In this document: piece by piece, positions 1 through 50,263 of the stretch
Layout of the letters: each line of letters opens with the position of its first letter
Position numbering within the stretch: the stretch's first letter is position 1
Assembly: GCA_964643655.1 (NCBI GenBank)
Contig: CAZXTJ010000001.1
Span: forward strand, 1-50,263
DNA from: an uncultured bacterium
Lineage (GTDB): Bacteria > Muiribacteriota > UBA6191 > CAZXTJ01
Length of the DNA stretch: 50,263 bases
Direction of reading: 5' to 3'
The notes under the pieces: model-generated
Seen by the model: only the letters and a program-made list of their open reading frames with translations
Database searches by the model: none
What the model was told of the DNA's origin: nothing
Made by a program: the position numbers and the translations under genes

Positions 1-60
1 CTCATATACTGTGCAGTTTCATGGCATTTTTTAAAACTTTGTGCAAAAAGACTTGGGGGC

Positions 61-2160
61 TCATTTCAGCCTTTTGCTCAGTAATGCAGCCAATTGAATG
101 TAACCATTGAACTTGGCGTGGTCAACGGCTGTTCGGCCTTTGTTGTCTTGAAGGTTGACGTTTGCTCCATGTTTGAGCAGAAGTCCAACAGTTTCGGCAT
201 GGCCAACGCGAGCGGCCAACATGAGAGGCGTCTGTTGATCCTGGTCTCTACAGTCAACAGGCGCCTTTTTCTTTAACAGCATTTTGATAACTTGTTTACG
301 ACCTCCACGACTTGCTGTGTGAAGAGGTGTAGCTTTTCTATGGTCTCGAGCATTAACCTTTGCTCCTTTGAGCAGCAGCAATTTGACGATGTTGTAATGA
401 CCGTGCCAACTGGCCATATGTAAAGGCGTTTGACCGCGTCCATCGGTGGTATTTATGTTTGCTCCTTTGTTGATGAGAACACGAGCAGCTGTCAGGCTAC
501 CTCGCAAAGCAGCTATGAACAATGGACTCTGGCCAAGATTGTCTCTTATGTTGACCTTACTTCCGCTCTTGAGAAGATTCATTATTTTGTCTGCCCTACC
601 TTGCCAGGCGGCAGTACACAACTGTGGCCAAGATTGGGTTGTTGATATTTTCTCATCGAGGTCCATGTCATGTGTAACGGCTAGGGCAATCAAATTGAAG
701 TGAAGATAACGTTCAGCAACGGCCATTGGGCTCTCGCCGCGCAAGTTTTTGTGAGTCAGATTTGCGCCACCTTTTAACAGTGCCTGAAAAATGCGAGTTG
801 AGCCAGCTCTGGCAGCCAAATGTAATGGAGTATTGCCAGAGCCATCGGAAACATTGATAGCTTCTCCATCTCGAATCAAATTGACGACCACTTGTTCGTT
901 GTTTGCTTCGATTGCTCTAAAGAGACCACTTTTACCCGATTTCACGGGTCGACTCTTCGATGGTTTTTTGGTCGGTCGAACTGTGATGGTCGTTGGTCGC
1001 CTGACTATCAGTGTAGGTGATGGTGGAGGGGCAGTTGTTGGTTTGGCTGCAACTGTAATGGGAGCAGGTTTTCTACTCCAAGTGGCGTAGAATATTGGAG
1101 CAGCAACGGCAACAATCAGAATTAAGATGGCCACTTGGGAGATCCAGAGAGCTTCAGGTTCTTCTTCTTCCTCTAGCATAGGATGAGGCGGTGCAGGAGC
1201 GGGCAGAGAAGGTTCGGAAGGCACTCTCGGAGCAGGTCTTTTCTGGGGAACTGCAGCCAGATGATGATCGGAACTTTCCTTTTTTTCTTTTGGCGGAGGA
1301 GGTCCTGCAGCAATGAGTGCCTCGAAATCTCGTCCTTTTTCTTGTTTGTCGAGCCACCCCTGAAGAGCGTCTCGGAGCTCTTTTCCTGACTGATAACGCT
1401 TCTCTGGTTCCAATTCGACTGCCTTGAGAATTATGTTGTCCAAGGTCGATGGAATCTCTTGGTTTATCCGAGAAGGCGCTTTTACTTGCAGATCCATTGA
1501 GATGTCGCCCAAGGCATAAAGTGTCAGTGCATCGGCACGAACGGGTAACTCACCAGTCAAGGCTTCGTAAAAAACAACTCCAGCTGCGAATACATCACTG
1601 CTTGGTGATGAATTGTCTCCACGGAGCTGTTCTGGAGGAACGTAACCCTCTGTACCAACGAGATAACCTGAACGAGTAGTGAGTGCTTTGCCAAAGGGGC
1701 CAACAAACATCCCAAGGCCGAAATCCATGATTTTTATACGGCCTTCGGGATTTACGACCAACATGTTCGGTTTGAGATCTCGATGTAATAGACCATTTTC
1801 GTGAGCTGCAGCCAGTCCATCGGCAACTTGGTACAAGAGAGAGACTGTCTCTGTGGGGGTGATTTGATAACGTTGGACAAACTGGACGATGGGAATGCCC
1901 TCAATGAACTCCATGGCCACGTAACCGAGTTGCTCTCCTTGAGCATAATCGTATACTTGACCCACATTGGAGTGCTGCAGTTGTGAAATGAGGCCAATTT
2001 CTTTCTTCAAACGCTGTATGCGCGCCTGACTGCCTACAATTGCTCGTCGAAACACCTTGAGAAGGATGTCTCTGCCGAATTTCGTGTCACGAGCACGATA
2101 TGTTTCGATTGTCCGAGATTTGCTGATAAATCGCAAATCATTGTAACGAGCAGTGTTCAT
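61..2160 (-). CDS. Membrane Hanks-type Ser/Thr protein kinase with C-terminal ankyrin-repeat domain
   Basis: 699-aa ORF. Kinase motifs are HRDLKPNM, MDFG and GTEGYVPPE. One TM segment (ILILIVAVAAPIFYATW). At least 7 ankyrin repeats follow it (GNTPLHLAARAG, GQSPLFIAALRG, GQTPLHMASWHGH, ATPLHTASRGG, QTPLMLAARVGH). The Gly-rich loop position reads ISKSRTIETY and has no glycine. Confidence 0.9.
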   Translation of the reverse strand: MNTARYNDLRFISKSRTIETYRARDTKFGRDILLKVFRRAIVGSQARIQRLKKEIGLISQLQHSNVGQVYDYAQGEQLGYVAMEFIEGIPIVQFVQRYQITPTETVSLLYQVADGLAAAHENGLLHRDLKPNMLVVNPEGRIKIMDFGLGMFVGPFGKALTTRSGYLVGTEGYVPPEQLRGDNSSPSSDVFAAGVVFYEALTGELPVRADALTLYALGDISMDLQVKAPSRINQEIPSTLDNIILKAVELEPEKRYQSGKELRDALQGWLDKQEKGRDFEALIAAGPPPPKEKKESSDHHLAAVPQKRPAPRVPSEPSLPAPAPPHPMLEEEEEPEALWISQVAILILIVAVAAPIFYATWSRKPAPITVAAKPTTAPPPSPTLIVRRPTTITVRPTKKPSKSRPVKSGKSGLFRAIEANNEQVVVNLIRDGEAINVSDGSGNTPLHLAARAGSTRIFQALLKGGANLTHKNLRGESPMAVAERYLHFNLIALAVTHDMDLDEKISTTQSWPQLCTAAWQGRADKIMNLLKSGSKVNIRDNLGQSPLFIAALRGSLTAARVLINKGANINTTDGRGQTPLHMASWHGHYNIVKLLLLKGAKVNARDHRKATPLHTASRGGRKQVIKMLLKKKAPVDCRDQDQQTPLMLAARVGHAETVGLLLKHGANVNLQDNKGRTAVDHAKFNGYIQLAALLSKRLK

Positions 2161-2336
2161 AAAGCCACTATAGCAAATAGTATATGCGCTAAAACATGAC
2201 AGCCTTATGTTCCGTCACGTTACATAGTTGTACAGATTGTCGTAAACAAGACCTGTTATTAGTCGCTTTTAGCGTGGCGCGTTTCTTGTATAGTGATTAC
2301 GCGCACGTCATTGTCGTTTAGCGAGAGGACTCTCAT

Positions 2337-4601
2337 ATGTCCGCGTCGAAGTCTTTTTTCTCTTCAATACTTCTGTTGTTGTTGATTCTTCAGTTATGTC
2401 CCTCTCTCAAGGCCGTAGATACGAACGAGGTGAAGGTATACGTAGAGGCAGTTGATTCCATTGATTTTCCCACGGTGACTGCTTTTTTCCGTGTCCTCGA
2501 TCTCAATCCCGACAAACCCTACGTGAAAGTAGAAGAAGGACAGGTCAAGATTAGTGGCACAGAGGGTAATGTCTCTGTCGTTTCAGATAGTTTCGATGTA
2601 AAAACACGGCCAATTTCAATCCAATTCATGGCTGACGCAAGCGGCAGTATGACGAGGACATTCCCAGCCATTGCCAAAGCTCTGCAGGATTTTGGTGAGA
2701 AGATGAGTTCTTATCAAGATGATGCTGATGAAGTCTCCATCGCTCTTTTTGCTGACGCACCTGGTGGAATGATGATTGGGGCAGCACCAATGCTTTGCCT
2801 CGATTGGACGACCAATAGTGGTCAGCTCCAATCAATGTCTGGAACGCTCTTTGGGACGGGAAAACCGCCACAAGCCAATTGGTGTAGCGCTATTTGGAAT
2901 GCCTTCAACTGGGGAGTGGAACGTTGTGCGGCACGCGGAGCGGTCAATCATCTGCCAAGAATGGTTCTAGCCATTACTGATGGTAAAGACGATCCCAAAG
3001 CCATGGGGAATATTGGTATTACCTCTCAAATACTGAAGTCATCTGGAATTCCTTGTTTTGTCATTGGCGCAGGTGATGGTGATCCCAATGCCGATCCCAA
3101 CTATCAAGGCATGGTGATTAATAAAGAAGGGCTCGAACAGATAGCAACTTCCAGTGAAGGTGCCCTAATGACTGTCACTGGTGTTCAAGATGGTAGCAGT
3201 TTCACTACGGTCGATGCCGAAGGTAGCAAGAGAATCAAAGGTTATATGGACAAGATTATCGAGTCCTATAAGAACATTTACCGCATTAGTTTCAAAGCAA
3301 AAGACATGAGCATCAATACTGGTGAGCTACGTGAAATTACCATCTCTGCCAATGGCGGTGAGGGTAAAGGTTTTTATCTACCACCCGTAGTCGTAGATGA
3401 AGACGCCAATGCCTGTGTGAAATATCCCGTTCCCGAACCAATGCGAGAGACCCTCGTGAAGAAGGTCGTTTGGACGACCTCTTATCACAAAGGTTTTGAA
3501 GATACTAATTTTGACACACCTCGGCCTGAAGTAACACCGCTCATTGATCAGCCGAAAGTTCGTGAAAATATTGAGGTGTTGAGTCCAGAAGAGCTCACTC
3601 TGAAGGGACGATATCGCATTCCCACTCAGCCCGAATTCCTTCAGCAAGATGACCTTCGGTGGGAAGATTTGGCAGAACCCCATTTTCGTTATGGTGTGAA
3701 AATCTCGCCATTCAAAATCTCTCACAAAGAGTTGTTACAGGGAAAACTCATTGGCGCTTTCCCTGTGTATGTTCGTGACACAACTCCACCCAACATCTTT
3801 ATTAGTCTTCGCAGCCGCGATGTGGCAGAAGGTAACGAAGTGAAAATCATCGAAGATCCCAATCTTGCCTCTGGTGATGGCCACTTTGATGTTGAAACAG
3901 CACAAGACGAACGAAAAGTTTACATCACTGCCAAGGGGCGAAATTTCACGAGCAACTTCGACACTTTCAATGTGGATGGTATGTTGGTGCCCTTTAAGTT
4001 TGCTCCCGAGACTCCTGGTGAATTCGGTGGTAGCGACGCCTTTTTTGTCTTCGAAGATGTGCGATTGCGCTTGTTGAATTGTGCGGCTCAAGACAACATT
4101 AGTTTTGCTTCGCCAACAGGTCGCGATGACTCCAAATACATTAGTCATCAGGATATCGTGAAGTGGTACGACTACATCAAAGCCCCAGTCAATCCAGCTC
4201 TCGGTCACGCAGAATCTCAGGCAATCAAGTTTCCCATTAGCCACCGTGACGTTTATGACATCAAAGCAAATAAATCCACATTCCTTCCTCGACTGAGCCG
4301 TCAGGAACTGGAAGAGAAATCAATAGAGGATGGTGGAAAAGCTGGGATTTGCTGGTTCCTCGAACGTGGACTGCCAGCTGAGTTAGTGGAAAACAGCGAA
4401 CATTTTACAGAGTGGATTGAGCGTGGCGAAAATGTTCGCGATGAACCTGGTTATCCTTATCTACCTGGTAGAGAGCTCTATTTTAGAGTCATTGCCCGTG
4501 ACATGGCTGGAAACGAAACAGATATACGTATTCCAATCAAAGTGTTGAAGACTGGATGGCGCTCACGGACTCTTGCTTACCAAAATAGACGTAAGCAGTG
4601 A
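2337..4601 (+). CDS. Secreted von Willebrand factor A (vWA) domain protein with a large C-terminal region of unknown function
   Basis: 754-aa ORF starting at ATG. Signal peptide SILLLLLILQLCPSLKA. MIDAS-like DASGSM (DxSxS) and a downstream ITDGKDD. The remaining ~450 aa match nothing I recognise. Confidence 0.75.
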   Translation: MSASKSFFSSILLLLLILQLCPSLKAVDTNEVKVYVEAVDSIDFPTVTAFFRVLDLNPDKPYVKVEEGQVKISGTEGNVSVVSDSFDVKTRPISIQFMADASGSMTRTFPAIAKALQDFGEKMSSYQDDADEVSIALFADAPGGMMIGAAPMLCLDWTTNSGQLQSMSGTLFGTGKPPQANWCSAIWNAFNWGVERCAARGAVNHLPRMVLAITDGKDDPKAMGNIGITSQILKSSGIPCFVIGAGDGDPNADPNYQGMVINKEGLEQIATSSEGALMTVTGVQDGSSFTTVDAEGSKRIKGYMDKIIESYKNIYRISFKAKDMSINTGELREITISANGGEGKGFYLPPVVVDEDANACVKYPVPEPMRETLVKKVVWTTSYHKGFEDTNFDTPRPEVTPLIDQPKVRENIEVLSPEELTLKGRYRIPTQPEFLQQDDLRWEDLAEPHFRYGVKISPFKISHKELLQGKLIGAFPVYVRDTTPPNIFISLRSRDVAEGNEVKIIEDPNLASGDGHFDVETAQDERKVYITAKGRNFTSNFDTFNVDGMLVPFKFAPETPGEFGGSDAFFVFEDVRLRLLNCAAQDNISFASPTGRDDSKYISHQDIVKWYDYIKAPVNPALGHAESQAIKFPISHRDVYDIKANKSTFLPRLSRQELEEKSIEDGGKAGICWFLERGLPAELVENSEHFTEWIERGENVRDEPGYPYLPGRELYFRVIARDMAGNETDIRIPIKVLKTGWRSRTLAYQNRRKQ

Positions 4602-4636
4602 CATAATCTGCTAAGATCGGCTCGAAGGGAGCCGAA

Positions 4637-6979
4637 TTGGCAGAGGAAGTGCAAAATCCGCTACCCAAAAGTGCCCAAGAGCGATATACGTCGCTCGAGC
4701 TCCTAGGTTGTGGTGGAAAAGGACAGGTATATATTGCTGAGGATAAAAAACTCGGTCGTACTGTTGCACTGAAAGTCATCAATCCTGAGCTAGCCCAAGA
4801 TAGAAGAGAACGTCACCGTTTCAAGCGGGAAATCCTTGCCATAGCCAATCTCAAACATCCCAACATCGTTCAGCTCTATGACTTCTCTGATAGTGATGGA
4901 GTGATGTTCTACACAATGGAGCTCCTCGAAGGGCGTCCATTCCAAGATGTCATCCAAACAGACGATTTGACGGTCATGGAAGCCGTCGAAATGGTTCGGC
5001 AAGTGGCCATGGGCGTTGCTGCTATCCACAAGACAGGAGTTTTTCATCGTGATTTGAAGCCTGGCAATGTTGTTGTCACAAACGATGGTGGTATCAAAGT
5101 CATAGATTTTGGTGCTGTCAAAGATGCTGTAGACGGCAACATAACGGCAATTACAATGAGAGGCCATGTCGTTGGCACGGTGTTATACCAACCGCCAGAG
5201 GCCTTTTCATCTAGTGAATATTCGGCAGCAAGTGACGTTTACCAGCTGGGGCTCATCTTGTATGAAGCTTTGACTGGTTGCCATCCTCTCGAGAATTTTC
5301 TTATCAGTGACATAATCAGTGGGGAAGCTCATTCCTCAATTTCACCGCCTTCTTCCATGTGTGCTGGCTTGGATCCAGCTTTGGAGCAGCTGGTCATGCG
5401 TTGTCTTGCTGCCCGCCAAGAAGAGCGTCCCAAAGATGGTCAGGAATTTTTGGATGATTTATCACACTGGCGAGACAGTCGCTACGTGCAAGAAGAGGAA
5501 GACGAGGTCTCCTTCGAGACCACCTTTGATGAAAGCCAACGAGCAGCTTTATTAGGGCGGCGACGCAAGAGAGGGATGAAAAACAAGCTTTTGGCTGCAT
5601 CTTTGTTTCTGGCCATAGTCCTCTCTGGTTTAGGGGCATATCATCTCATCCGTACCTTACGGCACCAACACTTCGCAGGCACGACTAGTGCTGTTCAGCC
5701 CACTTCGCCAGTCCAGAAGAACGTGCCAGATAGAGCCAAGATTAAAGAACTCAGCACTTATTTTAAAAGCGGTGATCGTGAGGCTTTGAAGAAGACGCTG
5801 TCTACAATGCCCGACAACGAATGCATCATTGGGCGTATTGCTCTGGCCATACTGAAAAGAGATGCCTCAATGGCACTACTTTGGGGCAAGAGATGGACTG
5901 ACAAGGAAATTGAGCTGTCTTACAGGCAAGACTCTATCAATAAATTATCGCTTTATGCCCTCGCCCAGAAAGCGCCAAGGCGATTGTCTGACGAGGATTT
6001 TGGCAAGACTTTCCTGGCCATTGTCAAACTGTCTGCTCCAGTAGGCAAACGACTAGAGGTGGCAGAAGAGGCACTCTTTGCCTATCTCGCTCCTTTTCAT
6101 TTGCATGATGAACCGAGACGGAAGATCTTTGCCAATCCTCCCAAAGGAGACCTTAGCAAAGGTGTACATGCAGCAAGCAATTATCACAGATTTTTTGCTG
6201 CAGCAGATGCTGTCATCAACCATTTCGTCTTGAACAAAGGAGAACAAGAGAAGGTCTTCCCTTTGTTGAAAAGGCTGCAGAGAATGACTTTTCTTGCCTG
6301 GAATGGTGAGGAATATCAGCGAAGGGTGATAGCTTCCTTCGAACGTTGGCGCCAATCCCAAAATGCCGGAAGGGTCTTGAGGGATGAACTAGGCGTTTTG
6401 CAGATGTTGACCTTACCTTCTCCTTTGGCGAGACCTTTTAGTTTTTCTGGAGAAGAGAAGGATAAGTCCAGTGATGTAATGTTGTCTGCCCTACTCTCTT
6501 TCACAAAAGCTTATCGGGCAAGCAACGACGAAAAATCGGATCACGAGACTGTAGCACGGCGTTTTAGTAGAGCTGTCCGGCTCTTTCGCCGCTACAGTAG
6601 AGAGCAACCTACCGGCAGGTTTGTCCATGAAGCCAATTTATTTCTCGGTCGCTCTTTGGCTCATCTAGCCTGTGCTATCGATGAAAAAACTTACATTCGA
6701 ATGAGAAGGGCCCACATTCGCCAACCAATGGTTATAGACAGTGGCCCCATTCTGAATACAGCCCTTGCAGTTTTTGCCAAACTTGCAAAGGAATGTTGTG
6801 ATGAGAACATTTCCCGACTGGCAATGTTTTATGGCGCTTATTGGCAGTTACGGACAAAAGAAAAAGCCACATTGGGATACCGCGATTTTCAGGCCCTATC
6901 TGACTTAGAGCGGGAAAGGCCGCTTTTGAGACGTTATCTGACATTGCCCATTGCAACATTCACGACAACACCTCCTTAA
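4637..6979 (+). CDS. Membrane Hanks-type Ser/Thr protein kinase with a helical extracytoplasmic C-terminal domain
   Basis: 780-aa ORF with a TTG start 5 nt after GAAGGGAG. Motifs: GCGGKGQVY Gly-loop, VALKVI, HRDLKPGN, IDFG, PPE. One TM (LLAASLFLAIVLSGLGAYHLI). About 440 aa of unassigned alpha-helical-looking sequence follow. A 6-bp hairpin (CGGCTC-GAAGG-GAGCCG, 4618-4634) overlaps the SD. Confidence 0.9.
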   Translation: MAEEVQNPLPKSAQERYTSLELLGCGGKGQVYIAEDKKLGRTVALKVINPELAQDRRERHRFKREILAIANLKHPNIVQLYDFSDSDGVMFYTMELLEGRPFQDVIQTDDLTVMEAVEMVRQVAMGVAAIHKTGVFHRDLKPGNVVVTNDGGIKVIDFGAVKDAVDGNITAITMRGHVVGTVLYQPPEAFSSSEYSAASDVYQLGLILYEALTGCHPLENFLISDIISGEAHSSISPPSSMCAGLDPALEQLVMRCLAARQEERPKDGQEFLDDLSHWRDSRYVQEEEDEVSFETTFDESQRAALLGRRRKRGMKNKLLAASLFLAIVLSGLGAYHLIRTLRHQHFAGTTSAVQPTSPVQKNVPDRAKIKELSTYFKSGDREALKKTLSTMPDNECIIGRIALAILKRDASMALLWGKRWTDKEIELSYRQDSINKLSLYALAQKAPRRLSDEDFGKTFLAIVKLSAPVGKRLEVAEEALFAYLAPFHLHDEPRRKIFANPPKGDLSKGVHAASNYHRFFAAADAVINHFVLNKGEQEKVFPLLKRLQRMTFLAWNGEEYQRRVIASFERWRQSQNAGRVLRDELGVLQMLTLPSPLARPFSFSGEEKDKSSDVMLSALLSFTKAYRASNDEKSDHETVARRFSRAVRLFRRYSREQPTGRFVHEANLFLGRSLAHLACAIDEKTYIRMRRAHIRQPMVIDSGPILNTALAVFAKLAKECCDENISRLAMFYGAYWQLRTKEKATLGYRDFQALSDLERERPLLRRYLTLPIATFTTTPP

Positions 6980-7055
6980 GCACTTGGCTCGATTCCTCCT
7001 TTCCGTGGTACAATGGCCTCCCATTGGTTTCTAATCAGGAAGAGCGTTTCAAGCA

Positions 7056-8927
7056 ATGTGGTTAGTCGTACAAGGCACAACCGAATATGGTGCTTTTTCA
7101 GTTGGGTACCCTTTAAACGAAGGTGAATTTTTTGTTGGCCGTGACAAAAGCTGTAATCTGGTGTTGGAAGGCCGATCCATTTCACGCAAACATGTTTGTT
7201 TCACGAGACAGGGTGATGAAGTCAGCTTCAAAGACTTGGGATCCGTCTCTGGAACTTTTATCAATGGTCGAGCAGAAGACGATGGTCTTCTCAAGGCCGG
7301 AGACAAAGTTCGCATAGGTCACACCATAATGCGCGTTGAAGACGAATTCCCGGGCTCTGCTCCTGCTGAAGACAACTCAATGTCCATTGGTGTACCCGCT
7401 CAGGCGGTCGGTGGTCCTGTTGTTGACTGGACTCCCTTTCGTGAGTTCTTCAAAAAGTTGCGTGACACCACTGATCCAAGAGCCATTCTCGAGCGATTGT
7501 TATTGGGATTGGTACAAATCCTCAAGTTGAACAGAGGTTTTGTCCTCCTGCGCAAACGAGCTGGTAGTGGTGAGTTACATCCCGTTGCTTCTTATCGTTT
7601 GGAAGACGAAGAAAACTTCATCGCTATTAGTAGTACTGTTTACAAACAGGTCATCGAGACTGAAGCGACAACATACATTCCCGACTCGAGCCAAGATACA
7701 ATTCGAGCACAAGCGCCAAGCCTCGATTTCGAATATGTCCCGCGCACAATCATCTGCGGTCCCTTGAAATCACGTAGCGAAGTCTTTGGTGTCATTTACA
7801 TTGATGGACCAGCCAACGAAACCATCATGAGTGCGGCTCATATCCCGCTCTTTGAAATGCTCACTGAAGTTGCTTCCGAACTGCTCGGTGCTGCTGAGAA
7901 CAGAAGGCAATTGTTGGCTGCCAAGGGACGATTGGTTGCTTATCGTTCTCTCCAAGAAGAAGAAAAATTGGTCTTGGGTGACGGTGCTTTTGGCCAAGAG
8001 CTGAAAAAGCTTCTTGCAGCTGCTGCACCGCAAGACGTAACAGTTTTGCTCACTGGTGAAACAGGCACAGGAAAAGAGATGGCTGCCAGAGCCATACACG
8101 AACAATCCAATAGAGCCGATGAACCCTTCGTTCCTGTGAACTGCGCAGCTTTGCCTCGGGAAATAATCGAAGCTGAGCTTTTTGGTGCTGAAAAAGGTGC
8201 CTATACAGGTGCTGACGAGCGAAGAATCGGCCGTTTTGAATTGGCCTCCTCTGGCACTTTGTTCCTCGACGAGATTGGTGAATTGCCATTAGACTTTCAA
8301 GTGAAGCTCTTGCGAGTTCTGCAAGAGAGAAAAGTCACACGACTAGGTGGTACCAAAGCCATTCCACTCAAATTCAGGCTCGTCTGTGCTACAAATCGTG
8401 ATCTCGAGGCAGCTGTTCGCGATGGTACTTTCCGCCAAGATATTTATTACCGAATCAACGTTTTCAGGATTCACTTGAAACCTCTGCGAGAACGAGTTGA
8501 AGATATTCCACCTTTGGCAAAACACTTTGTGCAAAGTTTCTGTCGTCGTTTTGGCCGTAAGATTGATGGCTTCACATCAGAAGCCGAGCGTCTTCTCCTT
8601 TCTTATGCCTGGCCTGGGAATATTAGGGAACTGAAAAACGCCATTGAACGTGCTGTCGTCGTCGAGTCAGAAGAAAACATTACGGAAGGCAGCCTACCCA
8701 TCTTCACTCCACATGCAGAAGTCACTGCTGAAGATGCAGAAGATGCTTTTTTCGAGAACTTGCCTCAAACATACGATGAGGCAAGAGCTCTCTTTGAGCG
8801 TTCATTCTTGCGGCGAAGTTTTGTTCTGAACAAAGGAAACATTGCTGCGATGGCACGTGATACTGGAATCCCACGAAATACTGTTTATCGCCGTCTGGAG
8901 AAATACGGTCTCCTCGAAAAGAAGTGA
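7056..8927 (+). CDS. Sigma-54-dependent transcriptional activator with FHA-GAF-AAA+-HTH architecture
   Basis: 623 aa. FHA motifs at the N-terminus (VGRDKSCNLVL, SRKH, GSVSGTFING). GAF-like segment (NRGFVLLR...VIYIDGP). AAA+ Walker A GETGTGKE, GAYTGA variant of the GAFTGA loop, Walker B LFLDEIGEL, WPGNIRELKN. C-terminal Fis-type HTH (AAMARDTGIPRNTVYRRLEKYGL). Confidence 0.9.
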   Translation: MWLVVQGTTEYGAFSVGYPLNEGEFFVGRDKSCNLVLEGRSISRKHVCFTRQGDEVSFKDLGSVSGTFINGRAEDDGLLKAGDKVRIGHTIMRVEDEFPGSAPAEDNSMSIGVPAQAVGGPVVDWTPFREFFKKLRDTTDPRAILERLLLGLVQILKLNRGFVLLRKRAGSGELHPVASYRLEDEENFIAISSTVYKQVIETEATTYIPDSSQDTIRAQAPSLDFEYVPRTIICGPLKSRSEVFGVIYIDGPANETIMSAAHIPLFEMLTEVASELLGAAENRRQLLAAKGRLVAYRSLQEEEKLVLGDGAFGQELKKLLAAAAPQDVTVLLTGETGTGKEMAARAIHEQSNRADEPFVPVNCAALPREIIEAELFGAEKGAYTGADERRIGRFELASSGTLFLDEIGELPLDFQVKLLRVLQERKVTRLGGTKAIPLKFRLVCATNRDLEAAVRDGTFRQDIYYRINVFRIHLKPLRERVEDIPPLAKHFVQSFCRRFGRKIDGFTSEAERLLLSYAWPGNIRELKNAIERAVVVESEENITEGSLPIFTPHAEVTAEDAEDAFFENLPQTYDEARALFERSFLRRSFVLNKGNIAAMARDTGIPRNTVYRRLEKYGLLEKK

Positions 8928-8934
8928 GTGATTC

Positions 8935-10800
8935 GTGGATAAATGGTGGCTAACCGTATCGCTCGGAGTAGATGGCCCCAACTTGTTCTCTCTTCCCTTT
9001 CCTGAGGCTACGCTGTCTATTGGACGAGGGGAAGAATGCGATTTGGTTCTTCCCAATAGACGGTTATCTCGAGTTCACCTCCTTTTGGAAAGAAAAGGCA
9101 AGAAGGCAAGTTTTCGTGACGCTGGCAGTTCAACTGGTCTGATTCTCGAAGGAAAACGAGTTACCGAGGGTGAACTCAAAGTAGGGCAAAAACTATATCT
9201 GTCGAAATATGCCATCTCTTTTGACTGCCAAGCAGCCAAGTCAGAAGGTAATAAAACCCCCGAGACATTCGATGATGGGGACAACAAAGATGGTGGACCT
9301 ACTCTCGATTGGCAAGTCTTTCATTCTTTTTTGGACAAACTGCGAAAACTCTCAGAGCCAAAAGAGTTGTTGAATAGCCTTTTACTTGGATTGGTCGATA
9401 TATTCAAAGCAGAGCGTGGATTTGTCTTGCTGAGAAGTAAAAACAATACATTATTGCCTGTTGCTACACATCGTCTCAGTAATGCAGAGAAGTTCGTTGC
9501 CATTAGTAAGACTGTTTATACACGAGCTCTCGAGAGTGGAAACATTGTCTTTGTTGGCAACACACTTACTGATGAGTGGTATATAGAAGCCTCCTCCTAT
9601 TCTCTGCAAGATGCAGCAAGATCCATTGTTTGTGCGCCCTTATCAGCTGACGGAAAGACATTCGGCACTATCTACATTGATAGTAAAAACATGCTCTCAA
9701 CAGAGCAGTTACCATTATTTGAAACTGTCACTGACTTGGCTGCTGAGATCTTGCGTACTGGGCAAACAAGGAAAAAGCTTCTAGCAGCTGAAGAGCGAGT
9801 GGAAGCCATGCAGTCCTTGATGTATGAGGACGAAAAGTTTGTCCTTGGAAATAGCGAAGCATCACGCCAGCTCAAAGCCACTCTGGACATGACTGCCAAA
9901 GAAGACGTAGCCATCTTGATCACTGGTGATACTGGTACTGGGAAAGAGATGGTAGCTCGTGCAATTCATCAGATGTCAGAAAGACGGGACCAGCCCTTCA
10001 TCCCTGTGAACTGCGCTGCTTTGCCAAGAGAGATTATTGAAGCCGAACTTTTTGGTGCAGAAAAAGGTGCATATACGGGGGCTTTGGCGAGAAGAGTGGG
10101 ACGGTTTGAACTGGCAGCCAATGGAACTCTCTTTTTGGATGAGATTGGCGAGTTGTCACCTGACGTGCAGGTGAAACTCTTACGTGTCTTGCAAGAGAAA
10201 AAAATTACGAGATTGGGTTCCACTAATCCTATACCACTCGACTTCAGGCTACTTTGTGCAACGAATAGAAACCTTGATGAAGCAGTCAGAGAGGGATCTT
10301 TCCGCCAAGATTTTTATTATCGAATTAATGTATTTTCAATTCATCTCAAAGCCTTGCGAGAGAGAAAAGAGGATATTCCTGAACTAGCTGAGCATTTTTT
10401 CAAGCTCTTCTGTCTTCGTCTGGGCAAAAAGCTGAGCAAGATTAGTGACGCTGCAGTTGAAGCGCTGTTGGCTCATGATTGGCCGGGCAATATACGTGAG
10501 TTGCGAAATGCTATTGAAAGGGCAGTTGTTCTAGAGCAGTCCGATGTTCTGCGAGTTGACAATCTCCCTATGACAATTCAACAGCCCACGAATAATCCAA
10601 TTGTCGAATCTCCACAGTGGTTACCAACTGCAATGCCACCGAGATATGACGATGCCAAAGCAGCCTTCGACAGACTATTCATTGAGCAGGGATTGGAACA
10701 GTTTGGTGGCGTGGCAGAGCTGGCCAAGAGTTCAGGTATAACTCGTTCTACTATCTATCGCAAGATGGCCAAATTGGGCATGGATCCTGAGGAATACTAA
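8935..10800 (+). CDS. Sigma-54-dependent transcriptional activator, FHA-GAF-AAA+-HTH, paralogue of 7056-8927
   Basis: 621 aa. GTG start 7 nt after the upstream stop. FHA (IGRGEECDLVL, SRVH, GSSTGLILEG), GAF-like (ERGFVLLR...TIYIDS), GDTGTGKE, GAYTGA, LFLDEIGEL, WPGNIRELRN, and HTH (LAKSSGITRSTIYRKMAKLG). Confidence 0.9.
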   Translation: MDKWWLTVSLGVDGPNLFSLPFPEATLSIGRGEECDLVLPNRRLSRVHLLLERKGKKASFRDAGSSTGLILEGKRVTEGELKVGQKLYLSKYAISFDCQAAKSEGNKTPETFDDGDNKDGGPTLDWQVFHSFLDKLRKLSEPKELLNSLLLGLVDIFKAERGFVLLRSKNNTLLPVATHRLSNAEKFVAISKTVYTRALESGNIVFVGNTLTDEWYIEASSYSLQDAARSIVCAPLSADGKTFGTIYIDSKNMLSTEQLPLFETVTDLAAEILRTGQTRKKLLAAEERVEAMQSLMYEDEKFVLGNSEASRQLKATLDMTAKEDVAILITGDTGTGKEMVARAIHQMSERRDQPFIPVNCAALPREIIEAELFGAEKGAYTGALARRVGRFELAANGTLFLDEIGELSPDVQVKLLRVLQEKKITRLGSTNPIPLDFRLLCATNRNLDEAVREGSFRQDFYYRINVFSIHLKALRERKEDIPELAEHFFKLFCLRLGKKLSKISDAAVEALLAHDWPGNIRELRNAIERAVVLEQSDVLRVDNLPMTIQQPTNNPIVESPQWLPTAMPPRYDDAKAAFDRLFIEQGLEQFGGVAELAKSSGITRSTIYRKMAKLGMDPEEY

Positions 10801-10803
10801 ACC

Positions 10804-11715
10804 GTGCGTCCGATCTTGAGCGATTATGTCATACCAGCAAAATACCGGCCCCACGCAGCCAAAGAGAAACCTGCTGATGCAGTAGAGCTAACTTGGCTGG
10901 GTGTAACTGGCTTCTCCATAAAATATCGTGAGACGACACTGCTCATAGATCCCTATGTTAGTAGGGCAACACTAGTTTCTTTGGCTTTTCGCCGGTTACG
11001 CGCAGACATTGGTGCCATCAGAAGACACGTGCCCAAAGCTGATTTTATCTGTGTCGGACACACACATTACGATCATGTTGCCGATGTACCTGCCATCGTC
11101 AAACGTGACAATGCCGTCGTATTTGGCTCTCGCTCCACCTCCAATCTGTTGGCTCGATCTGAAATCAGGCGTAATCGTTTCACGACCGTGCCAAGAAAAG
11201 GTGGCATTTACCGAGCCGGGGATATGCAAGTCAGTATGGTGGAAGGAAGGCATGGCCCAATATTTTTTGGTCGAGTTCCTTATCCAGGCCCAATAAGTTC
11301 GGATATAACGCCACCACTACGAACCATGCAGTATAGAGTTGGTGATGTCTTTGGAGTTCATGTAAGAGCTGGTAATGTCTCTATTTATCACAATGGGACA
11401 GCCAATTTATTGGATGAGAGTTTGCAGCGTTTGGAGGCAGATATACTCTTGGCTGGTTTGTCTGGAGCTGAACATACTGAGAACTACATTGCTCGCCTAT
11501 GTGGTCCATTGAAAACCAAGACAATCATACCCACACACTATGATGCTTTTTTCGGTCCTATTGAGGATGGTTTGCAGGTATTGCCCATCGTAGATCTCGA
11601 TAAGTTCTTCAGTGATTCTGAAGAAGCAGGTGCTGCTGTCTGTATGCCTCAACTCGTAGAAACACTCTGGATTAGCCAAGATGGCCAGGTAATGAAATCC
11701 GCAACTGCGGATTAG
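10804..11715 (+). CDS. Metallo-beta-lactamase-fold hydrolase
   Basis: 303 aa. GTG start 3 nt after the upstream stop. HxHxDH motif as GHTHYDHVAD, with later His/Asp residues (GRHGP, PTHYDAF). Confidence 0.75.
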   Translation: MRPILSDYVIPAKYRPHAAKEKPADAVELTWLGVTGFSIKYRETTLLIDPYVSRATLVSLAFRRLRADIGAIRRHVPKADFICVGHTHYDHVADVPAIVKRDNAVVFGSRSTSNLLARSEIRRNRFTTVPRKGGIYRAGDMQVSMVEGRHGPIFFGRVPYPGPISSDITPPLRTMQYRVGDVFGVHVRAGNVSIYHNGTANLLDESLQRLEADILLAGLSGAEHTENYIARLCGPLKTKTIIPTHYDAFFGPIEDGLQVLPIVDLDKFFSDSEEAGAAVCMPQLVETLWISQDGQVMKSATAD

Positions 11716-11722
11716 TTTCTCA

Positions 11723-12187
11723 TCAGCCACCTCGACGACGGCCTGGATTACAGCCAATCAAGCTTATTGGTCGAGTAGGTGCTGGTCCCCAATTTCGTGG
11801 AGGTACAGAGGTAATTCTCGTTGGAGTGGGAGTTGGTCTCTGTATGACTGGGGGACGAGTCTGCGTTTGAGTGGCCGTCGGTGTTGGTTTGACCGTCGGT
11901 GGTTTGCTGGCTTGATCAACATTGGTAGTGGCAGGTGGTTCAATGACGACCAGTTTGTCACCATCAGCAATGATGATAGTTGGTGGCCTATTTTTGTCAT
12001 CTTGATTTTGCGTCGTCGGTGGCTGGGTGTTTGATGTTTGAATAGTGGGAGGATTGGAACCTCCAGGAGGTAAGGGCGGCAAACCACTCGTCGGAGGATA
12101 TCCTCCTCCTCCACCCCCTCCGCCACCAAAACAACCGGAAAAGAGGGGAGCTAACAAGATTATCAATAATGCTGAGTGCCGCTTCAT
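11723..12187 (-). CDS. Lipoprotein with poly-Gly and Pro/Thr-rich low-complexity body
   Basis: I prefer the internal ATG at 12187, preceded by GAGGAGG, over the track start at 12334. It gives MKRHSALLIILLAPLFSGC with lipobox LFSGC, followed by G9 and PT-rich sequence. The 49-aa upstream extension is Cys-rich and looks non-coding. It also contains the sigma-54 promoter match. Confidence 0.7.
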   Translation of the reverse strand: MKRHSALLIILLAPLFSGCFGGGGGGGGGYPPTSGLPPLPPGGSNPPTIQTSNTQPPTTQNQDDKNRPPTIIIADGDKLVVIEPPATTNVDQASKPPTVKPTPTATQTQTRPPVIQRPTPTPTRITSVPPRNWGPAPTRPISLIGCNPGRRRGG

Positions 12188-12229
12188 GAAAACCTCCTCA
12201 AAGGCCATTTTTCTCATTTGCCGCTTAGC

Positions 12230-12245
12230 AGCACAGAACGTGCCA
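12230..12245 (-). promoter_or_regulatory. Sigma-54 (-24/-12) promoter candidate for the 11723-12187 lipoprotein gene
   Basis: The minus strand reads TGGCACGTTCTGTGCT, against the consensus TGGCACG-N4-TTGCW. GG and GC are separated by exactly 10 nt. The -12 C lies 43 nt upstream of the ATG at 12187, and the GAGGAGG SD lies between them. Confidence 0.65.
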
Positions 12246-12332
12246 GCGTTTTTTGAGGTGGAAACAAGAAGAAAAAGGAGAAAATGACATGAAAATTGGC
12301 ATTTGCATGCGCAGTTTTGTGTCATTTGAGCC

Positions 12333-12361
12333 ATGCCATGAAAAATGGCATCGCCATGCCA
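12333..12361. promoter_or_regulatory. Overlapping palindromes, candidate enhancer (UAS) in a divergent intergenic region
   Basis: The element reads ATGCCAT-gaaaa-ATGGCAT (12333-12351), overlapping TGGCAT-cgcc-ATGCCA (12346-12361). A further TGGCAT half-site lies at 12297-12302. The centre is about 100 nt upstream of the -24 element at 12245. Confidence 0.4.
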
Positions 12362-12552
12362 TGTTTTTGCGCACTGCCTTCAGGCGTTTGTGTAACAAAA
12401 TTTACTCGCCGCCCTGAAGTTGGCTTTATTAGCGGCATTGAGTGTTGAGTAAAAAAATACACAATGTTGGTATGGATATTGTTTGAGACAATTCATAATA
12501 ACAAGGTCAGAAAAACGTGGACTGATGGTGTAGAGTGGATGCGGAGGGTCAA

Positions 12553-12981
12553 ATGAACAGGAACTGGTTAATCGGCGGATGTATTCTTGCACTGATAGCT
12601 GCCCCTAAATTCATGAAGATGGTAGCTCTTATCCTTTTGGTTACCCTGACGGTAGGAAACACCGGTTGCCTCGGCTTCCTCGCAGCCATTCTCGGAGCCA
12701 TTGTCAATGTAGTTGGCGGAATAGTCTCAACACTTGGTCCATTAATCATGGGCGGTATAAAATTAGCGACAGGTATTGTTGGAGCTGTTGCCGGTGCAAG
12801 TGGTAAAGAGACGCAAAATGTCGAGAGCAGAGCTGACACTGACACAGGCCAACAGAACAGAGTCAATTTGCAGAGTGGCGAAAAAGCCAATGTAAATAAT
12901 GAATCTCTTACGATGACTGAAGATGCTCGAACTGACAAGAAAAAGGTAGTTACTCAACTTGAGCCAGTACCTGCACAGTAG
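12553..12981 (+). CDS. Small glycine-zipper membrane protein with a polar C-terminal tail
   Basis: ATG at 12553 follows GGAGGG. Two hydrophobic stretches rich in GxxxG (GGIVSTLGPLIMGGIKLATGIVGAVAGASG). A Cys at LTVGNTGC is a possible weak lipobox. The 3' end overlaps the next gene by 23 nt. Confidence 0.55.
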   Translation: MNRNWLIGGCILALIAAPKFMKMVALILLVTLTVGNTGCLGFLAAILGAIVNVVGGIVSTLGPLIMGGIKLATGIVGAVAGASGKETQNVESRADTDTGQQNRVNLQSGEKANVNNESLTMTEDARTDKKKVVTQLEPVPAQ

Positions 12982-14746
12982 AATTAGTTCATCGGTCCAC
13001 ATCCGAAAAAGACGACACAACCATTCAGGTTTTGGAACACTGTTAATCCTTGTTCTTGCACTCTTGCTCTGTCTAGCCGTAATCGGCATGGGGCAAGGGT
13101 ATTTTTCTTCCTTCGTATCTGACCAAACGCACAAGAATTTGATGGGCGACATTGCCTACGAGTTGGCTGAAAATGCCATAGAAAGTGCCCATTATCTCGT
13201 TGGGAAAGGCGCAAACCATCCTAGTGGTGAGGCCAATCTATACAAACTCTTTCGCGAGAACCTGAGCGATTTCTCTGTCGATTTATCGGTTTCAATCCTG
13301 CCAGGCATAGCAACGGAGCTTGGCAAAAAAGGTTTGGAAAATTTCTCTTTAGTGGATGACAAAGTCCTTTTGGAAGTGCTTTTCCAGCATCCAATGTCTG
13401 TCATCAACCCTACGGAGCATGACCGTTTTGGTACTCTGCGGTTCTCTGCCAAGGGAAAATATGGCCCCAAAAACATCGTTCGTACTGTGAGTAAAACATA
13501 TGATTTCAGGCTCACTTCTATTACGACTCCACGCCCTTTTGACATGAATACGATGTTCATACATGATCCATCACCTTACCTTACCTACTTTGCCTACAAA
13601 GGAGATCCAAATCTCTACATAGATGCAGCCCATACAAAGATTGCCAACTATGAAAAGGCCACGCGTGACTTGAAAAAGTCTTATGAAGACTTTGTCAAAA
13701 AGATAAAAGGAAAACCAAAATCGGGTCCTGTCGTTCGACTTTTTGAGGGTTTGATTGCCGAAATGAATGTGTTGCTCGAACAGGAATGGCCGCCTGACGT
13801 TACAATTTCGCAATCCAATAAAACGAGAGACAAAGAGAACACTGTTCATCATTTTCCTGAACCAACTACCTATGCTCTGTGGACCAATGCAGAGAAGGTA
13901 GATTTTGGTGAGATCAATATTGCACCTCGTTTGAAAGTACGTCACCAAAGATTGGCTGAGATAGAGCCAGAACATCTGCAGGTGAACAATGACATCAAAG
14001 AGTTTTTGGACAGTACGCCGACAAAGTTCGAGCCTCTCGTGCCAATGCAGCGTCAGTGGAATGCTCTCGTTAAAGAGATTGTGTGGCTCTATTACGGTGT
14101 ACTCATCAAGGACTACAAGGTTTTTCAAGATAACTTCTATGAGTTGAATGAACCGCTGTTGAGCAGATTTAAACCTTTCATAAATTCAGTTTCTCTTGAT
14201 GAGCTCGTTAATCGTTGCTCTACCTACTTGGCTGAAGGGGATATTGGTAAGACTGGCGATGGAAGGACTCTCAACGAGAAGTTCAATGAGTTGCTCTCAC
14301 GAAATGAGTCTTTGAGTGGAATTCTGTACATACACAATCCCACAGAAGAGCTCATAATCAACCGCACTTTCAAGGGCAGGCTGGTAATCATCGTCCGTGA
14401 TGATGTGACAATTCAACAAGCATTAGTTGAGGATCAAGAACAGGATTTGCTGACAGTTGCCTCTTTTGGTCGAATGGCAGTAGAAGGCAAAACTCAAGCT
14501 TCATTGATTGCTGGCAGTACTCTTTCAACGGAACCTGAAGCGGACATTGCAGGCAACCTTTTCATTCACAAACTAGACATCGTAGGTGTGAGACCTGAAC
14601 GTTTACTCACAGGAACATTACAAAGAGATGAACGCCTTGTTGGTGGACCAAAACAGATTTCGAGGAAGGTGGAAGGTATCTTCCCCGATTACCAATATTT
14701 CACTGTTGGTCCTGAACCTGTTTTTATGTCTATTGAGAGGCGGTGA
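12959..14746 (+). CDS. Large pseudopilin-like protein lacking Glu+5 (GspK/PilX-like position), cassette A
   Basis: 595 aa. TTG start, with no in-frame ATG before the TM. The N-terminus is basic and then pilin-like hydrophobic (RRHNHSGFGTLLILVLALLLCLAVIG), without Glu at +5. Paralogous to 18149-19759 (TSITTPRPFDMNT vs LTTVPRPFDTYG; DLLTVASFG vs DLLTIVSYAG). Confidence 0.6.
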   Translation: MSQYLHSRISSSVHIRKRRHNHSGFGTLLILVLALLLCLAVIGMGQGYFSSFVSDQTHKNLMGDIAYELAENAIESAHYLVGKGANHPSGEANLYKLFRENLSDFSVDLSVSILPGIATELGKKGLENFSLVDDKVLLEVLFQHPMSVINPTEHDRFGTLRFSAKGKYGPKNIVRTVSKTYDFRLTSITTPRPFDMNTMFIHDPSPYLTYFAYKGDPNLYIDAAHTKIANYEKATRDLKKSYEDFVKKIKGKPKSGPVVRLFEGLIAEMNVLLEQEWPPDVTISQSNKTRDKENTVHHFPEPTTYALWTNAEKVDFGEINIAPRLKVRHQRLAEIEPEHLQVNNDIKEFLDSTPTKFEPLVPMQRQWNALVKEIVWLYYGVLIKDYKVFQDNFYELNEPLLSRFKPFINSVSLDELVNRCSTYLAEGDIGKTGDGRTLNEKFNELLSRNESLSGILYIHNPTEELIINRTFKGRLVIIVRDDVTIQQALVEDQEQDLLTVASFGRMAVEGKTQASLIAGSTLSTEPEADIAGNLFIHKLDIVGVRPERLLTGTLQRDERLVGGPKQISRKVEGIFPDYQYFTVGPEPVFMSIERR

Positions 14747-15288
14747 GTTTGATGAACAGAGGACATTCTTTTGTGGAAGTAATGATAGCTCTGCTCATCA
14801 TTGCCATTGCCCTCATTCCCATTTTGTCCATGTTCATGCATCAAACTCAGGTCGCTCATTTCAATAAATTTCAATTGATAGCGCGTTATCGAGCCAGGCA
14901 GGAAGCTGAAGCTCTCGCTACTCTCGATTATGTTGCCTTGCAGAAGTTGGCTGGTACTGTGGACTATCCCATTTCTCTAAGAGACGATGAAGGCGGATTA
15001 AAGGGCTTGCCTTTGTTGTATCCACCAGCCAAAGCAGAGTTGGCCGCAATGACGCCCGACGGAAAACTCACGCCTGAACTTGCTCATATGGCTGATACGC
15101 TTGGCCTTTTTTCAACGGCTGCCTTTTTTGAAGAGATAGATGCTGGCGGATTGGCTCGGATAGTCATCTACGTGTTATGGAAAATTCCTGGTGAACCACC
15201 TTCTCGTGCTCCACACATGATTCGCTATTTCAAGTTGGTATCACGAAGAGAGAATTCTCTGGACCAGCGACGGAGGATTGAGAGATGA
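14743..15288 (+). CDS. Prepilin-type N-terminal domain protein (minor pseudopilin), cassette A
   Basis: 181 aa. The leader MSLMNRG/HSFVEVMIALLIIAIAL has Gly-1 and Glu+5. 4-nt overlap with both neighbours. Confidence 0.8.
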   Translation: MSLMNRGHSFVEVMIALLIIAIALIPILSMFMHQTQVAHFNKFQLIARYRARQEAEALATLDYVALQKLAGTVDYPISLRDDEGGLKGLPLLYPPAKAELAAMTPDGKLTPELAHMADTLGLFSTAAFFEEIDAGGLARIVIYVLWKIPGEPPSRAPHMIRYFKLVSRRENSLDQRRRIER

Positions 15289-15950
15289 AGAAGGGATTCA
15301 CTCTCGTTGAAGTCATCATCGCCGTACTCGTTGCCAGTTTGGTGATTACGGGTTTGTGGTCCATGTTCATCATGAGTAAAAAGCAGCAACGTATGGCTGA
15401 TGTTACGCAGCAGGGACTAAAAGAATCACTACAGTTGGTTCAGCCTCTGGAACAGGATTTTCGCCGTTTGTACATGGATAAACATAGGCCTGTGAAAACC
15501 TTTGATGGTGGTGTTGAGTTTCACGTCTTTGATGGTGATTATTCTGATCTAACTCGAGGGATTATTCGGACAAAAAGAATAATCTATCGATTAGTAGCTG
15601 AAGATTTTGCCATCTATCGACAAGAGGGTGATACCAATGCTCGAAAGTTGCCAGGTACCTATGAAAAGCTCGATTTCAAGGTTGAACCAGTACACACTTA
15701 CTTAACCATGCCTCCTTATGTCGAAGGAGTGGACGAAGCCACTATGCGTCCCGGTGGTGTTCTCTCTTATATGGTAACCGCCATTCCCGTCGAGCTTACA
15801 GTAGCTGATAGAGAACGGTGGACTCCTCAGGATAGGACCATTCTCAAAGGCGCAGTACCTCTTACTCCACTGAATGGACAAAAACGGTATTTCTTCTGGA
15901 ACTCAAATCCGACGACAAGAGCTATTACTTCTGAGGCTGAGCTTCACTAG
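15285..15950 (+). CDS. Prepilin-type N-terminal domain protein (minor pseudopilin, GspJ/PilW-like size), cassette A
   Basis: 221 aa. The leader MKKG/FTLVEVIIAVLVASLVI has the canonical GFTLxE motif. Confidence 0.85.
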   Translation: MKKGFTLVEVIIAVLVASLVITGLWSMFIMSKKQQRMADVTQQGLKESLQLVQPLEQDFRRLYMDKHRPVKTFDGGVEFHVFDGDYSDLTRGIIRTKRIIYRLVAEDFAIYRQEGDTNARKLPGTYEKLDFKVEPVHTYLTMPPYVEGVDEATMRPGGVLSYMVTAIPVELTVADRERWTPQDRTILKGAVPLTPLNGQKRYFFWNSNPTTRAITSEAELH

Positions 15951-16614
15951 GTTCTTCTGGAGTTCGCAAACCATTCCAAGCCACGTCGAGGGCAATCAGC
16001 AAGACACCGCCATCGATGAAGATGTCTGCCAGATTAAAAATGGTCAGACTCTTGGTTTGCCAGCTCACTTCAAACATATCGATGACATAACCTAAAAAGA
16101 TTCTGTCTGTCATATTGGCCAAAGCCCCAGCTAGAACTAAGGCCAGACAGACTTGAGTCATCTTCTCTTCAGCTGTAACAAAGCGGTAATAGAAGAGCAC
16201 GACAAAGGTAGTCAATATTCCAGAAGTGATGAAGATGAATCTGTGGCCTGGTAACAAACCGAGGATTGCTCCAGGATTCTCAGCATATGTGAGCTGAAAG
16301 ATCTGAGGTAAGAGCTGCAGTTTGGGACCACCTTTGACAAGGCTGACAATGAGCCACTTGATGGCTTGGTCTGCTCCATAAGCAAAAAAGCCTGCAGAGA
16401 GTAGAAACTTAACTGGCAGCGAACATTCTTTCCTGATAAGGAAAGGACTCAATAGCGAAAGTAAAAGGCAGACAAACCACAGTATTCGATAGGCCACCAA
16501 ATGGCCGTCATATGACTGGGGATGGACAAATGAGGTCCAGAGTAGTGTGAGATAGCTAAAGGCAGCTAGAGCCCAGAGGAGCCAAGTAAATATCTTCAGA
16601 TTGGACTTTGTCAT
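15925..16614 (-). CDS. lspA: Lipoprotein signal peptidase (signal peptidase II)
   Basis: Conserved SPase II boxes ENPGAILGLLPG and GYVIDMF...FNLADIFIDGG, with 4 or more TM segments. I prefer the start at ATG 16614, because the track start at 16674 overlaps the divergent neighbour. The 3' end overlaps the convergent pseudopilin gene by 26 nt. Confidence 0.8.
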   Translation of the reverse strand: MTKSNLKIFTWLLWALAAFSYLTLLWTSFVHPQSYDGHLVAYRILWFVCLLLSLLSPFLIRKECSLPVKFLLSAGFFAYGADQAIKWLIVSLVKGGPKLQLLPQIFQLTYAENPGAILGLLPGHRFIFITSGILTTFVVLFYYRFVTAEEKMTQVCLALVLAGALANMTDRIFLGYVIDMFEVSWQTKSLTIFNLADIFIDGGVLLIALDVAWNGLRTPEEPSEAQPQK

Positions 16615-16663
16615 CAATTTTGATGATACCACTGACTGAGAAAAATGTTGAAAGCACTCTTCA

Positions 16664-17140
16664 TTGCAGACCATATTGGCTGAGGAAGGAAATCAATTGT
16701 CTCAACGTCGCTCAATATTAATCACACTGATTGCCCGAATAATCTTTTTCGGCGGTTTGGGGCTTGCTCTGATTGGCGCATTCTATTCCTTTTCTGATGG
16801 CCGCTGGCATCTCATGAGACAGCCGGTATACAAAGAGACCTTTAGAGTAGTCGTCTTTATCTTTGGTCTTGCAACGGCTTTTGTTGGTCACTTATTGGCA
16901 CGAAGGCGAGTCTTTGGTCTCGTATTCTTTCTTTTGGGTTGTGTTGTCATCGTTCTCCAGGACATTGGGACGGCAGCTCTCGGAGGGCCCGAAGCCTTCT
17001 GGTATGGTTATGTACCAGCTGTCGTGGATATAGCTGTTTTAGCCTATGTCTATCATCGTCGAGGTGAGTTCAAAGCACAACATCAACTGGAAAACATTCT
17101 CGTTGATACACTCAAATTGGCTGGCTCAGGCCAAGGATGA
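16664..17140 (+). CDS. Hypothetical 4-TM membrane protein
   Basis: 158-aa ORF with four hydrophobic helices (IIFFGGLGLALIGAFY, VVVFIFGLATAFVGHLL, VFGLVFFLLGCVVIVL, VPAVVDIAVLAYVY). The TTG start is uncertain. No recognisable motif. Confidence 0.5.
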   Translation: MQTILAEEGNQLSQRRSILITLIARIIFFGGLGLALIGAFYSFSDGRWHLMRQPVYKETFRVVVFIFGLATAFVGHLLARRRVFGLVFFLLGCVVIVLQDIGTAALGGPEAFWYGYVPAVVDIAVLAYVYHRRGEFKAQHQLENILVDTLKLAGSGQG

Positions 17141-17318
17141 AGTTGCTCCAAATCATGACAGCTTAGTGACACCTTTTGAAGCACACGCAACTTTCTTTGC
17201 TGATGAACAATAGTTTTCCCAGCTGGCATAAACCTTTCATACTCAATCTGGGGGTACAGCAATAACAAGGGTGCAGAAAGACGCATCTGCAAATCTGTCT
17301 TTCTGAAAGGTTGTACCA

Positions 17319-18149
17319 ATGAAGAGGTCAACAAGAGGTCTTTTGGCAGCTTCCCTCTGCTTTTGTCTTGCCTATTCTGTTTCAGGCTGTGCCAATCCAC
17401 AGATGATGCAACAATTGACCCAGACCATCATTCAGTTGTCTGGTCTTGGTGGTGGTGGCGGAATGGGTAATGGTGGTGGTTTTTTACCACCAATAACCGG
17501 TGGTTCATCAGGACCAGGCCCGGCCAACCCAGGATTTCCTGGTGGACAATCCAAACCACCAACTCAGCCCTGGACCAATCAGCAGCAACCTCCTCTACCT
17601 ACCTCTGCACAGGAAGCCTTAAAGGAGTTGGCAACGAAATACGGAATAAAGCTAACTGGCCCTTATGGCGAGTACGATGTGAAAAATGCTCTCAACTGCG
17701 CTCGCCTCTATAAACCTGAGTTTACTCAACAGTTGACCATGCGCTATTCGGGAAGGAATTTTCACGGTGGTATAGCAGGTACCTGGGAGAATTATGGTGC
17801 TGGTGGATTCATTCAAATCTATGACAGCAAAGGACCATCCACGACTGCCCATGAAATGATGCACCACGTGGCCCTAGCCTCACGTAACAGACAAACGAGT
17901 ATGGCAAAAACAAATCAGATGATAGGTTCTTATCTGCCGGGGAGAAGGCCTCGTCGAGCAGCTCGTAACTTGATACCAACCAACTATGCCATGACAAATG
18001 CAGACGAATGGATTGCGGAAGCGTGTTCACTATATGCCATCAAAGTACGTAATTTGGATTGTCCTTACTGGCGGAATGCTGTCTTTAGTTCCTTCAATCC
18101 TCATCAGCCTTTTCGTGACGATATGAAATACCTCATGTCCGACAGTTGA
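17319..18149 (+). CDS. Lipoprotein with a zincin HExxH motif (ATLF/M34-like metallopeptidase candidate)
   Basis: 276 aa. Lipobox AYSVSGC, then a Gly/Pro-rich linker. TAHEMMHHV is HExxH. The downstream NADEWIAEACSLY resembles the EyFAEaF third-ligand helix of ATLF-like domains. The stop overlaps the start of the next gene. Confidence 0.55.
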   Translation: MKRSTRGLLAASLCFCLAYSVSGCANPQMMQQLTQTIIQLSGLGGGGGMGNGGGFLPPITGGSSGPGPANPGFPGGQSKPPTQPWTNQQQPPLPTSAQEALKELATKYGIKLTGPYGEYDVKNALNCARLYKPEFTQQLTMRYSGRNFHGGIAGTWENYGAGGFIQIYDSKGPSTTAHEMMHHVALASRNRQTSMAKTNQMIGSYLPGRRPRRAARNLIPTNYAMTNADEWIAEACSLYAIKVRNLDCPYWRNAVFSSFNPHQPFRDDMKYLMSDS

Positions 18150-19759
18150 TGAGTATTGGGAGCACAATGAAAATCGTCAAATGGCAAAAAGCAGGCTCTG
18201 GATTAATCGTAATGATGGTCCTTACAGTAGTCTTTTTGCTTGCTACGATAGTCCTCTATCAATCATCACACACCTCTGCAGTTACCCACGATACAGATAC
18301 TCTCCTTAGGGGAGATGTTCTGCAGAACCTTGTCAATTCGGCTGCAGAAGAGGCTGGAGCCAAGCTCGAGTATCTCTTCAATGAACCTAAATCTCCAGTT
18401 TTCTCCATGATTAGACAAGTCGTCTATAGGCCTGATGTTGGTGAATATGACTTCAGTGAATATGTCTCCACACCAGAGCTCACAGCGATTATCGCCTCCT
18501 CTGAATATGCCCAATACAAAGTCGAAGCTCCTGAAGTCAAAGTCGTTCTGCAGCGACAACTGGACAAGACTGAATATGAACGTTTTGGCATTGTCACCCT
18601 TCGTGTCACTGGCACTTCTGGAGGTATATTAGGGAGGCAGGTCAAACGTAGAATCGAGTTTGCCCGAGCCTTCAAAGTAGCTTTGACTACAGTCCCACGA
18701 CCCTTTGACACTTATGGCATCTATTACGCCAATGCAGAAGGAGTCACTGACACGAATTCAGTCAATGACTCTCGCCAGCGACTCATCAGTCTCAATGATG
18801 AGTTGTGGTCCTCATTAAAACGAGCCAAAGTGGAAAATGTGCTCGAAGAGGGGGCAGAAATGAAAGCCCTCGAAGGCCGTTTATTACCTCAAAACCAAGC
18901 ACGTGAGCGAGTCAACGAACTTGCGCAGCTCAAGGGCGGTGCTCTTTTAGGGCTTTATTACCCAGGTGTTTCACTGAAGCTGAATACTCTCGACTTGGCT
19001 GAGTATCTGAGAGCTTTGGTCTCTAAAGCTGAGAGAGCTTTAAGGCGAACAAAAACACTTACTCGGCAAGAAGAGTTTGTACCAGCTGCTTCAATGACAA
19101 ACGAGCTCGTTTACGAAGGTTTGTGGCGCATATGGGCTCATAAAGAAGCCTTTCGTTTAATCAAAACCAGTGACGAAGCTTATAATGCTCTGCAGCATTA
19201 TCATTTCAGCTTTGAAAAAGACTTCTGGCGTAAACGAATTCAATACAAAGTCGAGAAACGAGCCAACGAAGAGAGCTTCTCTGCGGCCTGGCAGAGATAC
19301 AGAAAAGACCATCCTACTCTTCGTGGTGTCATCTCAACAAACAATGATGTACCCCTTTATCTCACAGGTAAAATCACAGGTTCTGCCGTAATCGTCGTTG
19401 GACCTGGTGGAGCCATAATTCACGATTTGAACAAGAGTGGTGGTCCCAAGGATTTGCTGACGATAGTTTCTTATGCAGGACCAATACACATAAAAGGAGA
19501 GTGTCACTGTTCCCTTTTTCTTTGTAAACCCAACGGCGCTGAAAGGCCAGAAGTCAACATTCCCGCTGATGCTACGCTCTTGGGAAATTTAGTTTCCTGG
19601 AGTCCACCACTGGCAACATCTTTGCAAGGGATGATAAAAAGGGATATGAGATATGTCTCTGGATTTAATGGTGATAAAGGTCAAGTCGTCTTGAACAATC
19701 ATTTGTTACATGTGGCCTTTTCTCCAAAGACTATCTATAGGAAGGTGAAGAGGAATTGA
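18149..19759 (+). CDS. Large pseudopilin-like protein lacking Glu+5, cassette B (paralogue of 12959-14746)
   Basis: 536 aa from ATG 18149 (the track gives TTG 18146). N-terminus KWQKAGSGLIVMMVLTVVFLLATIVLY without Glu+5. Shares the TVPRPFD and DLLTIVSY motifs with the cassette A protein. Confidence 0.6.
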   Translation: MSIGSTMKIVKWQKAGSGLIVMMVLTVVFLLATIVLYQSSHTSAVTHDTDTLLRGDVLQNLVNSAAEEAGAKLEYLFNEPKSPVFSMIRQVVYRPDVGEYDFSEYVSTPELTAIIASSEYAQYKVEAPEVKVVLQRQLDKTEYERFGIVTLRVTGTSGGILGRQVKRRIEFARAFKVALTTVPRPFDTYGIYYANAEGVTDTNSVNDSRQRLISLNDELWSSLKRAKVENVLEEGAEMKALEGRLLPQNQARERVNELAQLKGGALLGLYYPGVSLKLNTLDLAEYLRALVSKAERALRRTKTLTRQEEFVPAASMTNELVYEGLWRIWAHKEAFRLIKTSDEAYNALQHYHFSFEKDFWRKRIQYKVEKRANEESFSAAWQRYRKDHPTLRGVISTNNDVPLYLTGKITGSAVIVVGPGGAIIHDLNKSGGPKDLLTIVSYAGPIHIKGECHCSLFLCKPNGAERPEVNIPADATLLGNLVSWSPPLATSLQGMIKRDMRYVSGFNGDKGQVVLNNHLLHVAFSPKTIYRKVKRN

Positions 19760-20175
19760 GGAGTAGAACCTCAGGTATAACAATCGTTGAAGTGCTCATT
19801 GCAGGTGTTATTTTTGCATTGGCTCTTTTTCCCATCTTCTCTCTTCATCAAGGACTCTTCAAACAAAGCTCACAAGCTAGCCATTTGCTCGATGCTCAGT
19901 GCCATTTGTTGGAAATGATGGGGACCATCGAGAGCAGGATGTATGCACAGAGATTTAAGATTGAAGAAGCACGAGCTTTGCAATCAACGAATAAAGTCCA
20001 TTGGGGTCAGCATGAGTTAGAAGTGGAAGAGACAATTTCTCAATACAGATCGAAGTTGACGACAGGAATCTGGCGCATAGATTGTGCCCTTCAGTGGCGG
20101 GAGTCACGTGGAAGCAAATCCATAAACCGTAAACTAGCCCTATCTCGTTTAGTGGCAGAACCAAGCGAAAGGTAG
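19756..20175 (+). CDS. Prepilin-type N-terminal domain protein (minor pseudopilin), cassette B
   Basis: 139 aa. TTG start overlapping the upstream stop. The leader MRSRTSG/ITIVEVLIAGVIFALAL has Glu+5. Confidence 0.75.
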   Translation: MRSRTSGITIVEVLIAGVIFALALFPIFSLHQGLFKQSSQASHLLDAQCHLLEMMGTIESRMYAQRFKIEEARALQSTNKVHWGQHELEVEETISQYRSKLTTGIWRIDCALQWRESRGSKSINRKLALSRLVAEPSER

Positions 20176-20178
20176 ACA

Positions 20179-20775
20179 ATGCGCCGAGGATTCACCTTGC
20201 TGGAAGTAATTGTCGCTTTTTTCCTCCTTTGTTCGCTTGTTGGACTGCTTTATTCGAGTTTTGCTACTGGCTGGCGTAGAAGTGATAAATTGTCTTTTCG
20301 TTTACAGGCTCTACAGGCGGCTTACATTGTGAGGACGGTCTTAGCAGCTGATTTGGCCAGTTATATACCTGGTCCCGTTGGACAAGAAGCTGTTTACGAC
20401 TCTCCCTCACTTGGATTTAAAATGGTGACTCCCGAAGACGGTGCTGGTATTGAAGGCACTTGCCTCGATGAGGATTTAAAACCCATTTCATTTCCCGTTA
20501 CTTACGAGTTCGACAAAACTACTCACAGAATATACAGAAACGGAAAACCCCTAGGCCAAATGCGATTTGCCAAAGCAGCGTTTTTTCACGAACCATATGA
20601 AGAAGGCTGCGAAAAAGGCGAAACTGTTGGTGTCCATCTTGTCATCGTGCCGGAAAGTAAGTTGGAAAATCCTGATAAAGAACAGAATAAAAAATTCGAG
20701 GTCAAGTTTACTTTTCATTGCCCACAAACTACGTTAGCGCGCGTCTATGATGATTGGTCAGTTTACACTTTTTGA
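20179..20775 (+). CDS. Prepilin-type N-terminal domain protein (minor pseudopilin), cassette B
   Basis: 198 aa. Leader MRRG/FTLLEVIVAFFLL. Confidence 0.85.
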   Translation: MRRGFTLLEVIVAFFLLCSLVGLLYSSFATGWRRSDKLSFRLQALQAAYIVRTVLAADLASYIPGPVGQEAVYDSPSLGFKMVTPEDGAGIEGTCLDEDLKPISFPVTYEFDKTTHRIYRNGKPLGQMRFAKAAFFHEPYEEGCEKGETVGVHLVIVPESKLENPDKEQNKKFEVKFTFHCPQTTLARVYDDWSVYTF

Positions 20776-21702
20776 TTAAAGGTAAGAGAGAATAGCTGCA
20801 GTTCCGAGTAGTAATGCGACTTTTGTCCCACAGCCTTGCGTGCTCGTTTTAGATGGTTTGCTCTCTTCGATATCCATCCCTAAACTATTACCCAAAGCTA
20901 TCAAGTCAGTGTTTATATCTTCGACGGAGGCATATCTGCCAGCTGGTGTTTTCATTAGACAGCGGTTGACAATAGGATCCCAAAGTTCTGATATGCCCTC
21001 TCTGAGAGAAGAAATTGGCGGCGGTTGATAAGATACTATTTTTTCGATGACGTCGCCTAAAGCATTGGCACAGAAGGGGTTTTCGCCAGCAAGCAGTTCA
21101 TAGGCGATTATGCCCAAGGCAAAGATATCACTTCGTTCATCAGCGTCGTTGCCGAGCAAGACCTCTGGTGAAATATAGTTTGGCGTTCCCATCGTGATGC
21201 CCGTACCTGTCAGCGGTGCTTGTTCATGTGAGCGAGCAATGCCAAAGTCTGTGATGGCTATAGATGAGTCAAGGCGAATGAGAACATTCTCTGGTTTCAA
21301 GTCACGATGAATAATGCCAAGGGAGTGTATGTAGGTGAAAGCTGAACACAGTTGCCTCAATATGGCGACTACTCTTTTCTCCTCTTGAGCTCCTTTGTTA
21401 TGAACTAGATCTTCCAGACTCTGTTGAGGAAGTAGCTCCATAGCGTAATAACTTCGTTTTTCGTCCACTTTGCCAAAATGGTACATCTTCACAACGTTGG
21501 GATGGGAGAGCTGTGCACACAATTCGTATTCTCTTTGAAATCGTTCTCGGTACTCTTCAGAAATGGAACGTCTACCCTTGAGGATTTTGACTGCAACGTC
21601 ACGATTTTCTTTTTTGTCGTGGGCAAGAAATATGTTGGCCATGCCTCCACTGCCCAGCTCTTCACAGAGCTCAAACCGCTGGTCCAATATCGTTCCGACC
21701 AT
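20776..21702 (-). CDS. Tail-anchored Hanks-type Ser/Thr protein kinase
   Basis: 308 aa. Motifs GSGGMANIF, VAVKIL, HRDLKPEN, TDFG, GTPNYISPE. A single hydrophobic C-terminal segment (VALLLGTAAILSYL). Confidence 0.9.
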   Translation of the reverse strand: MVGTILDQRFELCEELGSGGMANIFLAHDKKENRDVAVKILKGRRSISEEYRERFQREYELCAQLSHPNVVKMYHFGKVDEKRSYYAMELLPQQSLEDLVHNKGAQEEKRVVAILRQLCSAFTYIHSLGIIHRDLKPENVLIRLDSSIAITDFGIARSHEQAPLTGTGITMGTPNYISPEVLLGNDADERSDIFALGIIAYELLAGENPFCANALGDVIEKIVSYQPPPISSLREGISELWDPIVNRCLMKTPAGRYASVEDINTDLIALGNSLGMDIEESKPSKTSTQGCGTKVALLLGTAAILSYL

Positions 21703-22700
21703 TAATCAACGAGCTCCGTACCAAGTTTGACAAGACTTTGGCAGAAAGCTGATGATGAGCAGGCCTCATCACGTGTCGACTGATAACATCTGGCAAGCAA
21801 TGCAAGTCGATAAGCCATTGCTGCTCTGATAATTAGTCTGTCATCTTGGGAGAATTCTTTCCCCGCTGCAGTCTCATAAGCTCTGATGTAGTCTTCCATC
21901 AAGGAGATAGTGGGTGGTTCCTGCTGATCTAAATAAGGAGTGTTCCAAAAAGAGGCTGCAGTACTACCAAGGAGTATTCTTTCATCTTCAGCCACGAGAC
22001 TGTACCAGTCAAATGCTGCAGTCAAACGGTTGCCAGTAAAACGAGTACATTTGGCGCTCCAATCACTGTGTCCCACAATGAGTGCTCCACGTTGACGAGT
22101 TACCTTGTGTTTAGCAGCCAGAGCAATTTTGTCTATGGGCTCAGCATTATTGTTTTCCTTGAATTCATAGAACTCGCTCAAATGAAGTGGCCATAGTCTT
22201 TCTGTTGGAATGATGTGTTCTTTTAATCCATCGTGTTTTACTTCTTTTAACAGGCTGTGGAGTCTTACTTGCTCTCTGGCTAGTTCTTGAACTCGCTCTG
22301 GTAGTAAACAATCCTCGAATCTTCCCTCTTCAGTCAATCGTTCAACAAATGCGATGGCATTGCATAATCGTTCACAATCTGTGAGGGGTTTAGGGCAAGG
22401 GAAACCTTTCTCAAAAAGGTAGGACTGCATTTTGATTACAGTTTTTATATGCTCGGAGAAGATCTCTTCAGGGAAAAGTTTGACTACGACTTTTTCATCG
22501 TTGGAGAGTGTGAATCCAAAAACAGCAGAGATACTGAGCTCAAAAAACAATAAAGAAGTGGGCCTAGCTTTTAGGGAATTTGCCAGATAATGTTCGATAG
22601 AAAACTCGAGTGTATCTGGATCTGTTTCTCCAAGAACGAGCTCATAGAGGCGTTCATTATCGCCATCTAACAAGGCCGTGTTAATACTCTCCGTAATCAC
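21702..22700 (-). CDS. APH/choline-kinase-like phosphotransferase family protein (tentative)
   Basis: 332 aa. GHSDWSAKC resembles the HxDxxxxN catalytic loop but has Cys in place of Asn. It is followed by AAFDWYS (DFG-equivalent iDW). 1-nt overlap (TAATG) with the downstream kinase gene. Confidence 0.45.
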   Translation of the reverse strand: MITESINTALLDGDNERLYELVLGETDPDTLEFSIEHYLANSLKARPTSLLFFELSISAVFGFTLSNDEKVVVKLFPEEIFSEHIKTVIKMQSYLFEKGFPCPKPLTDCERLCNAIAFVERLTEEGRFEDCLLPERVQELAREQVRLHSLLKEVKHDGLKEHIIPTERLWPLHLSEFYEFKENNNAEPIDKIALAAKHKVTRQRGALIVGHSDWSAKCTRFTGNRLTAAFDWYSLVAEDERILLGSTAASFWNTPYLDQQEPPTISLMEDYIRAYETAAGKEFSQDDRLIIRAAMAYRLALLARCYQSTRDEACSSSAFCQSLVKLGTELVD

Positions 22701-24173
22701 TTATGCCCCCTCATCAAAGCCTGCGGCATTGCCTGTAGGTAAACTCAAGGATACGAGAGCCCCACCCTCTTTTCTGTTAGACAGTTTAACATCTCCTTTG
22801 TGTAAAGAGGCTACCTCTCGAACGAATGCCAATCCCAATCCAGAGCTTTTACGACCATTGCCTGGTCTTTCCAAAGAATAAAAACGATCGAATACTTTTT
22901 CTAGAGCATAGTCTGGGACACCCACACCTGTGTCTGAGATGTGAAAAGTCAGAGTGTCATTTTCCTCTTTAGACTCAATGGTCACCTTGCCTTGAGGGAG
23001 AGTAAAATCGATTGCATTTTGTACGAGATTAACGAGGGCATGTCGCACGAGAAAAGATTCACAGCGTATGGAGGTTTCCTTCAAATCTTCATTTTCAATG
23101 ACAGTGAGAGAGATATCCTTCTGTTTGGCCAAGGCAGAAAGACTATTGGCCACCTCTTTGAGTAGAGGCGAAATTTTGGTCTCCTCTACATTTTTGAGCT
23201 CGCGACGACTCTCTAGTGAAGCAAGCACCAGGAGCCTGTCTACGATGTCACGCAATCTTTTACTCTCTGACTGGATGTTGCCGAGAAACCTATCCTGATC
23301 CTCTTTGTCCATTTCTTCATTGAGAAGCTCAGCTGCACCAGTGATGGCAGCCAAAGGAGCTTTCATTTCATGAGACAATGTTTGCACGTATTTCTCAACA
23401 TAACGGCGGCCTTCGAGGGCTTCCCGCATTTCTTCAATTGTATGCGCCAAGAGGGAAAGCTCACTGGCTCCATTGATTTGCAGTGGCCCTCTTTCACCTT
23501 CCGATACGGCATGAGCGCGTGCTGTCAATTGCTGCAATGGACGGGTAACCCAGGCCGTCAGTACACCGCCGAATAAAATGATGATGACCAAGGTGATAGC
23601 CCCTGTGAAAAATATGCGTCTTTTTACTGTCTTCATGAACATCAAAACTGCATCTACTGGTTTGATGACAGTGACAACACCTACGACCTTGCCCTTGGGA
23701 TTTTTTATGGGCGCAGCAACGAACATAGAACTAGTACTGGGATCATCCCTTACTTTCCTCGTCGTTCTCGCTCCATAACGACCACGCAAGGTCAGATAAA
23801 CATCGTTCCAAGTGGAGTGGTCTTTGCCCACTGGATAAGATGGATCTGTAGTAAACAAGATGACTCCTTTGTCATCTGTTACATAAACACCAAGATCAAT
23901 CTTCCTTTTGGTTATCTCATAAATCCTGGCCTTAATGTGTCTTTTGCCCAATCTGGAAAAAAGTTTACGCATGCTGTGGACAGTGACAATGTTACTTGCA
24001 GCCATTTCTTCTTCAATAAGGACTGCAAGTATATTGGCCGTGTCGTTCAAAGACTCTTCCACGGCTTCTCTGTACCGTGGTTTGACGTCCTCCAAGACCC
24101 AGTGAAGTATCAAACAAGCACCGATGATGACGATGGAAGAAAATGCCAGCAAGAACCTAGTGCGAAGATTCAA
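22701..24173 (-). CDS. creC: Sensor histidine kinase, CreC-like
   Basis: 490 aa. N-terminal TM, periplasmic region with WNDVYLTLRGRYGARTT, second TM plus HAMP, H-box LSHEMKAPLAAITGAAELL, and C-terminal DRFYSL...SSGLGLAFVREVA. These match E. coli CreC as I recall it. Confidence 0.75.
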   Translation of the reverse strand: MNLRTRFLLAFSSIVIIGACLILHWVLEDVKPRYREAVEESLNDTANILAVLIEEEMAASNIVTVHSMRKLFSRLGKRHIKARIYEITKRKIDLGVYVTDDKGVILFTTDPSYPVGKDHSTWNDVYLTLRGRYGARTTRKVRDDPSTSSMFVAAPIKNPKGKVVGVVTVIKPVDAVLMFMKTVKRRIFFTGAITLVIIILFGGVLTAWVTRPLQQLTARAHAVSEGERGPLQINGASELSLLAHTIEEMREALEGRRYVEKYVQTLSHEMKAPLAAITGAAELLNEEMDKEDQDRFLGNIQSESKRLRDIVDRLLVLASLESRRELKNVEETKISPLLKEVANSLSALAKQKDISLTVIENEDLKETSIRCESFLVRHALVNLVQNAIDFTLPQGKVTIESKEENDTLTFHISDTGVGVPDYALEKVFDRFYSLERPGNGRKSSGLGLAFVREVASLHKGDVKLSNRKEGGALVSLSLPTGNAAGFDEGA

Positions 24174-24862
24174 GATTGCTCCTCGAGAGAATAACCAAGT
24201 CCACGATGGGTCACGATTGGATTAGAGCCTGGCCTTATGTCTCGAAGTTTGGCTCTTAGAGTTTTGATGTGACTGTCCACAGTTCTCTCGAGGCTAATGT
24301 CTGGTTCCTCCCAGGCTAAATCCATGAGTTGGCGTCTGGAAAAAACTCGGCCTGGTCTTTCTATCAGTATTTTGAGCAGGCGATATTCGTATCGCGTCAA
24401 GTCGAGAAGAACGTCAGCAAAGGTAATGGAGCAACGACTTTCATCAAGAACAAACTGACCGAGTTCTATCCTTGTTGGTTCTTCAGTCTCTTTAGTTACT
24501 TGGAGACTGCGACGCAATACTGCCTTTACCCTTGCCGTTAATTCTCTTGGACTGAAGGGTTTGACGACATAGTCGTCTCCGCCTATCTCCAAACCAACGA
24601 CTCTGTCTACCTCATCTGCTCTGGCAGTCAAAAAGATGACAGGAAGTTGCGATTTACTGCGGATCTCCTTGCATAATTCAAAGCCGCTGCCATCGGGAAG
24701 GCCTACATCGAGTATGGCCAAGTCGACAGACTCTTCTTCCAGTAATTTGCGCGCTTCGCCACAGGTTTTTGCCCATAGGGGAGTAAAACCATCGGTTTTT
24801 AGGGCATATACGATGGTATCAGCAATTGCTGGTTCGTCTTCGAGGACGAGAACACGTTTCAT
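24170..24862 (-). CDS. creB: OmpR-family response regulator, CreB-like
   Basis: I prefer the ATG at 24862 (MKRVLVLEDEPAIADTIVYALK). Receiver Asp in LAILDVGLPDGSG. Winged-helix C-terminus (RVFSRRQLMD...IVTHRGLGY). 4-nt overlap with creC. Confidence 0.8.
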   Translation of the reverse strand: MKRVLVLEDEPAIADTIVYALKTDGFTPLWAKTCGEARKLLEEESVDLAILDVGLPDGSGFELCKEIRSKSQLPVIFLTARADEVDRVVGLEIGGDDYVVKPFSPRELTARVKAVLRRSLQVTKETEEPTRIELGQFVLDESRCSITFADVLLDLTRYEYRLLKILIERPGRVFSRRQLMDLAWEEPDISLERTVDSHIKTLRAKLRDIRPGSNPIVTHRGLGYSLEEQS

Positions 24863-25077
24863 CTGGACTCTCTTTCCTCTTCCGATGTTAGAGCTTGTCC
24901 TATCTTTCTGCAAGCTTCGCCTATATATGATCTTGCAATAGACAAGGGCAAAAAGCACTGCATGAAAAAGCCTGTTTAGCTATTGAGCTCATAAAGCACT
25001 CTGTTCTTTGGCCCAATATTTGATTCCCCTACGTATTCTCATGGTAAGAAGAACAATATACATACTCTCGTTGGAAA

Positions 25078-28000
25078 GTGGGGCAGACGATGAGTCAGGA
25101 TAATAAACAACTGCAAAAGTACGACATTATCAAAGAATTGGGCCACGGTGGAATGGGGCGGGTCTACCAGGCTAAAGATACTGTCGATGACAAAATAGTA
25201 GCCATTAAAAAACTCACCTCTCGCCTCGTTGTATCTCCCAAAGCAGTATTGCTCATGCGAAACGAGTTTCGCACGATGACTCAGTTGAGTCATCCCAATG
25301 CAGTGCAGGTTTACGATTATGGCATTGATGAAGATGTTCCTTATTACGTAATGGAATACATTGAGGGACAGGATCTCAATGATGTGGACAATCCATCTGT
25401 TGAGCAGATTGTCGATGTATTGATTCAGCTGTGTCAGGTGCTCTCATATTTTCATTCACGTAACTTAGTGCACAGAGATTTGAAACCAGGCAACGTGAAA
25501 GTCCTGGCTGATGGCTCTATCAAAGTCATTGATTATGGTTTGATGACACAACTAGGTGTCCCTGCCTCTGGTCGGATTACGGGAACTTGCGAATATCTAG
25601 CTCCTGAAGCCATTTCAGGTGGCATTATTGATGAACGCACTGACCTGTATGCTCTCGGTATCTTGGCTTATGAAATGTTGACCGGCAAACTGCCTTTTAC
25701 GGGAACACGCTTAGAGGTCTTGCGCAGCCAACTGAAGACTATGCCAGCGCCCCCTCGCTCAATCAAGGCAGCCATTCCCGAAACTCTCAGCGACATCGTA
25801 ATGAAACTACTGGCCAAAGATCCGGAAGAACGGTATCGCGATGGAGCTTCTGTAATTGAGGACATGGCGCACTTGACGACTCGTGAGCGAAGTGTTGAGA
25901 CAACGACTCAGCAACAGTCTTATCTCTATTCCAGTCGAATGATTGGACGAGATGAAGAGCTTGCATTGGGAACAAAACTCTTAGAAGACGGCAAAGGCGC
26001 TCTGCTCGTTGGAGCTCCTGGTGGCGTGGGTAAAACACGCTATATGCTTACTATTCGCACACAGGCTCTCATTGAAAACTGGCGTTCTGTAAAGGTTGAT
26101 GTACACGGAACAGCCCACTTCCTTTATGGATGGGTCCGTCAGCTCTATCGCCAATTAGAAGGTCTCTCCAGTGATGAACTGACCAAAAAACATGGCGAGG
26201 TTTTCTCGAAACTAGGTAAATGCGCTGACGGTGAAGTCACTGGTGCACTCGTCAGCTGGATACGTGAGCTGGGTAAAGAAGGAAAACTGGTTGTCTTTTC
26301 AGACGATATGCAATGGGCAGATGGCAAAAGCCTGCAGATTTTTAATGAGCTCGTTCGTCAGCTGAACAAAGAGCCCATTATTTTTGTGACTGCATTTCGT
26401 AACAACGAAGTTGGTCCAACATCGCCTTTGTGGCAGACAACTGAGGAAGGTGTCAGTCAATATCTCGAATTGGGTCCCTTGACCAAACAGCAAACAGGCG
26501 ACCTCATGGAACATCTCCTATTCCCAAGCAAACCCTCTGACGACTTTCTCGAGCAGTCCTTCAAAGCTAGCGGAGGAAACGCATTCGACCTCATTGAGTT
26601 TTTGCGTTATTTGGTTGCCACGGGAAATCTCACGCGATCTGGCAGGAAGTGGGAAGAGCCTGTCTCATTGTCTACACTGGACTTGCCTGCTGAGCAGAGC
26701 GAACGAGTAATCGCCAGGATATGCAAATTGGGAGAGGCTTCTCGTAAACTTGCTTCTGCAGCTTCAGTACTTGGTGAACAATTGGATTTGGCTCGCTGGC
26801 AGACTGTCACTGGAGTGGACGAAAGTGCACTCTTCGATGGAATTGCAGACTTGCTCAAAAACCAAGTAATGGTCAAAGTTGAAGGAACCTATGACTTTGC
26901 CCACTTCAAGCTGAGCGAAACAATCTACGATAACGTCGAAACAGAAAACCGGGCCAAACTCCATGGTTTGGTTGCAGATGCAATTTGTTCTGATGATGAA
27001 AAGGGGCTTCTACCAGTCATTGCTCGCCATTATGTGGCTGCTGGCATTAAAGACAAGGCAGTCACATATTCACTGGACGCAGCTCGTGAAGCCGAAGGTA
27101 CACAGGCTGAATGGGCTGCTTTTGATCACTATCGTGAGGCAGCCAAAATCTTGGAGAAAGAGGAAAACAAAGAGACAGAGCTCATTGAGATCTACGAAAA
27201 GGCTGCGGCATTTAATAGTGCTGCCTGGATTGATGCGCCAACTTCTTTCTCTTGGCTCTCTTCGGCCATTGGATATCATCTGAAAAAAGGAAATCCAGAC
27301 AAAGTCTTTGGTCTTTCTCTTTCACACATCGTTGCTGCGGCAATTTCATCTAACTACTCTGTTGCCCGCGAGAAAATCGACGAGGTCGTGAAAGCAAACG
27401 ACATCAAAGAAGGCACCCTCACTTGGGCCATACTCTTTGGTGCAGGTGTCTGTCTCGTCGACTGGTACGAAGGAAAACTGCACGACTGTTTTGACCACGC
27501 CGTCAAAGCAATCAATCTCTTCGAAGAGAACTTGGAAGAGATGCCTGCCGACATGTGGGGTGCATATGCCTGGTCACTCTTCTGGCGTGACAAAGCTCGA
27601 GCTTATCTGGGCGAACCAGTAGTAATGCAAAACATACAGCGTATCCGTGAATTGACCATGGAAGGTAAATCAGACCTTACCATCTATTGGCACACTCTCA
27701 CTGCTGTAGGTGCTCGTGCTGCATTTTCAGGTCGTTTTTGCGACGTTCAGCTATGGATGGATGAAGCGGCTCGCCTGTCGCGGAAGATGGGAAGAGTTTA
27801 TTGGTTCGAATGTTGGATTTCGCACTCCTATCTCTATGCAGCTCTGCACCGGGGAGAGTATGCGCAGATAGAACACCACATTGAAAGAGTTGCAGCCAGC
27901 CCTGATCCTTACCAAGTGCGTTTGGCACACTTGTTCCGCGGTCGATGGGATTTGGTCAATGAGCGTTATGAAGGTGCCATCGACCATCTAAACAAGTTCA

Positions 28001-28590
28001 TCGAGCTCGAGCAAAAGAGTCTCGACAACTCCTACTTGGAAGGACTCATCTACCTGGCCGATGCTCAGTTGCAGAAGGGCGATGGTGACAAAGCACTAGA
28101 GACAATCGAAAAAGGGAAAAAGGTTGCCTCTGGGGAGCTCTTTGGAACTCCACTACACTTGATGCAATTCCTCCACTTAGAAGCAAAACACAAAGTGTCC
28201 CTTGGCAAGAATGCAGAAGCCATCGAGATTCTTGCAGACTGCGTAGAACGTGCGAAAAAATTGGACAATCCAATTCAGGAGGCCTTTGCCTTGACGACCA
28301 TGGGTGGATTGCAGCGTGACGACGACAAAGATGAGGCTAGAACGAACTTGAGCAAAGCTCGTTCAATCTTTTTGGCTCTGAACAACAAACATCAGGCAGG
28401 AGTCGTGGCCAACTTGTTGGAACCACTCTCAAAAGTCGAGGTCAAGGAAGAGGAAACACCTGATAGTGTGAAAATGATGAGAACCACAGAAGTCGAGACA
28501 GCTGACGCGATTACTCTCTTCGACGAAGTCTTCGAGGCAGAAGAAGAGAAACCAGATGAGCGAAGGGATACGGAAGACGACTCTCTATGA
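25078..28590 (+). CDS. Ser/Thr protein kinase fused to a STAND/AAA NTPase and a TPR-like helical region
   Basis: 1170 aa. Motifs GHGGMGRVY, VAIKKL, HRDLKPGN, IDYG, APE. Walker A GAPGGVGKT and Walker B LVVFSDDMQWAD. The long helical C-terminus has TPR-like repeats. The start is GTG 25078 or ATG 25090. Confidence 0.85.
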   Translation: MGQTMSQDNKQLQKYDIIKELGHGGMGRVYQAKDTVDDKIVAIKKLTSRLVVSPKAVLLMRNEFRTMTQLSHPNAVQVYDYGIDEDVPYYVMEYIEGQDLNDVDNPSVEQIVDVLIQLCQVLSYFHSRNLVHRDLKPGNVKVLADGSIKVIDYGLMTQLGVPASGRITGTCEYLAPEAISGGIIDERTDLYALGILAYEMLTGKLPFTGTRLEVLRSQLKTMPAPPRSIKAAIPETLSDIVMKLLAKDPEERYRDGASVIEDMAHLTTRERSVETTTQQQSYLYSSRMIGRDEELALGTKLLEDGKGALLVGAPGGVGKTRYMLTIRTQALIENWRSVKVDVHGTAHFLYGWVRQLYRQLEGLSSDELTKKHGEVFSKLGKCADGEVTGALVSWIRELGKEGKLVVFSDDMQWADGKSLQIFNELVRQLNKEPIIFVTAFRNNEVGPTSPLWQTTEEGVSQYLELGPLTKQQTGDLMEHLLFPSKPSDDFLEQSFKASGGNAFDLIEFLRYLVATGNLTRSGRKWEEPVSLSTLDLPAEQSERVIARICKLGEASRKLASAASVLGEQLDLARWQTVTGVDESALFDGIADLLKNQVMVKVEGTYDFAHFKLSETIYDNVETENRAKLHGLVADAICSDDEKGLLPVIARHYVAAGIKDKAVTYSLDAAREAEGTQAEWAAFDHYREAAKILEKEENKETELIEIYEKAAAFNSAAWIDAPTSFSWLSSAIGYHLKKGNPDKVFGLSLSHIVAAAISSNYSVAREKIDEVVKANDIKEGTLTWAILFGAGVCLVDWYEGKLHDCFDHAVKAINLFEENLEEMPADMWGAYAWSLFWRDKARAYLGEPVVMQNIQRIRELTMEGKSDLTIYWHTLTAVGARAAFSGRFCDVQLWMDEAARLSRKMGRVYWFECWISHSYLYAALHRGEYAQIEHHIERVAASPDPYQVRLAHLFRGRWDLVNERYEGAIDHLNKFIELEQKSLDNSYLEGLIYLADAQLQKGDGDKALETIEKGKKVASGELFGTPLHLMQFLHLEAKHKVSLGKNAEAIEILADCVERAKKLDNPIQEAFALTTMGGLQRDDDKDEARTNLSKARSIFLALNNKHQAGVVANLLEPLSKVEVKEEETPDSVKMMRTTEVETADAITLFDEVFEAEEEKPDERRDTEDDSL

Positions 28591-30974
28591 AGTTACTCGT
28601 CGAGATTGACGGCAACAGAATTGTCAGGCAAATAGAACTGACCAAATCTCGTTACACCTTGGGCCGAGATGCTGAGTGTGACATTGTCTTTGAAACGGGC
28701 AAAGTTTCTCGTCAGCATGCTGAACTAGTTCTGCGTGGCGATGCTTATTCTATCAGCGATAACTCGTCGAGAAATCATGTCTATGTCAACGGAGAGCAAG
28801 TAAAAGAAAGAAGACTCACATCTGGAGATGTGATCAATATCTCCCGAAAGGTCTCTTTGCTTTTTATTGCCGAAAGCGACACGGGCAATGCAGTCAATCG
28901 TATGGTGGATAAGCTTTGGGACGTGGTCAATAAAAAGGACTTGTTACGCCTGAAAGAAGTTACAGGGCGTATCAGTGCTTTGGAGAAACTAGACACCATC
29001 CTCCATGTCGTCTTGCGTGAGGCAATCAGGTTTGTTGGTGCAGAACGAGGTTTCATCGCTTTGACTGACGCTTCGGGACAACTCAGTGCAAACGCCTTCG
29101 TTACACAGGCCATGCCTTTTGACGACGAACAGGGATTTCGTCAGTTTGTCTCCAGTTCTGCTGTAGAAAGAGTCATATCATCTCGTGAGCCAGTAATTAT
29201 CGAGAACACGAGTGACATAAGCGCAGAATCGGTAACCAGAAGTGTCCTGGAGTTGTCACTTGGTTCCATCCTCTGTTTTCCTCTGCTCTTCAATGATGTG
29301 TTGGTAGGTGTGTTGTATGTAGATTCACCACTGGCACTGAGTTTGGTTGCAGACATGGATCCTTTCTATTTCAGTATTCTGACTGACCAAGCTGCAATTG
29401 CCATCGAGAATGCGAAACTCTTCGAAAGACTGGAAGGAAAGGTTCAGGCAACTGAACATCGCTATCAGCAATTGGTTGACCTTTCGCCAGATGCAGTATT
29501 TTTGCAAGTAAATAAGAAGATAGTCTTTGCCAATCCTGCTGCCCTGCAGTTGTTGAAGGCTAACTCCATTTCTCAGGTAGTAGGTCTCGAGGTCGATAAG
29601 CTATTCGTTGGTGAAAATGCTGAAGAGGTCAATGCTTGCCTCGTGGGGCGGGCTGACTGCTCTTATTACACCTATTTGCAGCGTACGGATCAAAGTACAG
29701 TCGAAGTTGAGTTGTTATCCAAGGCGGTGGTTTTTAATGCTGAGCCTAGTGTGCTGATTATTGCACGTGACATCACGAGGCGACGTCTCATTGAGCGAGA
29801 GATGTTAAAAGCACAGAAATTGGATTCAATTTCCACTTTGGCTGGTGGATTGGCCCATGACTTCAATAACTTGCTCACGGCTGTAATGGGGAACATTGCC
29901 GTTGCTGCCTTGAAACTCAAAGAAGGTAAAGTCAAGGAGGTAGGTTCAATTCTTGGAAAATCTGAGCTAGCCTGTTTTCAAGCTCAAGATTTGACACACC
30001 AACTGCTTACCTTTGCTCGCGGTGGTGAACCCATTCGTGAAGCTGTTTCAATGAGGGATTTGCTAGAGGACACTATTCCATTCGTTCTTCGAGGAACGAA
30101 GGTAAAGTGTACTTTGGATTTACCCAAAGATCAGTTGGTAGCAGAAGTAGATAAAGGCCAATTAGTTCAGGTCCTCAACAACATAGCCATCAATGCCGTA
30201 CAAGCCATGCCTGTTGGTGGTAACTTCACAGTTACAGCGAAAAGCACCAAGGTCGCTGGCGACAATCCCTTGAGTTTGTCTGCCGGAGAGTATGTTCACA
30301 TTTCTCTAGCTGATGAAGGGGCAGGTATTCCCAAGCAGTTTCTTACCAAAATTTTCGATCCCTACTTTACGACGAAACAGCAAGGAAGCGGTTTGGGACT
30401 GGCCACTGCCTACTCCATCATGAAACGTCACGATGGTTCTGTCTCAGCAGAGTCTTCGGCCGATGGCACTACCTTTCATCTTTACCTACCTGCTTCCGAC
30501 GAGATAATCCCAGAGAAAAAGGAAGTTGCCGTTTCTTACTCTTTTGAAGGTGGGAGAGTCTTGGTAATGGATGATGAACCTTCTGTCATTGAGGTAGCTA
30601 CGGCGATGCTGACAGTAATGGGATTCCAAGTAGATCCTGCCGCTGATGGTGAAGAGGCATTGAAACGCTACAGGAAAGCCAAGGAAGAGGGAGAACCTTA
30701 TCTCGCCGTAATCATGGATTTGACCATTCCTGGTGGAATGGGCGGAGCAGAGACAATCAAAGAACTGCTCAAGTATGATCCGAAGGCCCGTGCCATTGTA
30801 TCTAGTGGTTATTCAAACGATGCAGTCATGGCCAACTACAAGAGTCACGGTTTTGTCGGTGTCATGGAGAAACCCTACAATCTTTCGCGTTTGACTGTCG
30901 TACTCCAAAGAGCCTTGAGTGAAGAAAAAAAAGAGCCTGCACTAGGTGCAGGCGATCTAATAAATAATGCCTAA
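28587..30974 (+). CDS. Hybrid sensor histidine kinase: FHA-GAF-PAS-HisKA-HATPase-receiver
   Basis: 795 aa. The ATG overlaps the upstream TGA (ATGA). FHA (LGRDAECDIVF, SRQH). GAF (ERGFIALTD...VLYVDSP). PAS-like segment. H-box GGLAHDFNNLL. G-boxes DEGAGIP and GSGLGLA. Receiver (VLVMDDEP...VIMDLTIPG). Confidence 0.9.
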   Translation: MKLLVEIDGNRIVRQIELTKSRYTLGRDAECDIVFETGKVSRQHAELVLRGDAYSISDNSSRNHVYVNGEQVKERRLTSGDVINISRKVSLLFIAESDTGNAVNRMVDKLWDVVNKKDLLRLKEVTGRISALEKLDTILHVVLREAIRFVGAERGFIALTDASGQLSANAFVTQAMPFDDEQGFRQFVSSSAVERVISSREPVIIENTSDISAESVTRSVLELSLGSILCFPLLFNDVLVGVLYVDSPLALSLVADMDPFYFSILTDQAAIAIENAKLFERLEGKVQATEHRYQQLVDLSPDAVFLQVNKKIVFANPAALQLLKANSISQVVGLEVDKLFVGENAEEVNACLVGRADCSYYTYLQRTDQSTVEVELLSKAVVFNAEPSVLIIARDITRRRLIEREMLKAQKLDSISTLAGGLAHDFNNLLTAVMGNIAVAALKLKEGKVKEVGSILGKSELACFQAQDLTHQLLTFARGGEPIREAVSMRDLLEDTIPFVLRGTKVKCTLDLPKDQLVAEVDKGQLVQVLNNIAINAVQAMPVGGNFTVTAKSTKVAGDNPLSLSAGEYVHISLADEGAGIPKQFLTKIFDPYFTTKQQGSGLGLATAYSIMKRHDGSVSAESSADGTTFHLYLPASDEIIPEKKEVAVSYSFEGGRVLVMDDEPSVIEVATAMLTVMGFQVDPAADGEEALKRYRKAKEEGEPYLAVIMDLTIPGGMGGAETIKELLKYDPKARAIVSSGYSNDAVMANYKSHGFVGVMEKPYNLSRLTVVLQRALSEEKKEPALGAGDLINNA

Positions 30975-31170
30975 TAGGCGGTGGGTTGCGTTCGATTAAC
31001 ACAATGAAAATTTTGTGCCATTTTTTACATACACTATTCATCAGGGTTTACACGTCTGGGGAATAACATATGCCACAAAATAGGGCATGGGGTGTTACAC
31101 AACGGTGCAACAGGACATCAGACTCGTAGTAAAGTTGAAGCAACAGTAAAAACTCAAAAATGGAGTGAAC

Positions 31171-32379
31171 ATGTCAATGTTAGAGAGCTTGCCCATATTC
31201 AAGGGCTTGAACGAAACAACCTTGGGCAAAATTGATGATGCCTTGGACACTCGAACTTACGGGGACAATGTCGTCCTCTTCAATCAAGGTGATCCATCAG
31301 ATGCCTTTTATATCATTCAATCAGGTGGAGTTCGTGTTGTTTGTCAAACAGCCGGCGCTGAAAGAGAATTGGCTGTTTTAGGTGAAGGCGACTTTTTTGG
31401 TGAAATGGGTGTCATTGACAATGCCGCCCGTTCAGCAGCGTGCATAACTCAGGGTGATACAACATTGCTGGTCATTGAAAAAGACAACTTCTTACGAATG
31501 ATGGCCACCAATCCATCCATTTCTCGCCATGTCATGTCGGCTGTTGTCAAACGTACACAAGGTGGTTTGGCTGGTGTTCCTTCAGGGAGCGCACCTGATA
31601 AAGGTACCATTGTCGGTCTCTTTTCTGCCTCTGGTGGTGTGGGTACGACCTTCATTGCAGCTAACGTTGCTGGTGCCCTCAAAGCGTTAACAGGGAAGAA
31701 GATTCTCGTTGTTGATTTGGATTTGATGTTTGGTGATCAGGGAGTGATGTTTGATATAAAACCTGAACGCTCCATAGAGGATTTTGTTGGAGATCCCGAA
31801 GTTGACGAAGAGAAGCTACTGAAGACTGTAATGTCCACCAAGTCAGGCGTTTCTCTTCTGCAAGCACCTTCTCGTCCTGAAACAGCTGAAGCCCTCGAAG
31901 GTGGAATAATCATCACCATATTGGAGATGCTTCGTAACCATTTTGATTACATCATTTGTGACACCGCCCATGTCGTACAGGAATTCAATATCCATGTACT
32001 GGAACTCGTGCAGATACCAATCTATGTACTCACTCCAGACTTTTTCGGCTTGAAGAACTGCTCACGTTGGTACGATTTGATGAAAAAGATCCGTTTCCCT
32101 GTTAGTCGCATTGAGTTCCTCATTAATAAAGTGGAAGAAGAGGCTGATGATCACAGTGTGGAGTGGTTGGAAGAGAGATTTAATAAAAAACCAATCTCGC
32201 TTATTCCTTTTGACATGAAATGTGCAAAAGAATCCATCGATCATGGCGAACTCGTTGTCATAGATAGCCCTGATAGTGAGCTTTCAAATGGGCTAGAGCG
32301 GGTGGCCTGCGCCATTGCTGGAATTGAAGTACCAGAGGAAGAAGAGGATTCTTGGTGGAGCAAGTGGATACCACTATAG
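31171..32379 (+). CDS. Cyclic-nucleotide-binding domain fused to a TadZ/CpaE/ParA-like P-loop domain
   Basis: cNMP domain (FKGL...GDFFGEMGVIDNAARSAA). The MinD/ParA-like fold reads VGLFSASGGVGTTFIAANVA...ILVVDLDLMFGD, and the Walker A has no lysine. ATG 31171 follows GGAG (the track gives GTG 31165). Confidence 0.75.
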   Translation: MSMLESLPIFKGLNETTLGKIDDALDTRTYGDNVVLFNQGDPSDAFYIIQSGGVRVVCQTAGAERELAVLGEGDFFGEMGVIDNAARSAACITQGDTTLLVIEKDNFLRMMATNPSISRHVMSAVVKRTQGGLAGVPSGSAPDKGTIVGLFSASGGVGTTFIAANVAGALKALTGKKILVVDLDLMFGDQGVMFDIKPERSIEDFVGDPEVDEEKLLKTVMSTKSGVSLLQAPSRPETAEALEGGIIITILEMLRNHFDYIICDTAHVVQEFNIHVLELVQIPIYVLTPDFFGLKNCSRWYDLMKKIRFPVSRIEFLINKVEEEADDHSVEWLEERFNKKPISLIPFDMKCAKESIDHGELVVIDSPDSELSNGLERVACAIAGIEVPEEEEDSWWSKWIPL

Positions 32380-32874
32380 TCACTGCTTAGATGTTAGCTC
32401 GCCATAAAGTCCAGATAGCCAATTGCTTAACTGAGAGAGTTTACTTGCTTCTTGCACACGTACTCTTCTCTTTCTGGAGGCAACTTTTACACCCTTTTTG
32501 CCTAAATATGAGCGTAAAATAGCCTTTAGCTGGGCATCTGTGGCTGGTTTTTTACACGATGACTTCAATTTAGCCACCATTCGCTCGAGTTGTTCCTCGT
32601 TTATCTGCCTATTTCTGCGAATTTGTCTCGATTTTTGGGGTTTGTGTTGGTTTAGCCCTGCAGGATCGAAGATCCGATCATAACGATGCTCTACGTTCTT
32701 AACAGCTTTACGAAGTTCTCTCTGCAGGGCAGAGACCTTTTTCTTCTCAGCTTTGTCACCTTCTTTGGGTGTAATGCTGTTGATGAGATTGTCTAAAAAG
32801 CCCAAATCAGTTTGTGCAACACATTGTGCAGGCCAAATGGTTAGAAGCAGAGAAAAAGCAAGCAATCGCAACAT
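32380..32874 (-). CDS. Small basic secreted protein of unknown function
   Basis: I prefer ATG 32874, which has GGGGG 6 nt upstream. It gives the signal peptide MLRLLAFSLLLTIWPAQCVA/Q followed by a Lys/Arg-rich 140 aa. The alternative start at 33006 abuts the upstream stop but adds a Cys/Phe-rich 44 aa. That extension spans a hairpin and a sigma-54-like site. Confidence 0.55.
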   Translation of the reverse strand: MLRLLAFSLLLTIWPAQCVAQTDLGFLDNLINSITPKEGDKAEKKKVSALQRELRKAVKNVEHRYDRIFDPAGLNQHKPQKSRQIRRNRQINEEQLERMVAKLKSSCKKPATDAQLKAILRSYLGKKGVKVASRKRRVRVQEASKLSQLSNWLSGLYGELTSKQ

Positions 32875-32909
32875 AAAAAGCCCCCTATTGTTTGAACTGC
32901 TCATAAGCA

Positions 32910-32925
32910 AGCAATAAGGTTGCCG
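32910..32925 (-). promoter_or_regulatory. Sigma-54 (-24/-12) promoter candidate for 32380-32874
   Basis: The minus strand reads CGGCAACCTTATTGCT. GG-N10-GC spacing is exact and the -12 TTGCT is perfect. The -24 reads cGGCAa. The -12 C lies 36 nt upstream of ATG 32874. Confidence 0.45.
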
Positions 32926-32943
32926 TCCCTGAAAAAGCCTAAA

Positions 32944-32973
32944 ACAGAGACATTTCTTGAAAAACGTCTCTGT
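32944..32973 (-). terminator. Hairpin with T-rich tail downstream of the GspE-like ATPase gene
   Basis: ACAGAGAC-N14-GTCTCTGT is a perfect 8-bp stem. On the minus strand it is followed by TTTAGGCTTTTTC. It starts 34 nt after the stop at 33007. The loop is long for an intrinsic terminator. Confidence 0.4.
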
Positions 32974-33006
32974 TTTATAGTTTTCCGCAGCAGCGGAATG
33001 CTCCAT

Positions 33007-34554
33007 TTATTGAGGAGGCATGAGGTATGAAGACAAAGAACGAACGATTTCGCCAGGTGATGTCAAACCGGAAGAGAGTAATCTCAAGCCGTCTTGCCAA
33101 TAGGTTTTGAAACCATCTTCCTTGGCAGCTTCCATGAGAGCTTCATAACAAGCTTCTTTGGTCAGCTGTTTGGCCAATTTACCCGTCATTGGTAAAAACT
33201 CGTGAACAGCAACCCTTCCTTTGAAACCACCAGAACATTTGTCACAGCCCATTGGTAGATAAAGCTCTTCAGCTTTGAGTTCACATTCACTCTCGAGTAG
33301 TTCCTGAGCCATTTCTAAATCTGCATGTTCAGACAATTCACTCATGGCTTTTCTGCAATGTAGGCAGAGTTTACGCACTAGACGCTGCCCAATTATGGCC
33401 TGTAAACCATCTGCCAATACAGGAGCTTTGAGACCAACTTCCAGCAGACGTAACAAAGAACCAATGGCATCTTTGCCATGTATAGAAGTGAATACTTTGT
33501 GGCCTGCCAAGGCAGATTGTAAAAGGATCTCCGCTGTCTCAAAATCTCGTATCTCGCCAGCGCAAATGACATCTGGATCAGAACGAAGAGCCGCCGAGAG
33601 ACCTTTACGAAAGGTTAGACCAATGGAGATGTTCACAGGCAATTGTTGAATTCCAGGAAGGCACAACTCAACGGGATCTTCGATGGAGAAAACTTTCTTT
33701 TCAGGTGCTGAAGTCTCTGCCAAAAGGGAGTACAAAGTGGTGGTTTTCCCAGAACCTGTCGGTCCTGAGACGACGACCATTCCGTGAGGATGGTGGGCAA
33801 TTCTTTTTACTGACTGCAGCACTTCATCACTCTGGAAGATGACGTCCAAAGAAGGAATGTCTGCCAAAGTCCATCTTGGGAGCAGTCTTATCGTTGCTGA
33901 TTCACCAGTCATCAAGGGCACTACGCAGAGGCGCATTGTCAATGGGCCACCTTCGGGAGTGAGCCTTGCTCGTCCATCTTGGGGAAGTCTGTGTTCAGCA
34001 GGATCACATTTGAACATGTATTTGGCTGCAGCCAACAGTTGCTGCAGCTCATCCTTTGATAGCTCTTGATGATGGGTGAGCAATCCATCAACACGAAATC
34101 GAATGGCCCCTCCATCAAGGGTCGAGTCGAAATGGATGTCACTTGCTCCTTTTTCTGCACCGAGTAAACACAGTTTCACAAGCCAAGCCAGTCCACTGGG
34201 TTCGAAAGAAAGAGCAGTAGATTTTCCTTTGTTCTCATTGGGTTCGAGCAGTCCTTCAGACACTCTGTCTGCTATCTGAGGTAAGAGTACGTCGAGATTT
34301 CCTTGTCGTTCTCCTGCTGCAATCATTTCTATTGTCAGTGGATTGAAAAGAGTGTCATGTTTGGCCAAGAGAGCGGATAGATTTTGTCCCTCTCTCAGTC
34401 CTTCAGAGAGCAATGCTGGAATTTCTGTATAGGGTTCAACAAGAGGATCTTGTGCGAAACTATCGAGGGCGTCAGCCAAGGGTACGCCAGCACCTATGAG
34501 GGCCCCCAGTTTTTTGAAGAACATTGAAACGGTCTTTCTGTTGGACATTTCCAT
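33007..34554 (-). CDS. GspE/PilB-family secretion ATPase with an N-terminal GspF/PilC-like cytoplasmic domain
   Basis: 515 aa. Residues ~10-95 (FFKKLGALIGAGVPLADALDSF...GQNLSALLAKHDTLFNPLTIEMIAAGERQGNLDVLLPQIADRV) fit the T2SS-F domain pattern. The core shows GASDIHF, LPQDGR, Walker A SGPTGSGKTTT, Asp box SIEDPVE, Walker B DPDVICAGEIRD, His box TSIHG, and tetracysteine CLHC...CDKC. Confidence 0.85.
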   Translation of the reverse strand: MEMSNRKTVSMFFKKLGALIGAGVPLADALDSFAQDPLVEPYTEIPALLSEGLREGQNLSALLAKHDTLFNPLTIEMIAAGERQGNLDVLLPQIADRVSEGLLEPNENKGKSTALSFEPSGLAWLVKLCLLGAEKGASDIHFDSTLDGGAIRFRVDGLLTHHQELSKDELQQLLAAAKYMFKCDPAEHRLPQDGRARLTPEGGPLTMRLCVVPLMTGESATIRLLPRWTLADIPSLDVIFQSDEVLQSVKRIAHHPHGMVVVSGPTGSGKTTTLYSLLAETSAPEKKVFSIEDPVELCLPGIQQLPVNISIGLTFRKGLSAALRSDPDVICAGEIRDFETAEILLQSALAGHKVFTSIHGKDAIGSLLRLLEVGLKAPVLADGLQAIIGQRLVRKLCLHCRKAMSELSEHADLEMAQELLESECELKAEELYLPMGCDKCSGGFKGRVAVHEFLPMTGKLAKQLTKEACYEALMEAAKEDGFKTYWQDGLRLLSSGLTSPGEIVRSLSSYLMPPQ

Positions 34555-34575
34555 GCCTATTTCCTTTCTGCAAAA

Positions 34576-35022
34576 CTACTTCATAGAGTGAACACAGGCG
34601 GCGAGGGCCCTTCGTCTCGCCTGTGCTTCTTCCTCTTCAATCCACTTCAGCAAACTCTCGCGCCTTATACGCATGTGTTCACCAAAATAGAAAAAAGGTA
34701 ACTGCTGACTCATCTCATAAACAGTAGCCACTGGAAGCTTGAGAAAGGTGGCTACATCTTCTGGGGTGAGAATGTCGTCTGCAGGCAATGTGTTGCCATA
34801 GATATTTGAATGAATCTTGTTCAGAACGTTAGAGAGCACTTCAGTGGAGGTATTCTCAGTCTTCCACTCATCTATCACTTCGTCCAGTTTTTCTAGTTGT
34901 GCACAACAATAGCTACAGTCAGCGCATGTCTCTAAATGCGAACGGAGGGAAAGACTCTCTTGGTCATCGAGCTCAGCTGCTAAAAATGCTGAAAGCTTGT
35001 CTTGCACTTCTTTGCAGTTCAC
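34576..35022 (-). CDS. Anti-sigma factor (zf-HC2) fused to an excisionase/MerR-type HTH, with no TM segment
   Basis: 148 aa. N-terminal CKEVQDKLSAFL...HLETCADC is Hx3Cx2C. The C-terminal LTPEDVATFLKLPVATVYEMSQQLPFFYFGEHMRIRRESLLKWIE fits the HTH_17 pattern. 1-nt overlap with the ECF sigma gene. Confidence 0.7.
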   Translation of the reverse strand: MNCKEVQDKLSAFLAAELDDQESLSLRSHLETCADCSYCCAQLEKLDEVIDEWKTENTSTEVLSNVLNKIHSNIYGNTLPADDILTPEDVATFLKLPVATVYEMSQQLPFFYFGEHMRIRRESLLKWIEEEEAQARRRALAACVHSMK

Positions 35023-35606
35023 TATTTCTGTCCTTTCGCTATGGTGGAAGAGTTGTTTCCCAGAAAATCACTCAAGCTGCGTGCGAGCTGTGCACGTGCG
35101 CGATGTAGATGTGTTTTGACGGTGCCCAAAGGTAACTCGAGAGCAGCTGCAATCTCTTCGTAGGAAAGCTCCTCCACCTGTCGTAAGACAAAAACAGCTC
35201 GCTGCTTATTCGGTAGAGTCTTCATTGCTTTGTTCAGGGCAACTTTGCCCTCTGCCAATTCCAGAACACTAGCAGGGCAGCCGCTTCTTGATTTGTTCTC
35301 TGTACTGCCTTTGATTACACGCAGATGAGGATGTCGCTTTTTCCTGTCGAGGGCATTCAAGCAAGTGTTGGTAGCAACCCTATACAACCAAGTAGAGAAT
35401 TTGGCTGTCGCTTTGTAATTTGGAGCTGCTTTGGCCACACGTATGAAAATCTCTTGGACCAGATCTTCAACTTCCACTTCTTGGCCTGCCGTCATTTTTC
35501 TTACATAACCAAAGAGTCTATTGGCATGGCGGTGGTATAACTCGTCAAAGGCGTCACGTCGCCCACGGCCAAAAAGAAGCATTAGTTGTTCATCAGAGAA
35601 GACCAT
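35022..35606 (-). CDS. ECF-type RNA polymerase sigma factor
   Basis: 194 aa. Region 2 (DAFDELYHRHANRLFGYV...DLVQEIFIRV...FSTWLYRVATN). Region 4 (LPNKQRAVFVLRQVEELSYEEIAAALELPLGTVKTHLHRAR). Confidence 0.9.
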   Translation of the reverse strand: MVFSDEQLMLLFGRGRRDAFDELYHRHANRLFGYVRKMTAGQEVEVEDLVQEIFIRVAKAAPNYKATAKFSTWLYRVATNTCLNALDRKKRHPHLRVIKGSTENKSRSGCPASVLELAEGKVALNKAMKTLPNKQRAVFVLRQVEELSYEEIAAALELPLGTVKTHLHRARAQLARSLSDFLGNNSSTIAKGQK

Positions 35607-35705
35607 TTGTCACCTTCCTGTACCATTGAACCAAGAAAGATGACTTTTGTTTCAAATTATTTTCTCTCTAGACACAATTTGTTTCCAGAAGTACTCTCGT
35701 AACTG

Positions 35706-36644
35706 ATGAACAGAATGAAATGTACTCGCTGTCGTGCTTATGCCGACTTTGCTCATGAGAGTCACAATGCCAAATATTGTGCTCCTTGTTTTAAGCACCA
35801 TTTTCTTCGCCAAACACAAAAAGCCATCGATGAACACGAAATGTTTTCACCGAAGGATAGAATTCTCGTGGCAGTATCTGGTGGCAAAGACAGCTTGGGT
35901 CTGTGGGCTGCCTTGTTACATCTAAAGTATGAGGTCGACGGCATATTCATTGATCTTGGTTTTGACGAAGTGTCTGCGAGGGCACAAAAGAGCTGTCAGG
36001 TCTTTGCTGACTATCATGGCCAAAACCTATACGTATTCTCTCTCGTCGATGAAGTTGGTAAAACTGTAGTGGAGTTGAAACGAGGTAGTGGCAAACCGAC
36101 CTGCGCCGTTTGTGGCTTAATCAAAAGGTACATCATCAACGGCGTTGCCAAAGCAGGTGCTTATGATTGTGTGACTACGGGACACAACCTTGATGACGAA
36201 ACCGCCAAACTATTGAGCAATGTCTTACGTTGGCGAGAACACCATTTGGCTCATCAAAGCCCCTTGTTGGCTGAACGTGACGGATTTGTGAGAAAAGCAA
36301 AACCCTTTTACCGTCTCGACCAAGAGGAGATACGCTATTGGAACAGATTGGAAGAGATTTCTTTCTATGCAGCCAAATGTCCCCACAGCAAAGGTGCAAC
36401 TTTGGATTATCACAATGAAGCACTGAGTTTGTTGGAAGAGAGAATGCCTGGAATTAAGCGAAACTTCCTCTACGGTTTCTTTTCAGGCGGACAGAAAGTG
36501 GTCCAAGGGGAAGAGAAAGAATCTCTTACCTGTCACAGTTGCGGCGAGACTTCAGTGAGCAACCTTTGTGTCTTCTGTCGTCTTTTGGCTGGAAAAGGGA
36601 AAAAGCCAGATTTTGCAAAATGGTGGAACAAGGTCAGTCTTTGA
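35706..36644 (+). CDS. PP-loop ATPase, TtuA/Ncs6-type tRNA 2-thiolation enzyme
   Basis: 312 aa. N-terminal Zn finger CTRC...CAPC. PP-loop VAVSGGKDS. Fe-S ligand candidates CAVC plus KCPHS. C-terminal Zn finger CHSC...CVFC. Confidence 0.75.
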   Translation: MNRMKCTRCRAYADFAHESHNAKYCAPCFKHHFLRQTQKAIDEHEMFSPKDRILVAVSGGKDSLGLWAALLHLKYEVDGIFIDLGFDEVSARAQKSCQVFADYHGQNLYVFSLVDEVGKTVVELKRGSGKPTCAVCGLIKRYIINGVAKAGAYDCVTTGHNLDDETAKLLSNVLRWREHHLAHQSPLLAERDGFVRKAKPFYRLDQEEIRYWNRLEEISFYAAKCPHSKGATLDYHNEALSLLEERMPGIKRNFLYGFFSGGQKVVQGEEKESLTCHSCGETSVSNLCVFCRLLAGKGKKPDFAKWWNKVSL

Positions 36645-37281
36645 TTACGCCCTGAATGATAATACGTTCACCTGTATTGGAAGCGTGAACAGTATCCAAA
36701 CCAGAGAGTACTTTTGAAGGAAATGCTTCTGGTTTGAGAATGAAACGGAAGGCTCTCTTCTGGCCAAAGATCGTTCCAATAGTTCCCAAGACAGGCACAA
36801 ATCCTTTTGTTTCCACTTCAAGGAAATCTGTCACCTTTTTACTCTTCACAAAAATGCCGAGCACCTGCAACAAGATGGATTTGGCAAACTTGAGGGAAAT
36901 GTCTTTACCCAAGTTGTTACCAGCATCTTGCAGTTGCATTTTATCGATGAGGAAATCGAAACGGTTGGGAGCAGCAAGGACGATGTTGCCGTTGAGAGAA
37001 AACTGAACGCGGCCCAAAGCTTTGGTTTTGACAATGCCTTTAAGCTCGACGGATTTATCTTCTGCCATTGAAACAGCGATTTGCTCCAGTGGACCATCAG
37101 TCATTTGCTGGCGTTTGACTACCATCTTGCCAAAGATTACGAACAATTTGTTCAAGCCACTTCTCGTCACTTCGATGGAGTAATCATATTGGCCGAGCGG
37201 TGTTCGGCTCATATCTGGATTAGCAGCTGCTGAAGAGACAGCAAAAGCTAAAACTAAGATGATGAATAAGCTGTTTTTCAT
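36634..37281 (-). CDS. Secreted protein of unknown function
   Basis: 215 aa. Signal peptide MKNSLFIILVLAFAVSSAAA. Beta-rich composition. 4-nt overlap with the upstream gene. Confidence 0.65.
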   Translation of the reverse strand: MKNSLFIILVLAFAVSSAAANPDMSRTPLGQYDYSIEVTRSGLNKLFVIFGKMVVKRQQMTDGPLEQIAVSMAEDKSVELKGIVKTKALGRVQFSLNGNIVLAAPNRFDFLIDKMQLQDAGNNLGKDISLKFAKSILLQVLGIFVKSKKVTDFLEVETKGFVPVLGTIGTIFGQKRAFRFILKPEAFPSKVLSGLDTVHASNTGERIIIQGVIKD

Positions 37282-38015
37282 AGTGCCTGCTCCGAAAAAC
37301 TCAAAAAGAGTTGGACCATACCATCACGAACACCAACGTGGCGAACGTCTACCTGTGGGAAAAGAGGAGAAAGTACATTTGGCAGTATACAAATCACGAC
37401 TTTGTTCTCTTCGATGTACATGACTTCGTCAACTCGGACGTCTCTCTTTTCTCCGAGCTTTTTACCAATGTCCTCTGTAATCTTTTCGAGCTTTTCCGAG
37501 GCTGCTCGCTCAATGCCAGGAGCAAGGAAGTCCAGAACTGCTCCGATGGGTTTGGGATCTTCTCTTTCCGATTTAAAGACCTCGACACCATTCAATTTGA
37601 CATTGGCTTCAATGATGTCAAAAACGACGTCTTTGGAGTTTTCAGCAGAGAGAGCACAACAGATTTTGAATTCAAAGTCTGCCGCTTTGGTCTGTTTAGA
37701 GGCTGGATTGTGGAAAACACCTTCTACACATGCAACTCCTTGTTCACCAAAGGAGATTGACATCGATTTGAGTTTTTTCCCAGAGGGACTGGGTTTTGCC
37801 TTTTTCAACCCAATGGATAAGAGCCGATTAACGAGTCTATCACTGGCCGATACGACGAGGTCGAAGTCCGTTGGAACTGAGGATCTGTCATCTGAGGTGA
37901 TGAAGCGGGAAGCGCCACCGGGAATCATGTTCAAGTCATCTGCATTGGGCGTTTGTGCGCTCAACAGACCTGGGAAAACCAATAAAGTGACTATTATGGC
38001 CAATATGTGTCTCAT
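37278..38015 (-). CDS. Secreted protein of unknown function
   Basis: I prefer ATG 38015, preceded by GGAGAG. It gives MRHILAIIVTLLVFPGLLSA/Q. The track start (TTG 38045) lies at the predicted transcription start of the sigma-54 promoter. Confidence 0.65.
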   Translation of the reverse strand: MRHILAIIVTLLVFPGLLSAQTPNADDLNMIPGGASRFITSDDRSSVPTDFDLVVSASDRLVNRLLSIGLKKAKPSPSGKKLKSMSISFGEQGVACVEGVFHNPASKQTKAADFEFKICCALSAENSKDVVFDIIEANVKLNGVEVFKSEREDPKPIGAVLDFLAPGIERAASEKLEKITEDIGKKLGEKRDVRVDEVMYIEENKVVICILPNVLSPLFPQVDVRHVGVRDGMVQLFLSFSEQAL

Positions 38016-38052
38016 TGTCTCTCCTAACTCAAAAATGGTCTGCAAATACTAT

Positions 38053-38068
38053 TGCAATGGTGTTGCCA
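38053..38068 (-). promoter_or_regulatory. Sigma-54 (-24/-12) promoter candidate for the 38015-36634 two-gene unit
   Basis: The minus strand reads TGGCAACACCATTGCA. GG-N10-GC spacing is exact and the -12 TTGCA is perfect. The -24 TGGCAa has one mismatch. The -12 C lies 38 nt upstream of ATG 38015. Confidence 0.65.
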
Positions 38069-38389
38069 GTATGGCGTCAATTGGCCAATGTTGCCTGTAT
38101 TGCTTCTTAATAGTTCATTTGGGCGTGATAGGATCATCTTCTCCTTTTGCTCAGACCCATGAAAATGTGTCTCATTTCGAACACAGTGTATCTTTTCTGG
38201 TATCTCTGTAATTTGTTCACTTTTTGAACGATCGGACTGTTCACTCATTGACCATTTGGTTGGAATGAACATGACATCATGGCCAAAAGGACCCTGTTTA
38301 TGCGCTTTTGATGGCTATTTCGTGGGTACTGCAGAATTGGCGTGACTCTTGATTAGAAGACCTTGTCTCTTTTAATCGAAAGGTCATAT

Positions 38390-40024
38390 ATGAAACGCCT
38401 CATTTGCACATTTATCCTTCTCGCCCTCATCACCTCTCCACTAATGGCAACTAGAGCCACTGTCTCCTCTTCCCGAAGCTCCTTCCGCGCTTGTTATCTG
38501 ACTTCCAAAGACATGGCTACAAATCTGGCCATTCTCTACAAAGGTGCTCAGTTGGAACTCATCGAGCAAGCAAGCAATGGCCGCTGGCAAGTAAGAGTGA
38601 ATACCTCTTCAGAGTTGGTCGTTCCTTATGGTCGCGCCCAAGGCGAAATGACAGGCTGGATTGCTGAAAGGTTCGTCAAGAAGGAAGAGTCTGAAACAAC
38701 TCCCTCTTCAGAAGACAATGGTACCAATGGTGATGTTGATTTGTTGGGCCAGGTCAGCGACCCAAATGGCCAAAGCAATACCAATACAACTCCTGAGGCC
38801 ACTTCTACTGAAGGAGCTGGTGTTTATTACCTCTTCACTAGCGAAGGCAACGACTCTGAGTGGTTCGACTTTTTGGCTTCAAATGGACAACCAGCTGGCA
38901 AACCAAACAATGTGTGGCGTCTGATCAGAAAAGATATTCAGGCTACAGGCCATAAATGTGAAGGTGTTGCTGTCATTCGAGTTGCCAAACCAAGGGAAGT
39001 CATTGATGTCTTGGCCAAAGGCAAAATTCCCACTAATGGGCTCAGCCCGGTGCCTGTATATAGTCGTGTACCTATTCATGCACTTTCAGAGCTGCAGCCT
39101 TCTGAGAAAAAAATCATTGGTTATGGAATTGTTGCCCACTCTGGTTCAGAAGGCCCTTTGCTCAACTACGGCGCTTCGAGGAATGAAGAAACTGGAGCTC
39201 TCGTGGGCCTGCAGCTCAACTGGACTTTCTTTCGTGAAGATATGTTGAAGAGCGGGGAAAAGACTCTTGGGAAAAGACTGTTGGATAAAGCTCATATCCG
39301 CCTATTTGGTTGTAACTCAGGGCACTGTGGATATTGGAAAGGTCGCCCTTCAATCTGTCATCATTTGGCAGCTGTTTATCAGGAGAAGAATGCTGTTGTG
39401 TCTGGAAAGCTCGCTTCAGGCAGTCCAAATGCCAGTGGTAGTTGGGCCTCTTTTGGTCTCAATAGTGCCAAAATGGCCACAAGACTAACTCCTGGGAAAA
39501 AAGAATACAAACTTCTGATTAATCGCCCCAAGGCATATGACCGTTTTGAAGTACCTGCAAAAGATGATGAAGAACGAGAAGCTATCTTAGAGTATTACCG
39601 TAGCCGTGACATCACTGTACACAGTCGAGAAAATGGTGTTGCTGTCAGAGCCCCATCCTCTAAGTGGCTTACCCGTAAAACCAAGAAAGACAACCTCTTG
39701 AAAACAGTTGTCCTGGCTATGAGCTCTGGAGATGAAGCTGTGTTGGCAGAGGCGAAAGCCAAAATGCCTCATATGGCCAAGTTTTTCGACAACACTAGTC
39801 TGCAGAATGCTATCAACGAAGTGAAAACAGACAACGATGGCAACTTGGACATTGATGACGGCAGAATTTGGTTTCAAGTTTATTATTGGACACTCGAGAA
39901 AAAGCAACGCAAGTGGAAATGTGCCCTACGCAACTGTTATTGCCAAGATCAGCACATAACAGAAGATTGGAAAACAAAAAGCAAAGATTCTCGTCGCCGT
40001 GCAGTTGGAGTACACTCTGATTAA
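38390..40024 (+). CDS. Secreted protein with an SH3b-like N-domain and a DUF4347-like His/Cys region
   Basis: ATG 38390 gives the signal peptide MKRLICTFILLALITSPLMA. The segment GAQLELIEQASNGRWQVRV...GWIAERFV is SH3b-like. GIVAHSGSEGPLL ... IRLFGCNSG resembles the HG..G / LYGCN pattern of DUF4347. Confidence 0.5.
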   Translation: MKRLICTFILLALITSPLMATRATVSSSRSSFRACYLTSKDMATNLAILYKGAQLELIEQASNGRWQVRVNTSSELVVPYGRAQGEMTGWIAERFVKKEESETTPSSEDNGTNGDVDLLGQVSDPNGQSNTNTTPEATSTEGAGVYYLFTSEGNDSEWFDFLASNGQPAGKPNNVWRLIRKDIQATGHKCEGVAVIRVAKPREVIDVLAKGKIPTNGLSPVPVYSRVPIHALSELQPSEKKIIGYGIVAHSGSEGPLLNYGASRNEETGALVGLQLNWTFFREDMLKSGEKTLGKRLLDKAHIRLFGCNSGHCGYWKGRPSICHHLAAVYQEKNAVVSGKLASGSPNASGSWASFGLNSAKMATRLTPGKKEYKLLINRPKAYDRFEVPAKDDEEREAILEYYRSRDITVHSRENGVAVRAPSSKWLTRKTKKDNLLKTVVLAMSSGDEAVLAEAKAKMPHMAKFFDNTSLQNAINEVKTDNDGNLDIDDGRIWFQVYYWTLEKKQRKWKCALRNCYCQDQHITEDWKTKSKDSRRRAVGVHSD

Positions 40025-40749
40025 TGAGACTTTTATTAATCATTCTGTTATCTCTCTTCGCCTCTTCTGCTTTTGCCTCAGACTTGGCCATGGCGAGAAA
40101 TGCCGAGCGTGTTTTTCGTGAAGCAGAGGGATTGGCAGAGCAAGGCGTCCACCACGAGGCCATAGATGCCTATTACCGAGCCATATCCATGGCCAAAGAT
40201 TATCGGTATTATGTGGGCCTTGGCCATTCACAAAAAGCCATTAAACAAGAAAAACTGGCCTTTTTCTCTTTTCGCAACGCTCTCGAGCTTTTACCCAAAG
40301 AACATATTGAGCGCCCAGCCATATTAGTGCTAATCGTGACAACGGCTCTAAACCTTGGCAGAGTAAAGGACCTGAAGACATATCTTCCAGAGCTCGAAGA
40401 AGTTGAACCGACTTTGGCCAAACTGTCTCGCTATCGTCTTTACTGCTGGCAAGGAGCCAAAGCACTGAAGGAGAAGAGGTTCAAAGAGGCCTATCGATGG
40501 TTCAAGAGGGCTAGGCCCTACAATCTGAACGATGGGCAGGCCATTGGTGGCTGCTGCGAGGCTCTCCTAAAACTGAACAAGATTTATAAAAAAGAGCAAA
40601 AACATAAAAAACGGCTACATGTTCTTTTGTTGTATAGCCGTCTACGCCCTTCACAGACGCTGAATGAACGTATTAGTGAAGTCTTTCAGCAGGCTGGTCG
40701 TCCAAGACGTTATCTGCAGGCAATTCGAGAACTCCGAGCTAGGCCATAG
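40024..40749 (+). CDS. Secreted TPR-like repeat protein
   Basis: 241 aa. The ATG overlaps the upstream TAA. Signal peptide LLLIILLSLFASSAFA. Helical repeats (AIDAYYRAISMAKDY, AFFSFRNALELLP). Confidence 0.6.
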   Translation: MRLLLIILLSLFASSAFASDLAMARNAERVFREAEGLAEQGVHHEAIDAYYRAISMAKDYRYYVGLGHSQKAIKQEKLAFFSFRNALELLPKEHIERPAILVLIVTTALNLGRVKDLKTYLPELEEVEPTLAKLSRYRLYCWQGAKALKEKRFKEAYRWFKRARPYNLNDGQAIGGCCEALLKLNKIYKKEQKHKKRLHVLLLYSRLRPSQTLNERISEVFQQAGRPRRYLQAIRELRARP

Positions 40750-40833
40750 ATCATGAGGGGCCACATGGAGTAGGATCCTCCCTGAAGTGGCTCGGAGACA
40801 CATTTTAAATGCGGAGGGCAGTGAAGTCTGGTA

Positions 40834-42315
40834 ATGGTCCCCGGTAATGCTGGAGGCAAGGGGGGCCCCCCTGATAAAAAGGGGTTTGTCGCCCTATTGG
40901 AAAAAAAGAAGATCCTCACTGGAGTTCCCCCTGCCACTGAGGCTGATCTCGAACGGGTGAAAAAGCTCCTAGACGCCTCTCCTGATAGCAAAGATCTCAT
41001 CGAATGGTATGCATTTTTGTTATATACCCTCAACAAAATCAAAGAGTGCCTCAAAGTGTACAGCCGCCTCATCAATGGCTACGAACCTTCAGCTGAAGCT
41101 CTTTATTATTATGGTTGCGCCCATTTGAAGGATTCTAACTTCCGCGCAGCCAATGCAGCTTGGACCATGCTGAAGAAGAAACACCCCGACAGCGGGATGG
41201 TTAGCCGTGTAAGTCAGAAGCAAGAGGTACTGCGAGAGTTAGTTGGTGTACGAAAGAAGAAGAAGTCCAAGGCGCAACCGCAGCTCGCCATCAAAGGACT
41301 ACTGAAAAATATTGGTAATGTATTAAAAAAAACACCCAAAAAGAAAAAGAAGAAACCAGCCACTCCTAAACCTACTGCCAAACCTGCTCCTGAGCAGACT
41401 CCACCGCCAAAACCTTCACCACTAGAACCCAAAGCTCCTTCGCCAATTGATCGTCTCTCAATTTTGGACAAATTCGGTACGCCTATGAGTTCCCAACCAG
41501 CGCCTCCACCGGCAGCCGATTTACCGCCATTACCTCCGTTGACTGATTTTGAGCCAGCTCCACCCAAACCTGCGGCAGATTTGCCTCCTTTGCCTCCTTT
41601 GGATTTCAAGCCGACAACGCCAAAACCAACCGCAGATTTGCCGCCACTGCCTTCTCTTGATGATTTTGCCCCCAAACCTGCGGCTCCACCAGCAGCCGAT
41701 TTACCACCACTTCCTTCTTTGGATGACTTTCAACCCAAACCGAGCCAGCCAGCAGCCGATTTGCCACCGCTGCCTTCGCTAGAAGATTTTGCTCCTTCTC
41801 AACCTGAGCCTGCTCCAGAACCTCCTGCTCCAGAACCAGAGCCTATTCCTGAACCAGAAGCTTCTCCTCCGAGAGAGCCAACACCGCAGCAAGATTCGTT
41901 TCCTGCCATGTTAGGAGCAGAAAAAGATGATAGTGATGACGCAAGTCCTGCCTCATTGCTGGACCACTTTCTCGCTTCAGTAGGACCTGATGACTGGGGC
42001 GATGATGAGCTGATGACACCACCTGAAGGTATGGAAGCTGCTACTCCTGTTGATATGAATGAACTAGAGCAGACGGCTTATATGCATTTGGGAAAAGGTG
42101 AACTCGACCAGGCCAAAGAAGTTTATGAGAAGATTCTGAGTCTCGATGAGAAACATCCAATCGCCCTCTTTTACCTTGGCGACATAATGTACAGCAAAGG
42201 CAAAGACAGCAAAGCCAAAGGCTTTTGGAACAAGTTGGTTCAACAGCACCCACAGCATGAGTTGGCTAAAAAGGCTGAAAGAACCCTGGCGCTCATCAAT
42301 GCCACGACCTTCTGA
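40834..42315 (+). CDS. TPR protein with a central Lys-rich and Pro-rich tandem-repeat region
   Basis: 493 aa with no signal peptide. TPR-like ends (ALYYYGCAHLKDSNFRAANAAW; ALFYLGDIMYSKGKDSKAKGFW). K-rich tract KKTPKKKKKKP. Five ADLPPLP repeats. Confidence 0.7.
   Translation: MVPGNAGGKGGPPDKKGFVALLEKKKILTGVPPATEADLERVKKLLDASPDSKDLIEWYAFLLYTLNKIKECLKVYSRLINGYEPSAEALYYYGCAHLKDSNFRAANAAWTMLKKKHPDSGMVSRVSQKQEVLRELVGVRKKKKSKAQPQLAIKGLLKNIGNVLKKTPKKKKKKPATPKPTAKPAPEQTPPPKPSPLEPKAPSPIDRLSILDKFGTPMSSQPAPPPAADLPPLPPLTDFEPAPPKPAADLPPLPPLDFKPTTPKPTADLPPLPSLDDFAPKPAAPPAADLPPLPSLDDFQPKPSQPAADLPPLPSLEDFAPSQPEPAPEPPAPEPEPIPEPEASPPREPTPQQDSFPAMLGAEKDDSDDASPASLLDHFLASVGPDDWGDDELMTPPEGMEAATPVDMNELEQTAYMHLGKGELDQAKEVYEKILSLDEKHPIALFYLGDIMYSKGKDSKAKGFWNKLVQQHPQHELAKKAERTLALINATTF
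41512..41811 (+). repeat. Imperfect coding tandem repeat, 5 units of 56-63 nt
   Basis: Units start at 41512, 41573, 41629, 41692 and 41752. Each begins GC(A/G)GC(C/A)GATTT(A/G)CC and encodes (A/T)ADLPPLP(P/S)L(x)DF(x)P(K)P. Confidence 0.9.
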
Positions 42316-42316
42316 A

Positions 42317-43702
42317 TTAGGAGAGAGCTATTTTTCCTAGGTAGTTCAAAGTGAGGTTGGCGTAACCGTAATAAATGAGCATTCCAGTGACATCACAGCT
42401 CATTTGGGTCAAAGGGCCGGCAGCAACTGCTGGATCAACACCCATTGAGTTGAGACCAACGGGAATCAATAAACCAAGAGCAACTGCTACGACACATTGT
42501 GTCAGCATGGTAGCGCCAATAATGGCGCTCAACATGATTGCACCTTCCCAAACAAAACTAGCCACGAAGAGCATGACGCCAATGCAAATACCTAACAAGA
42601 TGGCAACTCGGGCTTCTGCTTTGAAAACATCAACGACTTCGTCTTGTTCGATTTCGCCTGTGGCCAAACCGCGGATCAAGACAGTCGCTGATTGAATGGC
42701 CACGCCGCCGCCCAATCCCATTATGGCTGGAATGAAAGCTGAGAGAGCATTTGCCAATGCAGGGTCTGTTGGTCGCAGAAGCTTGATTACACCACCAGCA
42801 GCCAAACAGCCAACGATAGTGGCTACGAGCCAACGAATACGCGACAAAGTTTGGGTGATGGCACTGTCGTCAATCTCAACGTCTTCGTCGAGACCAACCA
42901 TTCGGTACATGTCCTCAGTTGCTTCTTCCTCGAGGACATCGATTACGTCATCAACGTGAACGATACCTACAAGGTGGTCATTTGCATCTACAACAGGAAC
43001 AGCCAAAAGGTCGTATTTCGATACGATCTTGGCTACCTCTTCTTGGTCATCCATCAAACGTACTGCCACGAGGTGGTCAGATTTCATGATGTCGCGTAGG
43101 ATGGTTTTTCCTTCGGCCATTACCAAATCTTTGACGGTGACCACACCAGTCAGTTTTGTATCTTTATCTGTTACGTAGAGGTAACTGAGATTCTCGAGGT
43201 CTTCTCTGTTGTCCCTAATCTTGGCTACGCAGGAGATGACATCCATATCTTCGTCGAAATAGATGACATCGGCTGACATGATACCGCCAGCAGACTCTTC
43301 ATCGTATCTCAGCAATGCTTTGGCTTCAGCAGCTTCATCATCTTCCATTGCAGCCAAGAGCTCTTCAATCTTGGCTGCGGAGAAATGACTGAGAATGTCG
43401 ACGACTTCATCTGAAGGAAGCGCGTCGAGTATGTTTACCAATCGCTCTTTGCCTAAAACCAGTGCCATTTCAAACTGCAAGTCATCATCCATTGTTTGGA
43501 TGATTTTTACTGCCAATTCATCGTCTATGACAGAAAAGATGGCACGGCGTTCACTTTCATCGAAGTCTTCTAAATAATCACCAATGTCGGCAGGATGCAG
43601 ATTATCGAGATGTGCAGTGACCTTGCGCATCTTTTTCTGCGCCAAGAGTTGGCGAATGGTGCGTTCTTCTCTTTTGTCGGCCTCAAATTTTGTAATGAGC
43701 AT
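42317..43702 (-). CDS. mgtE: Magnesium transporter MgtE
   Basis: 461 aa. MgtE N-domain (LHPADIGDYLEDF), CBS pair, and a 5-TM C-terminus with PAIMGLGGGVAIQSATV and DPAVAAGPLTQMSCDVTG. Confidence 0.9.
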   Translation of the reverse strand: MLITKFEADKREERTIRQLLAQKKMRKVTAHLDNLHPADIGDYLEDFDESERRAIFSVIDDELAVKIIQTMDDDLQFEMALVLGKERLVNILDALPSDEVVDILSHFSAAKIEELLAAMEDDEAAEAKALLRYDEESAGGIMSADVIYFDEDMDVISCVAKIRDNREDLENLSYLYVTDKDTKLTGVVTVKDLVMAEGKTILRDIMKSDHLVAVRLMDDQEEVAKIVSKYDLLAVPVVDANDHLVGIVHVDDVIDVLEEEATEDMYRMVGLDEDVEIDDSAITQTLSRIRWLVATIVGCLAAGGVIKLLRPTDPALANALSAFIPAIMGLGGGVAIQSATVLIRGLATGEIEQDEVVDVFKAEARVAILLGICIGVMLFVASFVWEGAIMLSAIIGATMLTQCVVAVALGLLIPVGLNSMGVDPAVAAGPLTQMSCDVTGMLIYYGYANLTLNYLGKIALS

Positions 43703-43802
43703 TGGCTGAGTCCCTCGTCCGATTGCTTATGGCGCAGGGTACCATATGAAAGGCCAGATCGTCGCCAAAGGTTTCAGCAATCTCACATTGCTCAGCCAGA
43801 AG

Positions 43803-44564
43803 TCAGCTTTTTCGTTGCCAGAACAAACGATCCATGACTTTTCTGCAGCCATTCAGTGCAAAAATTCTCTTCATTGCACTGTTTGTCGAGTCAGTTGAAC
43901 CAACGTAACGAAGGACACCTCGCTTTTTGAGCAAGCTCAGTCCCAATGCGTGCAATGATCGCCCATATCCTCGTCTTCGTTGGGTGGGTAAAACTCCTAC
44001 ATAAAACAGAGAACCTTCCGTCGCTTTGTCCTCATAGAGTTGGGGGAGAAGGACTCCTATAACGGCATTCTCATCTTTGACGATGAACCAATTTTTGGGA
44101 TCAAATGCTCTTCCCGCATGAGTTGTCAACTCAGCAAACTCCTCTTCTGGCGAGTTGTTCGTCTGGGCAAAAGGATCACCCCTAGCCGCCAAAGTGAGGT
44201 ACTCGATGAATTTGCTTGTACCAATTTCACTCAGTGATTGCAGTGTGAACTGTTTGGCTGTGGGTAACGCTAACTCATCCAAGAGTTTTTCTACAAAGAG
44301 CTTTTTCTTTTTGATTACGTAAGCTGCTGACGTCAACCAGTGATTCCATTTTTCATTGCGCTGACGGCTGTCGGTCATAATGAATGTTTGTTCTGTGAGT
44401 TCCTTACTCAATAGCTCTAGAAGTTCACTAGCGACAGAATCTTCTGGTACAGATGCATTGGCCGAGAGATCTTTCAAAGCCAATGTATGGTTGTTGAGGA
44501 AGATGGCCCGTAAGCTATCGTTTCCATTTGAAATCTCAATTTTTTTGTTTGTCATGCCTTTCAT
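43803..44564 (-). CDS. GNAT-family N-acetyltransferase
   Basis: 253 aa. Acetyl-CoA motif A in the C-terminal half (VGVLPTQRRRGYGRSLHALGL). Confidence 0.7.
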   Translation of the reverse strand: MKGMTNKKIEISNGNDSLRAIFLNNHTLALKDLSANASVPEDSVASELLELLSKELTEQTFIMTDSRQRNEKWNHWLTSAAYVIKKKKLFVEKLLDELALPTAKQFTLQSLSEIGTSKFIEYLTLAARGDPFAQTNNSPEEEFAELTTHAGRAFDPKNWFIVKDENAVIGVLLPQLYEDKATEGSLFYVGVLPTQRRRGYGRSLHALGLSLLKKRGVLRYVGSTDSTNSAMKRIFALNGCRKVMDRLFWQRKS

Positions 44565-44600
44565 ATAGGCAAACTGGATGGTTTTGCTAAAACAAAAGAA

Positions 44601-44629
44601 GGGCGAGCCACTATCATCGTGGCCCGCCC
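44601..44629 (-). terminator. Rho-independent terminator after 44639-46612
   Basis: GGGCGAGCCAC-tatcatc-GTGGCCCGCCC is an 11-bp GC-rich stem with one mismatch. It starts 10 nt after the TAG stop. On the minus strand it is followed by TTCTTTTGTTTT. Confidence 0.75.
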
Positions 44630-44638
44630 TTTTAGACT

Positions 44639-46612
44639 CTATTTTTTTAACTTCAAATTCAGTGGGGCAGTTTTCAGGGTTTTGAAATTGCTTACCTCCA
44701 CTTTTCCAAGGCGCCCTTTGGGTACTGAGAGTGTTTTTAATCTCGAGTTGAGGACTCCTCTACGGGAGAATCTCTTGATGTGGAGTTTTAGTCCTGCAGG
44801 AGCCTTGAGTTTGTTGTCTATTTTTATTCCCTTGTTGCCTGGAGAGAGCTGGAGTTTCAGAGAACCTTTTTGCAGTGTTTTGGTAGGTGTCAACTCAAAG
44901 GAACGTTCTGTTTTGTCTTTTTGAATGGCAATGATTTTTGCTGAGGCCAATCTCATACTGTCTGGGTTGATGATGGTCAGGCTAGCCTCTGGTTTAGCCA
45001 GAGCGCTGAATTTCACTTCCCCACCTTTACCATTGAGTGAGAAGATGCGGCCGCGAGTGAATGCAGATATCTTGCAGTTTCTTCCGCTGTTAAAAAGCAC
45101 TTTCAAGTTTTTACCCTTAGATTTGTTAAAGATGAAGATTGCAGGGAAACTCTTCGGTAAGACTTTGCCACCCAATGGCCTAAAAAGCATGGAGTTGGGG
45201 ATAGCTGATTTTTTACCAGTGAAAAATTTGCGGCCTCTTTCGTCAACTATCTGTTTAATGGCACGAGGAGAAGAACAGACGATGACAGTGGAGCCTGCTC
45301 CAGCCGGTCCTCCCGCTTCTGTTGGCAAAAGCGGTTGAGCAGGAGTTACTTCATTAAATCTCAGTGCGACCATACGTGTGCGAGTGCCCCAAGCAAATGC
45401 TCCCGTTGCTTTGTTTACAGTACATTTACTGTTTTCGTCAGAGTTTGTTGTTTCCCGATAAGGTGCGTTGTTGTCATAGAGGTAGATTGTTGCGATGTTG
45501 CCATTTTCAACTACTTTGTAGGCAACAACTGCATGACCACTCACACCGTTGCCTGCTGCGTCCAATCGCCATCCCATCAGTATGGGGAGTTTAGCTGATG
45601 AACCGGAAGCGATGCCGGCTTTAATGAGGTTGAGGGCTTGGACGTGTGTCTGGTTGTTCCATCTGTCGACAATTCGTCCCCAAGTTTGGGCAGAGATTTG
45701 TTGCCCCTGATCTTCGTGAACACTATCAACGATTTGAGGATCTCTTTCATACTCCCATACTTTGAACTCTTTGTTTGAAGGCCACCAGTTGGAATGGAGC
45801 CCTTTCCAATCGTATCTTCGAGTTCGAATACTCCTGACGCTCATTCCAAAACAGTTGCCACCAGCACCAACTGAACGCCAAACATCGTTGAACCAAGTCT
45901 GTGCAGCAGGTCGATGGGTACCATTGGCAAACTCGACAGCATTGGCGCCAAAGACGGAACGATAAAGATTCCATCCGTATGTGGGCGTGCCCCAGTTCGC
46001 AAACTTCCATCCCCATTGTCCGCGATATCCCATTGGAGTCACAATTCTGTATTTGGTCGTAGGGCCATTTACTTTGCTTTTCGTATTGCGAACATAGACG
46101 TTGTAGTCTTGCCCAACAGCAGTTCCTGCTGGGATTTGGAAGCAAAGGAAGCCCATTCCATAGACTGTGTTACAGGCATTGCCATTGAAGTAGACTTTGC
46201 AGTTTTGACCACAGCCTATACCCTTGATGAGAGAGTATTTTCCAGGCGATCCTTTGTAGGGGTAAAAGAATGAAATGGTCGGTTTTAGAAACAGTTGAAC
46301 CTTGTCGATAATCTTGAATTTTTTTGCCAGTATGGGCATGTTGAGCTTTTTTGCATAAATTGGACTCAAAGCTGAAAGAACGGTATCTTGAGCCTTTTTC
46401 GGAAGTTTCTTGAATGACTTGCTTTGTTTTGCTCGATATTTGGGTGAGAGCTTTCTCTTGGCTAGAGCTTTGTCCAGGAGTGCTGAAGGTGAGACACTGA
46501 CTCTGCGCAGTGTTCGTTTTGTTGGTTTTCTCTTGACTGTACGACCAGAAACCAAAGTAGGTGTGAGCAACAAACAAGTGGCAATAGTGATGGGAACTGT
46601 TGAGTTTTTCAT
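44639..46612 (-). CDS. Secreted protein with a possible papain-like Cys/His catalytic signature
   Basis: 657 aa. Signal peptide ITIATCLLLTPTLVSG, then a Lys-rich tract. IPT-like segment (KVYFNGNACNTV...YNVYVRN). GAGGNCFGMS and, about 110 aa later, SGHAVVAYK...YLYDNNAPY. The C-terminal third is beta-rich. Confidence 0.45.
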   Translation of the reverse strand: MKNSTVPITIATCLLLTPTLVSGRTVKRKPTKRTLRRVSVSPSALLDKALAKRKLSPKYRAKQSKSFKKLPKKAQDTVLSALSPIYAKKLNMPILAKKFKIIDKVQLFLKPTISFFYPYKGSPGKYSLIKGIGCGQNCKVYFNGNACNTVYGMGFLCFQIPAGTAVGQDYNVYVRNTKSKVNGPTTKYRIVTPMGYRGQWGWKFANWGTPTYGWNLYRSVFGANAVEFANGTHRPAAQTWFNDVWRSVGAGGNCFGMSVRSIRTRRYDWKGLHSNWWPSNKEFKVWEYERDPQIVDSVHEDQGQQISAQTWGRIVDRWNNQTHVQALNLIKAGIASGSSAKLPILMGWRLDAAGNGVSGHAVVAYKVVENGNIATIYLYDNNAPYRETTNSDENSKCTVNKATGAFAWGTRTRMVALRFNEVTPAQPLLPTEAGGPAGAGSTVIVCSSPRAIKQIVDERGRKFFTGKKSAIPNSMLFRPLGGKVLPKSFPAIFIFNKSKGKNLKVLFNSGRNCKISAFTRGRIFSLNGKGGEVKFSALAKPEASLTIINPDSMRLASAKIIAIQKDKTERSFELTPTKTLQKGSLKLQLSPGNKGIKIDNKLKAPAGLKLHIKRFSRRGVLNSRLKTLSVPKGRLGKVEVSNFKTLKTAPLNLKLKK

Positions 46613-46727
46613 GTGGTGTAATCCTCCCCCAAGTAGCTTTTAGTAAAAGTTATTGTTTTGCTTGTTCACATTACATTGATTTTGTTGTTCCAAGCGATGG
46701 TAAGGTTACGAAAGAGGAGGGGGCTCA

Positions 46728-46811
46728 ATGAAAAAGTTTGCAGTACTCGGTGAAGCTGGTCTGGGACCAGCAATGTCCATCTTGATTGAAGAGGCAAAGA
46801 GAACTCCTTAA
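46728..46811 (+). CDS. 27-codon ORF with a strong SD (possible gene remnant or small protein)
   Basis: AGGAGG lies 6 nt before the ATG. The ORF encodes MKKFAVLGEAGLGPAMSILIEEAKRTP, which looks like a Rossmann N-terminus. It lies antisense between two minus-strand genes. Confidence 0.2.
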   Translation: MKKFAVLGEAGLGPAMSILIEEAKRTP

Positions 46812-47764
46812 GTACTCTTTTCGCCAATAATCATCAAACCTGAGAACCCTAGGAAGCGAGGATCTGACCAATAAGTCATTTCCAATTCGAGTACCACTTT
46901 TTCCCAACGAGGTAACTTGTCGTCCACGAGCAGAGTGTCTTTTGGTGAGAAAACAAACTCAGAACCAACTCTGACATTGGTTAGTCCAGCTTCTTTTCCA
47001 TAAGCTTCCAACTCTTCAGGGAAAAGACCGGGGTTATTCGTACTCGCTTTTAACTCTCTTGGAGTCTCTCTCACTGCAACTAACTTTTCTAGTGCTTCTA
47101 ACTGACCAAGTTGTGGTAACAGATGAAGAGAACCAAGACGTCCGTGAATACCATCAGCTATCAAAGTCCCACCAGGTTTTAAAACACGGCTCATTGCTTT
47201 GAGAGCATTTGCAGTAGAACCACAATAGAAGGCTGCGCCTCCCATACTGATGACGTAATCGAAACTATTATCTGGAAGAGAATCCATTGTCCGAATGTCA
47301 TCTTCACAGAATTTAATAGATGAAGTTACTTCGGCTATCTCTGCCTTTTCTTTTGCTAGTTGAAGCCAACCTGGTGCCCAATCCAATAGTGTGATGTTTG
47401 AGTAACCTGCTAGTGCTAGTGGGATGGCCTTTCTGCCAGTACCACCTCCGGCATCGAGAATGAGACAATCTTTGGGAGCATCCTGCAAAATTCTATTCAC
47501 ATGTTCGAGGCCAATACGGTTGTACATGTGATAGGCAAGTACAGTTCTGTCTCTATACTCTTCTAACTTGGCGAATTCGTAACTCTTGATGGGAAACTTG
47601 TTCCATCCCCAAGTGGACCAATGTCCAGCTACGTCAACGTCCAAGTCAGCCAATAGTTTATCTACTTTCAGGTCTTTCATTTGGTCACCCTTTCTAGTGA
47701 ACATTTCTGTTGGTGACGATAGACCACTATGTGTGCCAATGCTGAGATTGTTTGTTGAAGCCAT
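46808..47764 (-). CDS. Class I SAM-dependent methyltransferase
   Basis: 318 aa. Motif I ILDAGGGTGRKAIPLA. Post-I LLDWAP. Motif II-like FDYVISMGGA. Confidence 0.8.
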   Translation of the reverse strand: MASTNNLSIGTHSGLSSPTEMFTRKGDQMKDLKVDKLLADLDVDVAGHWSTWGWNKFPIKSYEFAKLEEYRDRTVLAYHMYNRIGLEHVNRILQDAPKDCLILDAGGGTGRKAIPLALAGYSNITLLDWAPGWLQLAKEKAEIAEVTSSIKFCEDDIRTMDSLPDNSFDYVISMGGAAFYCGSTANALKAMSRVLKPGGTLIADGIHGRLGSLHLLPQLGQLEALEKLVAVRETPRELKASTNNPGLFPEELEAYGKEAGLTNVRVGSEFVFSPKDTLLVDDKLPRWEKVVLELEMTYWSDPRFLGFSGLMIIGEKST

Positions 47765-47819
47765 TTCGAGTAATTGCGTGCGTCCGGTAACGTTACAAGG
47801 TGTTTACACTAGTCAACAG

Positions 47820-49115
47820 TTAGATGACGGTCCCATCGAGAATGACAGCGTTCTTTTTGACAATAACAATGCTGTCACGAATTGAGAAGTTCTCACCATC
47901 ACCATGAGTGACGTGGTCTTTGTTGATGATGTGGACATGTTTACCAATGCGAGCATTTTTGTCGATGATGGCATGTTCGATTAATGAGTGAGGACCAACG
48001 CCAATGTTGGGTAGCTGGTTTATCGTGTTCTCTCGAAGATCATCCAAACGTTCGAAGTGGTCAGCACCCATCATTACTACTTCTTTTAGAGTGGCTCCCG
48101 CACGAACAAAACTTCTGGGTCCAATGACACAGTGATGAAAATCAGCATGTTCTAGTACACAACCGTCAGCCACGAGGGAATCAGAGAGGCTACAAGAATA
48201 GAGTTTTGCGCTAGGTAAGAAGCGGGGATTGGTGTAAACGGGGTTTGCAGGGTCATAAATGTTTATTGGTGGTTGCTTTTCGGCGAATTTGAGACTGGCA
48301 TCAAAATACGAACGAATAGAACTTACGTTCTCCCAATATCCTGTAAAGGGGAAGGCATAGACGGAGAGAGAGCTTTTTACGGCAGCTGGAATTATCTGTG
48401 CTCCTAGTTCGACATGTTTTTCGTTTTCGAGCAACTTATCCAAAACGTCTAGGTCAAATATGTAACCTCCCATGTTTGCCATACATATGTTTTCATCGCT
48501 TTGTACGCCAAGTTGTTCTTTGTTTTTCTGGCTCAAAAGGAAACGGGATATGCTTTATTCTTTCGATGGTTTCTCCGCAAAATCGACAATCTCATTTTTC
48601 TGGTCAAGACGTACTAATCCACAATGTGGTGCATCGTCGGCTGAGATGGGAGCGGTGAGCATTGTTAGGTTAGCTCCAGTGGCCAAATGGTTTTCAAGCA
48701 AAGCTCTATAGTCCATTTTGTAGATCTGCTCACCTGGCAAAACCAGGATATGTTTGCCGCCATAACGTTTGATCCTATGCCAAACGTGGCGAAGAGCATT
48801 GGCAGATCCAGCAAACCAGGTTTCACAATCTTCTCTTTGCTCAGCAGCCAAAATTTCGACGTATCCCTGAGTGAAATAGTCGAAACGGTAGGTCTGGTTC
48901 ACGTGTTTGTTCAGCGACTCTGAGTTGTACTGAGTCAATACAAGAACTCGGGGCACTTTTGAATTGATACAATTGGATATGGTTACGTCAATAAGGCGAT
49001 ATCGGCCACCAAAAGGAATAGCCGGTTTGCAGCGTTCAGCTGTCAGTGGCCAAAGGCCTGTGCTAGCCCCACCACCGAGAACCAAAGCCAATGTCGAACG
49101 AATGTCTGAACTCAT
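47820..49115 (-). pseudogene. glgC: Glucose-1-phosphate adenylyltransferase interrupted by one in-frame TAA
   Basis: The N-part 48555-49115 (LVLGGGASTGLWPLT...KPAIPFGGRYRLIDVTISNCINS...FAEKPSKE*) and the C-part 47820-48536 (NMGGYIFDL...FTGYWENVSSIRSYFDA...left-handed beta-helix) are in the same frame. They are separated only by TAA (48555-48557) plus 6 sense codons. Confidence 0.7.
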
Positions 49116-49193
49116 GAAAAAACCCCCGTTGAATATTCCAGTGCACATTCTAAACGGGAATTGCACATCATACTAGGGGCTTTTCGAAAAGTC

Positions 49194-50263
49194 TTATCTG
49201 CGAGTTAAACGAGCAAAGCTTTCATCTGGTTTATGTTCTTTGGTCCATTCCTTATGTAAGGCACCGTCTCGACCCGGTCTGTCGAGGGCCTCAATCAAAT
49301 CCTCTGCCGTACCAAAGTGACATTTGTTTGTCGTCAAATCTTTGTCAATGAACGCAACGAGGTCGAGCTCTTGCTCAATTGTTCCTCTCTCATCGCGCCA
49401 TTTTCTAATGATGGCGTTTGCAGGTAGTCGTTGGGAACCTTTGATTTTTTCCAATTTGAAATTGAGCAAGTCGCGGTAACAACGGTAAATGAGTTCAGTG
49501 CAAACAAGCTTGTCTTCTGTGGCAAAACTAAAGGAGAAATCATAAGGTTTGCCAAGCTGTGCAAAAGCTCGCTTGATGGCGGTATCTATATCCTGGTCTT
49601 TCAATCGGGGGCGGAAGACGACGACATAATCTGCTTGGCAGCCAGCCTCTAATGAACGGATGGATACACCTTCACCTATGCCTTCAATGATCCTTCGTTC
49701 GTTGCCGTCGGCACAGGGAGATGAATGTTCTCTAAGGCAACGTGCTACCTCTGGATCATCCCATAGTTGTTTTTTAATCACGTTCTGAGAAGTGCCAACA
49801 TACAAGATGCCATGTTTGAAAAATCCAGGAAGAAACATATTGCTCATTACCCAGTTTTTCCGAGTAATGATGATGTCTCCAGGAAGCAGTTGCTTTTTCA
49901 GTTTTTCGACCAAACCACTCGTTGGTACGGCATAAGGGATGTCTTTTGTTCTGCGTCTTACTGCCATGGCTATACTCTCGACGAGTTTGTACCAAAGGCC
50001 ATTGGCGGTCTTGCCTACTTTGCTAAAAACACCACCAACCTTTGCTCTAAGGAGAGTGGGGGCTTCTCTAGTGATGTTGTTGTAGCTCCTATCGCAACTA
50101 TTAAAGAGGCTTTTCGGAATGCCAGCATCTGTGAACATTGTGCGGTTGTTATCTTTGGGGCTGAGATACAGGTGACATTCTTTTACCAGTTTTTTTAATC
50201 TGCCGTCTCTCAACTCAGCAGTAGTATTGTCATACAAATCATTGGGAATGGCATATTCTGGTA
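49194..50263 (-). CDS. YiiX/YaeF-like permuted papain-fold (NlpC/P60 superfamily) protein, possibly 5'-truncated by the window edge
   Basis: GDIIITRKNWVMSNMFLPGFFKHGILYVG and YDFSFSFATEDKLVCTELIYRCY fit the YiiX pattern. The frame stays open from TTG 50237 to the window end. Confidence 0.6.
   Translation of the reverse strand, partial: PEYAIPNDLYDNTTAELRDGRLKKLVKECHLYLSPKDNNRTMFTDAGIPKSLFNSCDRSYNNITREAPTLLRAKVGGVFSKVGKTANGLWYKLVESIAMAVRRRTKDIPYAVPTSGLVEKLKKQLLPGDIIITRKNWVMSNMFLPGFFKHGILYVGTSQNVIKKQLWDDPEVARCLREHSSPCADGNERRIIEGIGEGVSIRSLEAGCQADYVVVFRPRLKDQDIDTAIKRAFAQLGKPYDFSFSFATEDKLVCTELIYRCYRDLLNFKLEKIKGSQRLPANAIIRKWRDERGTIEQELDLVAFIDKDLTTNKCHFGTAEDLIEALDRPGRDGALHKEWTKEHKPDESFARLTRR

What the first reader, a model, noticed from the sequence alone, without database searches (positions are those of the whole stretch)
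12959..20775. Duplicated three-gene cassette: a giant pseudopilin lacking Glu+5 plus two minor pseudopilins
Two diverged copies of the same cassette lie on the + strand, cassette B starting 3.4 kb after cassette A ends. Cassette A is 12959-14746 / 14743-15288 / 15285-15950. Cassette B is 18149-19759 / 19756-20175 / 20179-20775.

- Each cassette opens with a 536-595-aa protein. Its N-terminus is pilin-like but lacks Glu+5 (SGFGTLLILVLALLL in A; GSGLIVMMVLTVVFLL in B).
- Two small proteins follow, joined by overlapping or near-abutting stop/start junctions (4-nt overlaps, except a 3-nt gap before 20179). They have canonical prepilin leaders and Glu+5 (G/HSFVEV and G/FTLVEV in A; G/ITIVEV and G/FTLLEV in B).
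- The large proteins are clearly paralogous (TSITTPRPFDMNT vs LTTVPRPFDTYG; DLLTVASFG vs DLLTIVSYAG).
- I cannot match their 500-aa globular parts to GspK, PilX or PilY1.

One subunit without Glu+5 plus subunits with it is the signature of a filament tip complex (GspK-I-J). Several things are atypical: the K-first gene order, the doubled size, and the duplication. There is also no major pilin, secretin, platform protein or prepilin peptidase nearby. Each cassette is preceded by a different exported partner, a glycine-zipper protein for A and an HExxH lipoprotein for B.
Basis: partly seen in the sequence, partly recalled or inferred. Interest (0 to 1): 0.7.

Follow-up and report, generated by a model that had tools for sequence, protein, structure and literature searches.

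The report
Paralogous pilus-tip minor-pilin gene cassettes
The window carries two old paralogous gene sets that each most likely build the cap of a pilus-like filament: a large cap subunit, two small pilin-like subunits and a membrane or lipoprotein partner, forming a widespread, unnamed branch of a recently recognised kind of pilus tip.

Summary
In detail: all six ORFs, their leaders, the stop/start couplings and the paralogy of the large proteins are as described.

The unit is really four genes, because each upstream "partner" is conserved with its cassette subtype in other genomes. A and B are ancient paralogues (about 21-25% identity), each with its own orthologues, not a recent duplication.

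The large proteins belong to an unnamed family of at least 421 clusters (50% identity) with no Pfam, NCBIfam or PDB sequence match. It occurs in Candidatus Wallbacteria and other uncultured lineages (37-74% GC), often with several cassettes per genome.

None of 62 scorable members has an acidic residue at +5. A confident AlphaFold model (pLDDT 94) shows a 61-residue N-terminal helix, a β-sheet, a helical bundle, a short β-solenoid and terminal strands.

This is the architecture of Thermus ComZ and cyanobacterial PilX/HpsA tip pilins.

Best reading: alternative tip or priming modules of a type IV filament whose machinery lies elsewhere. Homology to ComZ, GspK or PilX is not demonstrable by sequence or Foldseek.

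Verdict: new variant of a known kind, moderate interest.

The parts
12535..12981 (+). Partner of cassette A: a small Gly-zipper membrane or lipoprotein-like protein with a conserved N-x-G-C lipobox-like Cys. The start is probably at 12553 (MNRNW...).
   Evidence: ORF. It is conserved directly upstream of type-A large genes in L003, L006, L007 and L011, with G44, C45 and several Gly invariant. Similar small lipobox proteins lie upstream in L015 and L016. Its end overlaps the start of large A by 23 nt.
12959..14746 (+). Large subunit A (595 aa): a PilX/ComZ/GspK-like putative tip pilin. It has a basic leader, G-F-G and a hydrophobic helix without Glu+5. A pilin-like sheet, a helical bundle (~205-392), a β-solenoid (~454-538) and terminal strands follow.
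   Evidence: family of 421 representatives; leader statistics; AF2 pLDDT 94.1, pTM 0.87; weak hits to minor pilin PilA, ComZ and ice-binding β-helices. No Pfam or NCBIfam match.
14743..15288 (+). PilV/GspI-like minor (pseudo)pilin A (181 aa), leader RG/HSFVEV with Glu+5.
   Evidence: N_methyl 22.3 bits against a 21.2 cutoff. Weak N-terminal hits to PilV and GspI. Conserved in the same position in other loci. 4-nt overlap with both neighbours.
15285..15950 (+). PilW/GspJ-like minor (pseudo)pilin A (221 aa), leader KKG/FTLVEV with Glu+5.
   Evidence: N_methyl 27.0 bits. Weak hits to ComGF, HpsC and GspJ. The family profile A4 matches E. coli GspJ best among GspG-K: 94% probability over 69 columns. 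Conserved core '..V.Y.FD....IYRN'.
17319..18149 (+). Partner of cassette B: an HExxH lipoprotein (276 aa) with lipobox VSGC, a Gly/Pro-rich linker, and the motifs HEMMHH and SFNPHQ.
   Evidence: ORF. It is conserved directly upstream of type-B large genes in the Wallbacteria MAG locus L009 and in L010: 27-32% identity, with invariant lipobox Cys, HE..H and FNP. No Pfam or PDB relative. Stop/start overlap with large B.
18149..19759 (+). Large subunit B (536 aa from ATG 18149; TTG 18146 also possible). It is a paralogue of large A from a distinct subfamily.
   Evidence: Its closest full-length relatives are P0033, P0041, P0049 and P0039 at 33-36% identity, against about 21-25% to A. Leader AGSGLIVMMVL without Glu+5.
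19756..20175 (+). PilV/GspI-like minor (pseudo)pilin B (139 aa, TTG start), leader SG/ITIVEV with Glu+5.
   Evidence: N_methyl only 13.1 bits. Weak GspI and XpsI hits. 35% identity over 130 aa with the L010 counterpart, E = 9e-27, so it is a real gene although the gene finder did not call it in L004.
20179..20775 (+). PilW/GspJ-like minor (pseudo)pilin B (198 aa), leader RRG/FTLLEV with Glu+5.
   Evidence: N_methyl 23.4 bits. 38% identity over 189 aa with the L010 counterpart, E = 3e-41. Member of alignment A4.

Best explanation
Each cassette encodes a self-contained tip or priming module of a type IV filament (a type IV pilus or a T2SS-like pseudopilus). The motor, platform, secretin, major pilin and prepilin peptidase would be encoded elsewhere in the genome.

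Proposed mechanism:
1. The large protein is the capping subunit. It inserts in the inner membrane by its pilin-like N-terminal helix.
2. It lacks Glu5, so it does not need a subunit above it to neutralise that charge. It therefore sits at the very top, as GspK and PilX do.
3. Its helical bundle and short β-solenoid project from the tip, as in Thermus ComZ and cyanobacterial PilX/HpsA.
4. The PilV/GspI-like and PilW/GspJ-like proteins, both with Glu5, dock beneath it through their N-terminal helices. Together the three form the nucleus on which the major pilin polymerises.
5. The two cassettes here, and probably a third on another contig of the same organism, provide alternative tips with different surface modules.
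6. The co-transcribed envelope partner is either a tip-associated cargo or an assembly factor. It is a Gly-zipper protein in type-A cassettes and an HExxH lipoprotein in type-B cassettes.

Shown: gene structure, leaders, conservation of the four-gene unit, family-wide absence of an acidic +5 residue, and the predicted domain architecture.

Inferred: cleavage by a prepilin peptidase, formation of the trimer, location at the tip, the role of the partner, and the type of filament.
For: - ORFs and translational coupling.
- Prepilin N_methyl motif in the small proteins.
- No other pilin gene in the window.
- The large-protein family has 421 representatives, nearly all 500-650 aa.
- Leaders are basic, then G(x)G, then hydrophobic: 62 of 74 have the Gly and 0 of 62 have Glu or Asp at +5.
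- The large + V-like + W-like unit is conserved in L001, L003, L007, L009 (twice), L010, L015 and L016. L011 has the pair 5 kb away, and L008 has a split V-like gene.
- The upstream partners are conserved with the cassette subtype.
- The W/J-like profile fits GspJ best among the five E. coli pseudopilins (94%). The large-family profile is weakly closest to GspK (11% against 0.5-3.7%).
- The AF2 model (pLDDT 94.1) has H24-84, a five-strand sheet at 105-203, a helical insert, a β-solenoid at 454-538, and terminal strands at 579-594.
- The C-terminal profile hits only β-helix proteins (pectate lyase, bactofilin), and 5 of 74 members hit Pfam Bactofilin.
- Among non-significant Foldseek hits are the minor pilin PilA of S. 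sanguinis (TM 0.43 on the target), ComZ and ice-binding proteins. These are the three structural classes reported for ComZ domains (PMC6561018).
- PilX and GspK lack Glu5 and cap the complex (PMC7541494).
- Cyanobacterial PilX proteins carry solenoids, are encoded as PilX-PilV-PilW-FimT, and occur in multiple sets per genome.
Against: - No Pfam, NCBIfam or PDB sequence match links the large protein to GspK, PilX, ComZ or any pilin.
- Foldseek finds nothing at E <= 1e-3, and hhalign to GspK reaches only 11%.
- The globular parts of the small proteins match no solved minor pilin. The V/I-like assignment is not specific.
- No FimT/GspH-like fourth minor pilin, major pilin or machinery gene was found within about 10 kb in any of the sampled loci.
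- Whether these genomes have a type IV filament machine at all was not established.
- I could not inspect model coordinates, so I cannot confirm that the terminal strands rejoin the N-terminal sheet.
Confidence: 0.62

Rival explanations
1. The cassettes are pseudopilus tips of a secretion device (T2SS-like), not of an adhesive or motile pilus. The co-transcribed lipoprotein is the dedicated cargo that the tip pushes to the cell surface. In type B this would be an HExxH metallopeptidase-like protein. E. coli's lipoprotein metalloprotease SslE, exported by its T2SS, is a comparable case (from my own knowledge, not checked here).
For: - The exported partner is tightly coupled to each cassette (stop/start overlap at 18146-18149) and conserved with it across phyla-level distances.
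- GspK is proposed to contact T2SS substrates (PMC7541494).
- The set has three members (K/I/J-like), as in the crystallised T2SS tip.
- The W/J-like profile fits GspJ best.
Against: - No gspC, D, L, M or G genes are anywhere in the 50-kb window or in the sampled loci.
- The large subunit's architecture (β-solenoid at the C-terminal end of the pilin fold) resembles the T4P tip pilins ComZ and PilX rather than GspK, whose insert is purely α-helical.
- The type-A partner is a tiny Gly-zipper protein that does not look like a secreted enzyme.
Confidence: 0.2
2. The large protein is not a filament subunit. It would be a bitopic inner-membrane protein with an uncleaved signal anchor, whose periplasmic helical bundle and β-helix serve another role, for example a scaffold or sensor that works with two pseudopilin-like proteins and a lipoprotein. 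Its resemblance to Glu5-less tip pilins would be convergent.
For: - There is no significant sequence or fold match to any pilin.
- A basic, then Gly, then hydrophobic N-terminus is also what a generic signal anchor looks like.
- Ser/Thr kinases and FHA/σ54 regulators are recurrent neighbours.
- Pilin-like proteins with regulatory roles are known in cyanobacteria.
Against: - Gly is strongly conserved at the start of the hydrophobic segment (62 of 74, mostly G-x-G).
- The predicted N-terminal helix is 61 residues long and packs on an antiparallel sheet.
- Operonic coupling to two genuine prepilins is invariable.
- The domain order parallels ComZ and PilX.
Confidence: 0.13
3. The cassettes are decaying remnants of pilus operons with no present function.
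For: - They are isolated from any machinery genes.
- The V-like gene is split in L008.
- B's V-like gene has a TTG start and a weak N_methyl score.
Against: - All eight ORFs are intact and translationally coupled.
- The family is conserved full-length across 37-74% GC genomes.
- B's small genes are conserved at 35-38% identity over their full length in L010.
- The AF2 model built from the family alignment is highly confident.
Confidence: 0.03

Closest known systems
ComZ-PilA2 of Thermus thermophilus (competence pilus tip; PDB 6QVI; PMC6561018)
   Same: - The large (~550 aa) pilin-like protein is not recognised by pilin predictors.
- It has a hydrophobic N-terminal helix and a GspK-like pilin domain interrupted near its C-terminal end by a β-solenoid.
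- It is encoded next to small minor pilins that bind it, and is argued to fit only at the filament tip.
- ComZ and ice-binding β-helices appear among the (non-significant) Foldseek hits of the model.
   Different: - There is no detectable sequence similarity: ComZ is absent from the PDB profile searches.
- The solenoid here is short (~90 aa against ~380 aa) and is preceded by a ~190-aa helical bundle that ComZ lacks.
- A conserved upstream lipoprotein or Gly-zipper partner is present.
- No DNA-binding evidence exists, and there are several paralogous cassettes.
Cyanobacterial core minor pilin sets PilX-PilV-PilW-FimT, including PilX_EPS/HpsA with HpsB-D (bioRxiv 10.64898/2026.02.12.705559)
   Same: - The gene order puts the large subunit first (X-V-W).
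- PilX has a bulky β-solenoid inserted before the last strand.
- There are no PilY1 homologues, and the solenoid is proposed as the tip plug.
- One to many sets occur per genome, giving functionally distinct filaments.
- There is a weak NCBIfam hit of the W/J-like protein to HpsC (E = 2e-4, N-terminal only).
   Different: - No FimT/GspH-like fourth pilin is present in any sampled cassette.
- The large subunit has an extra helical bundle.
- No sequence-level homology has been shown.
- The lineages differ (Candidatus Wallbacteria and unclassified MAGs).
- Conserved lipobox-protein partners are not described for the cyanobacterial sets.
GspK-GspI-GspJ pseudopilus tip of the type II secretion system (ETEC, PDB 3CI0; Korotkov & Hol 2008, as cited in PMC7541494)
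   Same: - It is a three-protein set in which the largest subunit lacks Glu5 and carries an inserted domain.
- The two smaller subunits keep Glu5.
- The sizes of the small proteins (139-181 and 198-221 aa) are similar to GspI and GspJ (125 and 195 aa in E. coli K-12).
- The W/J-like profile is closest to GspJ.
   Different: - Gene order is K-I-J instead of I-J-K, and the genes are not embedded in a gsp operon.
- The large subunit is nearly twice the size of GspK, with a helical bundle plus a β-solenoid.
- The T2SSK Pfam model and the GspI, GspJ and GspK NCBIfam models are not matched at their cutoffs.
Myxococcus xanthus and Pseudomonas aeruginosa FimU-PilV-PilW-PilX + PilY1 priming complexes (PMC7541494)
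   Same: - Glu5-less PilX sits at the top of a minor pilin complex that primes assembly.
- M. xanthus has three alternative clusters in one genome.
- A non-pilin partner (PilY1) is encoded in each cluster and displayed at the tip.
   Different: - There is no PilY1 domain protein here. The partner is a small Gly-zipper protein or an HExxH lipoprotein, and it is encoded upstream.
- There are three pilins rather than four.
- The X-like subunit is 3-4 times larger than proteobacterial PilX.

Membership tests
Type IV pilin-like proteins (class III signal peptide; Pfam N_methyl PF07963 / TIGR02532) | Short basic leader ending in Gly, then a hydrophobic +1 residue, Glu at +5 and a ~20-residue hydrophobic helix. 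The Pfam model should be matched above its gathering score. | tested here: met
   The four small proteins have G/HSFVEV, G/FTLVEV, G/ITIVEV and G/FTLLEV. N_methyl scores are 22.3, 27.0 and 23.4 bits against a 21.2 cutoff for three of them. The 139-aa protein scores only 13.1 bits, but its leader is canonical and it is conserved.
Type IV pilin-like proteins (class III signal peptide) | Cleavage and N-methylation by a PilD/GspO-type prepilin peptidase | not testable with these tools
   No prepilin peptidase gene is in the window. The rest of the genome is not available.
GspK (Pfam T2SSK PF03934) / PilX (PilX_N) | Sequence match to the family models | tested here: not met
   No Pfam or NCBIfam family matches either large protein at E <= 1. 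None of the 74 family members hits T2SSK or PilX_N at E <= 0.01. hhalign of the family profile against E. coli GspK gives 11% probability over 49 N-terminal columns.
GspK / PilX | Pilin-like hydrophobic N-terminus that lacks the conserved Glu5 | tested here: met
   62 of 74 members have Gly at the start of the hydrophobic segment (48 as G-x-G). None of those 62 has Glu or Asp at +5, and 51 of 62 have L, V, I or F there. The reference statement that PilX and GspK lack Glu5 is in PMC7541494.
GspK / PilX / ComZ-type tip pilins | Pilin fold (long α1 helix packed on an antiparallel β-sheet) interrupted by an extra domain | tested here: inconclusive
   The AF2 model (pLDDT 94.1, pTM 0.87) has H24-84, strands at 105-203, inserts at 205-575 and final strands at 579-594. 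Foldseek against the PDB finds nothing at E <= 1e-3. The best pilin hits are PilA 7o5y_D (E = 0.98, target TM 0.43) and ComZ 6qvi_B (E = 1.7). Model coordinates could not be inspected.
ComZ / cyanobacterial PilX (β-solenoid tip pilins) | [quoted passage not shown] | tested here: inconclusive
   - The model has a run of short strands at 454-538, followed by terminal strands.
- The C-terminal profile gives only weak hits to pectate lyase (E = 0.04) and bactofilin (E = 0.2).
- 5 of 74 members hit Pfam Bactofilin.
- Ice-binding proteins appear among the non-significant Foldseek hits.
- The solenoid is much shorter than in ComZ, and a helical bundle precedes it.
ComZ / cyanobacterial PilX core sets | The large subunit is encoded with PilV-like and PilW-like minor pilins (X-V-W order), often in several sets per genome | tested here: met
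   The order large, V/I-like, W/J-like is found in both window cassettes and in L001, L003, L007, L009, L010, L015 and L016. At least two cassettes per genome occur in the window, the Wallbacteria MAG (L009) and the UBA6191 MAG (L001 + L016). No FimT-like gene was found.
GspJ / PilW | Match to TIGR01711 (gspJ) or the PilW models at their cutoffs, and the GspJ fold | tested here: not met
   gspJ scores 18.6 bits against a 64.85 cutoff, over the N-terminal 63 residues only. hhalign of profile A4 to E. coli GspJ gives 94% over α1 (69 columns), better than to GspG, H, I or K. No solved GspJ or PilW structure is hit by the globular part. This is a resemblance, not membership.
GspI / PilV | Match to TIGR01707 (gspI) or TIGR02523 (pilV) at their cutoffs | tested here: not met
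   pilV scores 20.2 bits against 52.2, and gspI scores 13.8-15.9 bits against 44.35. hhalign is not specific: 69-83% to GspG, H, I and J alike, over the N-terminus only.
PilY1 / PilC tip adhesins | C-terminal PilY1 β-propeller domain, type I signal peptide | tested here: not met
   No Pfam hit of that kind is found in any cassette protein or neighbour.
Tad pseudopilins (TadE/TadF) | TadE-like N-terminal domain (Pfam TadE) | tested here: not met
   No TadE hit at E <= 1 for any of the six proteins.

The most novel reading that the evidence does not exclude
The invariant unit is not three pilins but four components: a lipobox protein plus X, V and W-like subunits. On this reading, the family defines a distinct class of type IV filament tip that recruits and displays a dedicated lipoprotein at the end of the fibre. 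Type B would display an HExxH metallopeptidase, and type A a Gly-zipper membrane-active peptide. The helical bundle of the large subunit would act as the docking site. In kinase-rich, possibly predatory or socially complex uncultured bacteria (Wallbacteria and relatives), one machine would then serve as a modular, contact-dependent 'enzyme- or toxin-tipped pilus' with interchangeable warheads.
Probability: 0.12. Interest if true: 0.8.

Novelty: new variant of a known kind. Interest (0 to 1): 0.45.

Why it matters
- It puts a name and a testable hypothesis on a sizeable family that databases call 'hypothetical protein'. The family has at least 421 clusters at 50% identity and no Pfam model.
- It extends the ComZ/PilX 'solenoid-capped tip pilin' concept beyond Thermus and cyanobacteria to candidate phyla.
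- It shows that these organisms keep several interchangeable tip modules. This is the same logic as the alternative minor-pilin sets of Myxococcus and cyanobacteria.
- The conserved lipoprotein or HExxH partner is a new element. If it rides on the tip, it would be a new way to deliver an enzyme by a pilus.
- For annotation, the family alignment could seed new profile models for the large subunit and its two divergent pseudopilin partners.

Tried and rejected
- **Word-indexed homologue searches.** A single sequence, a 5-sequence profile and a 74-sequence profile found only 4-5 proteins because of the candidate cap. The exhaustive HMMER search was needed.
- **First AF2 model.** Built from 5 sequences, it had pLDDT 60, and its Foldseek search was uninformative.
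- **Foldseek with the confident model.** No hit at E <= 1e-3.
- **PDB profile searches.** The full-length profile gave coiled-coil noise from the helical insert. The separate N-domain profile found nothing. The C-domain profile found only weak β-helix hits.
- **Small-protein profiles.** They hit only the N-terminal helix of pilins.
- **Genome scans of GTDB representatives.** The large protein found nothing and the alignment was too divergent to use. The GspE-like ATPase found only 31-32% relatives in unrelated taxa. The window's taxon therefore remains unknown.
- **σ54 promoter hypothesis.** It was prompted by recurrent σ54 activators next to cassettes. No convincing -24/-12 element lies upstream of either cassette. 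The best candidate, at 17224-17238, has a degenerate -12 box.
- **Rejected identities.** PilY1, TadE/F, and true membership of GspK, GspI or GspJ (see the membership tests).
- **Rejected idea of a recent tandem duplication**.
- **Literature searches.** Searches for UBA6191 and for Wallbacteria pilins found nothing relevant.

Full report
**1. Observation**

The six ORFs are present on the + strand as described.
- Cassette A: 12959-14746 (595 aa, TTG), 14743-15288 (181 aa), 15285-15950 (221 aa).
- Cassette B: 18146/18149-19759 (537/536 aa), 19756-20175 (139 aa), 20179-20775 (198 aa).

Neighbouring genes overlap by 4 nt, except for a 3-nt gap before 20179. The four small proteins start with canonical prepilin leaders and carry Glu at +5: RG/HSFVEV, KKG/FTLVEV, SG/ITIVEV and RRG/FTLLEV.

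Pfam N_methyl passes its gathering score for three of them. The 139-aa protein scores only 13.1 bits. It is still a real gene, with 35% identity over 130 aa to its counterpart in another contig.

The large proteins have a basic stretch, G-x-G and a hydrophobic segment without Glu+5. They are paralogous: 25% identity over ~200 aa with E = 6e-10, and they align end to end in family alignments.

A scan of all ORFs found no further prepilin leader in the window. Pfam annotation of the remaining ORFs found no secretin, platform protein, prepilin peptidase or major pilin. The only related gene is a GspE-type ATPase at 33007-34554 (minus strand), inside an ECF-sigma operon about 12 kb away.

**2. The family**

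Neither large protein matches any Pfam or NCBIfam model at E <= 1.

The word-indexed search of 5.8 billion proteins returned only four relatives. An exhaustive HMMER search with a five-sequence profile against 1.84 billion cluster representatives gave far more:
- 421 representatives at E <= 1e-3;
- 127 at E <= 1e-30;
- almost all 500-650 aa and matched end to end.

Where public sources name members at all, they are 'hypothetical protein', for example MBI4869917.1 from a Candidatus Wallbacteria MAG. Loci carrying the family range from 37% to 74% GC, so the family is old and broadly spread among uncultured bacteria. The window's own taxon could not be determined.

**3. The conserved unit**

I sampled the genomic context of distant members. 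The large gene is followed by a ~140-180-aa prepilin (PilV/GspI-like) and a ~190-230-aa prepilin (PilW/GspJ-like) in L001, L003, L007, L009, L010, L015 and L016. In L011 the pair lies 5 kb away, and in L008 the V-like gene is split.

- The Gly-zipper protein with a conserved lipobox-like Cys precedes type-A large genes in L003, L006, L007 and L011. Similar small lipobox proteins precede the large genes in L015 and L016.
- The HExxH lipoprotein precedes type-B large genes in the Wallbacteria locus L009 and in L010. Identity is 27-32%, with the lipobox Cys, HE..H and FNP invariant. It has no Pfam or PDB relative.

A and B are not a recent duplication. A has full-length relatives at 35-53% identity and B has its own at 29-36%, while A against B is about 21-25%.

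Several cassettes per genome are common:
- two in tandem in the Wallbacteria MAG;
- two in the UBA6191 MAG (L001 and L016);
- two in sample ERZ21869580 (L007 and L011).

L010 very probably belongs to the window's organism. It comes from the same sample, with coverage 4.98 against 5.60, GC 0.466 against 0.460, and tetranucleotide r = 0.957. That would give the organism three cassettes.

No sampled locus has filament machinery within about 10 kb. Ser/Thr kinases and FHA/σ54 activators are frequent neighbours. I found no convincing σ54 promoter.

**4. What the large protein looks like**

Across 74 members, 62 have a Gly at the start of the hydrophobic segment, 48 of them as G-x-G. None of the 62 has Glu or Asp at +5, and 51 have L, V, I or F there. 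That is the GspK/PilX-type leader (PMC7541494).

With the 74-sequence alignment, AlphaFold2 gives a confident model (mean pLDDT 94.1, pTM 0.87). Its elements, in order:
- a 61-residue N-terminal helix (24-84);
- an antiparallel sheet (strands between 105 and 203, ending at the invariant PRPFD motif);
- a helical bundle (four long helices between 217 and 392);
- a β-solenoid-like run of short strands (454-538);
- two terminal strands (579-594).

The C-terminal profile hits only β-helix proteins, and weakly: pectate lyase at E = 0.04 and bactofilin at E = 0.2. Five of 74 members hit Pfam Bactofilin.

Foldseek of the whole model against the PDB gives nothing at E <= 1e-3. The non-significant list contains the S. 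sanguinis minor pilin PilA (target TM 0.43 over 127 columns), Thermus ComZ and several ice-binding β-helix proteins. The ComZ paper reports the same structural classes as neighbours of ComZ's two domains. This is suggestive only.

**5. The small proteins**

Their profiles match solved structures only through the N-terminal pilin helix.

In an all-against-all hhalign with E. coli K-12 GspG-K:
- the larger small protein is closest to GspJ (94% probability over 69 columns, against 82% or less for the others);
- the smaller one is not specific;
- the large family is weakly closest to GspK (11% against 0.5-3.7%).

NCBIfam hits (PilV, GspI, GspJ, ComGE/F, HpsC) are all N-terminal and far below their cutoffs. 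The proteins therefore resemble members of those families but do not belong to them.

**6. Interpretation**

The most economical reading is that each cassette is a tip or priming module of a type IV filament.
- The large subunit lacks Glu5 and caps the filament.
- A V/I-like and a W/J-like subunit with Glu5 sit beneath it.
- The machinery and the major pilin are encoded elsewhere.

- Thermus ComZ is a GspK-like pilin domain with a β-solenoid inserted before the last strand. It binds the adjacent minor pilin and can only sit at the tip (PMC6561018).
- All cyanobacterial PilX homologues, including HpsA, carry such a solenoid.
- They are encoded in PilX-PilV-PilW-FimT loci and occur in one to many sets per genome, priming different filaments.
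- The solenoid is proposed to replace PilY1 as the tip plug (bioRxiv 10.64898/2026.02.12.705559).
- M. xanthus likewise has three alternative minor-pilin/PilY1 clusters (PMC7541494).

What differs here:
- no detectable sequence homology to those proteins;
- a ~190-aa helical bundle ahead of a much shorter solenoid;
- no FimT/GspH-like fourth pilin;
- a conserved upstream lipobox partner that comes in two types, one of them an HExxH lipoprotein.

Three things remain open. I could not tell whether the filament is a pilus or a secretion pseudopilus. I could not tell whether the partner is cargo, tip component or assembly factor. Nor could I establish that the large protein is really cleaved and incorporated into a filament.

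**7. Verdict**

Its claims of atypicality and duplication need correction. The finding is best filed as a new, divergent variant of the ComZ/PilX-type core minor-pilin set. It is widespread but unannotated, and of moderate interest. The conserved lipoprotein partner is the most original element.

Noticed in passing
window 32380-35606 (minus strand): The operon encodes an ECF sigma factor (35022-35606), a zf-HC2 anti-sigma factor with an HTH (34576-35022), a 515-aa GspE/PilB-type ATPase (33007-34554) and a 208-aa secreted coiled-coil protein (32380-33006). The first ~100 residues of the ATPase match the cytoplasmic domain of the platform protein GspF (T2SSF, 46 bits). An F-domain::E-ATPase fusion under ECF control is unusual. 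No close relative was found among GTDB representatives.
   Followed up: partly
window 15925-16674 (minus strand); L003 5991-6620: The lipoprotein signal peptidase LspA sits immediately downstream of cassette A, convergent with it. It is 249 aa, with a ~90-aa N-terminal extension containing extra hydrophobic segments. The same position is kept in L003 (53% identity level). It is tempting to link it to the lipobox partners of the cassettes, but the adjacency is not conserved in more distant loci.
   Followed up: partly
window 7056-8927 and 8935-10800 (+): Two tandem paralogous FHA-GAF-σ54 activator (AAA+)-HTH_8 regulators lie upstream of cassette A, and the same pair occurs in L006. σ54 activators also neighbour cassettes in L009, L010, L011 and L016. 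No convincing -24/-12 promoter was found upstream of either window cassette.
   Followed up: partly
window 47820-49166 (minus strand): A glgC-like nucleotidyltransferase is split into two adjacent ORFs. The N-terminal NTP_transferase part is at 48555-49166 (203 aa) and the C-terminal left-handed β-helix part is at 47820-48536 (238 aa). This could be a frameshift, a pseudogene or an assembly error.
   Followed up: no
window ~13529-13543 (large A residues 191-195, PRPFD): PRPFD is the only invariant motif in the five-sequence alignment of close relatives (A1), and the Pro at residue 193 stays >=90% conserved across the 74-member alignment (A2). In the model it lies at the junction between the pilin-like sheet and the helical insert. 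Its role is unexplained; it could be an interface or a hinge.
   Followed up: no
L003 6758-7318: This 186-aa protein has a core resembling the major pseudopilin GspG (L..AI..Y..D.G ... GYL..IP.DP) but a non-canonical N-terminus. It lies between lspA and a conserved 148-aa membrane protein and is absent from the corresponding place in the window.
   Followed up: no
L009 16049-21662 (Candidatus Wallbacteria MAG JACQZN010000135.1): The tandem cassettes lie next to a 1652-aa RHS/YD-repeat toxin-like protein and a >2000-aa dockerin/PKD/NHL surface protein. This hints at a contact-dependent or surface-interaction gene neighbourhood.
   Followed up: no
window 61-2160 (-), 4637-6979 (+), 20776-21702 (-), 25078-28590 (+), 28587-30974 (+), 31165-32379 (+): The window has a very high density of eukaryote-like signalling genes:
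- four Ser/Thr kinases, one fused to ankyrin repeats and one to an AAA_16/TPR STAND-like module;
- an FHA-GAF-PAS hybrid histidine kinase;
- a cNMP-binding ParA/MinD-like ATPase.

This is typical of bacteria with complex lifestyles. A kinase gene abuts the end of cassette B.
   Followed up: no
window 11723-12334 (minus strand): This ORF encodes a 203-aa Pro/Thr-rich protein with a lipobox (LFSGC) followed by a poly-Gly run. It is divergent from cassette A's partner gene and is conserved in L004-L006 as a 154/155-aa call. It is another exported low-complexity lipoprotein next to the cassette.
   Followed up: no

Follow-up and report, generated by a model that had tools for sequence, protein, structure and literature searches.

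Introduction

The tip complex of the type II secretion system (T2SS) consists of GspK, GspI and GspJ (with GspH), as in the GspIJK ternary complex of ETEC. Among type IVa pili, M. xanthus encodes three minor-pilin/PilY1 clusters for one machine (PMC7541494), and in cyanobacteria, large PilX proteins belong to two priming sets (bioRxiv 10.64898/2026.02.12.705559). The latter sets are composed of PilX-PilV-PilW-FimT and include HpsA-like large PilX proteins (bioRxiv 10.64898/2026.02.12.705559). At the level of the motor, the PulE6:PulF3 model contains six Cyto domains, each binding one N2 domain (PMC10790770).

Here, we analyzed a stretch of 50,263 nucleotides (hereafter called the window), in which an earlier note had described the region at 12.5-35.6 kb as a possible dispersed type IV filament (T4F)-like machine built from two pseudopilin triads, LspA, a GspE-type ATPase with a fused platform-type domain and a TadZ-like scaffold with a cNMP sensor. 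All four components are present where the note had placed them. Domain searches found no contiguous gsp/pil/tad operon in the window, as it had stated, and the interleaved Hanks kinases, FHA hybrid kinase, creBC and ECF sigma/anti-sigma pair are all annotated there. The non-canonical composition of the region is borne out, and chance does not account for six pilin-type genes clustering with an assembly ATPase in 23 kb. Nevertheless, the region probably consists of separable T4F modules rather than one demonstrable machine. It is probably a variant of known T4F parts, with accessory modules that serve core genes encoded elsewhere. In our preferred account, which we hold with medium confidence, two minor-pseudopilin cassettes, an ECF-linked operon with the fusion ATPase and a neighbouring ParA gene depend on core genes outside the window.

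Two cassettes of pilin-like proteins

Both triads that had been pointed out earlier were found on the forward strand, each with a large pilin-like protein followed by two small pseudopilins. Triad 1 encodes K1 (595 aa; 12959..14746), I1 (181 aa; 14743..15288) and J1 (221 aa; 15285..15950), and triad 2 encodes K2 (537 aa; 18146..19759), I2 (139 aa; 19756..20175) and J2 (198 aa; 20179..20775). Each cassette has 4-nt overlaps between its genes. All four small proteins have a class-III signal, which reads G|HSFVE in I1, G|FTLVE in J1, G|ITIVE in I2 and G|FTLLE in J2. Three of them score above the Pfam gathering score for N_methyl (22.3 bits for I1 with a cut-off of 21.2, 27 bits for J1 and 23.4 bits for J2). 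The fourth, I2, was retrieved by the motif scan and has no Pfam match; its N-terminus is 42% identical to that of I1. J1 also has weak matches to GspJ and ComGF, restricted to the N-terminal part.

The large proteins K1 and K2 both start with a hydrophobic helix, lack Glu5 and are paralogous (25% identity over about 200 aa, E-value 6e-10). K1 is the proposed tip or cap subunit. In an AF2 model of its residues 1-205 (pLDDT 74.6), a beta-sheet comes after a long alpha1 helix, and the C-terminal half of K1 is beta-rich in a low-confidence model only. No match to K1 was found in Pfam, NCBIfam or the PDB, and for none of the six pilin-like proteins did HMM and fold searches match the globular part to a known minor-pilin family.

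The cassettes are conserved in related contigs. I1 and J1 are 62% and 57% identical in L009, while the corresponding values in L001 are 53% for the K2 orthologue, 76% for I2 and 83% for J2. Both lineage D (L009, 53% identity, GC 64%) and lineage E (L013, 25% identity, GC 71%) retain the large-small-small order, the triad of L013 being a distant one. The family of K-like large pseudopilins is rare, with only about four clusters in 5.8e9 proteins.

Each cassette represents one operon: the gene of a lipoprotein or small membrane protein comes first, then that of a large pilin-like protein lacking Glu5, and last those of two small pseudopilins with a G|xxxxE signal. We propose that each serves as an alternative priming or tip complex, nucleating and capping a filament in the way of GspK-I-J in type II secretion and of the minor-pilin/PilY1 sets in type IVa pili.

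The triad-1 block, lspA and the cassette-leading genes

The first gene of the triad-1 operon (12535..12981, forward strand) has an overlap of 23 nt with K1, and its product is a small membrane protein rich in Gly. The true start may be at an internal MK...NTGC lipoprotein-like signal. The protein has no family match and is 50% identical in L009 and 74% in L010. Divergently oriented from this operon lies p203 (11723..12334, reverse strand). Its product is a lipoprotein (lipobox LFSGC) that also contains a poly-Gly stretch and a region rich in Pro and Thr, and L009 has a homologue at the corresponding place (43% identity over 148 aa, E-value 8e-29). The divergent promoter region of the block (12334..12363) contains two TGCCATG boxes with a spacing of 16 nt and, after them, a T-run; together these form a candidate regulator site. 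This box pair is the sole copy in the window (0.00 expected) and is kept in lineages B and D despite a GC content of 46% versus 64%.

The gene between the triads is confirmed as lspA (15925..16674, reverse strand; Peptidase_A8 8e-33; TIGR00077 81.5 bits with a cut-off of 73.95). Its product, lipoprotein signal peptidase II, is extended by about 90 aa at the N-terminus. The gene is convergent with J1 and is found beside triad 1 at the same position and on the same strand in L009. LspA acts on lipoproteins and not on prepilins. The two or three lipoprotein genes of the block account better for its conserved place beside triad 1, and LspA would most simply mature the lipoproteins of this cassette-1 block.

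Next to lspA, mem158 (16664..17140, forward strand) encodes a membrane protein with about four hydrophobic helices, which is conserved with the triad-1 block (46-47% identity in L009) and has no family match. It shows no similarity to GspF/PilC (hhalign probability of 0.3% against a GspF/PilC profile). The triad-2 operon starts with lipoMP (17319..18149, forward strand), a lipoprotein gene that overlaps K2 by 4 nt. Its product contains the lipobox VSGC, a poly-Gly linker and a HEMMHH zincin-like motif, and has no family or PDB match.

L009 keeps the complete block of p203, the small membrane protein, K1, I1, J1, lspA and mem158 with other flanks. In lineage D, triad 1 and lspA thus move as a block of their own, apart from triad 2 and the ATPase. 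These observations bear on the idea of a single self-contained but dispersed machine comprising both triads, LspA, the fusion ATPase and the cNMP-binding ParA, in which the ATPase carries the cytoplasmic half of the platform and unrelated small membrane proteins supply the membrane part. The presence of small conserved membrane proteins beside the triads fits such a machine. We nonetheless consider it improbable, given that mem158 is not similar to GspF/PilC, that the triad-1 block is autonomous in L009 and that prepilins are, as is generally known, not processed by LspA.

An assembly ATPase fused to a platform-type domain in an ECF operon

The fusion ATPase (33007..34554, reverse strand) is a GspE/PilB-class protein that bears the fused platform-type domain noticed before, a GspF/PilC-type domain at its N-terminus (T2SSE 5e-92 over residues 134-504; T2SSF 4.6e-12 over residues 12-100). 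The core, consisting of N2 and the C-terminal domain (residues 134-504; 33043..34155, reverse strand), keeps the Walker A and B motifs, the Asp and His boxes and the tetracysteine site. These motifs are invariant, and the enzyme is predicted to be catalytically intact. Its nearest solved structures are Thermus PilF, V. cholerae EpsE and M. xanthus PilB. The N-terminal domain (residues 7-100; 34255..34536, reverse strand) is a soluble helical domain of the GspF/PilC cytoplasmic type. It matches the cytoplasmic domains of PilC, EpsF and GspF in the PDB and aligns to Cyto1 of the GspF/PilC profile (hhalign 99.3%, E-value 8e-21), and no hydrophobic segment is present in it. The domain takes the place of the usual N1E/T2SSE_N (MshEN) domain, which is missing.

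The fusion puts one platform Cyto-type domain beside every ATPase N2 domain. We found no published description of such an arrangement. Only four clusters among the top matches of 5.8e9 proteins are fusion ATPases, and in an exhaustive phmmer search of 1.84e9 representatives, the best 150 matches included no fusions other than P0003 and P0004. With one Cyto-like domain for each N2, the fusion matches the 6:6 pairing in the PulE6:PulF3 model, a point in favour of the single machine outlined above. In our preferred account, the fused domain would pack against an N2 domain or against the real platform, which would either let the motor dock without GspL/PilM-type adaptors or gate it.

The ATPase gene belongs to an operon of four genes on the reverse strand, which starts with an ECF sigma factor (35022..35606, by domain annotation), followed by an anti-sigma factor with zf-HC2 and a C-terminal HTH_17 but no membrane segment (34576..35022), the ATPase and p208, which encodes a secreted, very basic protein with a signal peptide (32380..33006). 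The intergenic gaps are -1, 21 and 0 nt. The ECF sigma, anti-sigma and ATPase genes are collinear in three lineages (A, B, C), and p208 is 42% identical in L001 and 34% in L018, where it pairs with ParA. Upstream of the operon, we found the ECF-type promoter-like motif TGAAAC-N17-GTTCAA (35626..35654, reverse strand). It is the sole copy in the window (0.04 expected) and is kept upstream of the L001 ECF gene.

No promoter motif common to the ECF operon and the cassettes was found. The lack of a common ECF-type motif and the separate transcription units, 12 kb apart, are what would be expected of unrelated neighbours, where the cassettes serve a canonical T2SS or type IV pilus (T4P) encoded elsewhere with a conventional ATPase, the fusion ATPase has a separate role and ParA is purely a signalling protein. 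For instance, the fusion ATPase could be induced by the ECF factor and act as a decoy or regulator, titrating or blocking the platform; alternatively, it could drive a different process. The separation of the modules in relatives also agrees with this explanation (L009 has triad 1 without the ATPase, L018 has ParA and p208 without it). Against it, the ATPase retains every catalytic motif of an assembly motor, and both rare families are limited to the same handful of lineages among billions of proteins. We consider unrelated neighbours possible but rather unlikely.

The cNMP-binding ParA/MinD gene and the interleaved signalling genes

The protein described before as a TadZ-like scaffold with a cNMP sensor (31165..32379, forward strand) indeed contains a cNMP_binding domain (2e-23) and ParA/MinD-class domains. 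The TadZ label itself did not hold to the same extent, as it is based solely on the Walker A motif and the JGI label ‘CpaE’ of homologues, and the NCBIfam model CpaE_hom gives 21 bits with a cut-off of 154. The Walker A motif is degenerate (SGGVGTT) and has lost both lysines, a loss shared by near members. The gene forms its own transcription unit, convergent with that of the ATPase. It adjoins the ATPase only in the close lineages A, B and C, which could speak for a common machine, but the family is unlinked to T4F genes in ten other contexts: no such genes were found in the contig or within 10 kb of these homologues (25-65% identity; including L014-L016 and L018-L023). In L018, ParA is preceded by an FHA-HK orthologue. 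The membership of this protein in a filament system is therefore doubtful, and it would rather be a signalling or positioning neighbour than an established part.

Between triad 2 and this gene, domain annotation reveals a Pkinase (20776-21702) followed by an APH-like gene, CreC and CreB (22701-24958, reverse strand; both above the NCBIfam equivalog cut-offs), a Pkinase-STAND-TPR protein (25078-28590, forward strand) and an FHA-GAF-PAS-HK-REC protein (28587-30974, forward strand). The two large genes at 25078-30974 are missing at this place in lineage B. We regard the genes at 20776..30974 as context; their membership of the system is not shown.

Missing core genes and conservation in related lineages

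Domain searches and a motif scan of the 50 kb window found no major pilin, Peptidase_A24 prepilin peptidase, polytopic T2SSF platform, secretin or PilMNO/GspLM alignment proteins. A six-frame motif scan of the whole window revealed no class-III signal (G|xxxxE) outside the four small triad ORFs. With every core filament part missing, the window cannot be a self-contained system as it had been read. The four proteins with a class-III signal, yet without a major pilin or prepilin peptidase in the window, likewise argue against a single complete machine. For the filament itself, genes outside the window would have to supply a major pilin, a prepilin peptidase and a polytopic platform, probably together with a secretin. 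Elsewhere in the window, the glgC gene has an in-frame stop.

The related contigs divide the region into three units: the triad-1 block, the ECF/anti-sigma/ATPase genes and the cNMP-binding ParA. In lineages A and B, a stretch of 23 kb contains the parts, which is in favour of one machine, and the relative order of the triads and the ATPase is kept in a relative with saturated synonymous sites. The synteny with lineage B spans the whole 35 kb, however, and is not specific to the filament parts because it covers housekeeping genes too, as unrelated neighbours would also predict. Lineage D has the ATPase and the triad-1 block on different contigs. The earlier proposal of one dispersed machine thus stands in that the triads and the fused ATPase are genuine T4F-type parts, but not as a whole, since the core is absent and the modules separate in relatives. 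The large pseudopilin and fusion ATPase families are found in the same few uncultured lineages (ENA ERZ925711, ENA ERZ1644706 and JGI 3300005077 contain both). The co-occurrence of two clade-specific families can come from shared ancestry alone.

The T4F-type ORFs are all intact and under purifying selection (52-85% amino-acid identity with saturated synonymous sites, pN/pS 0.13-0.37; the full range of pN/pS was 0.13-0.45). We therefore regard it as very improbable that they are decaying, nonfunctional remnants of a former T2SS/T4P locus broken by the insertion of signalling genes. The absence of core genes from the window and at least one window gene with an in-frame stop (glgC) would fit decay, but the low pN/pS, the conservation across a GC shift from 46% to 64-71% and the invariant ATPase motifs do not.

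Comparison with known systems

The cNMP-binding ParA resembles TadZ/CpaE in its ParA/MinD-class fold, degenerate Walker A motif and N-terminal sensor-type domain, and its homologues carry the JGI label ‘pilus assembly protein CpaE’. It differs in having a cNMP-binding instead of a receiver-like domain. In addition, the nearby ATPase is of the GspE/PilB class and not of the TadA class, the window contains no tad genes, the protein scores far below the CpaE model cut-off, and its family lies mostly away from any T4F gene.

With GspF/PilC platforms such as PulF, the ATPase shares its N-terminal domain, a homologue of their Cyto1/Cyto2 helical domain. Here, it is a single Cyto domain without transmembrane segments that is fused to the motor. 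The ATPase itself shares N2, the C-terminal domain, all catalytic motifs and the tetracysteine zinc site with the GspE/PilB/PilF ATPases (EpsE, PilB, T. thermophilus PilF). Unlike these, it has the Cyto-type domain instead of N1E/T2SSE_N (MshEN), reaches roughly half of the cut-off scores that NCBIfam sets for GspE, PilB and ComGA, and is co-transcribed with an ECF sigma/anti-sigma pair.

The cassettes are similar to the T2SS tip in combining a large pseudopilin without Glu5 with two small class-III pseudopilins that contain Glu5, encoded by adjacent, translationally coupled genes. Their order is large-small-small, whereas that of the T2SS is H-I-J-K, and beyond the N-terminal helix they have no Pfam or NCBIfam match to GspI, GspJ or GspK. 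There is no GspH, GspG or gsp operon here, and the leading gene of each cassette encodes a lipoprotein or a small membrane protein. Compared to the type IVa priming sets, the cassettes encode three pilin-like proteins per set instead of four plus PilY1, and they have no PilX_N, PilW, PilY1 or HpsA match. They are nevertheless organized like these sets, with several paralogous cassettes per genome that would lie away from the core genes and are able to stand alone, each with a large pilin-like subunit as the proposed filament cap.

Gene Organization and Transcription Units

Every sizeable open reading frame of the tightly packed window was scanned against Pfam and/or NCBIfam, and the resulting gene map agrees with the earlier note on where the components lie. 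Judged by strand and gaps, the region between 11.7 and 35.7 kb comprises nine transcription units. The p203 lipoprotein gene (11723-12334, minus strand) stands alone and is followed on the plus strand by the triad-1 operon, in which a small membrane protein gene precedes K1 (12959-14746), I1 (14743-15288) and J1 (15285-15950), with successive overlaps of 23, 4, and 4 nt. The lspA gene (minus strand) is convergent on J1, and the gene of the four-helix membrane protein mem158 (16664-17140, plus strand) forms its own unit. Triad 2 (plus strand) is headed by the lipoprotein gene lipoMP (17319-18149), with K2 (18146-19759), I2 (19756-20175) and J2 (20179-20775) behind it; two 4-nt overlaps and a 3-nt gap ahead of J2 connect these genes. 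Next come creB, creC, an APH-like gene and a Hanks kinase gene (minus strand), a Hanks kinase-STAND-TPR gene followed by an FHA-GAF-PAS-HK-REC gene (plus strand), the cNMP-ParA gene (31165-32379, plus strand), and a minus-strand unit of an ECF sigma factor, an anti-sigma factor, the fusion ATPase (33007-34554) and p208 (32380-33006), a basic secreted protein. CreB (331.6 bits vs a cut-off of 273) and CreC (561 bits vs 356) both exceed the cut-offs of their NCBIfam equivalog models and represent a CreBC two-component system.

Signaling genes also crowd positions 61-11715. Encoded there are two Hanks kinases, the first with ankyrin repeats, a secreted VWA protein between them, and then a tandem pair of FHA-GAF sigma-54 activators (48% mutual identity) with a metallo-beta-lactamase-fold protein behind it. 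Both activator genes and the metallo-beta-lactamase-fold gene are kept beside triad 1 in lineage B, one of the lineages A (the window's own) to F in which relatives of these loci occur. At the far end of the window, glgC (ADP-glucose pyrophosphorylase; 47820-49166, minus strand) is interrupted by an in-frame TAA at 48555-48557 (…FAEKPSKE*SISRF…), leaving two same-frame open reading frames of 203 and 238 aa. Either the gene is a pseudogene or the sequence contains an error here.

A Platform-Type Domain Fused to the Assembly ATPase

Residues 134-504 of the ATPase form a GspE/PilB-class core (T2SSE, 5e-92) with the N2E and CTE domains, Walker boxes and tetracysteine site of a type II secretion (T2SS) ATPase. 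The invariant motifs GPTGSGKTTT, IEDPVE and DPDV..GEIRD, the His box and the C397/C400/C437/C440 tetracysteine site are all present, and among solved structures the core comes closest to Thermus PilF, Vibrio EpsE and Myxococcus PilB. On the NCBIfam models for GspE, PilB and ComGA, the protein reaches about half of the cut-off (332 bits vs 630 for the GspE model TIGR02533). The GspL-binding N1E/T2SSE_N domain (PF05157) is absent and a T2SSF-type domain takes its place; all other close homologues have T2SSE_N at the N-terminal position.

This N-terminal part (residues 7-100) is homologous to the soluble cytoplasmic (Cyto) domain of GspF/PilC (Pfam T2SSF, 4.6e-12). Its matches in the PDB are the cytoplasmic domains of PilC, EpsF and GspF, and hhalign against a 30-member GspF/PilC profile aligned it to Cyto1 (99.3%, E 8e-21). 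No hydrophobic segment was found in the ATPase. The fusion is rare: a word-indexed search gave four clusters, and when the N-domain was searched exhaustively with phmmer against 1.84 billion representatives, the best 150 of 9,214 matches contained two fusions, P0003 and P0004; more distant fusions may exist. Scanning GTDB genomes with the fusion N-terminal alignment revealed no further members, a JGI metagenome scan yielded one generic GspE-like locus only, and an exact-sequence look-up of the window ATPase returned no record. No description of a GspF-domain/ATPase fusion was found in the literature.

In the PulE6:PulF3 model, each of six Cyto domains is bound to one N2 domain (PMC10790770), and in the fusion every N2 domain comes with exactly one Cyto-like domain. 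This suggests that the Cyto-like domain may dock on N2, in cis or in trans, or pack heteromerically with a real platform. For type IV filament machines in general, the coupling of the GspE/PilB motor to the GspF/PilC platform is a central question. In the fusion, a platform Cyto domain is tethered just ahead of N2, the very pair predicted to touch in that model (PMC10790770), so that the Cyto:N2 interface could be studied structurally and biochemically with the natural protein.

The ATPase Operon and Putative Regulatory Motifs

Lineages A, B and C share a collinear, closely spaced arrangement of the genes for the ECF sigma factor, anti-sigma factor and ATPase; lineage C is represented by locus L007 (NCBI GCA_029935755.1, 48% identity). 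In the anti-sigma factor (34576-35022, minus strand), a zf-HC2 domain is fused to an excisionase-type HTH_17 DNA-binding domain without a membrane segment; this soluble architecture is unusual. Upstream of the ECF sigma gene lies an ECF-type promoter-like motif, TGAAAC-N17-GTTCAA (35626-35654, minus strand), the sole copy in the window and conserved in lineage B (locus L001). No relaxed copy was detected upstream of the triad cassettes or cNMP-ParA. Candidate sigma-54 promoters amounted to 44 matches vs 32.6 expected, none of them convincing upstream of the cassettes.

The divergent intergenic region between p203 and triad 1 contains two TGCCATG boxes spaced 16 nt apart and followed by a T-run (12334-12363). 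The pair occurs nowhere else in the window (0.00 expected), and two relatives, loci L010 and L009 (64% GC), have kept it. It is probably a transcription-factor site.

Two Sequence-Novel Pseudopilin Triads

I1, J1, I2 and J2 carry a class-III signal (G|xxxxE), and three of the four score above the Pfam N_methyl threshold. A six-frame motif scan found no further open reading frame with this signal elsewhere in the window, indicating that the window encodes no major pilin. K1 (595 aa) and K2 (537 aa) have a single N-terminal hydrophobic helix without Glu5 and are distant paralogues of each other (25% identity over 200 aa, E 6e-10). The likeness among the small triad proteins is confined to their N-terminal helices.

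Beyond the N-terminal helix, none of the six triad proteins matches GspH/I/J/K, PilV/W/X, ComG, Hps or a solved structure. The N-terminal methylation motif is the sole match to minor pseudopilins of the GspI, GspJ and GspK families: no Pfam match to T2SSK, T2SSI or T2SSJ was obtained, and the NCBIfam GspJ model gave 18.6 bits vs a cut-off of 64.85. Sequence and profile searches of the PDB with the K, I and J proteins and lipoMP recovered pilin N-terminal helices at most. An AF2 model of K1 residues 1-205 (pLDDT 74.6) contains a helix at 24-84 (a 60-residue alpha1) followed by a beta-sheet, a predicted topology that is pilin-like. Foldseek with this model found nothing in the PDB below E 0.1 (best pilin match, E 1.0). 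Modeling of full-length K1 gave a poor result (pLDDT 52.6) with meaningless Foldseek matches. LipoMP has a poly-Gly/Pro linker and a zincin-like motif (HEMMHH…E), and no protease-family or solved-structure match was found in Pfam, NCBIfam or the PDB.

The triads represent a family of three-protein pseudopilin cassettes that is novel in sequence, has lipoproteins as partners and lspA as a conserved neighbor, and would widen the known range of priming/tip complexes.

Distribution of the Triads and Their Link to lspA

Among 5.8 billion protein clusters, only four K-like ones were recovered by a profile search. They represent lineage A (ENA ERZ1644706 and ERZ925706; ~100% identity to K1, GC 46%), lineage B (ENA ERZ925711; 79%, GC 46-47%), lineage D (JGI 3300005077, locus L009; 53%, GC 64%) and lineage E (Logan SRR30574980, locus L013; 25%, GC 71%). 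The contigs stem from a hypersaline-lagoon plastic-biofilm study (PRJEB15404) and other metagenomes. In the lineage E locus, a triad with class-III signals is retained in large-small-small order, and the gene after it encodes an unrelated NMO protein; a fragment upstream was considered as lipoMP-like and gave no BLASTP alignment.

The lineage D locus retains a whole block of p203 lipoprotein, small membrane protein, K1, I1, J1, lspA (opposite strand) and mem158. Its flanks differ from those in the window: NTP_transf_5 lies at one end and a PI3/PI4-kinase-like gene with CdiI at the other. Neither triad 2 nor the ATPase is present within 11 kb. Triad 1 is therefore an autonomous module to which lspA is truly linked. 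The PI3/PI4-kinase-like gene and the CdiI immunity/CDI-toxin-like pair occupy 7942-11447 of this locus, after the triad-1 block, and do not occur in the window. A 186-aa open reading frame of the same locus, considered as GspG-like, had no Pfam support.

LspA is a Peptidase A8 family member (PF01252, 8e-33; TIGR00077, 81.5 bits vs a cut-off of 73.95) with visible NPGA, VIDMF and FNLAD motifs. By sequence reading, p203 (lipobox LFSGC) and lipoMP (lipobox VSGC) carry lipoprotein signals, and the small membrane protein of the triad-1 block has a conserved internal lipoprotein-like signal. LspA is not known to process prepilins, and no pseudopilin-LspA link was found in the literature. The simplest reason for the linkage of lspA to triad 1 would be the lipoproteins of the block. 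We also asked whether mem158 could be what is left in the membrane of a split platform; its hhalign probability against a GspF/PilC profile was 0.3%.

The cNMP-ParA Protein

The cNMP-ParA architecture occurs in about 29 clusters, and some family members are labeled ‘CpaE’ by JGI. The window protein scores 21 bits on the CpaE homologue model (cut-off 154) and also lies far below the MinD cut-off. Across the family, distant members have the Walker A motif KGGVGKS, whereas near ones have SGGVGTT or TGGVGNS and have lost both lysines; the near members are probably pseudo-ATPases.

The earlier note counted this gene among the apparent parts of the filament system. It adjoins the ATPase, convergently, in lineages A, B and C. 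In lineage F (L018, 65% identity), the order is FHA-HK > ParA >< p208 < MgtE, and the nine window genes at 33007-42315, the ATPase operon included, are missing. At loci L014, L015 and L019 (57% identity), its neighbors are MarR, an oxidase, an alkaline phosphatase and a kinase, and at L016 (39% identity) no type IV filament genes are nearby. A GTDB scan with the cNMP-ParA alignment found full-length relatives at 25-32% identity only, in Chloroflexota and Riflebacteria MAGs and with no neighbors of type IV filament kind; at four such loci, no type IV filament ATPase lies within 10 kb. These contexts do not support membership in the filament system, and signaling genes are its steadier neighbors. 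The Hanks kinase-STAND-TPR and FHA-GAF-PAS-HK-REC genes (25078-30974) are missing between creB and ParA in lineage B (L001), and an FHA-HK orthologue (62% identity) precedes ParA in L018, indicating that large indels reshaped this neighborhood.

Do the Parts Form One Machine?

The earlier note proposed one dispersed machine of triads, LspA, ATPase and cNMP-ParA. Three observations favor the view that parts belong together. The two rarest families, the fusion ATPase and the K-like triads, come from samples that overlap, and both are present in lineages A, B and D. Between triad 2 and the ATPase, lineage B has retained the order of the genes despite saturated synonymous sites, and all compared genes are under purifying selection (pN/pS 0.13-0.45). 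The A-B synteny also takes in the unrelated TtuA-like, p215, p255, p553 and sigma-54 activator genes and is thus not specific to filament parts; co-occurrence of clade-specific genes may result from shared ancestry alone. Moreover, the modules come apart in lineages D and F, and core parts are missing from the window, including the prepilin peptidase required by the four class-III signal proteins.

The most economical reading is two accessory priming/tip cassettes and a specialized, ECF-controlled assembly motor, all of which would depend on core genes elsewhere. We regard as quite improbable a self-contained machine of new design that dispenses with a conventional platform, with the Cyto domain in cis, unrelated small membrane proteins or lipoproteins as its membrane part, and two alternative three-protein tips. 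In such a machine, the six Cyto-like domains of the hexamer would mimic the six Cyto domains of the PulF trimer, and the ECF sigma factor and a cyclic nucleotide would control the priming of the two tip complexes. If the parts do form one machine, they would represent a new class of type IV filament; otherwise, they remain accessory modules of an unusual kind from an unsampled lineage.

Comparison With Known Type IV Filament Systems

The composition of the region is non-canonical. Pfam and NCBIfam scans of the 50 kb found no GspF platform, GspD secretin, GspG, GspC/L/M or GspO prepilin peptidase. The GspF/PilC profile matched only the ATPase N-domain in the six-frame translation, so the window contains no platform gene. 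The type IVa core (PilA, PilC, PilD, PilMNOPQ and PilT) is likewise absent from the window; the ATPase scores 309 bits on the PilB model TIGR02538 (cut-off 676), and the PilV model gives 18-20 bits vs 52. Whereas type IVa pili have a FimU-PilV-PilW-PilX set plus PilY1, each set here has three pilin-like genes.

Tad pili use a TadA-class ATPase and a TadZ with a receiver-like domain. The window, in contrast, combines a GspE/PilB-class ATPase (34.6 bits on the TadA-family model, cut-off 373) with N_methyl-type pseudopilins and a ParA far below the CpaE homologue cut-off, and it has no TadB/C, Flp pilin, TadV or RcpA genes. For the Com pilus, ComGA reaches 222 bits vs 300 and ComGE and ComGF 17-25 bits vs 49-80, with no ComGB or ComC in the window. 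Precedents for accessory cassettes exist, as several minor-pilin sets are served by one machine in myxobacteria (PMC7541494) and in cyanobacteria (bioRxiv 10.64898/2026.02.12.705559).

Follow-up and report, generated by a model that had tools for sequence, protein, structure and literature searches.

A GspE/PilB-type ATPase with a fused platform-type Cyto domain, encoded behind an ECF sigma factor and a soluble zinc-finger anti-sigma factor

The window analyzed here, a stretch of 50,263 nucleotides, carries on its minus strand an unbroken open reading frame (33007..34554) that begins with ATG, has an AAGGAA ribosome-binding site 8 nt 5' of that codon, and encodes a protein of 515 amino acids. 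Residues 1–100 (34255..34554) form a single GspF/PilC-type Cyto domain, a six-helix bundle recovered by Pfam, NCBIfam, AF2, and Foldseek. An acidic, proline-rich linker follows (residues 101–121; 34192..34254), poorly conserved and of low pLDDT, with none of its 21 positions invariant. It leads into an ATPase N2 domain (residues 122–230; 33865..34191), delimited by AF2 secondary structure and alignment, which includes helix alpha2 and the alpha2–beta4 loop (AAAKYMFKCDPAEHRLPQDGR); the remainder (residues 231–515; 33010..33864) is the catalytic C-terminal domain, assigned from Pfam, motifs, and alignment to solved ATPases. Upstream on the same strand are genes for a soluble class-I anti-sigma factor of 148 amino acids (34576..35022), with an N-terminal zf-HC2 and a C-terminal excisionase-type HTH_17 domain, and for an ECF sigma factor of 194 amino acids with sigma-2 and sigma-4 regions (35022..35606). 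A putative ECF-type promoter, TGAAAC-N17-GTTCAAT (35625..35654, minus strand), lies about 20 nt 5' of the sigma start codon. On the other side, 30 nt past the ATPase stop, a 17-bp hairpin followed by a T-run (32940..32977, minus strand) may mark the end of the operon, possibly a leaky one; G–C pairs make up only 4 of the 17, and the hairpin is therefore weak as an intrinsic terminator.

The ATPase portion contains everything expected of an assembly motor. T2SSE (PF00437) matches residues 134–504 at 308.8 bits (E 5e-92; cutoff 24.9), and the catalytic motifs comprise a Walker A SGPTGSGKTTT, an Asp box EDPVE, a Walker B, and a His box, accompanied by a tetracysteine zinc site of the form CxxC...CxxC (C397, C400, C437, C440). 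These motifs and the zinc site, like the N2 and catalytic domains, are common to GspE/EpsE of the T2SS and PilB/PilF of the type IV pilus, and the N2 domain aligns with those of Thermus PilF and Vibrio EpsE. Compared with solved structures, the ATPase part scores 225–256 bits against Thermus PilF, Vibrio EpsE, and Geobacter PilB, and only about 90 bits against PilT-type enzymes; homologous canonical ATPases are about 40% identical to it. The difference from GspE and PilB lies at the N-terminus, where the protein has a platform Cyto domain instead of the N1E/T2SSE_N domain through which GspE is anchored to GspL. The corresponding Pfam model, PF05157, is carried by nearly all of the canonical ATPase homologues listed, but it gives no match to the fusion protein even at E ≤ 10. 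Scores are also about half of the equivalog cutoffs, at 331.9 against 630.25 for GspE (TIGR02533) and 308.6 against 675.65 for PilB (TIGR02538), so that the protein reaches neither.

The identity of the N-terminal domain is supported by both sequence and fold. T2SSF (PF00482) matches residues 12–100 at 46.4 bits (E 4.6e-12; gathering cutoff 25.2), and NCBIfam places the domain on positions 61–154 of the 401 in its GspF model, with HofC, PilC, and XpsF matching the same region; sequence comparison likewise pairs it with GspF/PilC Cyto domains of solved structure. Its AF2 model, a six-helix bundle with a pLDDT of 90.9, was matched by Foldseek to OutF, EpsF, and PilC at TM 0.76–0.80 and RMSD 1.5–2.3 Å; across the Cyto1 domains of GspF/PilC/TcpE proteins more broadly (OutF 5NBG, EpsF 3C1Q/2VMB, PilC 2WHN, TcpE 4HHX) the bundle is the same, at TM 0.70–0.80 and RMSD 1.5–2.3 Å, and the GE..G.L hallmark is shared. 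The domain is similar to each of the two Cyto repeats of GspF/PilC, with a leaning to Cyto1, the first repeat outscoring the second in 48 of 57 canonical platform proteins (mean 13.5 bits). Platform proteins have two Cyto domains, hence two matched T2SSF stretches, and three membrane segments, whereas each fusion protein has one matched stretch and no membrane segment. The highest 19-residue Kyte–Doolittle mean in the fusion protein is 1.37, compared with 2.65–3.31 in two canonical GspF controls, and the range across five family members is 0.85–1.37, which indicates that the three platform membrane segments are missing. With a single Cyto domain and no membrane segments, the protein cannot form the trimeric membrane channel of PulF (PMC10790770). 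A full-length AF2 model built from four sequences reached a pLDDT of 55.7, too poor to judge how Cyto and N2 dock. The protein is thus a GspE/PilB-type ATPase in which one Cyto domain, joined through a linker of about 20 residues, has taken the place of the N1E anchoring domain. The sequence-only reading had arrived at much of this: it called the protein an unambiguous GspE/PilB-type ATPase on the strength of the Walker A, Asp and His boxes and the tetracysteine, judged the N-terminus to be unlike N1E/GSPII and, over the first 95 or so residues, like the GspF/PilC cyto1 domain, and saw no GspF transmembrane helices. Each of these claims was borne out, the cyto1 assignment being refined to a leaning; of the Pfam models it proposed, T2SSF and T2SSE gave significant matches and T2SSE_N none, and the structural comparison it proposed returned the platform Cyto fold.

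The architecture recurs well beyond this contig. At least eight independent sequences, 33–67% identical, share the T2SSF–T2SSE fusion; it is common to seven protein clusters and to locus L066, a fragmented copy is found at L092, and one GTDB MAG of candidate division CSSED10-310 (JAFGEQ01) carries the fusion. The source assemblies are independent (ENA, NCBI, JGI, and Logan). The family is nonetheless very rare, with about 8 clusters among 5.8 billion. A contig pattern scan, whose canonical loci served as controls, recovered L066 as the one true fusion member among the matches listed; a metagenome scan with the clade-A N-domain alignment recovered only canonical GspF/PilC among the matches listed and missed the known P0004 JGI contig, and is therefore uninformative on rarity. 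The Walker A, Asp box, Walker B, His box, and four zinc-site cysteines are invariant in all eight members compared, as are the Cyto hallmark GE..G.LD..L (E82, G85, L87, D88, L91) and, in the N2 domain, D184 and PQDG (191–194); the alpha2/loop segment is conserved. In a neighbor-joining tree of the ATPase part alone, the fusion proteins form one long-branched clade (193 of 200 bootstraps), separated from canonical ATPases by a Kimura distance of about 1.1, compared with 0.63 among the canonical enzymes, which we describe as a functional shift. The fusion proteins are thus a real subfamily of GspE/PilB-type assembly ATPases, monophyletic and very rare. A junction created by faulty assembly, which the sequence-only reading had named as a possible undoing of its proposal, is excluded by the recurrence of the architecture in independent assemblies at this level of divergence. 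Its further remark that a T2SSF+T2SSE fusion was not an architecture known as described is consistent with our search: in the open-access literature we found no published account of a Cyto domain fused to a GspE/PilB-type ATPase, and nothing relevant on ECF groups with such a neighbor.

The genetic setting of the fusion gene is also conserved. The sigma gene is matched by Sigma70_r2, Sigma70_r4_2, and Sigma70_ECF in Pfam and by TIGR02937 (sigma70-ECF) in NCBIfam, at 117 bits against a cutoff of 42.9. The anti-sigma gene scores 37.5 bits with zf-HC2 (cutoff 22.2) and 36.8 bits, above cutoff, with HTH_17; NCBIfam adds an excisionase domain and a weak RsrA-like match, and the HxxxCxxC motif is present in all five orthologues compared. 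Neither a membrane helix (highest hydropathy mean 0.92) nor, by Pfam and hydropathy, any sensor domain other than the HTH was detected in the anti-sigma factor. The anti-sigma start and the sigma stop share one base, the anti-sigma and ATPase genes abut or overlap, and the order sigma, anti-sigma, ATPase is the same in the window and in L001–6, L066, L089–91, L092, and L093. Sigma orthologues lie 5' of every family member with readable upstream sequence, and at L087 and L088 the tail of an HTH gene is visible 5' of the fusion ATPase. The three proteins co-diverge, each yielding the same relationships. The earlier reading was silent on this context, which we rank as the most informative fact about the locus. 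A promoter-like motif of this type precedes each of the sigma genes: the window's motif occupies the same position 5' of sigma in L001 and L002, and a variant, TGTAAC-N18-GTTTTAC, is found at the clade B loci L066, L089, L092, and L093. The core pattern of the window's motif occurs once in the window, as the operon's own copy. An AAC −35 core is typical of ECF promoters, and this core, together with position and conservation, suggests that the motif is a promoter. The fusion ATPase is thus, on strong grounds, the third cistron of a putatively autoregulated operon whose other members are an ECF sigma factor and a soluble zinc-finger/HTH anti-sigma factor, all three inherited together. That the anti-sigma factor inhibits the sigma factor, and that the latter drives its own promoter, would be consistent with the conserved promoter-like motif.

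The canonical loci used for comparison generally place a platform gene of about 400 amino acids, with two T2SSF repeats, just 3' of the ATPase, but the fusion gene has no gspF/pilC neighbor. The sequence-only reading had made this point for adjacent genes, and it extends to the whole window: neither an hmmsearch across every stop-to-stop ORF of 80 amino acids or more nor Pfam scans of 41 ORFs of at least 120 amino acids, covering the non-nested gene-sized ORFs, revealed a T2SSF-like ORF besides the fusion, and the 50-kb window has no platform or secretin gene. Hmmsearch found no T2SSF-like ORF near the module in L066, L001, or L002 either, and the precomputed Pfam calls of L089 and L092 include no platform, pilin, or secretin families. 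A read-through fusion of neighboring gspE and gspF was considered as an origin and rejected, as the canonical platform gene follows the ATPase and here Cyto precedes it. Two triads of pseudopilin-like genes in the window and in L001 lie 6–20 kb from the fusion ATPase, those of the window at 12–20 kb; the sigma promoter motif is absent from the window's cluster. A gene for a small Lys/Arg-rich protein with a signal peptide (32380..32874, minus strand; 164 amino acids from Met45 of a 208-amino-acid ORF) has no Pfam family; the gene that follows the ATPase at L001 and L002 encodes a product 42% identical to it, and L066, L089, and L094 have no counterpart. The small gene is confined to the window's sub-lineage and is accessory, outside the core module. 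A Ser/Thr kinase of 1170 amino acids with AAA_16 and TPR regions by Pfam (25078..28590, plus strand) has a non-kinase tail homologous (E ~1e-25) to the kinase directly 5' of sigma in L089–L091, and large kinases also occur near the module in L066 and L092. This kinase is possibly an upstream input to the sigma module; with four kinases in the 50-kb window, the association could also be due to chance. PADLOC gave no meaningful match, indicating that the module is not a known defence system, and scans of the window for Rfam families and tRNAs found none. A glgC gene in the window carries an in-frame stop.

Several known systems share individual elements with this module. GspE/PilB ATPases have precedent for a swappable regulatory or anchoring N-terminus: MshE, a member of the family, has a c-di-GMP-binding N-domain, and the PilB–PilZ–FimX complex (PMC8389850) is a second case. 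The N-domains in these cases belong to the T2SSE_N type or are binding sites for small regulators, and none is known to be a copied platform Cyto domain. In Bacillus sporulation, SpoIIIAA and the membrane-anchored SpoIIIAB pair a GspE-like ATPase with a partner that has a single GspF-like Cyto domain, but as two separate proteins, which are not known to be encoded in a comparable sigma/anti-sigma operon. After true platform proteins, SpoIIIAB (6BS9) is the fusion N-domain's next match in structure, though a weak one (TM 0.62–0.64), and the SpoIIIAA model matches the fusion weakly, at 21.8 bits against a 281-bit cutoff. In the RsrA/sigma-R type, too, the partner of the ECF sigma factor is a soluble anti-sigma factor with an HxxxCxxC motif; the anti-sigma factor described here has an additional excisionase-type HTH. 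Some ECF groups already described have regulators or targets as their conserved neighbors, one being ECF32 with T3SS genes (PMC7826278). The words ATPase and pilus are absent from the main text of that re-classification, and the ECF/fusion-ATPase neighborhood therefore appears to be uncatalogued there, as far as the main text goes.

The reading we favor, while considering it possible rather than probable, is that the fusion protein is a soluble, platform-independent ATPase tied to sigma/anti-sigma signaling. In the AF2-multimer model of PulE6:PulF3, Cyto1 and Cyto2 use exposed conserved patches to bind one N2 apiece through the same interface, and it is the alpha2 plus alpha2–beta4 loop segment of N2 that contacts the Cyto domains (PMC10790770). 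By analogy, each fused Cyto domain in a hexamer would occupy the Cyto-binding face of its own or a neighbor's N2, so that the six-Cyto:six-N2 pairing modeled for PulE6:PulF3 would be reproduced within one polypeptide. Since such a motor would bring along a copy of the platform's cytoplasmic ring in soluble form, it would not need a membrane platform and probably could not engage one. The most speculative step is that the ATPase would then act in the cytoplasm with the sigma and anti-sigma factors, polymerizing no filament; it may be a sensor or switch on the anti-sigma factor, probably docking at the HTH tail, or a dedicated output of the sigma factor. It speaks against this reading that an extra sensor would not be strictly required, given that a zinc-finger anti-sigma factor such as RsrA can sense redox stress alone. 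We count in favor of a soluble, platform-independent ATPase that both partner surfaces have been kept, the Cyto hallmark being invariant and the N2 alpha2/loop segment conserved, as well as the lack of filament machinery nearby, the soluble anti-sigma factor, the conserved ECF-type promoter motif, the fixed gene order, and the single origin and marked divergence of the fusion clade. We count against it that a genuine filament motor would just as well be expected to retain every catalytic and zinc motif, that a platform gene may lie elsewhere in the genomes, that pseudopilin-like genes lie 6–20 kb away in two loci, and that the one-to-one Cyto:N2 pairing is itself an AF2-multimer model rather than an experimental structure. 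The stronger form of this proposal, in which the three genes constitute an unrecognized cytoplasmic ECF signaling system and a membrane-detached filament motor has been co-opted as an ATP-driven switch of the anti-sigma factor, we hold to be unlikely.

The main rival, which we rate a little less likely, makes the protein an alternative filament motor, induced by the ECF sigma factor, that would dock on a T2SS or type IV pilus platform of canonical type encoded elsewhere. The fused Cyto domain would then replace the N1E–GspL anchor, pairing with the platform's Cyto domains or filling vacant positions in the ring; isolated Cyto1 domains crystallize as dimers, so that self-association is possible (PMC10790770). 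Such a role would agree with the intact assembly motifs and with a zinc site typical of extension rather than retraction ATPases, as it would with the closest solved relatives being PilF, EpsE, and PilB and not PilT. The two pseudopilin-like triads speak for it as well, but they link the module to pseudopilins in two closely related loci only, and the sigma promoter motif is missing from the pseudopilin cluster. Moreover, the loci inspected around family members contain no gene for a platform protein, secretin, prepilin peptidase, or major pilin, and a Cyto domain held in cis would be a strong competitor of the platform's Cyto domains for N2.

Another possibility, to which we assign a low probability, is a stress-induced decoy or brake that forms mixed hexamers with canonical GspE/PilB, or caps their N2 domains with its Cyto domains, so that an active ECF sigma factor would shut down pilus assembly or secretion. 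Six platform-like domains could mask N2 surfaces, expression appears to be ECF-controlled, and the ATPase part has diverged strongly. Intact catalytic residues would be dispensable in a decoy, yet these are invariant across lineages only 33–36% identical, and there is no sign of co-assembly with canonical ATPases at about 40% identity. Finally, the open reading frame could be an artefact or a dead gene, whether a chimeric assembly, a miscalled start merging two genes, or a decaying pseudogene, and the fragmented relative at L092 and the interrupted glgC might be taken in this sense. However, the frame runs without interruption behind a ribosome-binding site of its own, and at least eight data sets assembled the same architecture independently, with conserved domain boundaries and invariant motifs; at L092 the sigma and anti-sigma genes are broken up as well as the ATPase gene, a pattern that suggests indel errors in the assembly. 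We consider this explanation negligible.

It has long been asked how motors of the GspE/PilB type hold and move the GspF/PilC platform, and the best current picture is an AF2-multimer model (PMC10790770). The fusion ATPase offers a natural single-chain, soluble sample of Cyto and N2, with one Cyto domain for each N2, that is suited to cryo-EM or crystallography of the motor–platform interface, and its very existence provides independent evolutionary support for a one-to-one relationship between Cyto and N2. The gene's constant association with those of an ECF sigma factor and a soluble, HTH-tailed anti-sigma factor constitutes an ECF neighborhood of which we found no description, and the module may therefore show a filament motor reused for gene regulation. 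If the signaling interpretation is true, this family would represent a secretion motor turned transcription regulator, one that assembles no filament.

The open reading frame at 33007..34554 (-) encodes a protein of 515 aa, with an ATG start and an AAGGAA ribosome-binding site 8 nt upstream. The sequence-only reading had placed the gene at this position and described a GspE/PilB-type ATPase fused to the first cytoplasmic domain of a GspF/PilC platform protein, without its transmembrane helices. Pfam scans bear out both halves: residues 12-100 match T2SSF (PF00482; E 4.6e-12, 46.4 bits against a cutoff of 25.2) and residues 134-504 match T2SSE (PF00437; E 5e-92), while T2SSE_N, the usual N-terminal domain, gives no match even at a threshold as permissive as E<=10. 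NCBIfam agrees: GspF (model positions 61-154 of 401), HofC, PilC and XpsF align with the N-terminus, and GspE and PilB with the final 380 residues, though with scores only about half of the curated cutoffs. The protein has no transmembrane helix: in five family members the maximal 19-residue hydropathy means (0.85-1.37) lie well below those of canonical GspF controls (2.65-3.31).

The N-terminal domain is a platform cytoplasmic (Cyto) domain. At the sequence level it aligns with PDB entries for platform proteins, whether solved or modelled: Myxococcus PilC (in both repeats), Dickeya OutF, Thermus PilC and Vibrio EpsF. Modelled alone with its four closest relatives, it forms a confident six-helix bundle (pLDDT 90.9, pTM 0.83). 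The best 12 Foldseek matches to this model in the PDB are all cytoplasmic domains of GspF, OutF, EpsF, PilC or TcpE (TM 0.70-0.80, RMSD 1.5-2.3 A); SpoIIIAB ranks next, and only noise follows. When 1.84 billion representatives were searched exhaustively with phmmer, 9,336 relatives were recovered, the best 150 of which are nearly all platform proteins of ~400 aa with two matched stretches each; within those 150, only clusters P0003 and P0004 have the ~510-aa form with an N-terminal match. Assignment to the first cytoplasmic domain is reasonable, as the first repeat outscores the second in 48 of 57 canonical platform proteins (mean 13.5 bits), but it is not exclusive, because the domain profile matches both repeats.

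The ATPase part appears, from its sequence, to be an intact assembly motor. Among proteins of solved structure it is nearest to Thermus PilF, Vibrio EpsE/GspE and Geobacter PilB (225-256 bits, versus ~90 bits for PilT retraction ATPases). All eight family members compared carry the same Walker A, Asp box (EDPVE) and Walker B, the same His-box histidine and the same four zinc cysteines.

Sequence comparison shows a family that is real and rare. Three relatives with this pair of Pfam domains (46-67% identity) emerged from an initial homologue search, and a profile search brought in P0269, P0270 and P0272; below these, scores fell at once to the level of canonical T2SSE_N-T2SSE proteins. A further member occurs in L066, a GTDB MAG of candidate division CSSED10-310 (35% identity; T2SSF 39.1 bits), and the fusion family comprises ~8 clusters among 5.8 billion. 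L092, a 199-kb contig, holds a copy of the fusion gene fragmented by frameshifts; there this gene and its sigma and anti-sigma neighbours (8463-11179) are each split into two ORFs, which looks like the result of indel errors in assembling long reads or of decay of the module. A neighbour-joining tree restricted to the ATPase region, with 378 columns and 83 canonical proteins for comparison, groups the eight fusion proteins as one clade in 193 of 200 bootstraps, divided into two sub-clades with 200/200 each. Both sub-clades are long-branched (distance ~1.1 to canonical ATPases, versus 0.63 among canonical ones), and long-branch attraction is therefore possible on the tree alone; two features outside the tree, the N-domain and the gene context that the members share, agree with it.

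The gene context adds information beyond the sequence-only reading. Upstream of the fusion ATPase on the same strand lie a gene for an ECF sigma factor (35022-35606; Pfam, NCBIfam) and one for a 148-aa anti-sigma factor (34576-35022); the latter joins a zf-HC2 anti-sigma domain at its N-terminus to an excisionase-type HTH_17 domain at its C-terminus. The order sigma, anti-sigma, ATPase is common to the window and to L001-L006, L066 and L089-L093; L087 and L088, both short contigs, still show the end of the HTH gene (its C-terminal tail) directly 5' of the ATPase, and L094 is the sole locus without readable upstream sequence. At most loci no gap separates the anti-sigma gene from the ATPase gene, the two either abutting or overlapping. 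Five of five anti-sigma orthologues keep the HxxxCxxC motif, and hydropathy finds no membrane helix in them. A conserved ECF-type motif lies ~20 nt 5' of every sigma start, as TGAAAC-N17-GTTCAAT in the window, where it occurs once, and in L001, and as TGTAAC-N18-GTTTTAC in L066, L089, L092 and L093; a 17-bp hairpin with a T-run (32940-32977) follows the ATPase stop in the window. Pairwise identities of the sigma, anti-sigma and ATPase proteins yield one relationship, ((window, L001), (L089, (L066, L093))), and the module has therefore been inherited as a unit.

Several other genes in these loci are of note. A Ser/Thr kinase of ~1200 aa (Pkinase-AAA_16-TPR) recurs near it (window 25078-28590; L066 134-3841; L092 4270-7725) and lies directly 5' of sigma in L089 (5162-8860), L090 and L091, where its tail is homologous to that of the window gene. 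This recurrence hints at a kinase input to the ECF system, or may be coincidence in genomes that abound in kinases. Eukaryote-like signalling genes are unusually numerous in the window: four Ser/Thr kinases within 50 kb (61-2160, 4637-6979, 20776-21702, 25078-28590; one ankyrin-repeat, one AAA_16-TPR), two tandem FHA-GAF sigma-54 activators (7056-10800) and a histidine kinase of FHA-GAF-PAS architecture that also carries a receiver domain (28587-30974). Convergent with the operon is a cyclic-nucleotide-binding domain fused to a MinD/ParA-type ATPase (31165-32379 (+); L001 8732-9940), kept beside it in L001 and L003 and absent from the clade-B loci; its weak PADLOC matches to Pycsar-type effectors probably reflect the shared nucleotide-binding domain only. 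One sub-lineage has a gene for a 67-aa YgaP-like membrane protein directly 5' of sigma (L092 8105-8308, L093 390-593). Four genes beside the operon (36634-38045 (-) and 38363-40749 (+)) keep their order in L001 (368-4545); they encode putative secreted proteins of 215 and 255 aa and proteins of 553 and 241 aa, with no significant Pfam family and only a sub-threshold TPR in the last. A small Lys/Arg-rich secreted protein is encoded 3' of the ATPase (32380-32874 (-)), probably starting at Met45 of a listed 208-aa ORF whose upstream part overlaps the hairpin and is not conserved in L001. Farther away, glgC (glucose-1-phosphate adenylyltransferase; 47820-49166 (-)) carries a single in-frame TAA (48555-48557) between same-frame halves of 203 and 238 aa, either a nonsense mutation or a sequencing error.

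The fusion protein is a divergent member of the GspE/PilB superfamily and would work like it; scoring below equivalog cutoffs and lacking N1E, it should therefore not be filed as GspE or PilB. It shares the Cyto domain with platform proteins, but has one repeat and no membrane segment and is therefore not a platform protein. The closest analogy is SpoIIIAA/SpoIIIAB, in which a single Cyto domain partners a GspE-like ATPase, there as two separate proteins. The architecture had been called unfamiliar, and we found no description of an ATPase-Cyto fusion in the open-access literature, including text on 'fused' T2SSF/T2SSE, although such absence is not proof. In Denise et al. 2019 the word 'fusion' appears just two times and never refers to an ATPase joined to a platform protein, a 2026 archaeal survey reports no evidence for fusion or fission of ATPases in archaea, and the words ATPase and pilus are absent from the main text of the ECF re-classification paper.

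An artefact is a negligible prospect, as the same architecture recurs in ENA, NCBI, JGI and Logan assemblies. The main rival, a motor induced by the ECF factor and docking on a platform encoded elsewhere, is less likely than not and ranks a little behind the reading preferred below. Two paralogous type-IV-pilin-like triads lie 12-20 kb from the fusion ATPase in the window (12959-20775 (+), with 15925-16674 (-)) and ~6 kb from it in L001; this proximity is seen only in these two closely related genomes. Each triad has a large protein with a single hydrophobic helix at its N-terminus; these two proteins, of 595 and 537 aa, share 25% identity across their first 200 residues (E 6e-10). Two small proteins with pilin-type N-termini follow in each triad (181/221 and 139/198 aa; Pfam N_methyl in three of four, not the 139-aa one), and between the triads lie a gene for signal peptidase II and three ORFs without annotation. 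In the canonical loci examined, a ~400-aa platform gene generally lies directly 3' of the ATPase gene. Pfam scans and a search for T2SSF-like ORFs found no platform gene anywhere in the window, extending the earlier remark that none was adjacent; nor does the window contain major pilin, prepilin peptidase or secretin genes. T2SSF-like ORFs are likewise absent from L066, L001 and L002, as are platform, pilin and secretin families from the precomputed Pfam calls for L089 and L092. A decoy or brake role for the fusion ATPase is improbable, and what probability the named readings leave belongs to something not yet imagined.

Beyond the demonstrated architecture, its conservation, the operon and its co-inheritance, we tentatively prefer, at somewhat less than an even chance, a composite reading: a motor that carries its own docking partner and acts in the cytoplasm in connection with sigma/anti-sigma control. 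In the PulE6:PulF3 model of Guilvout et al. (PMC10790770), three Cyto1 and three Cyto2 domains pair one-to-one with the N2 domains of PulE; Cyto1 and Cyto2 use the same interface, to which N2 contributes helix alpha2 and the alpha2-beta4 loop. The fusion ATPase has exactly one Cyto domain, a flexible linker of ~20 residues and then N2, giving six of each per hexamer, and both presumed contact surfaces (Cyto GE..G.LD..L; N2 segment AAAK.MF.CDPAEHRLPQDG) are conserved in the family. On the strength of this pairing, stoichiometry and conservation, we propose that the Cyto domains would dock onto the N2 ring of the hexamer to which they belong, yielding a soluble motor that bears its own platform face. 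Because the only constant gene partners are the sigma factor and a soluble anti-sigma factor whose sole extra domain is the HTH, and because the ATPase is strongly diverged, a cytoplasmic role tied to sigma/anti-sigma control is favored, and this family may have turned a secretion-type ATPase to such use.
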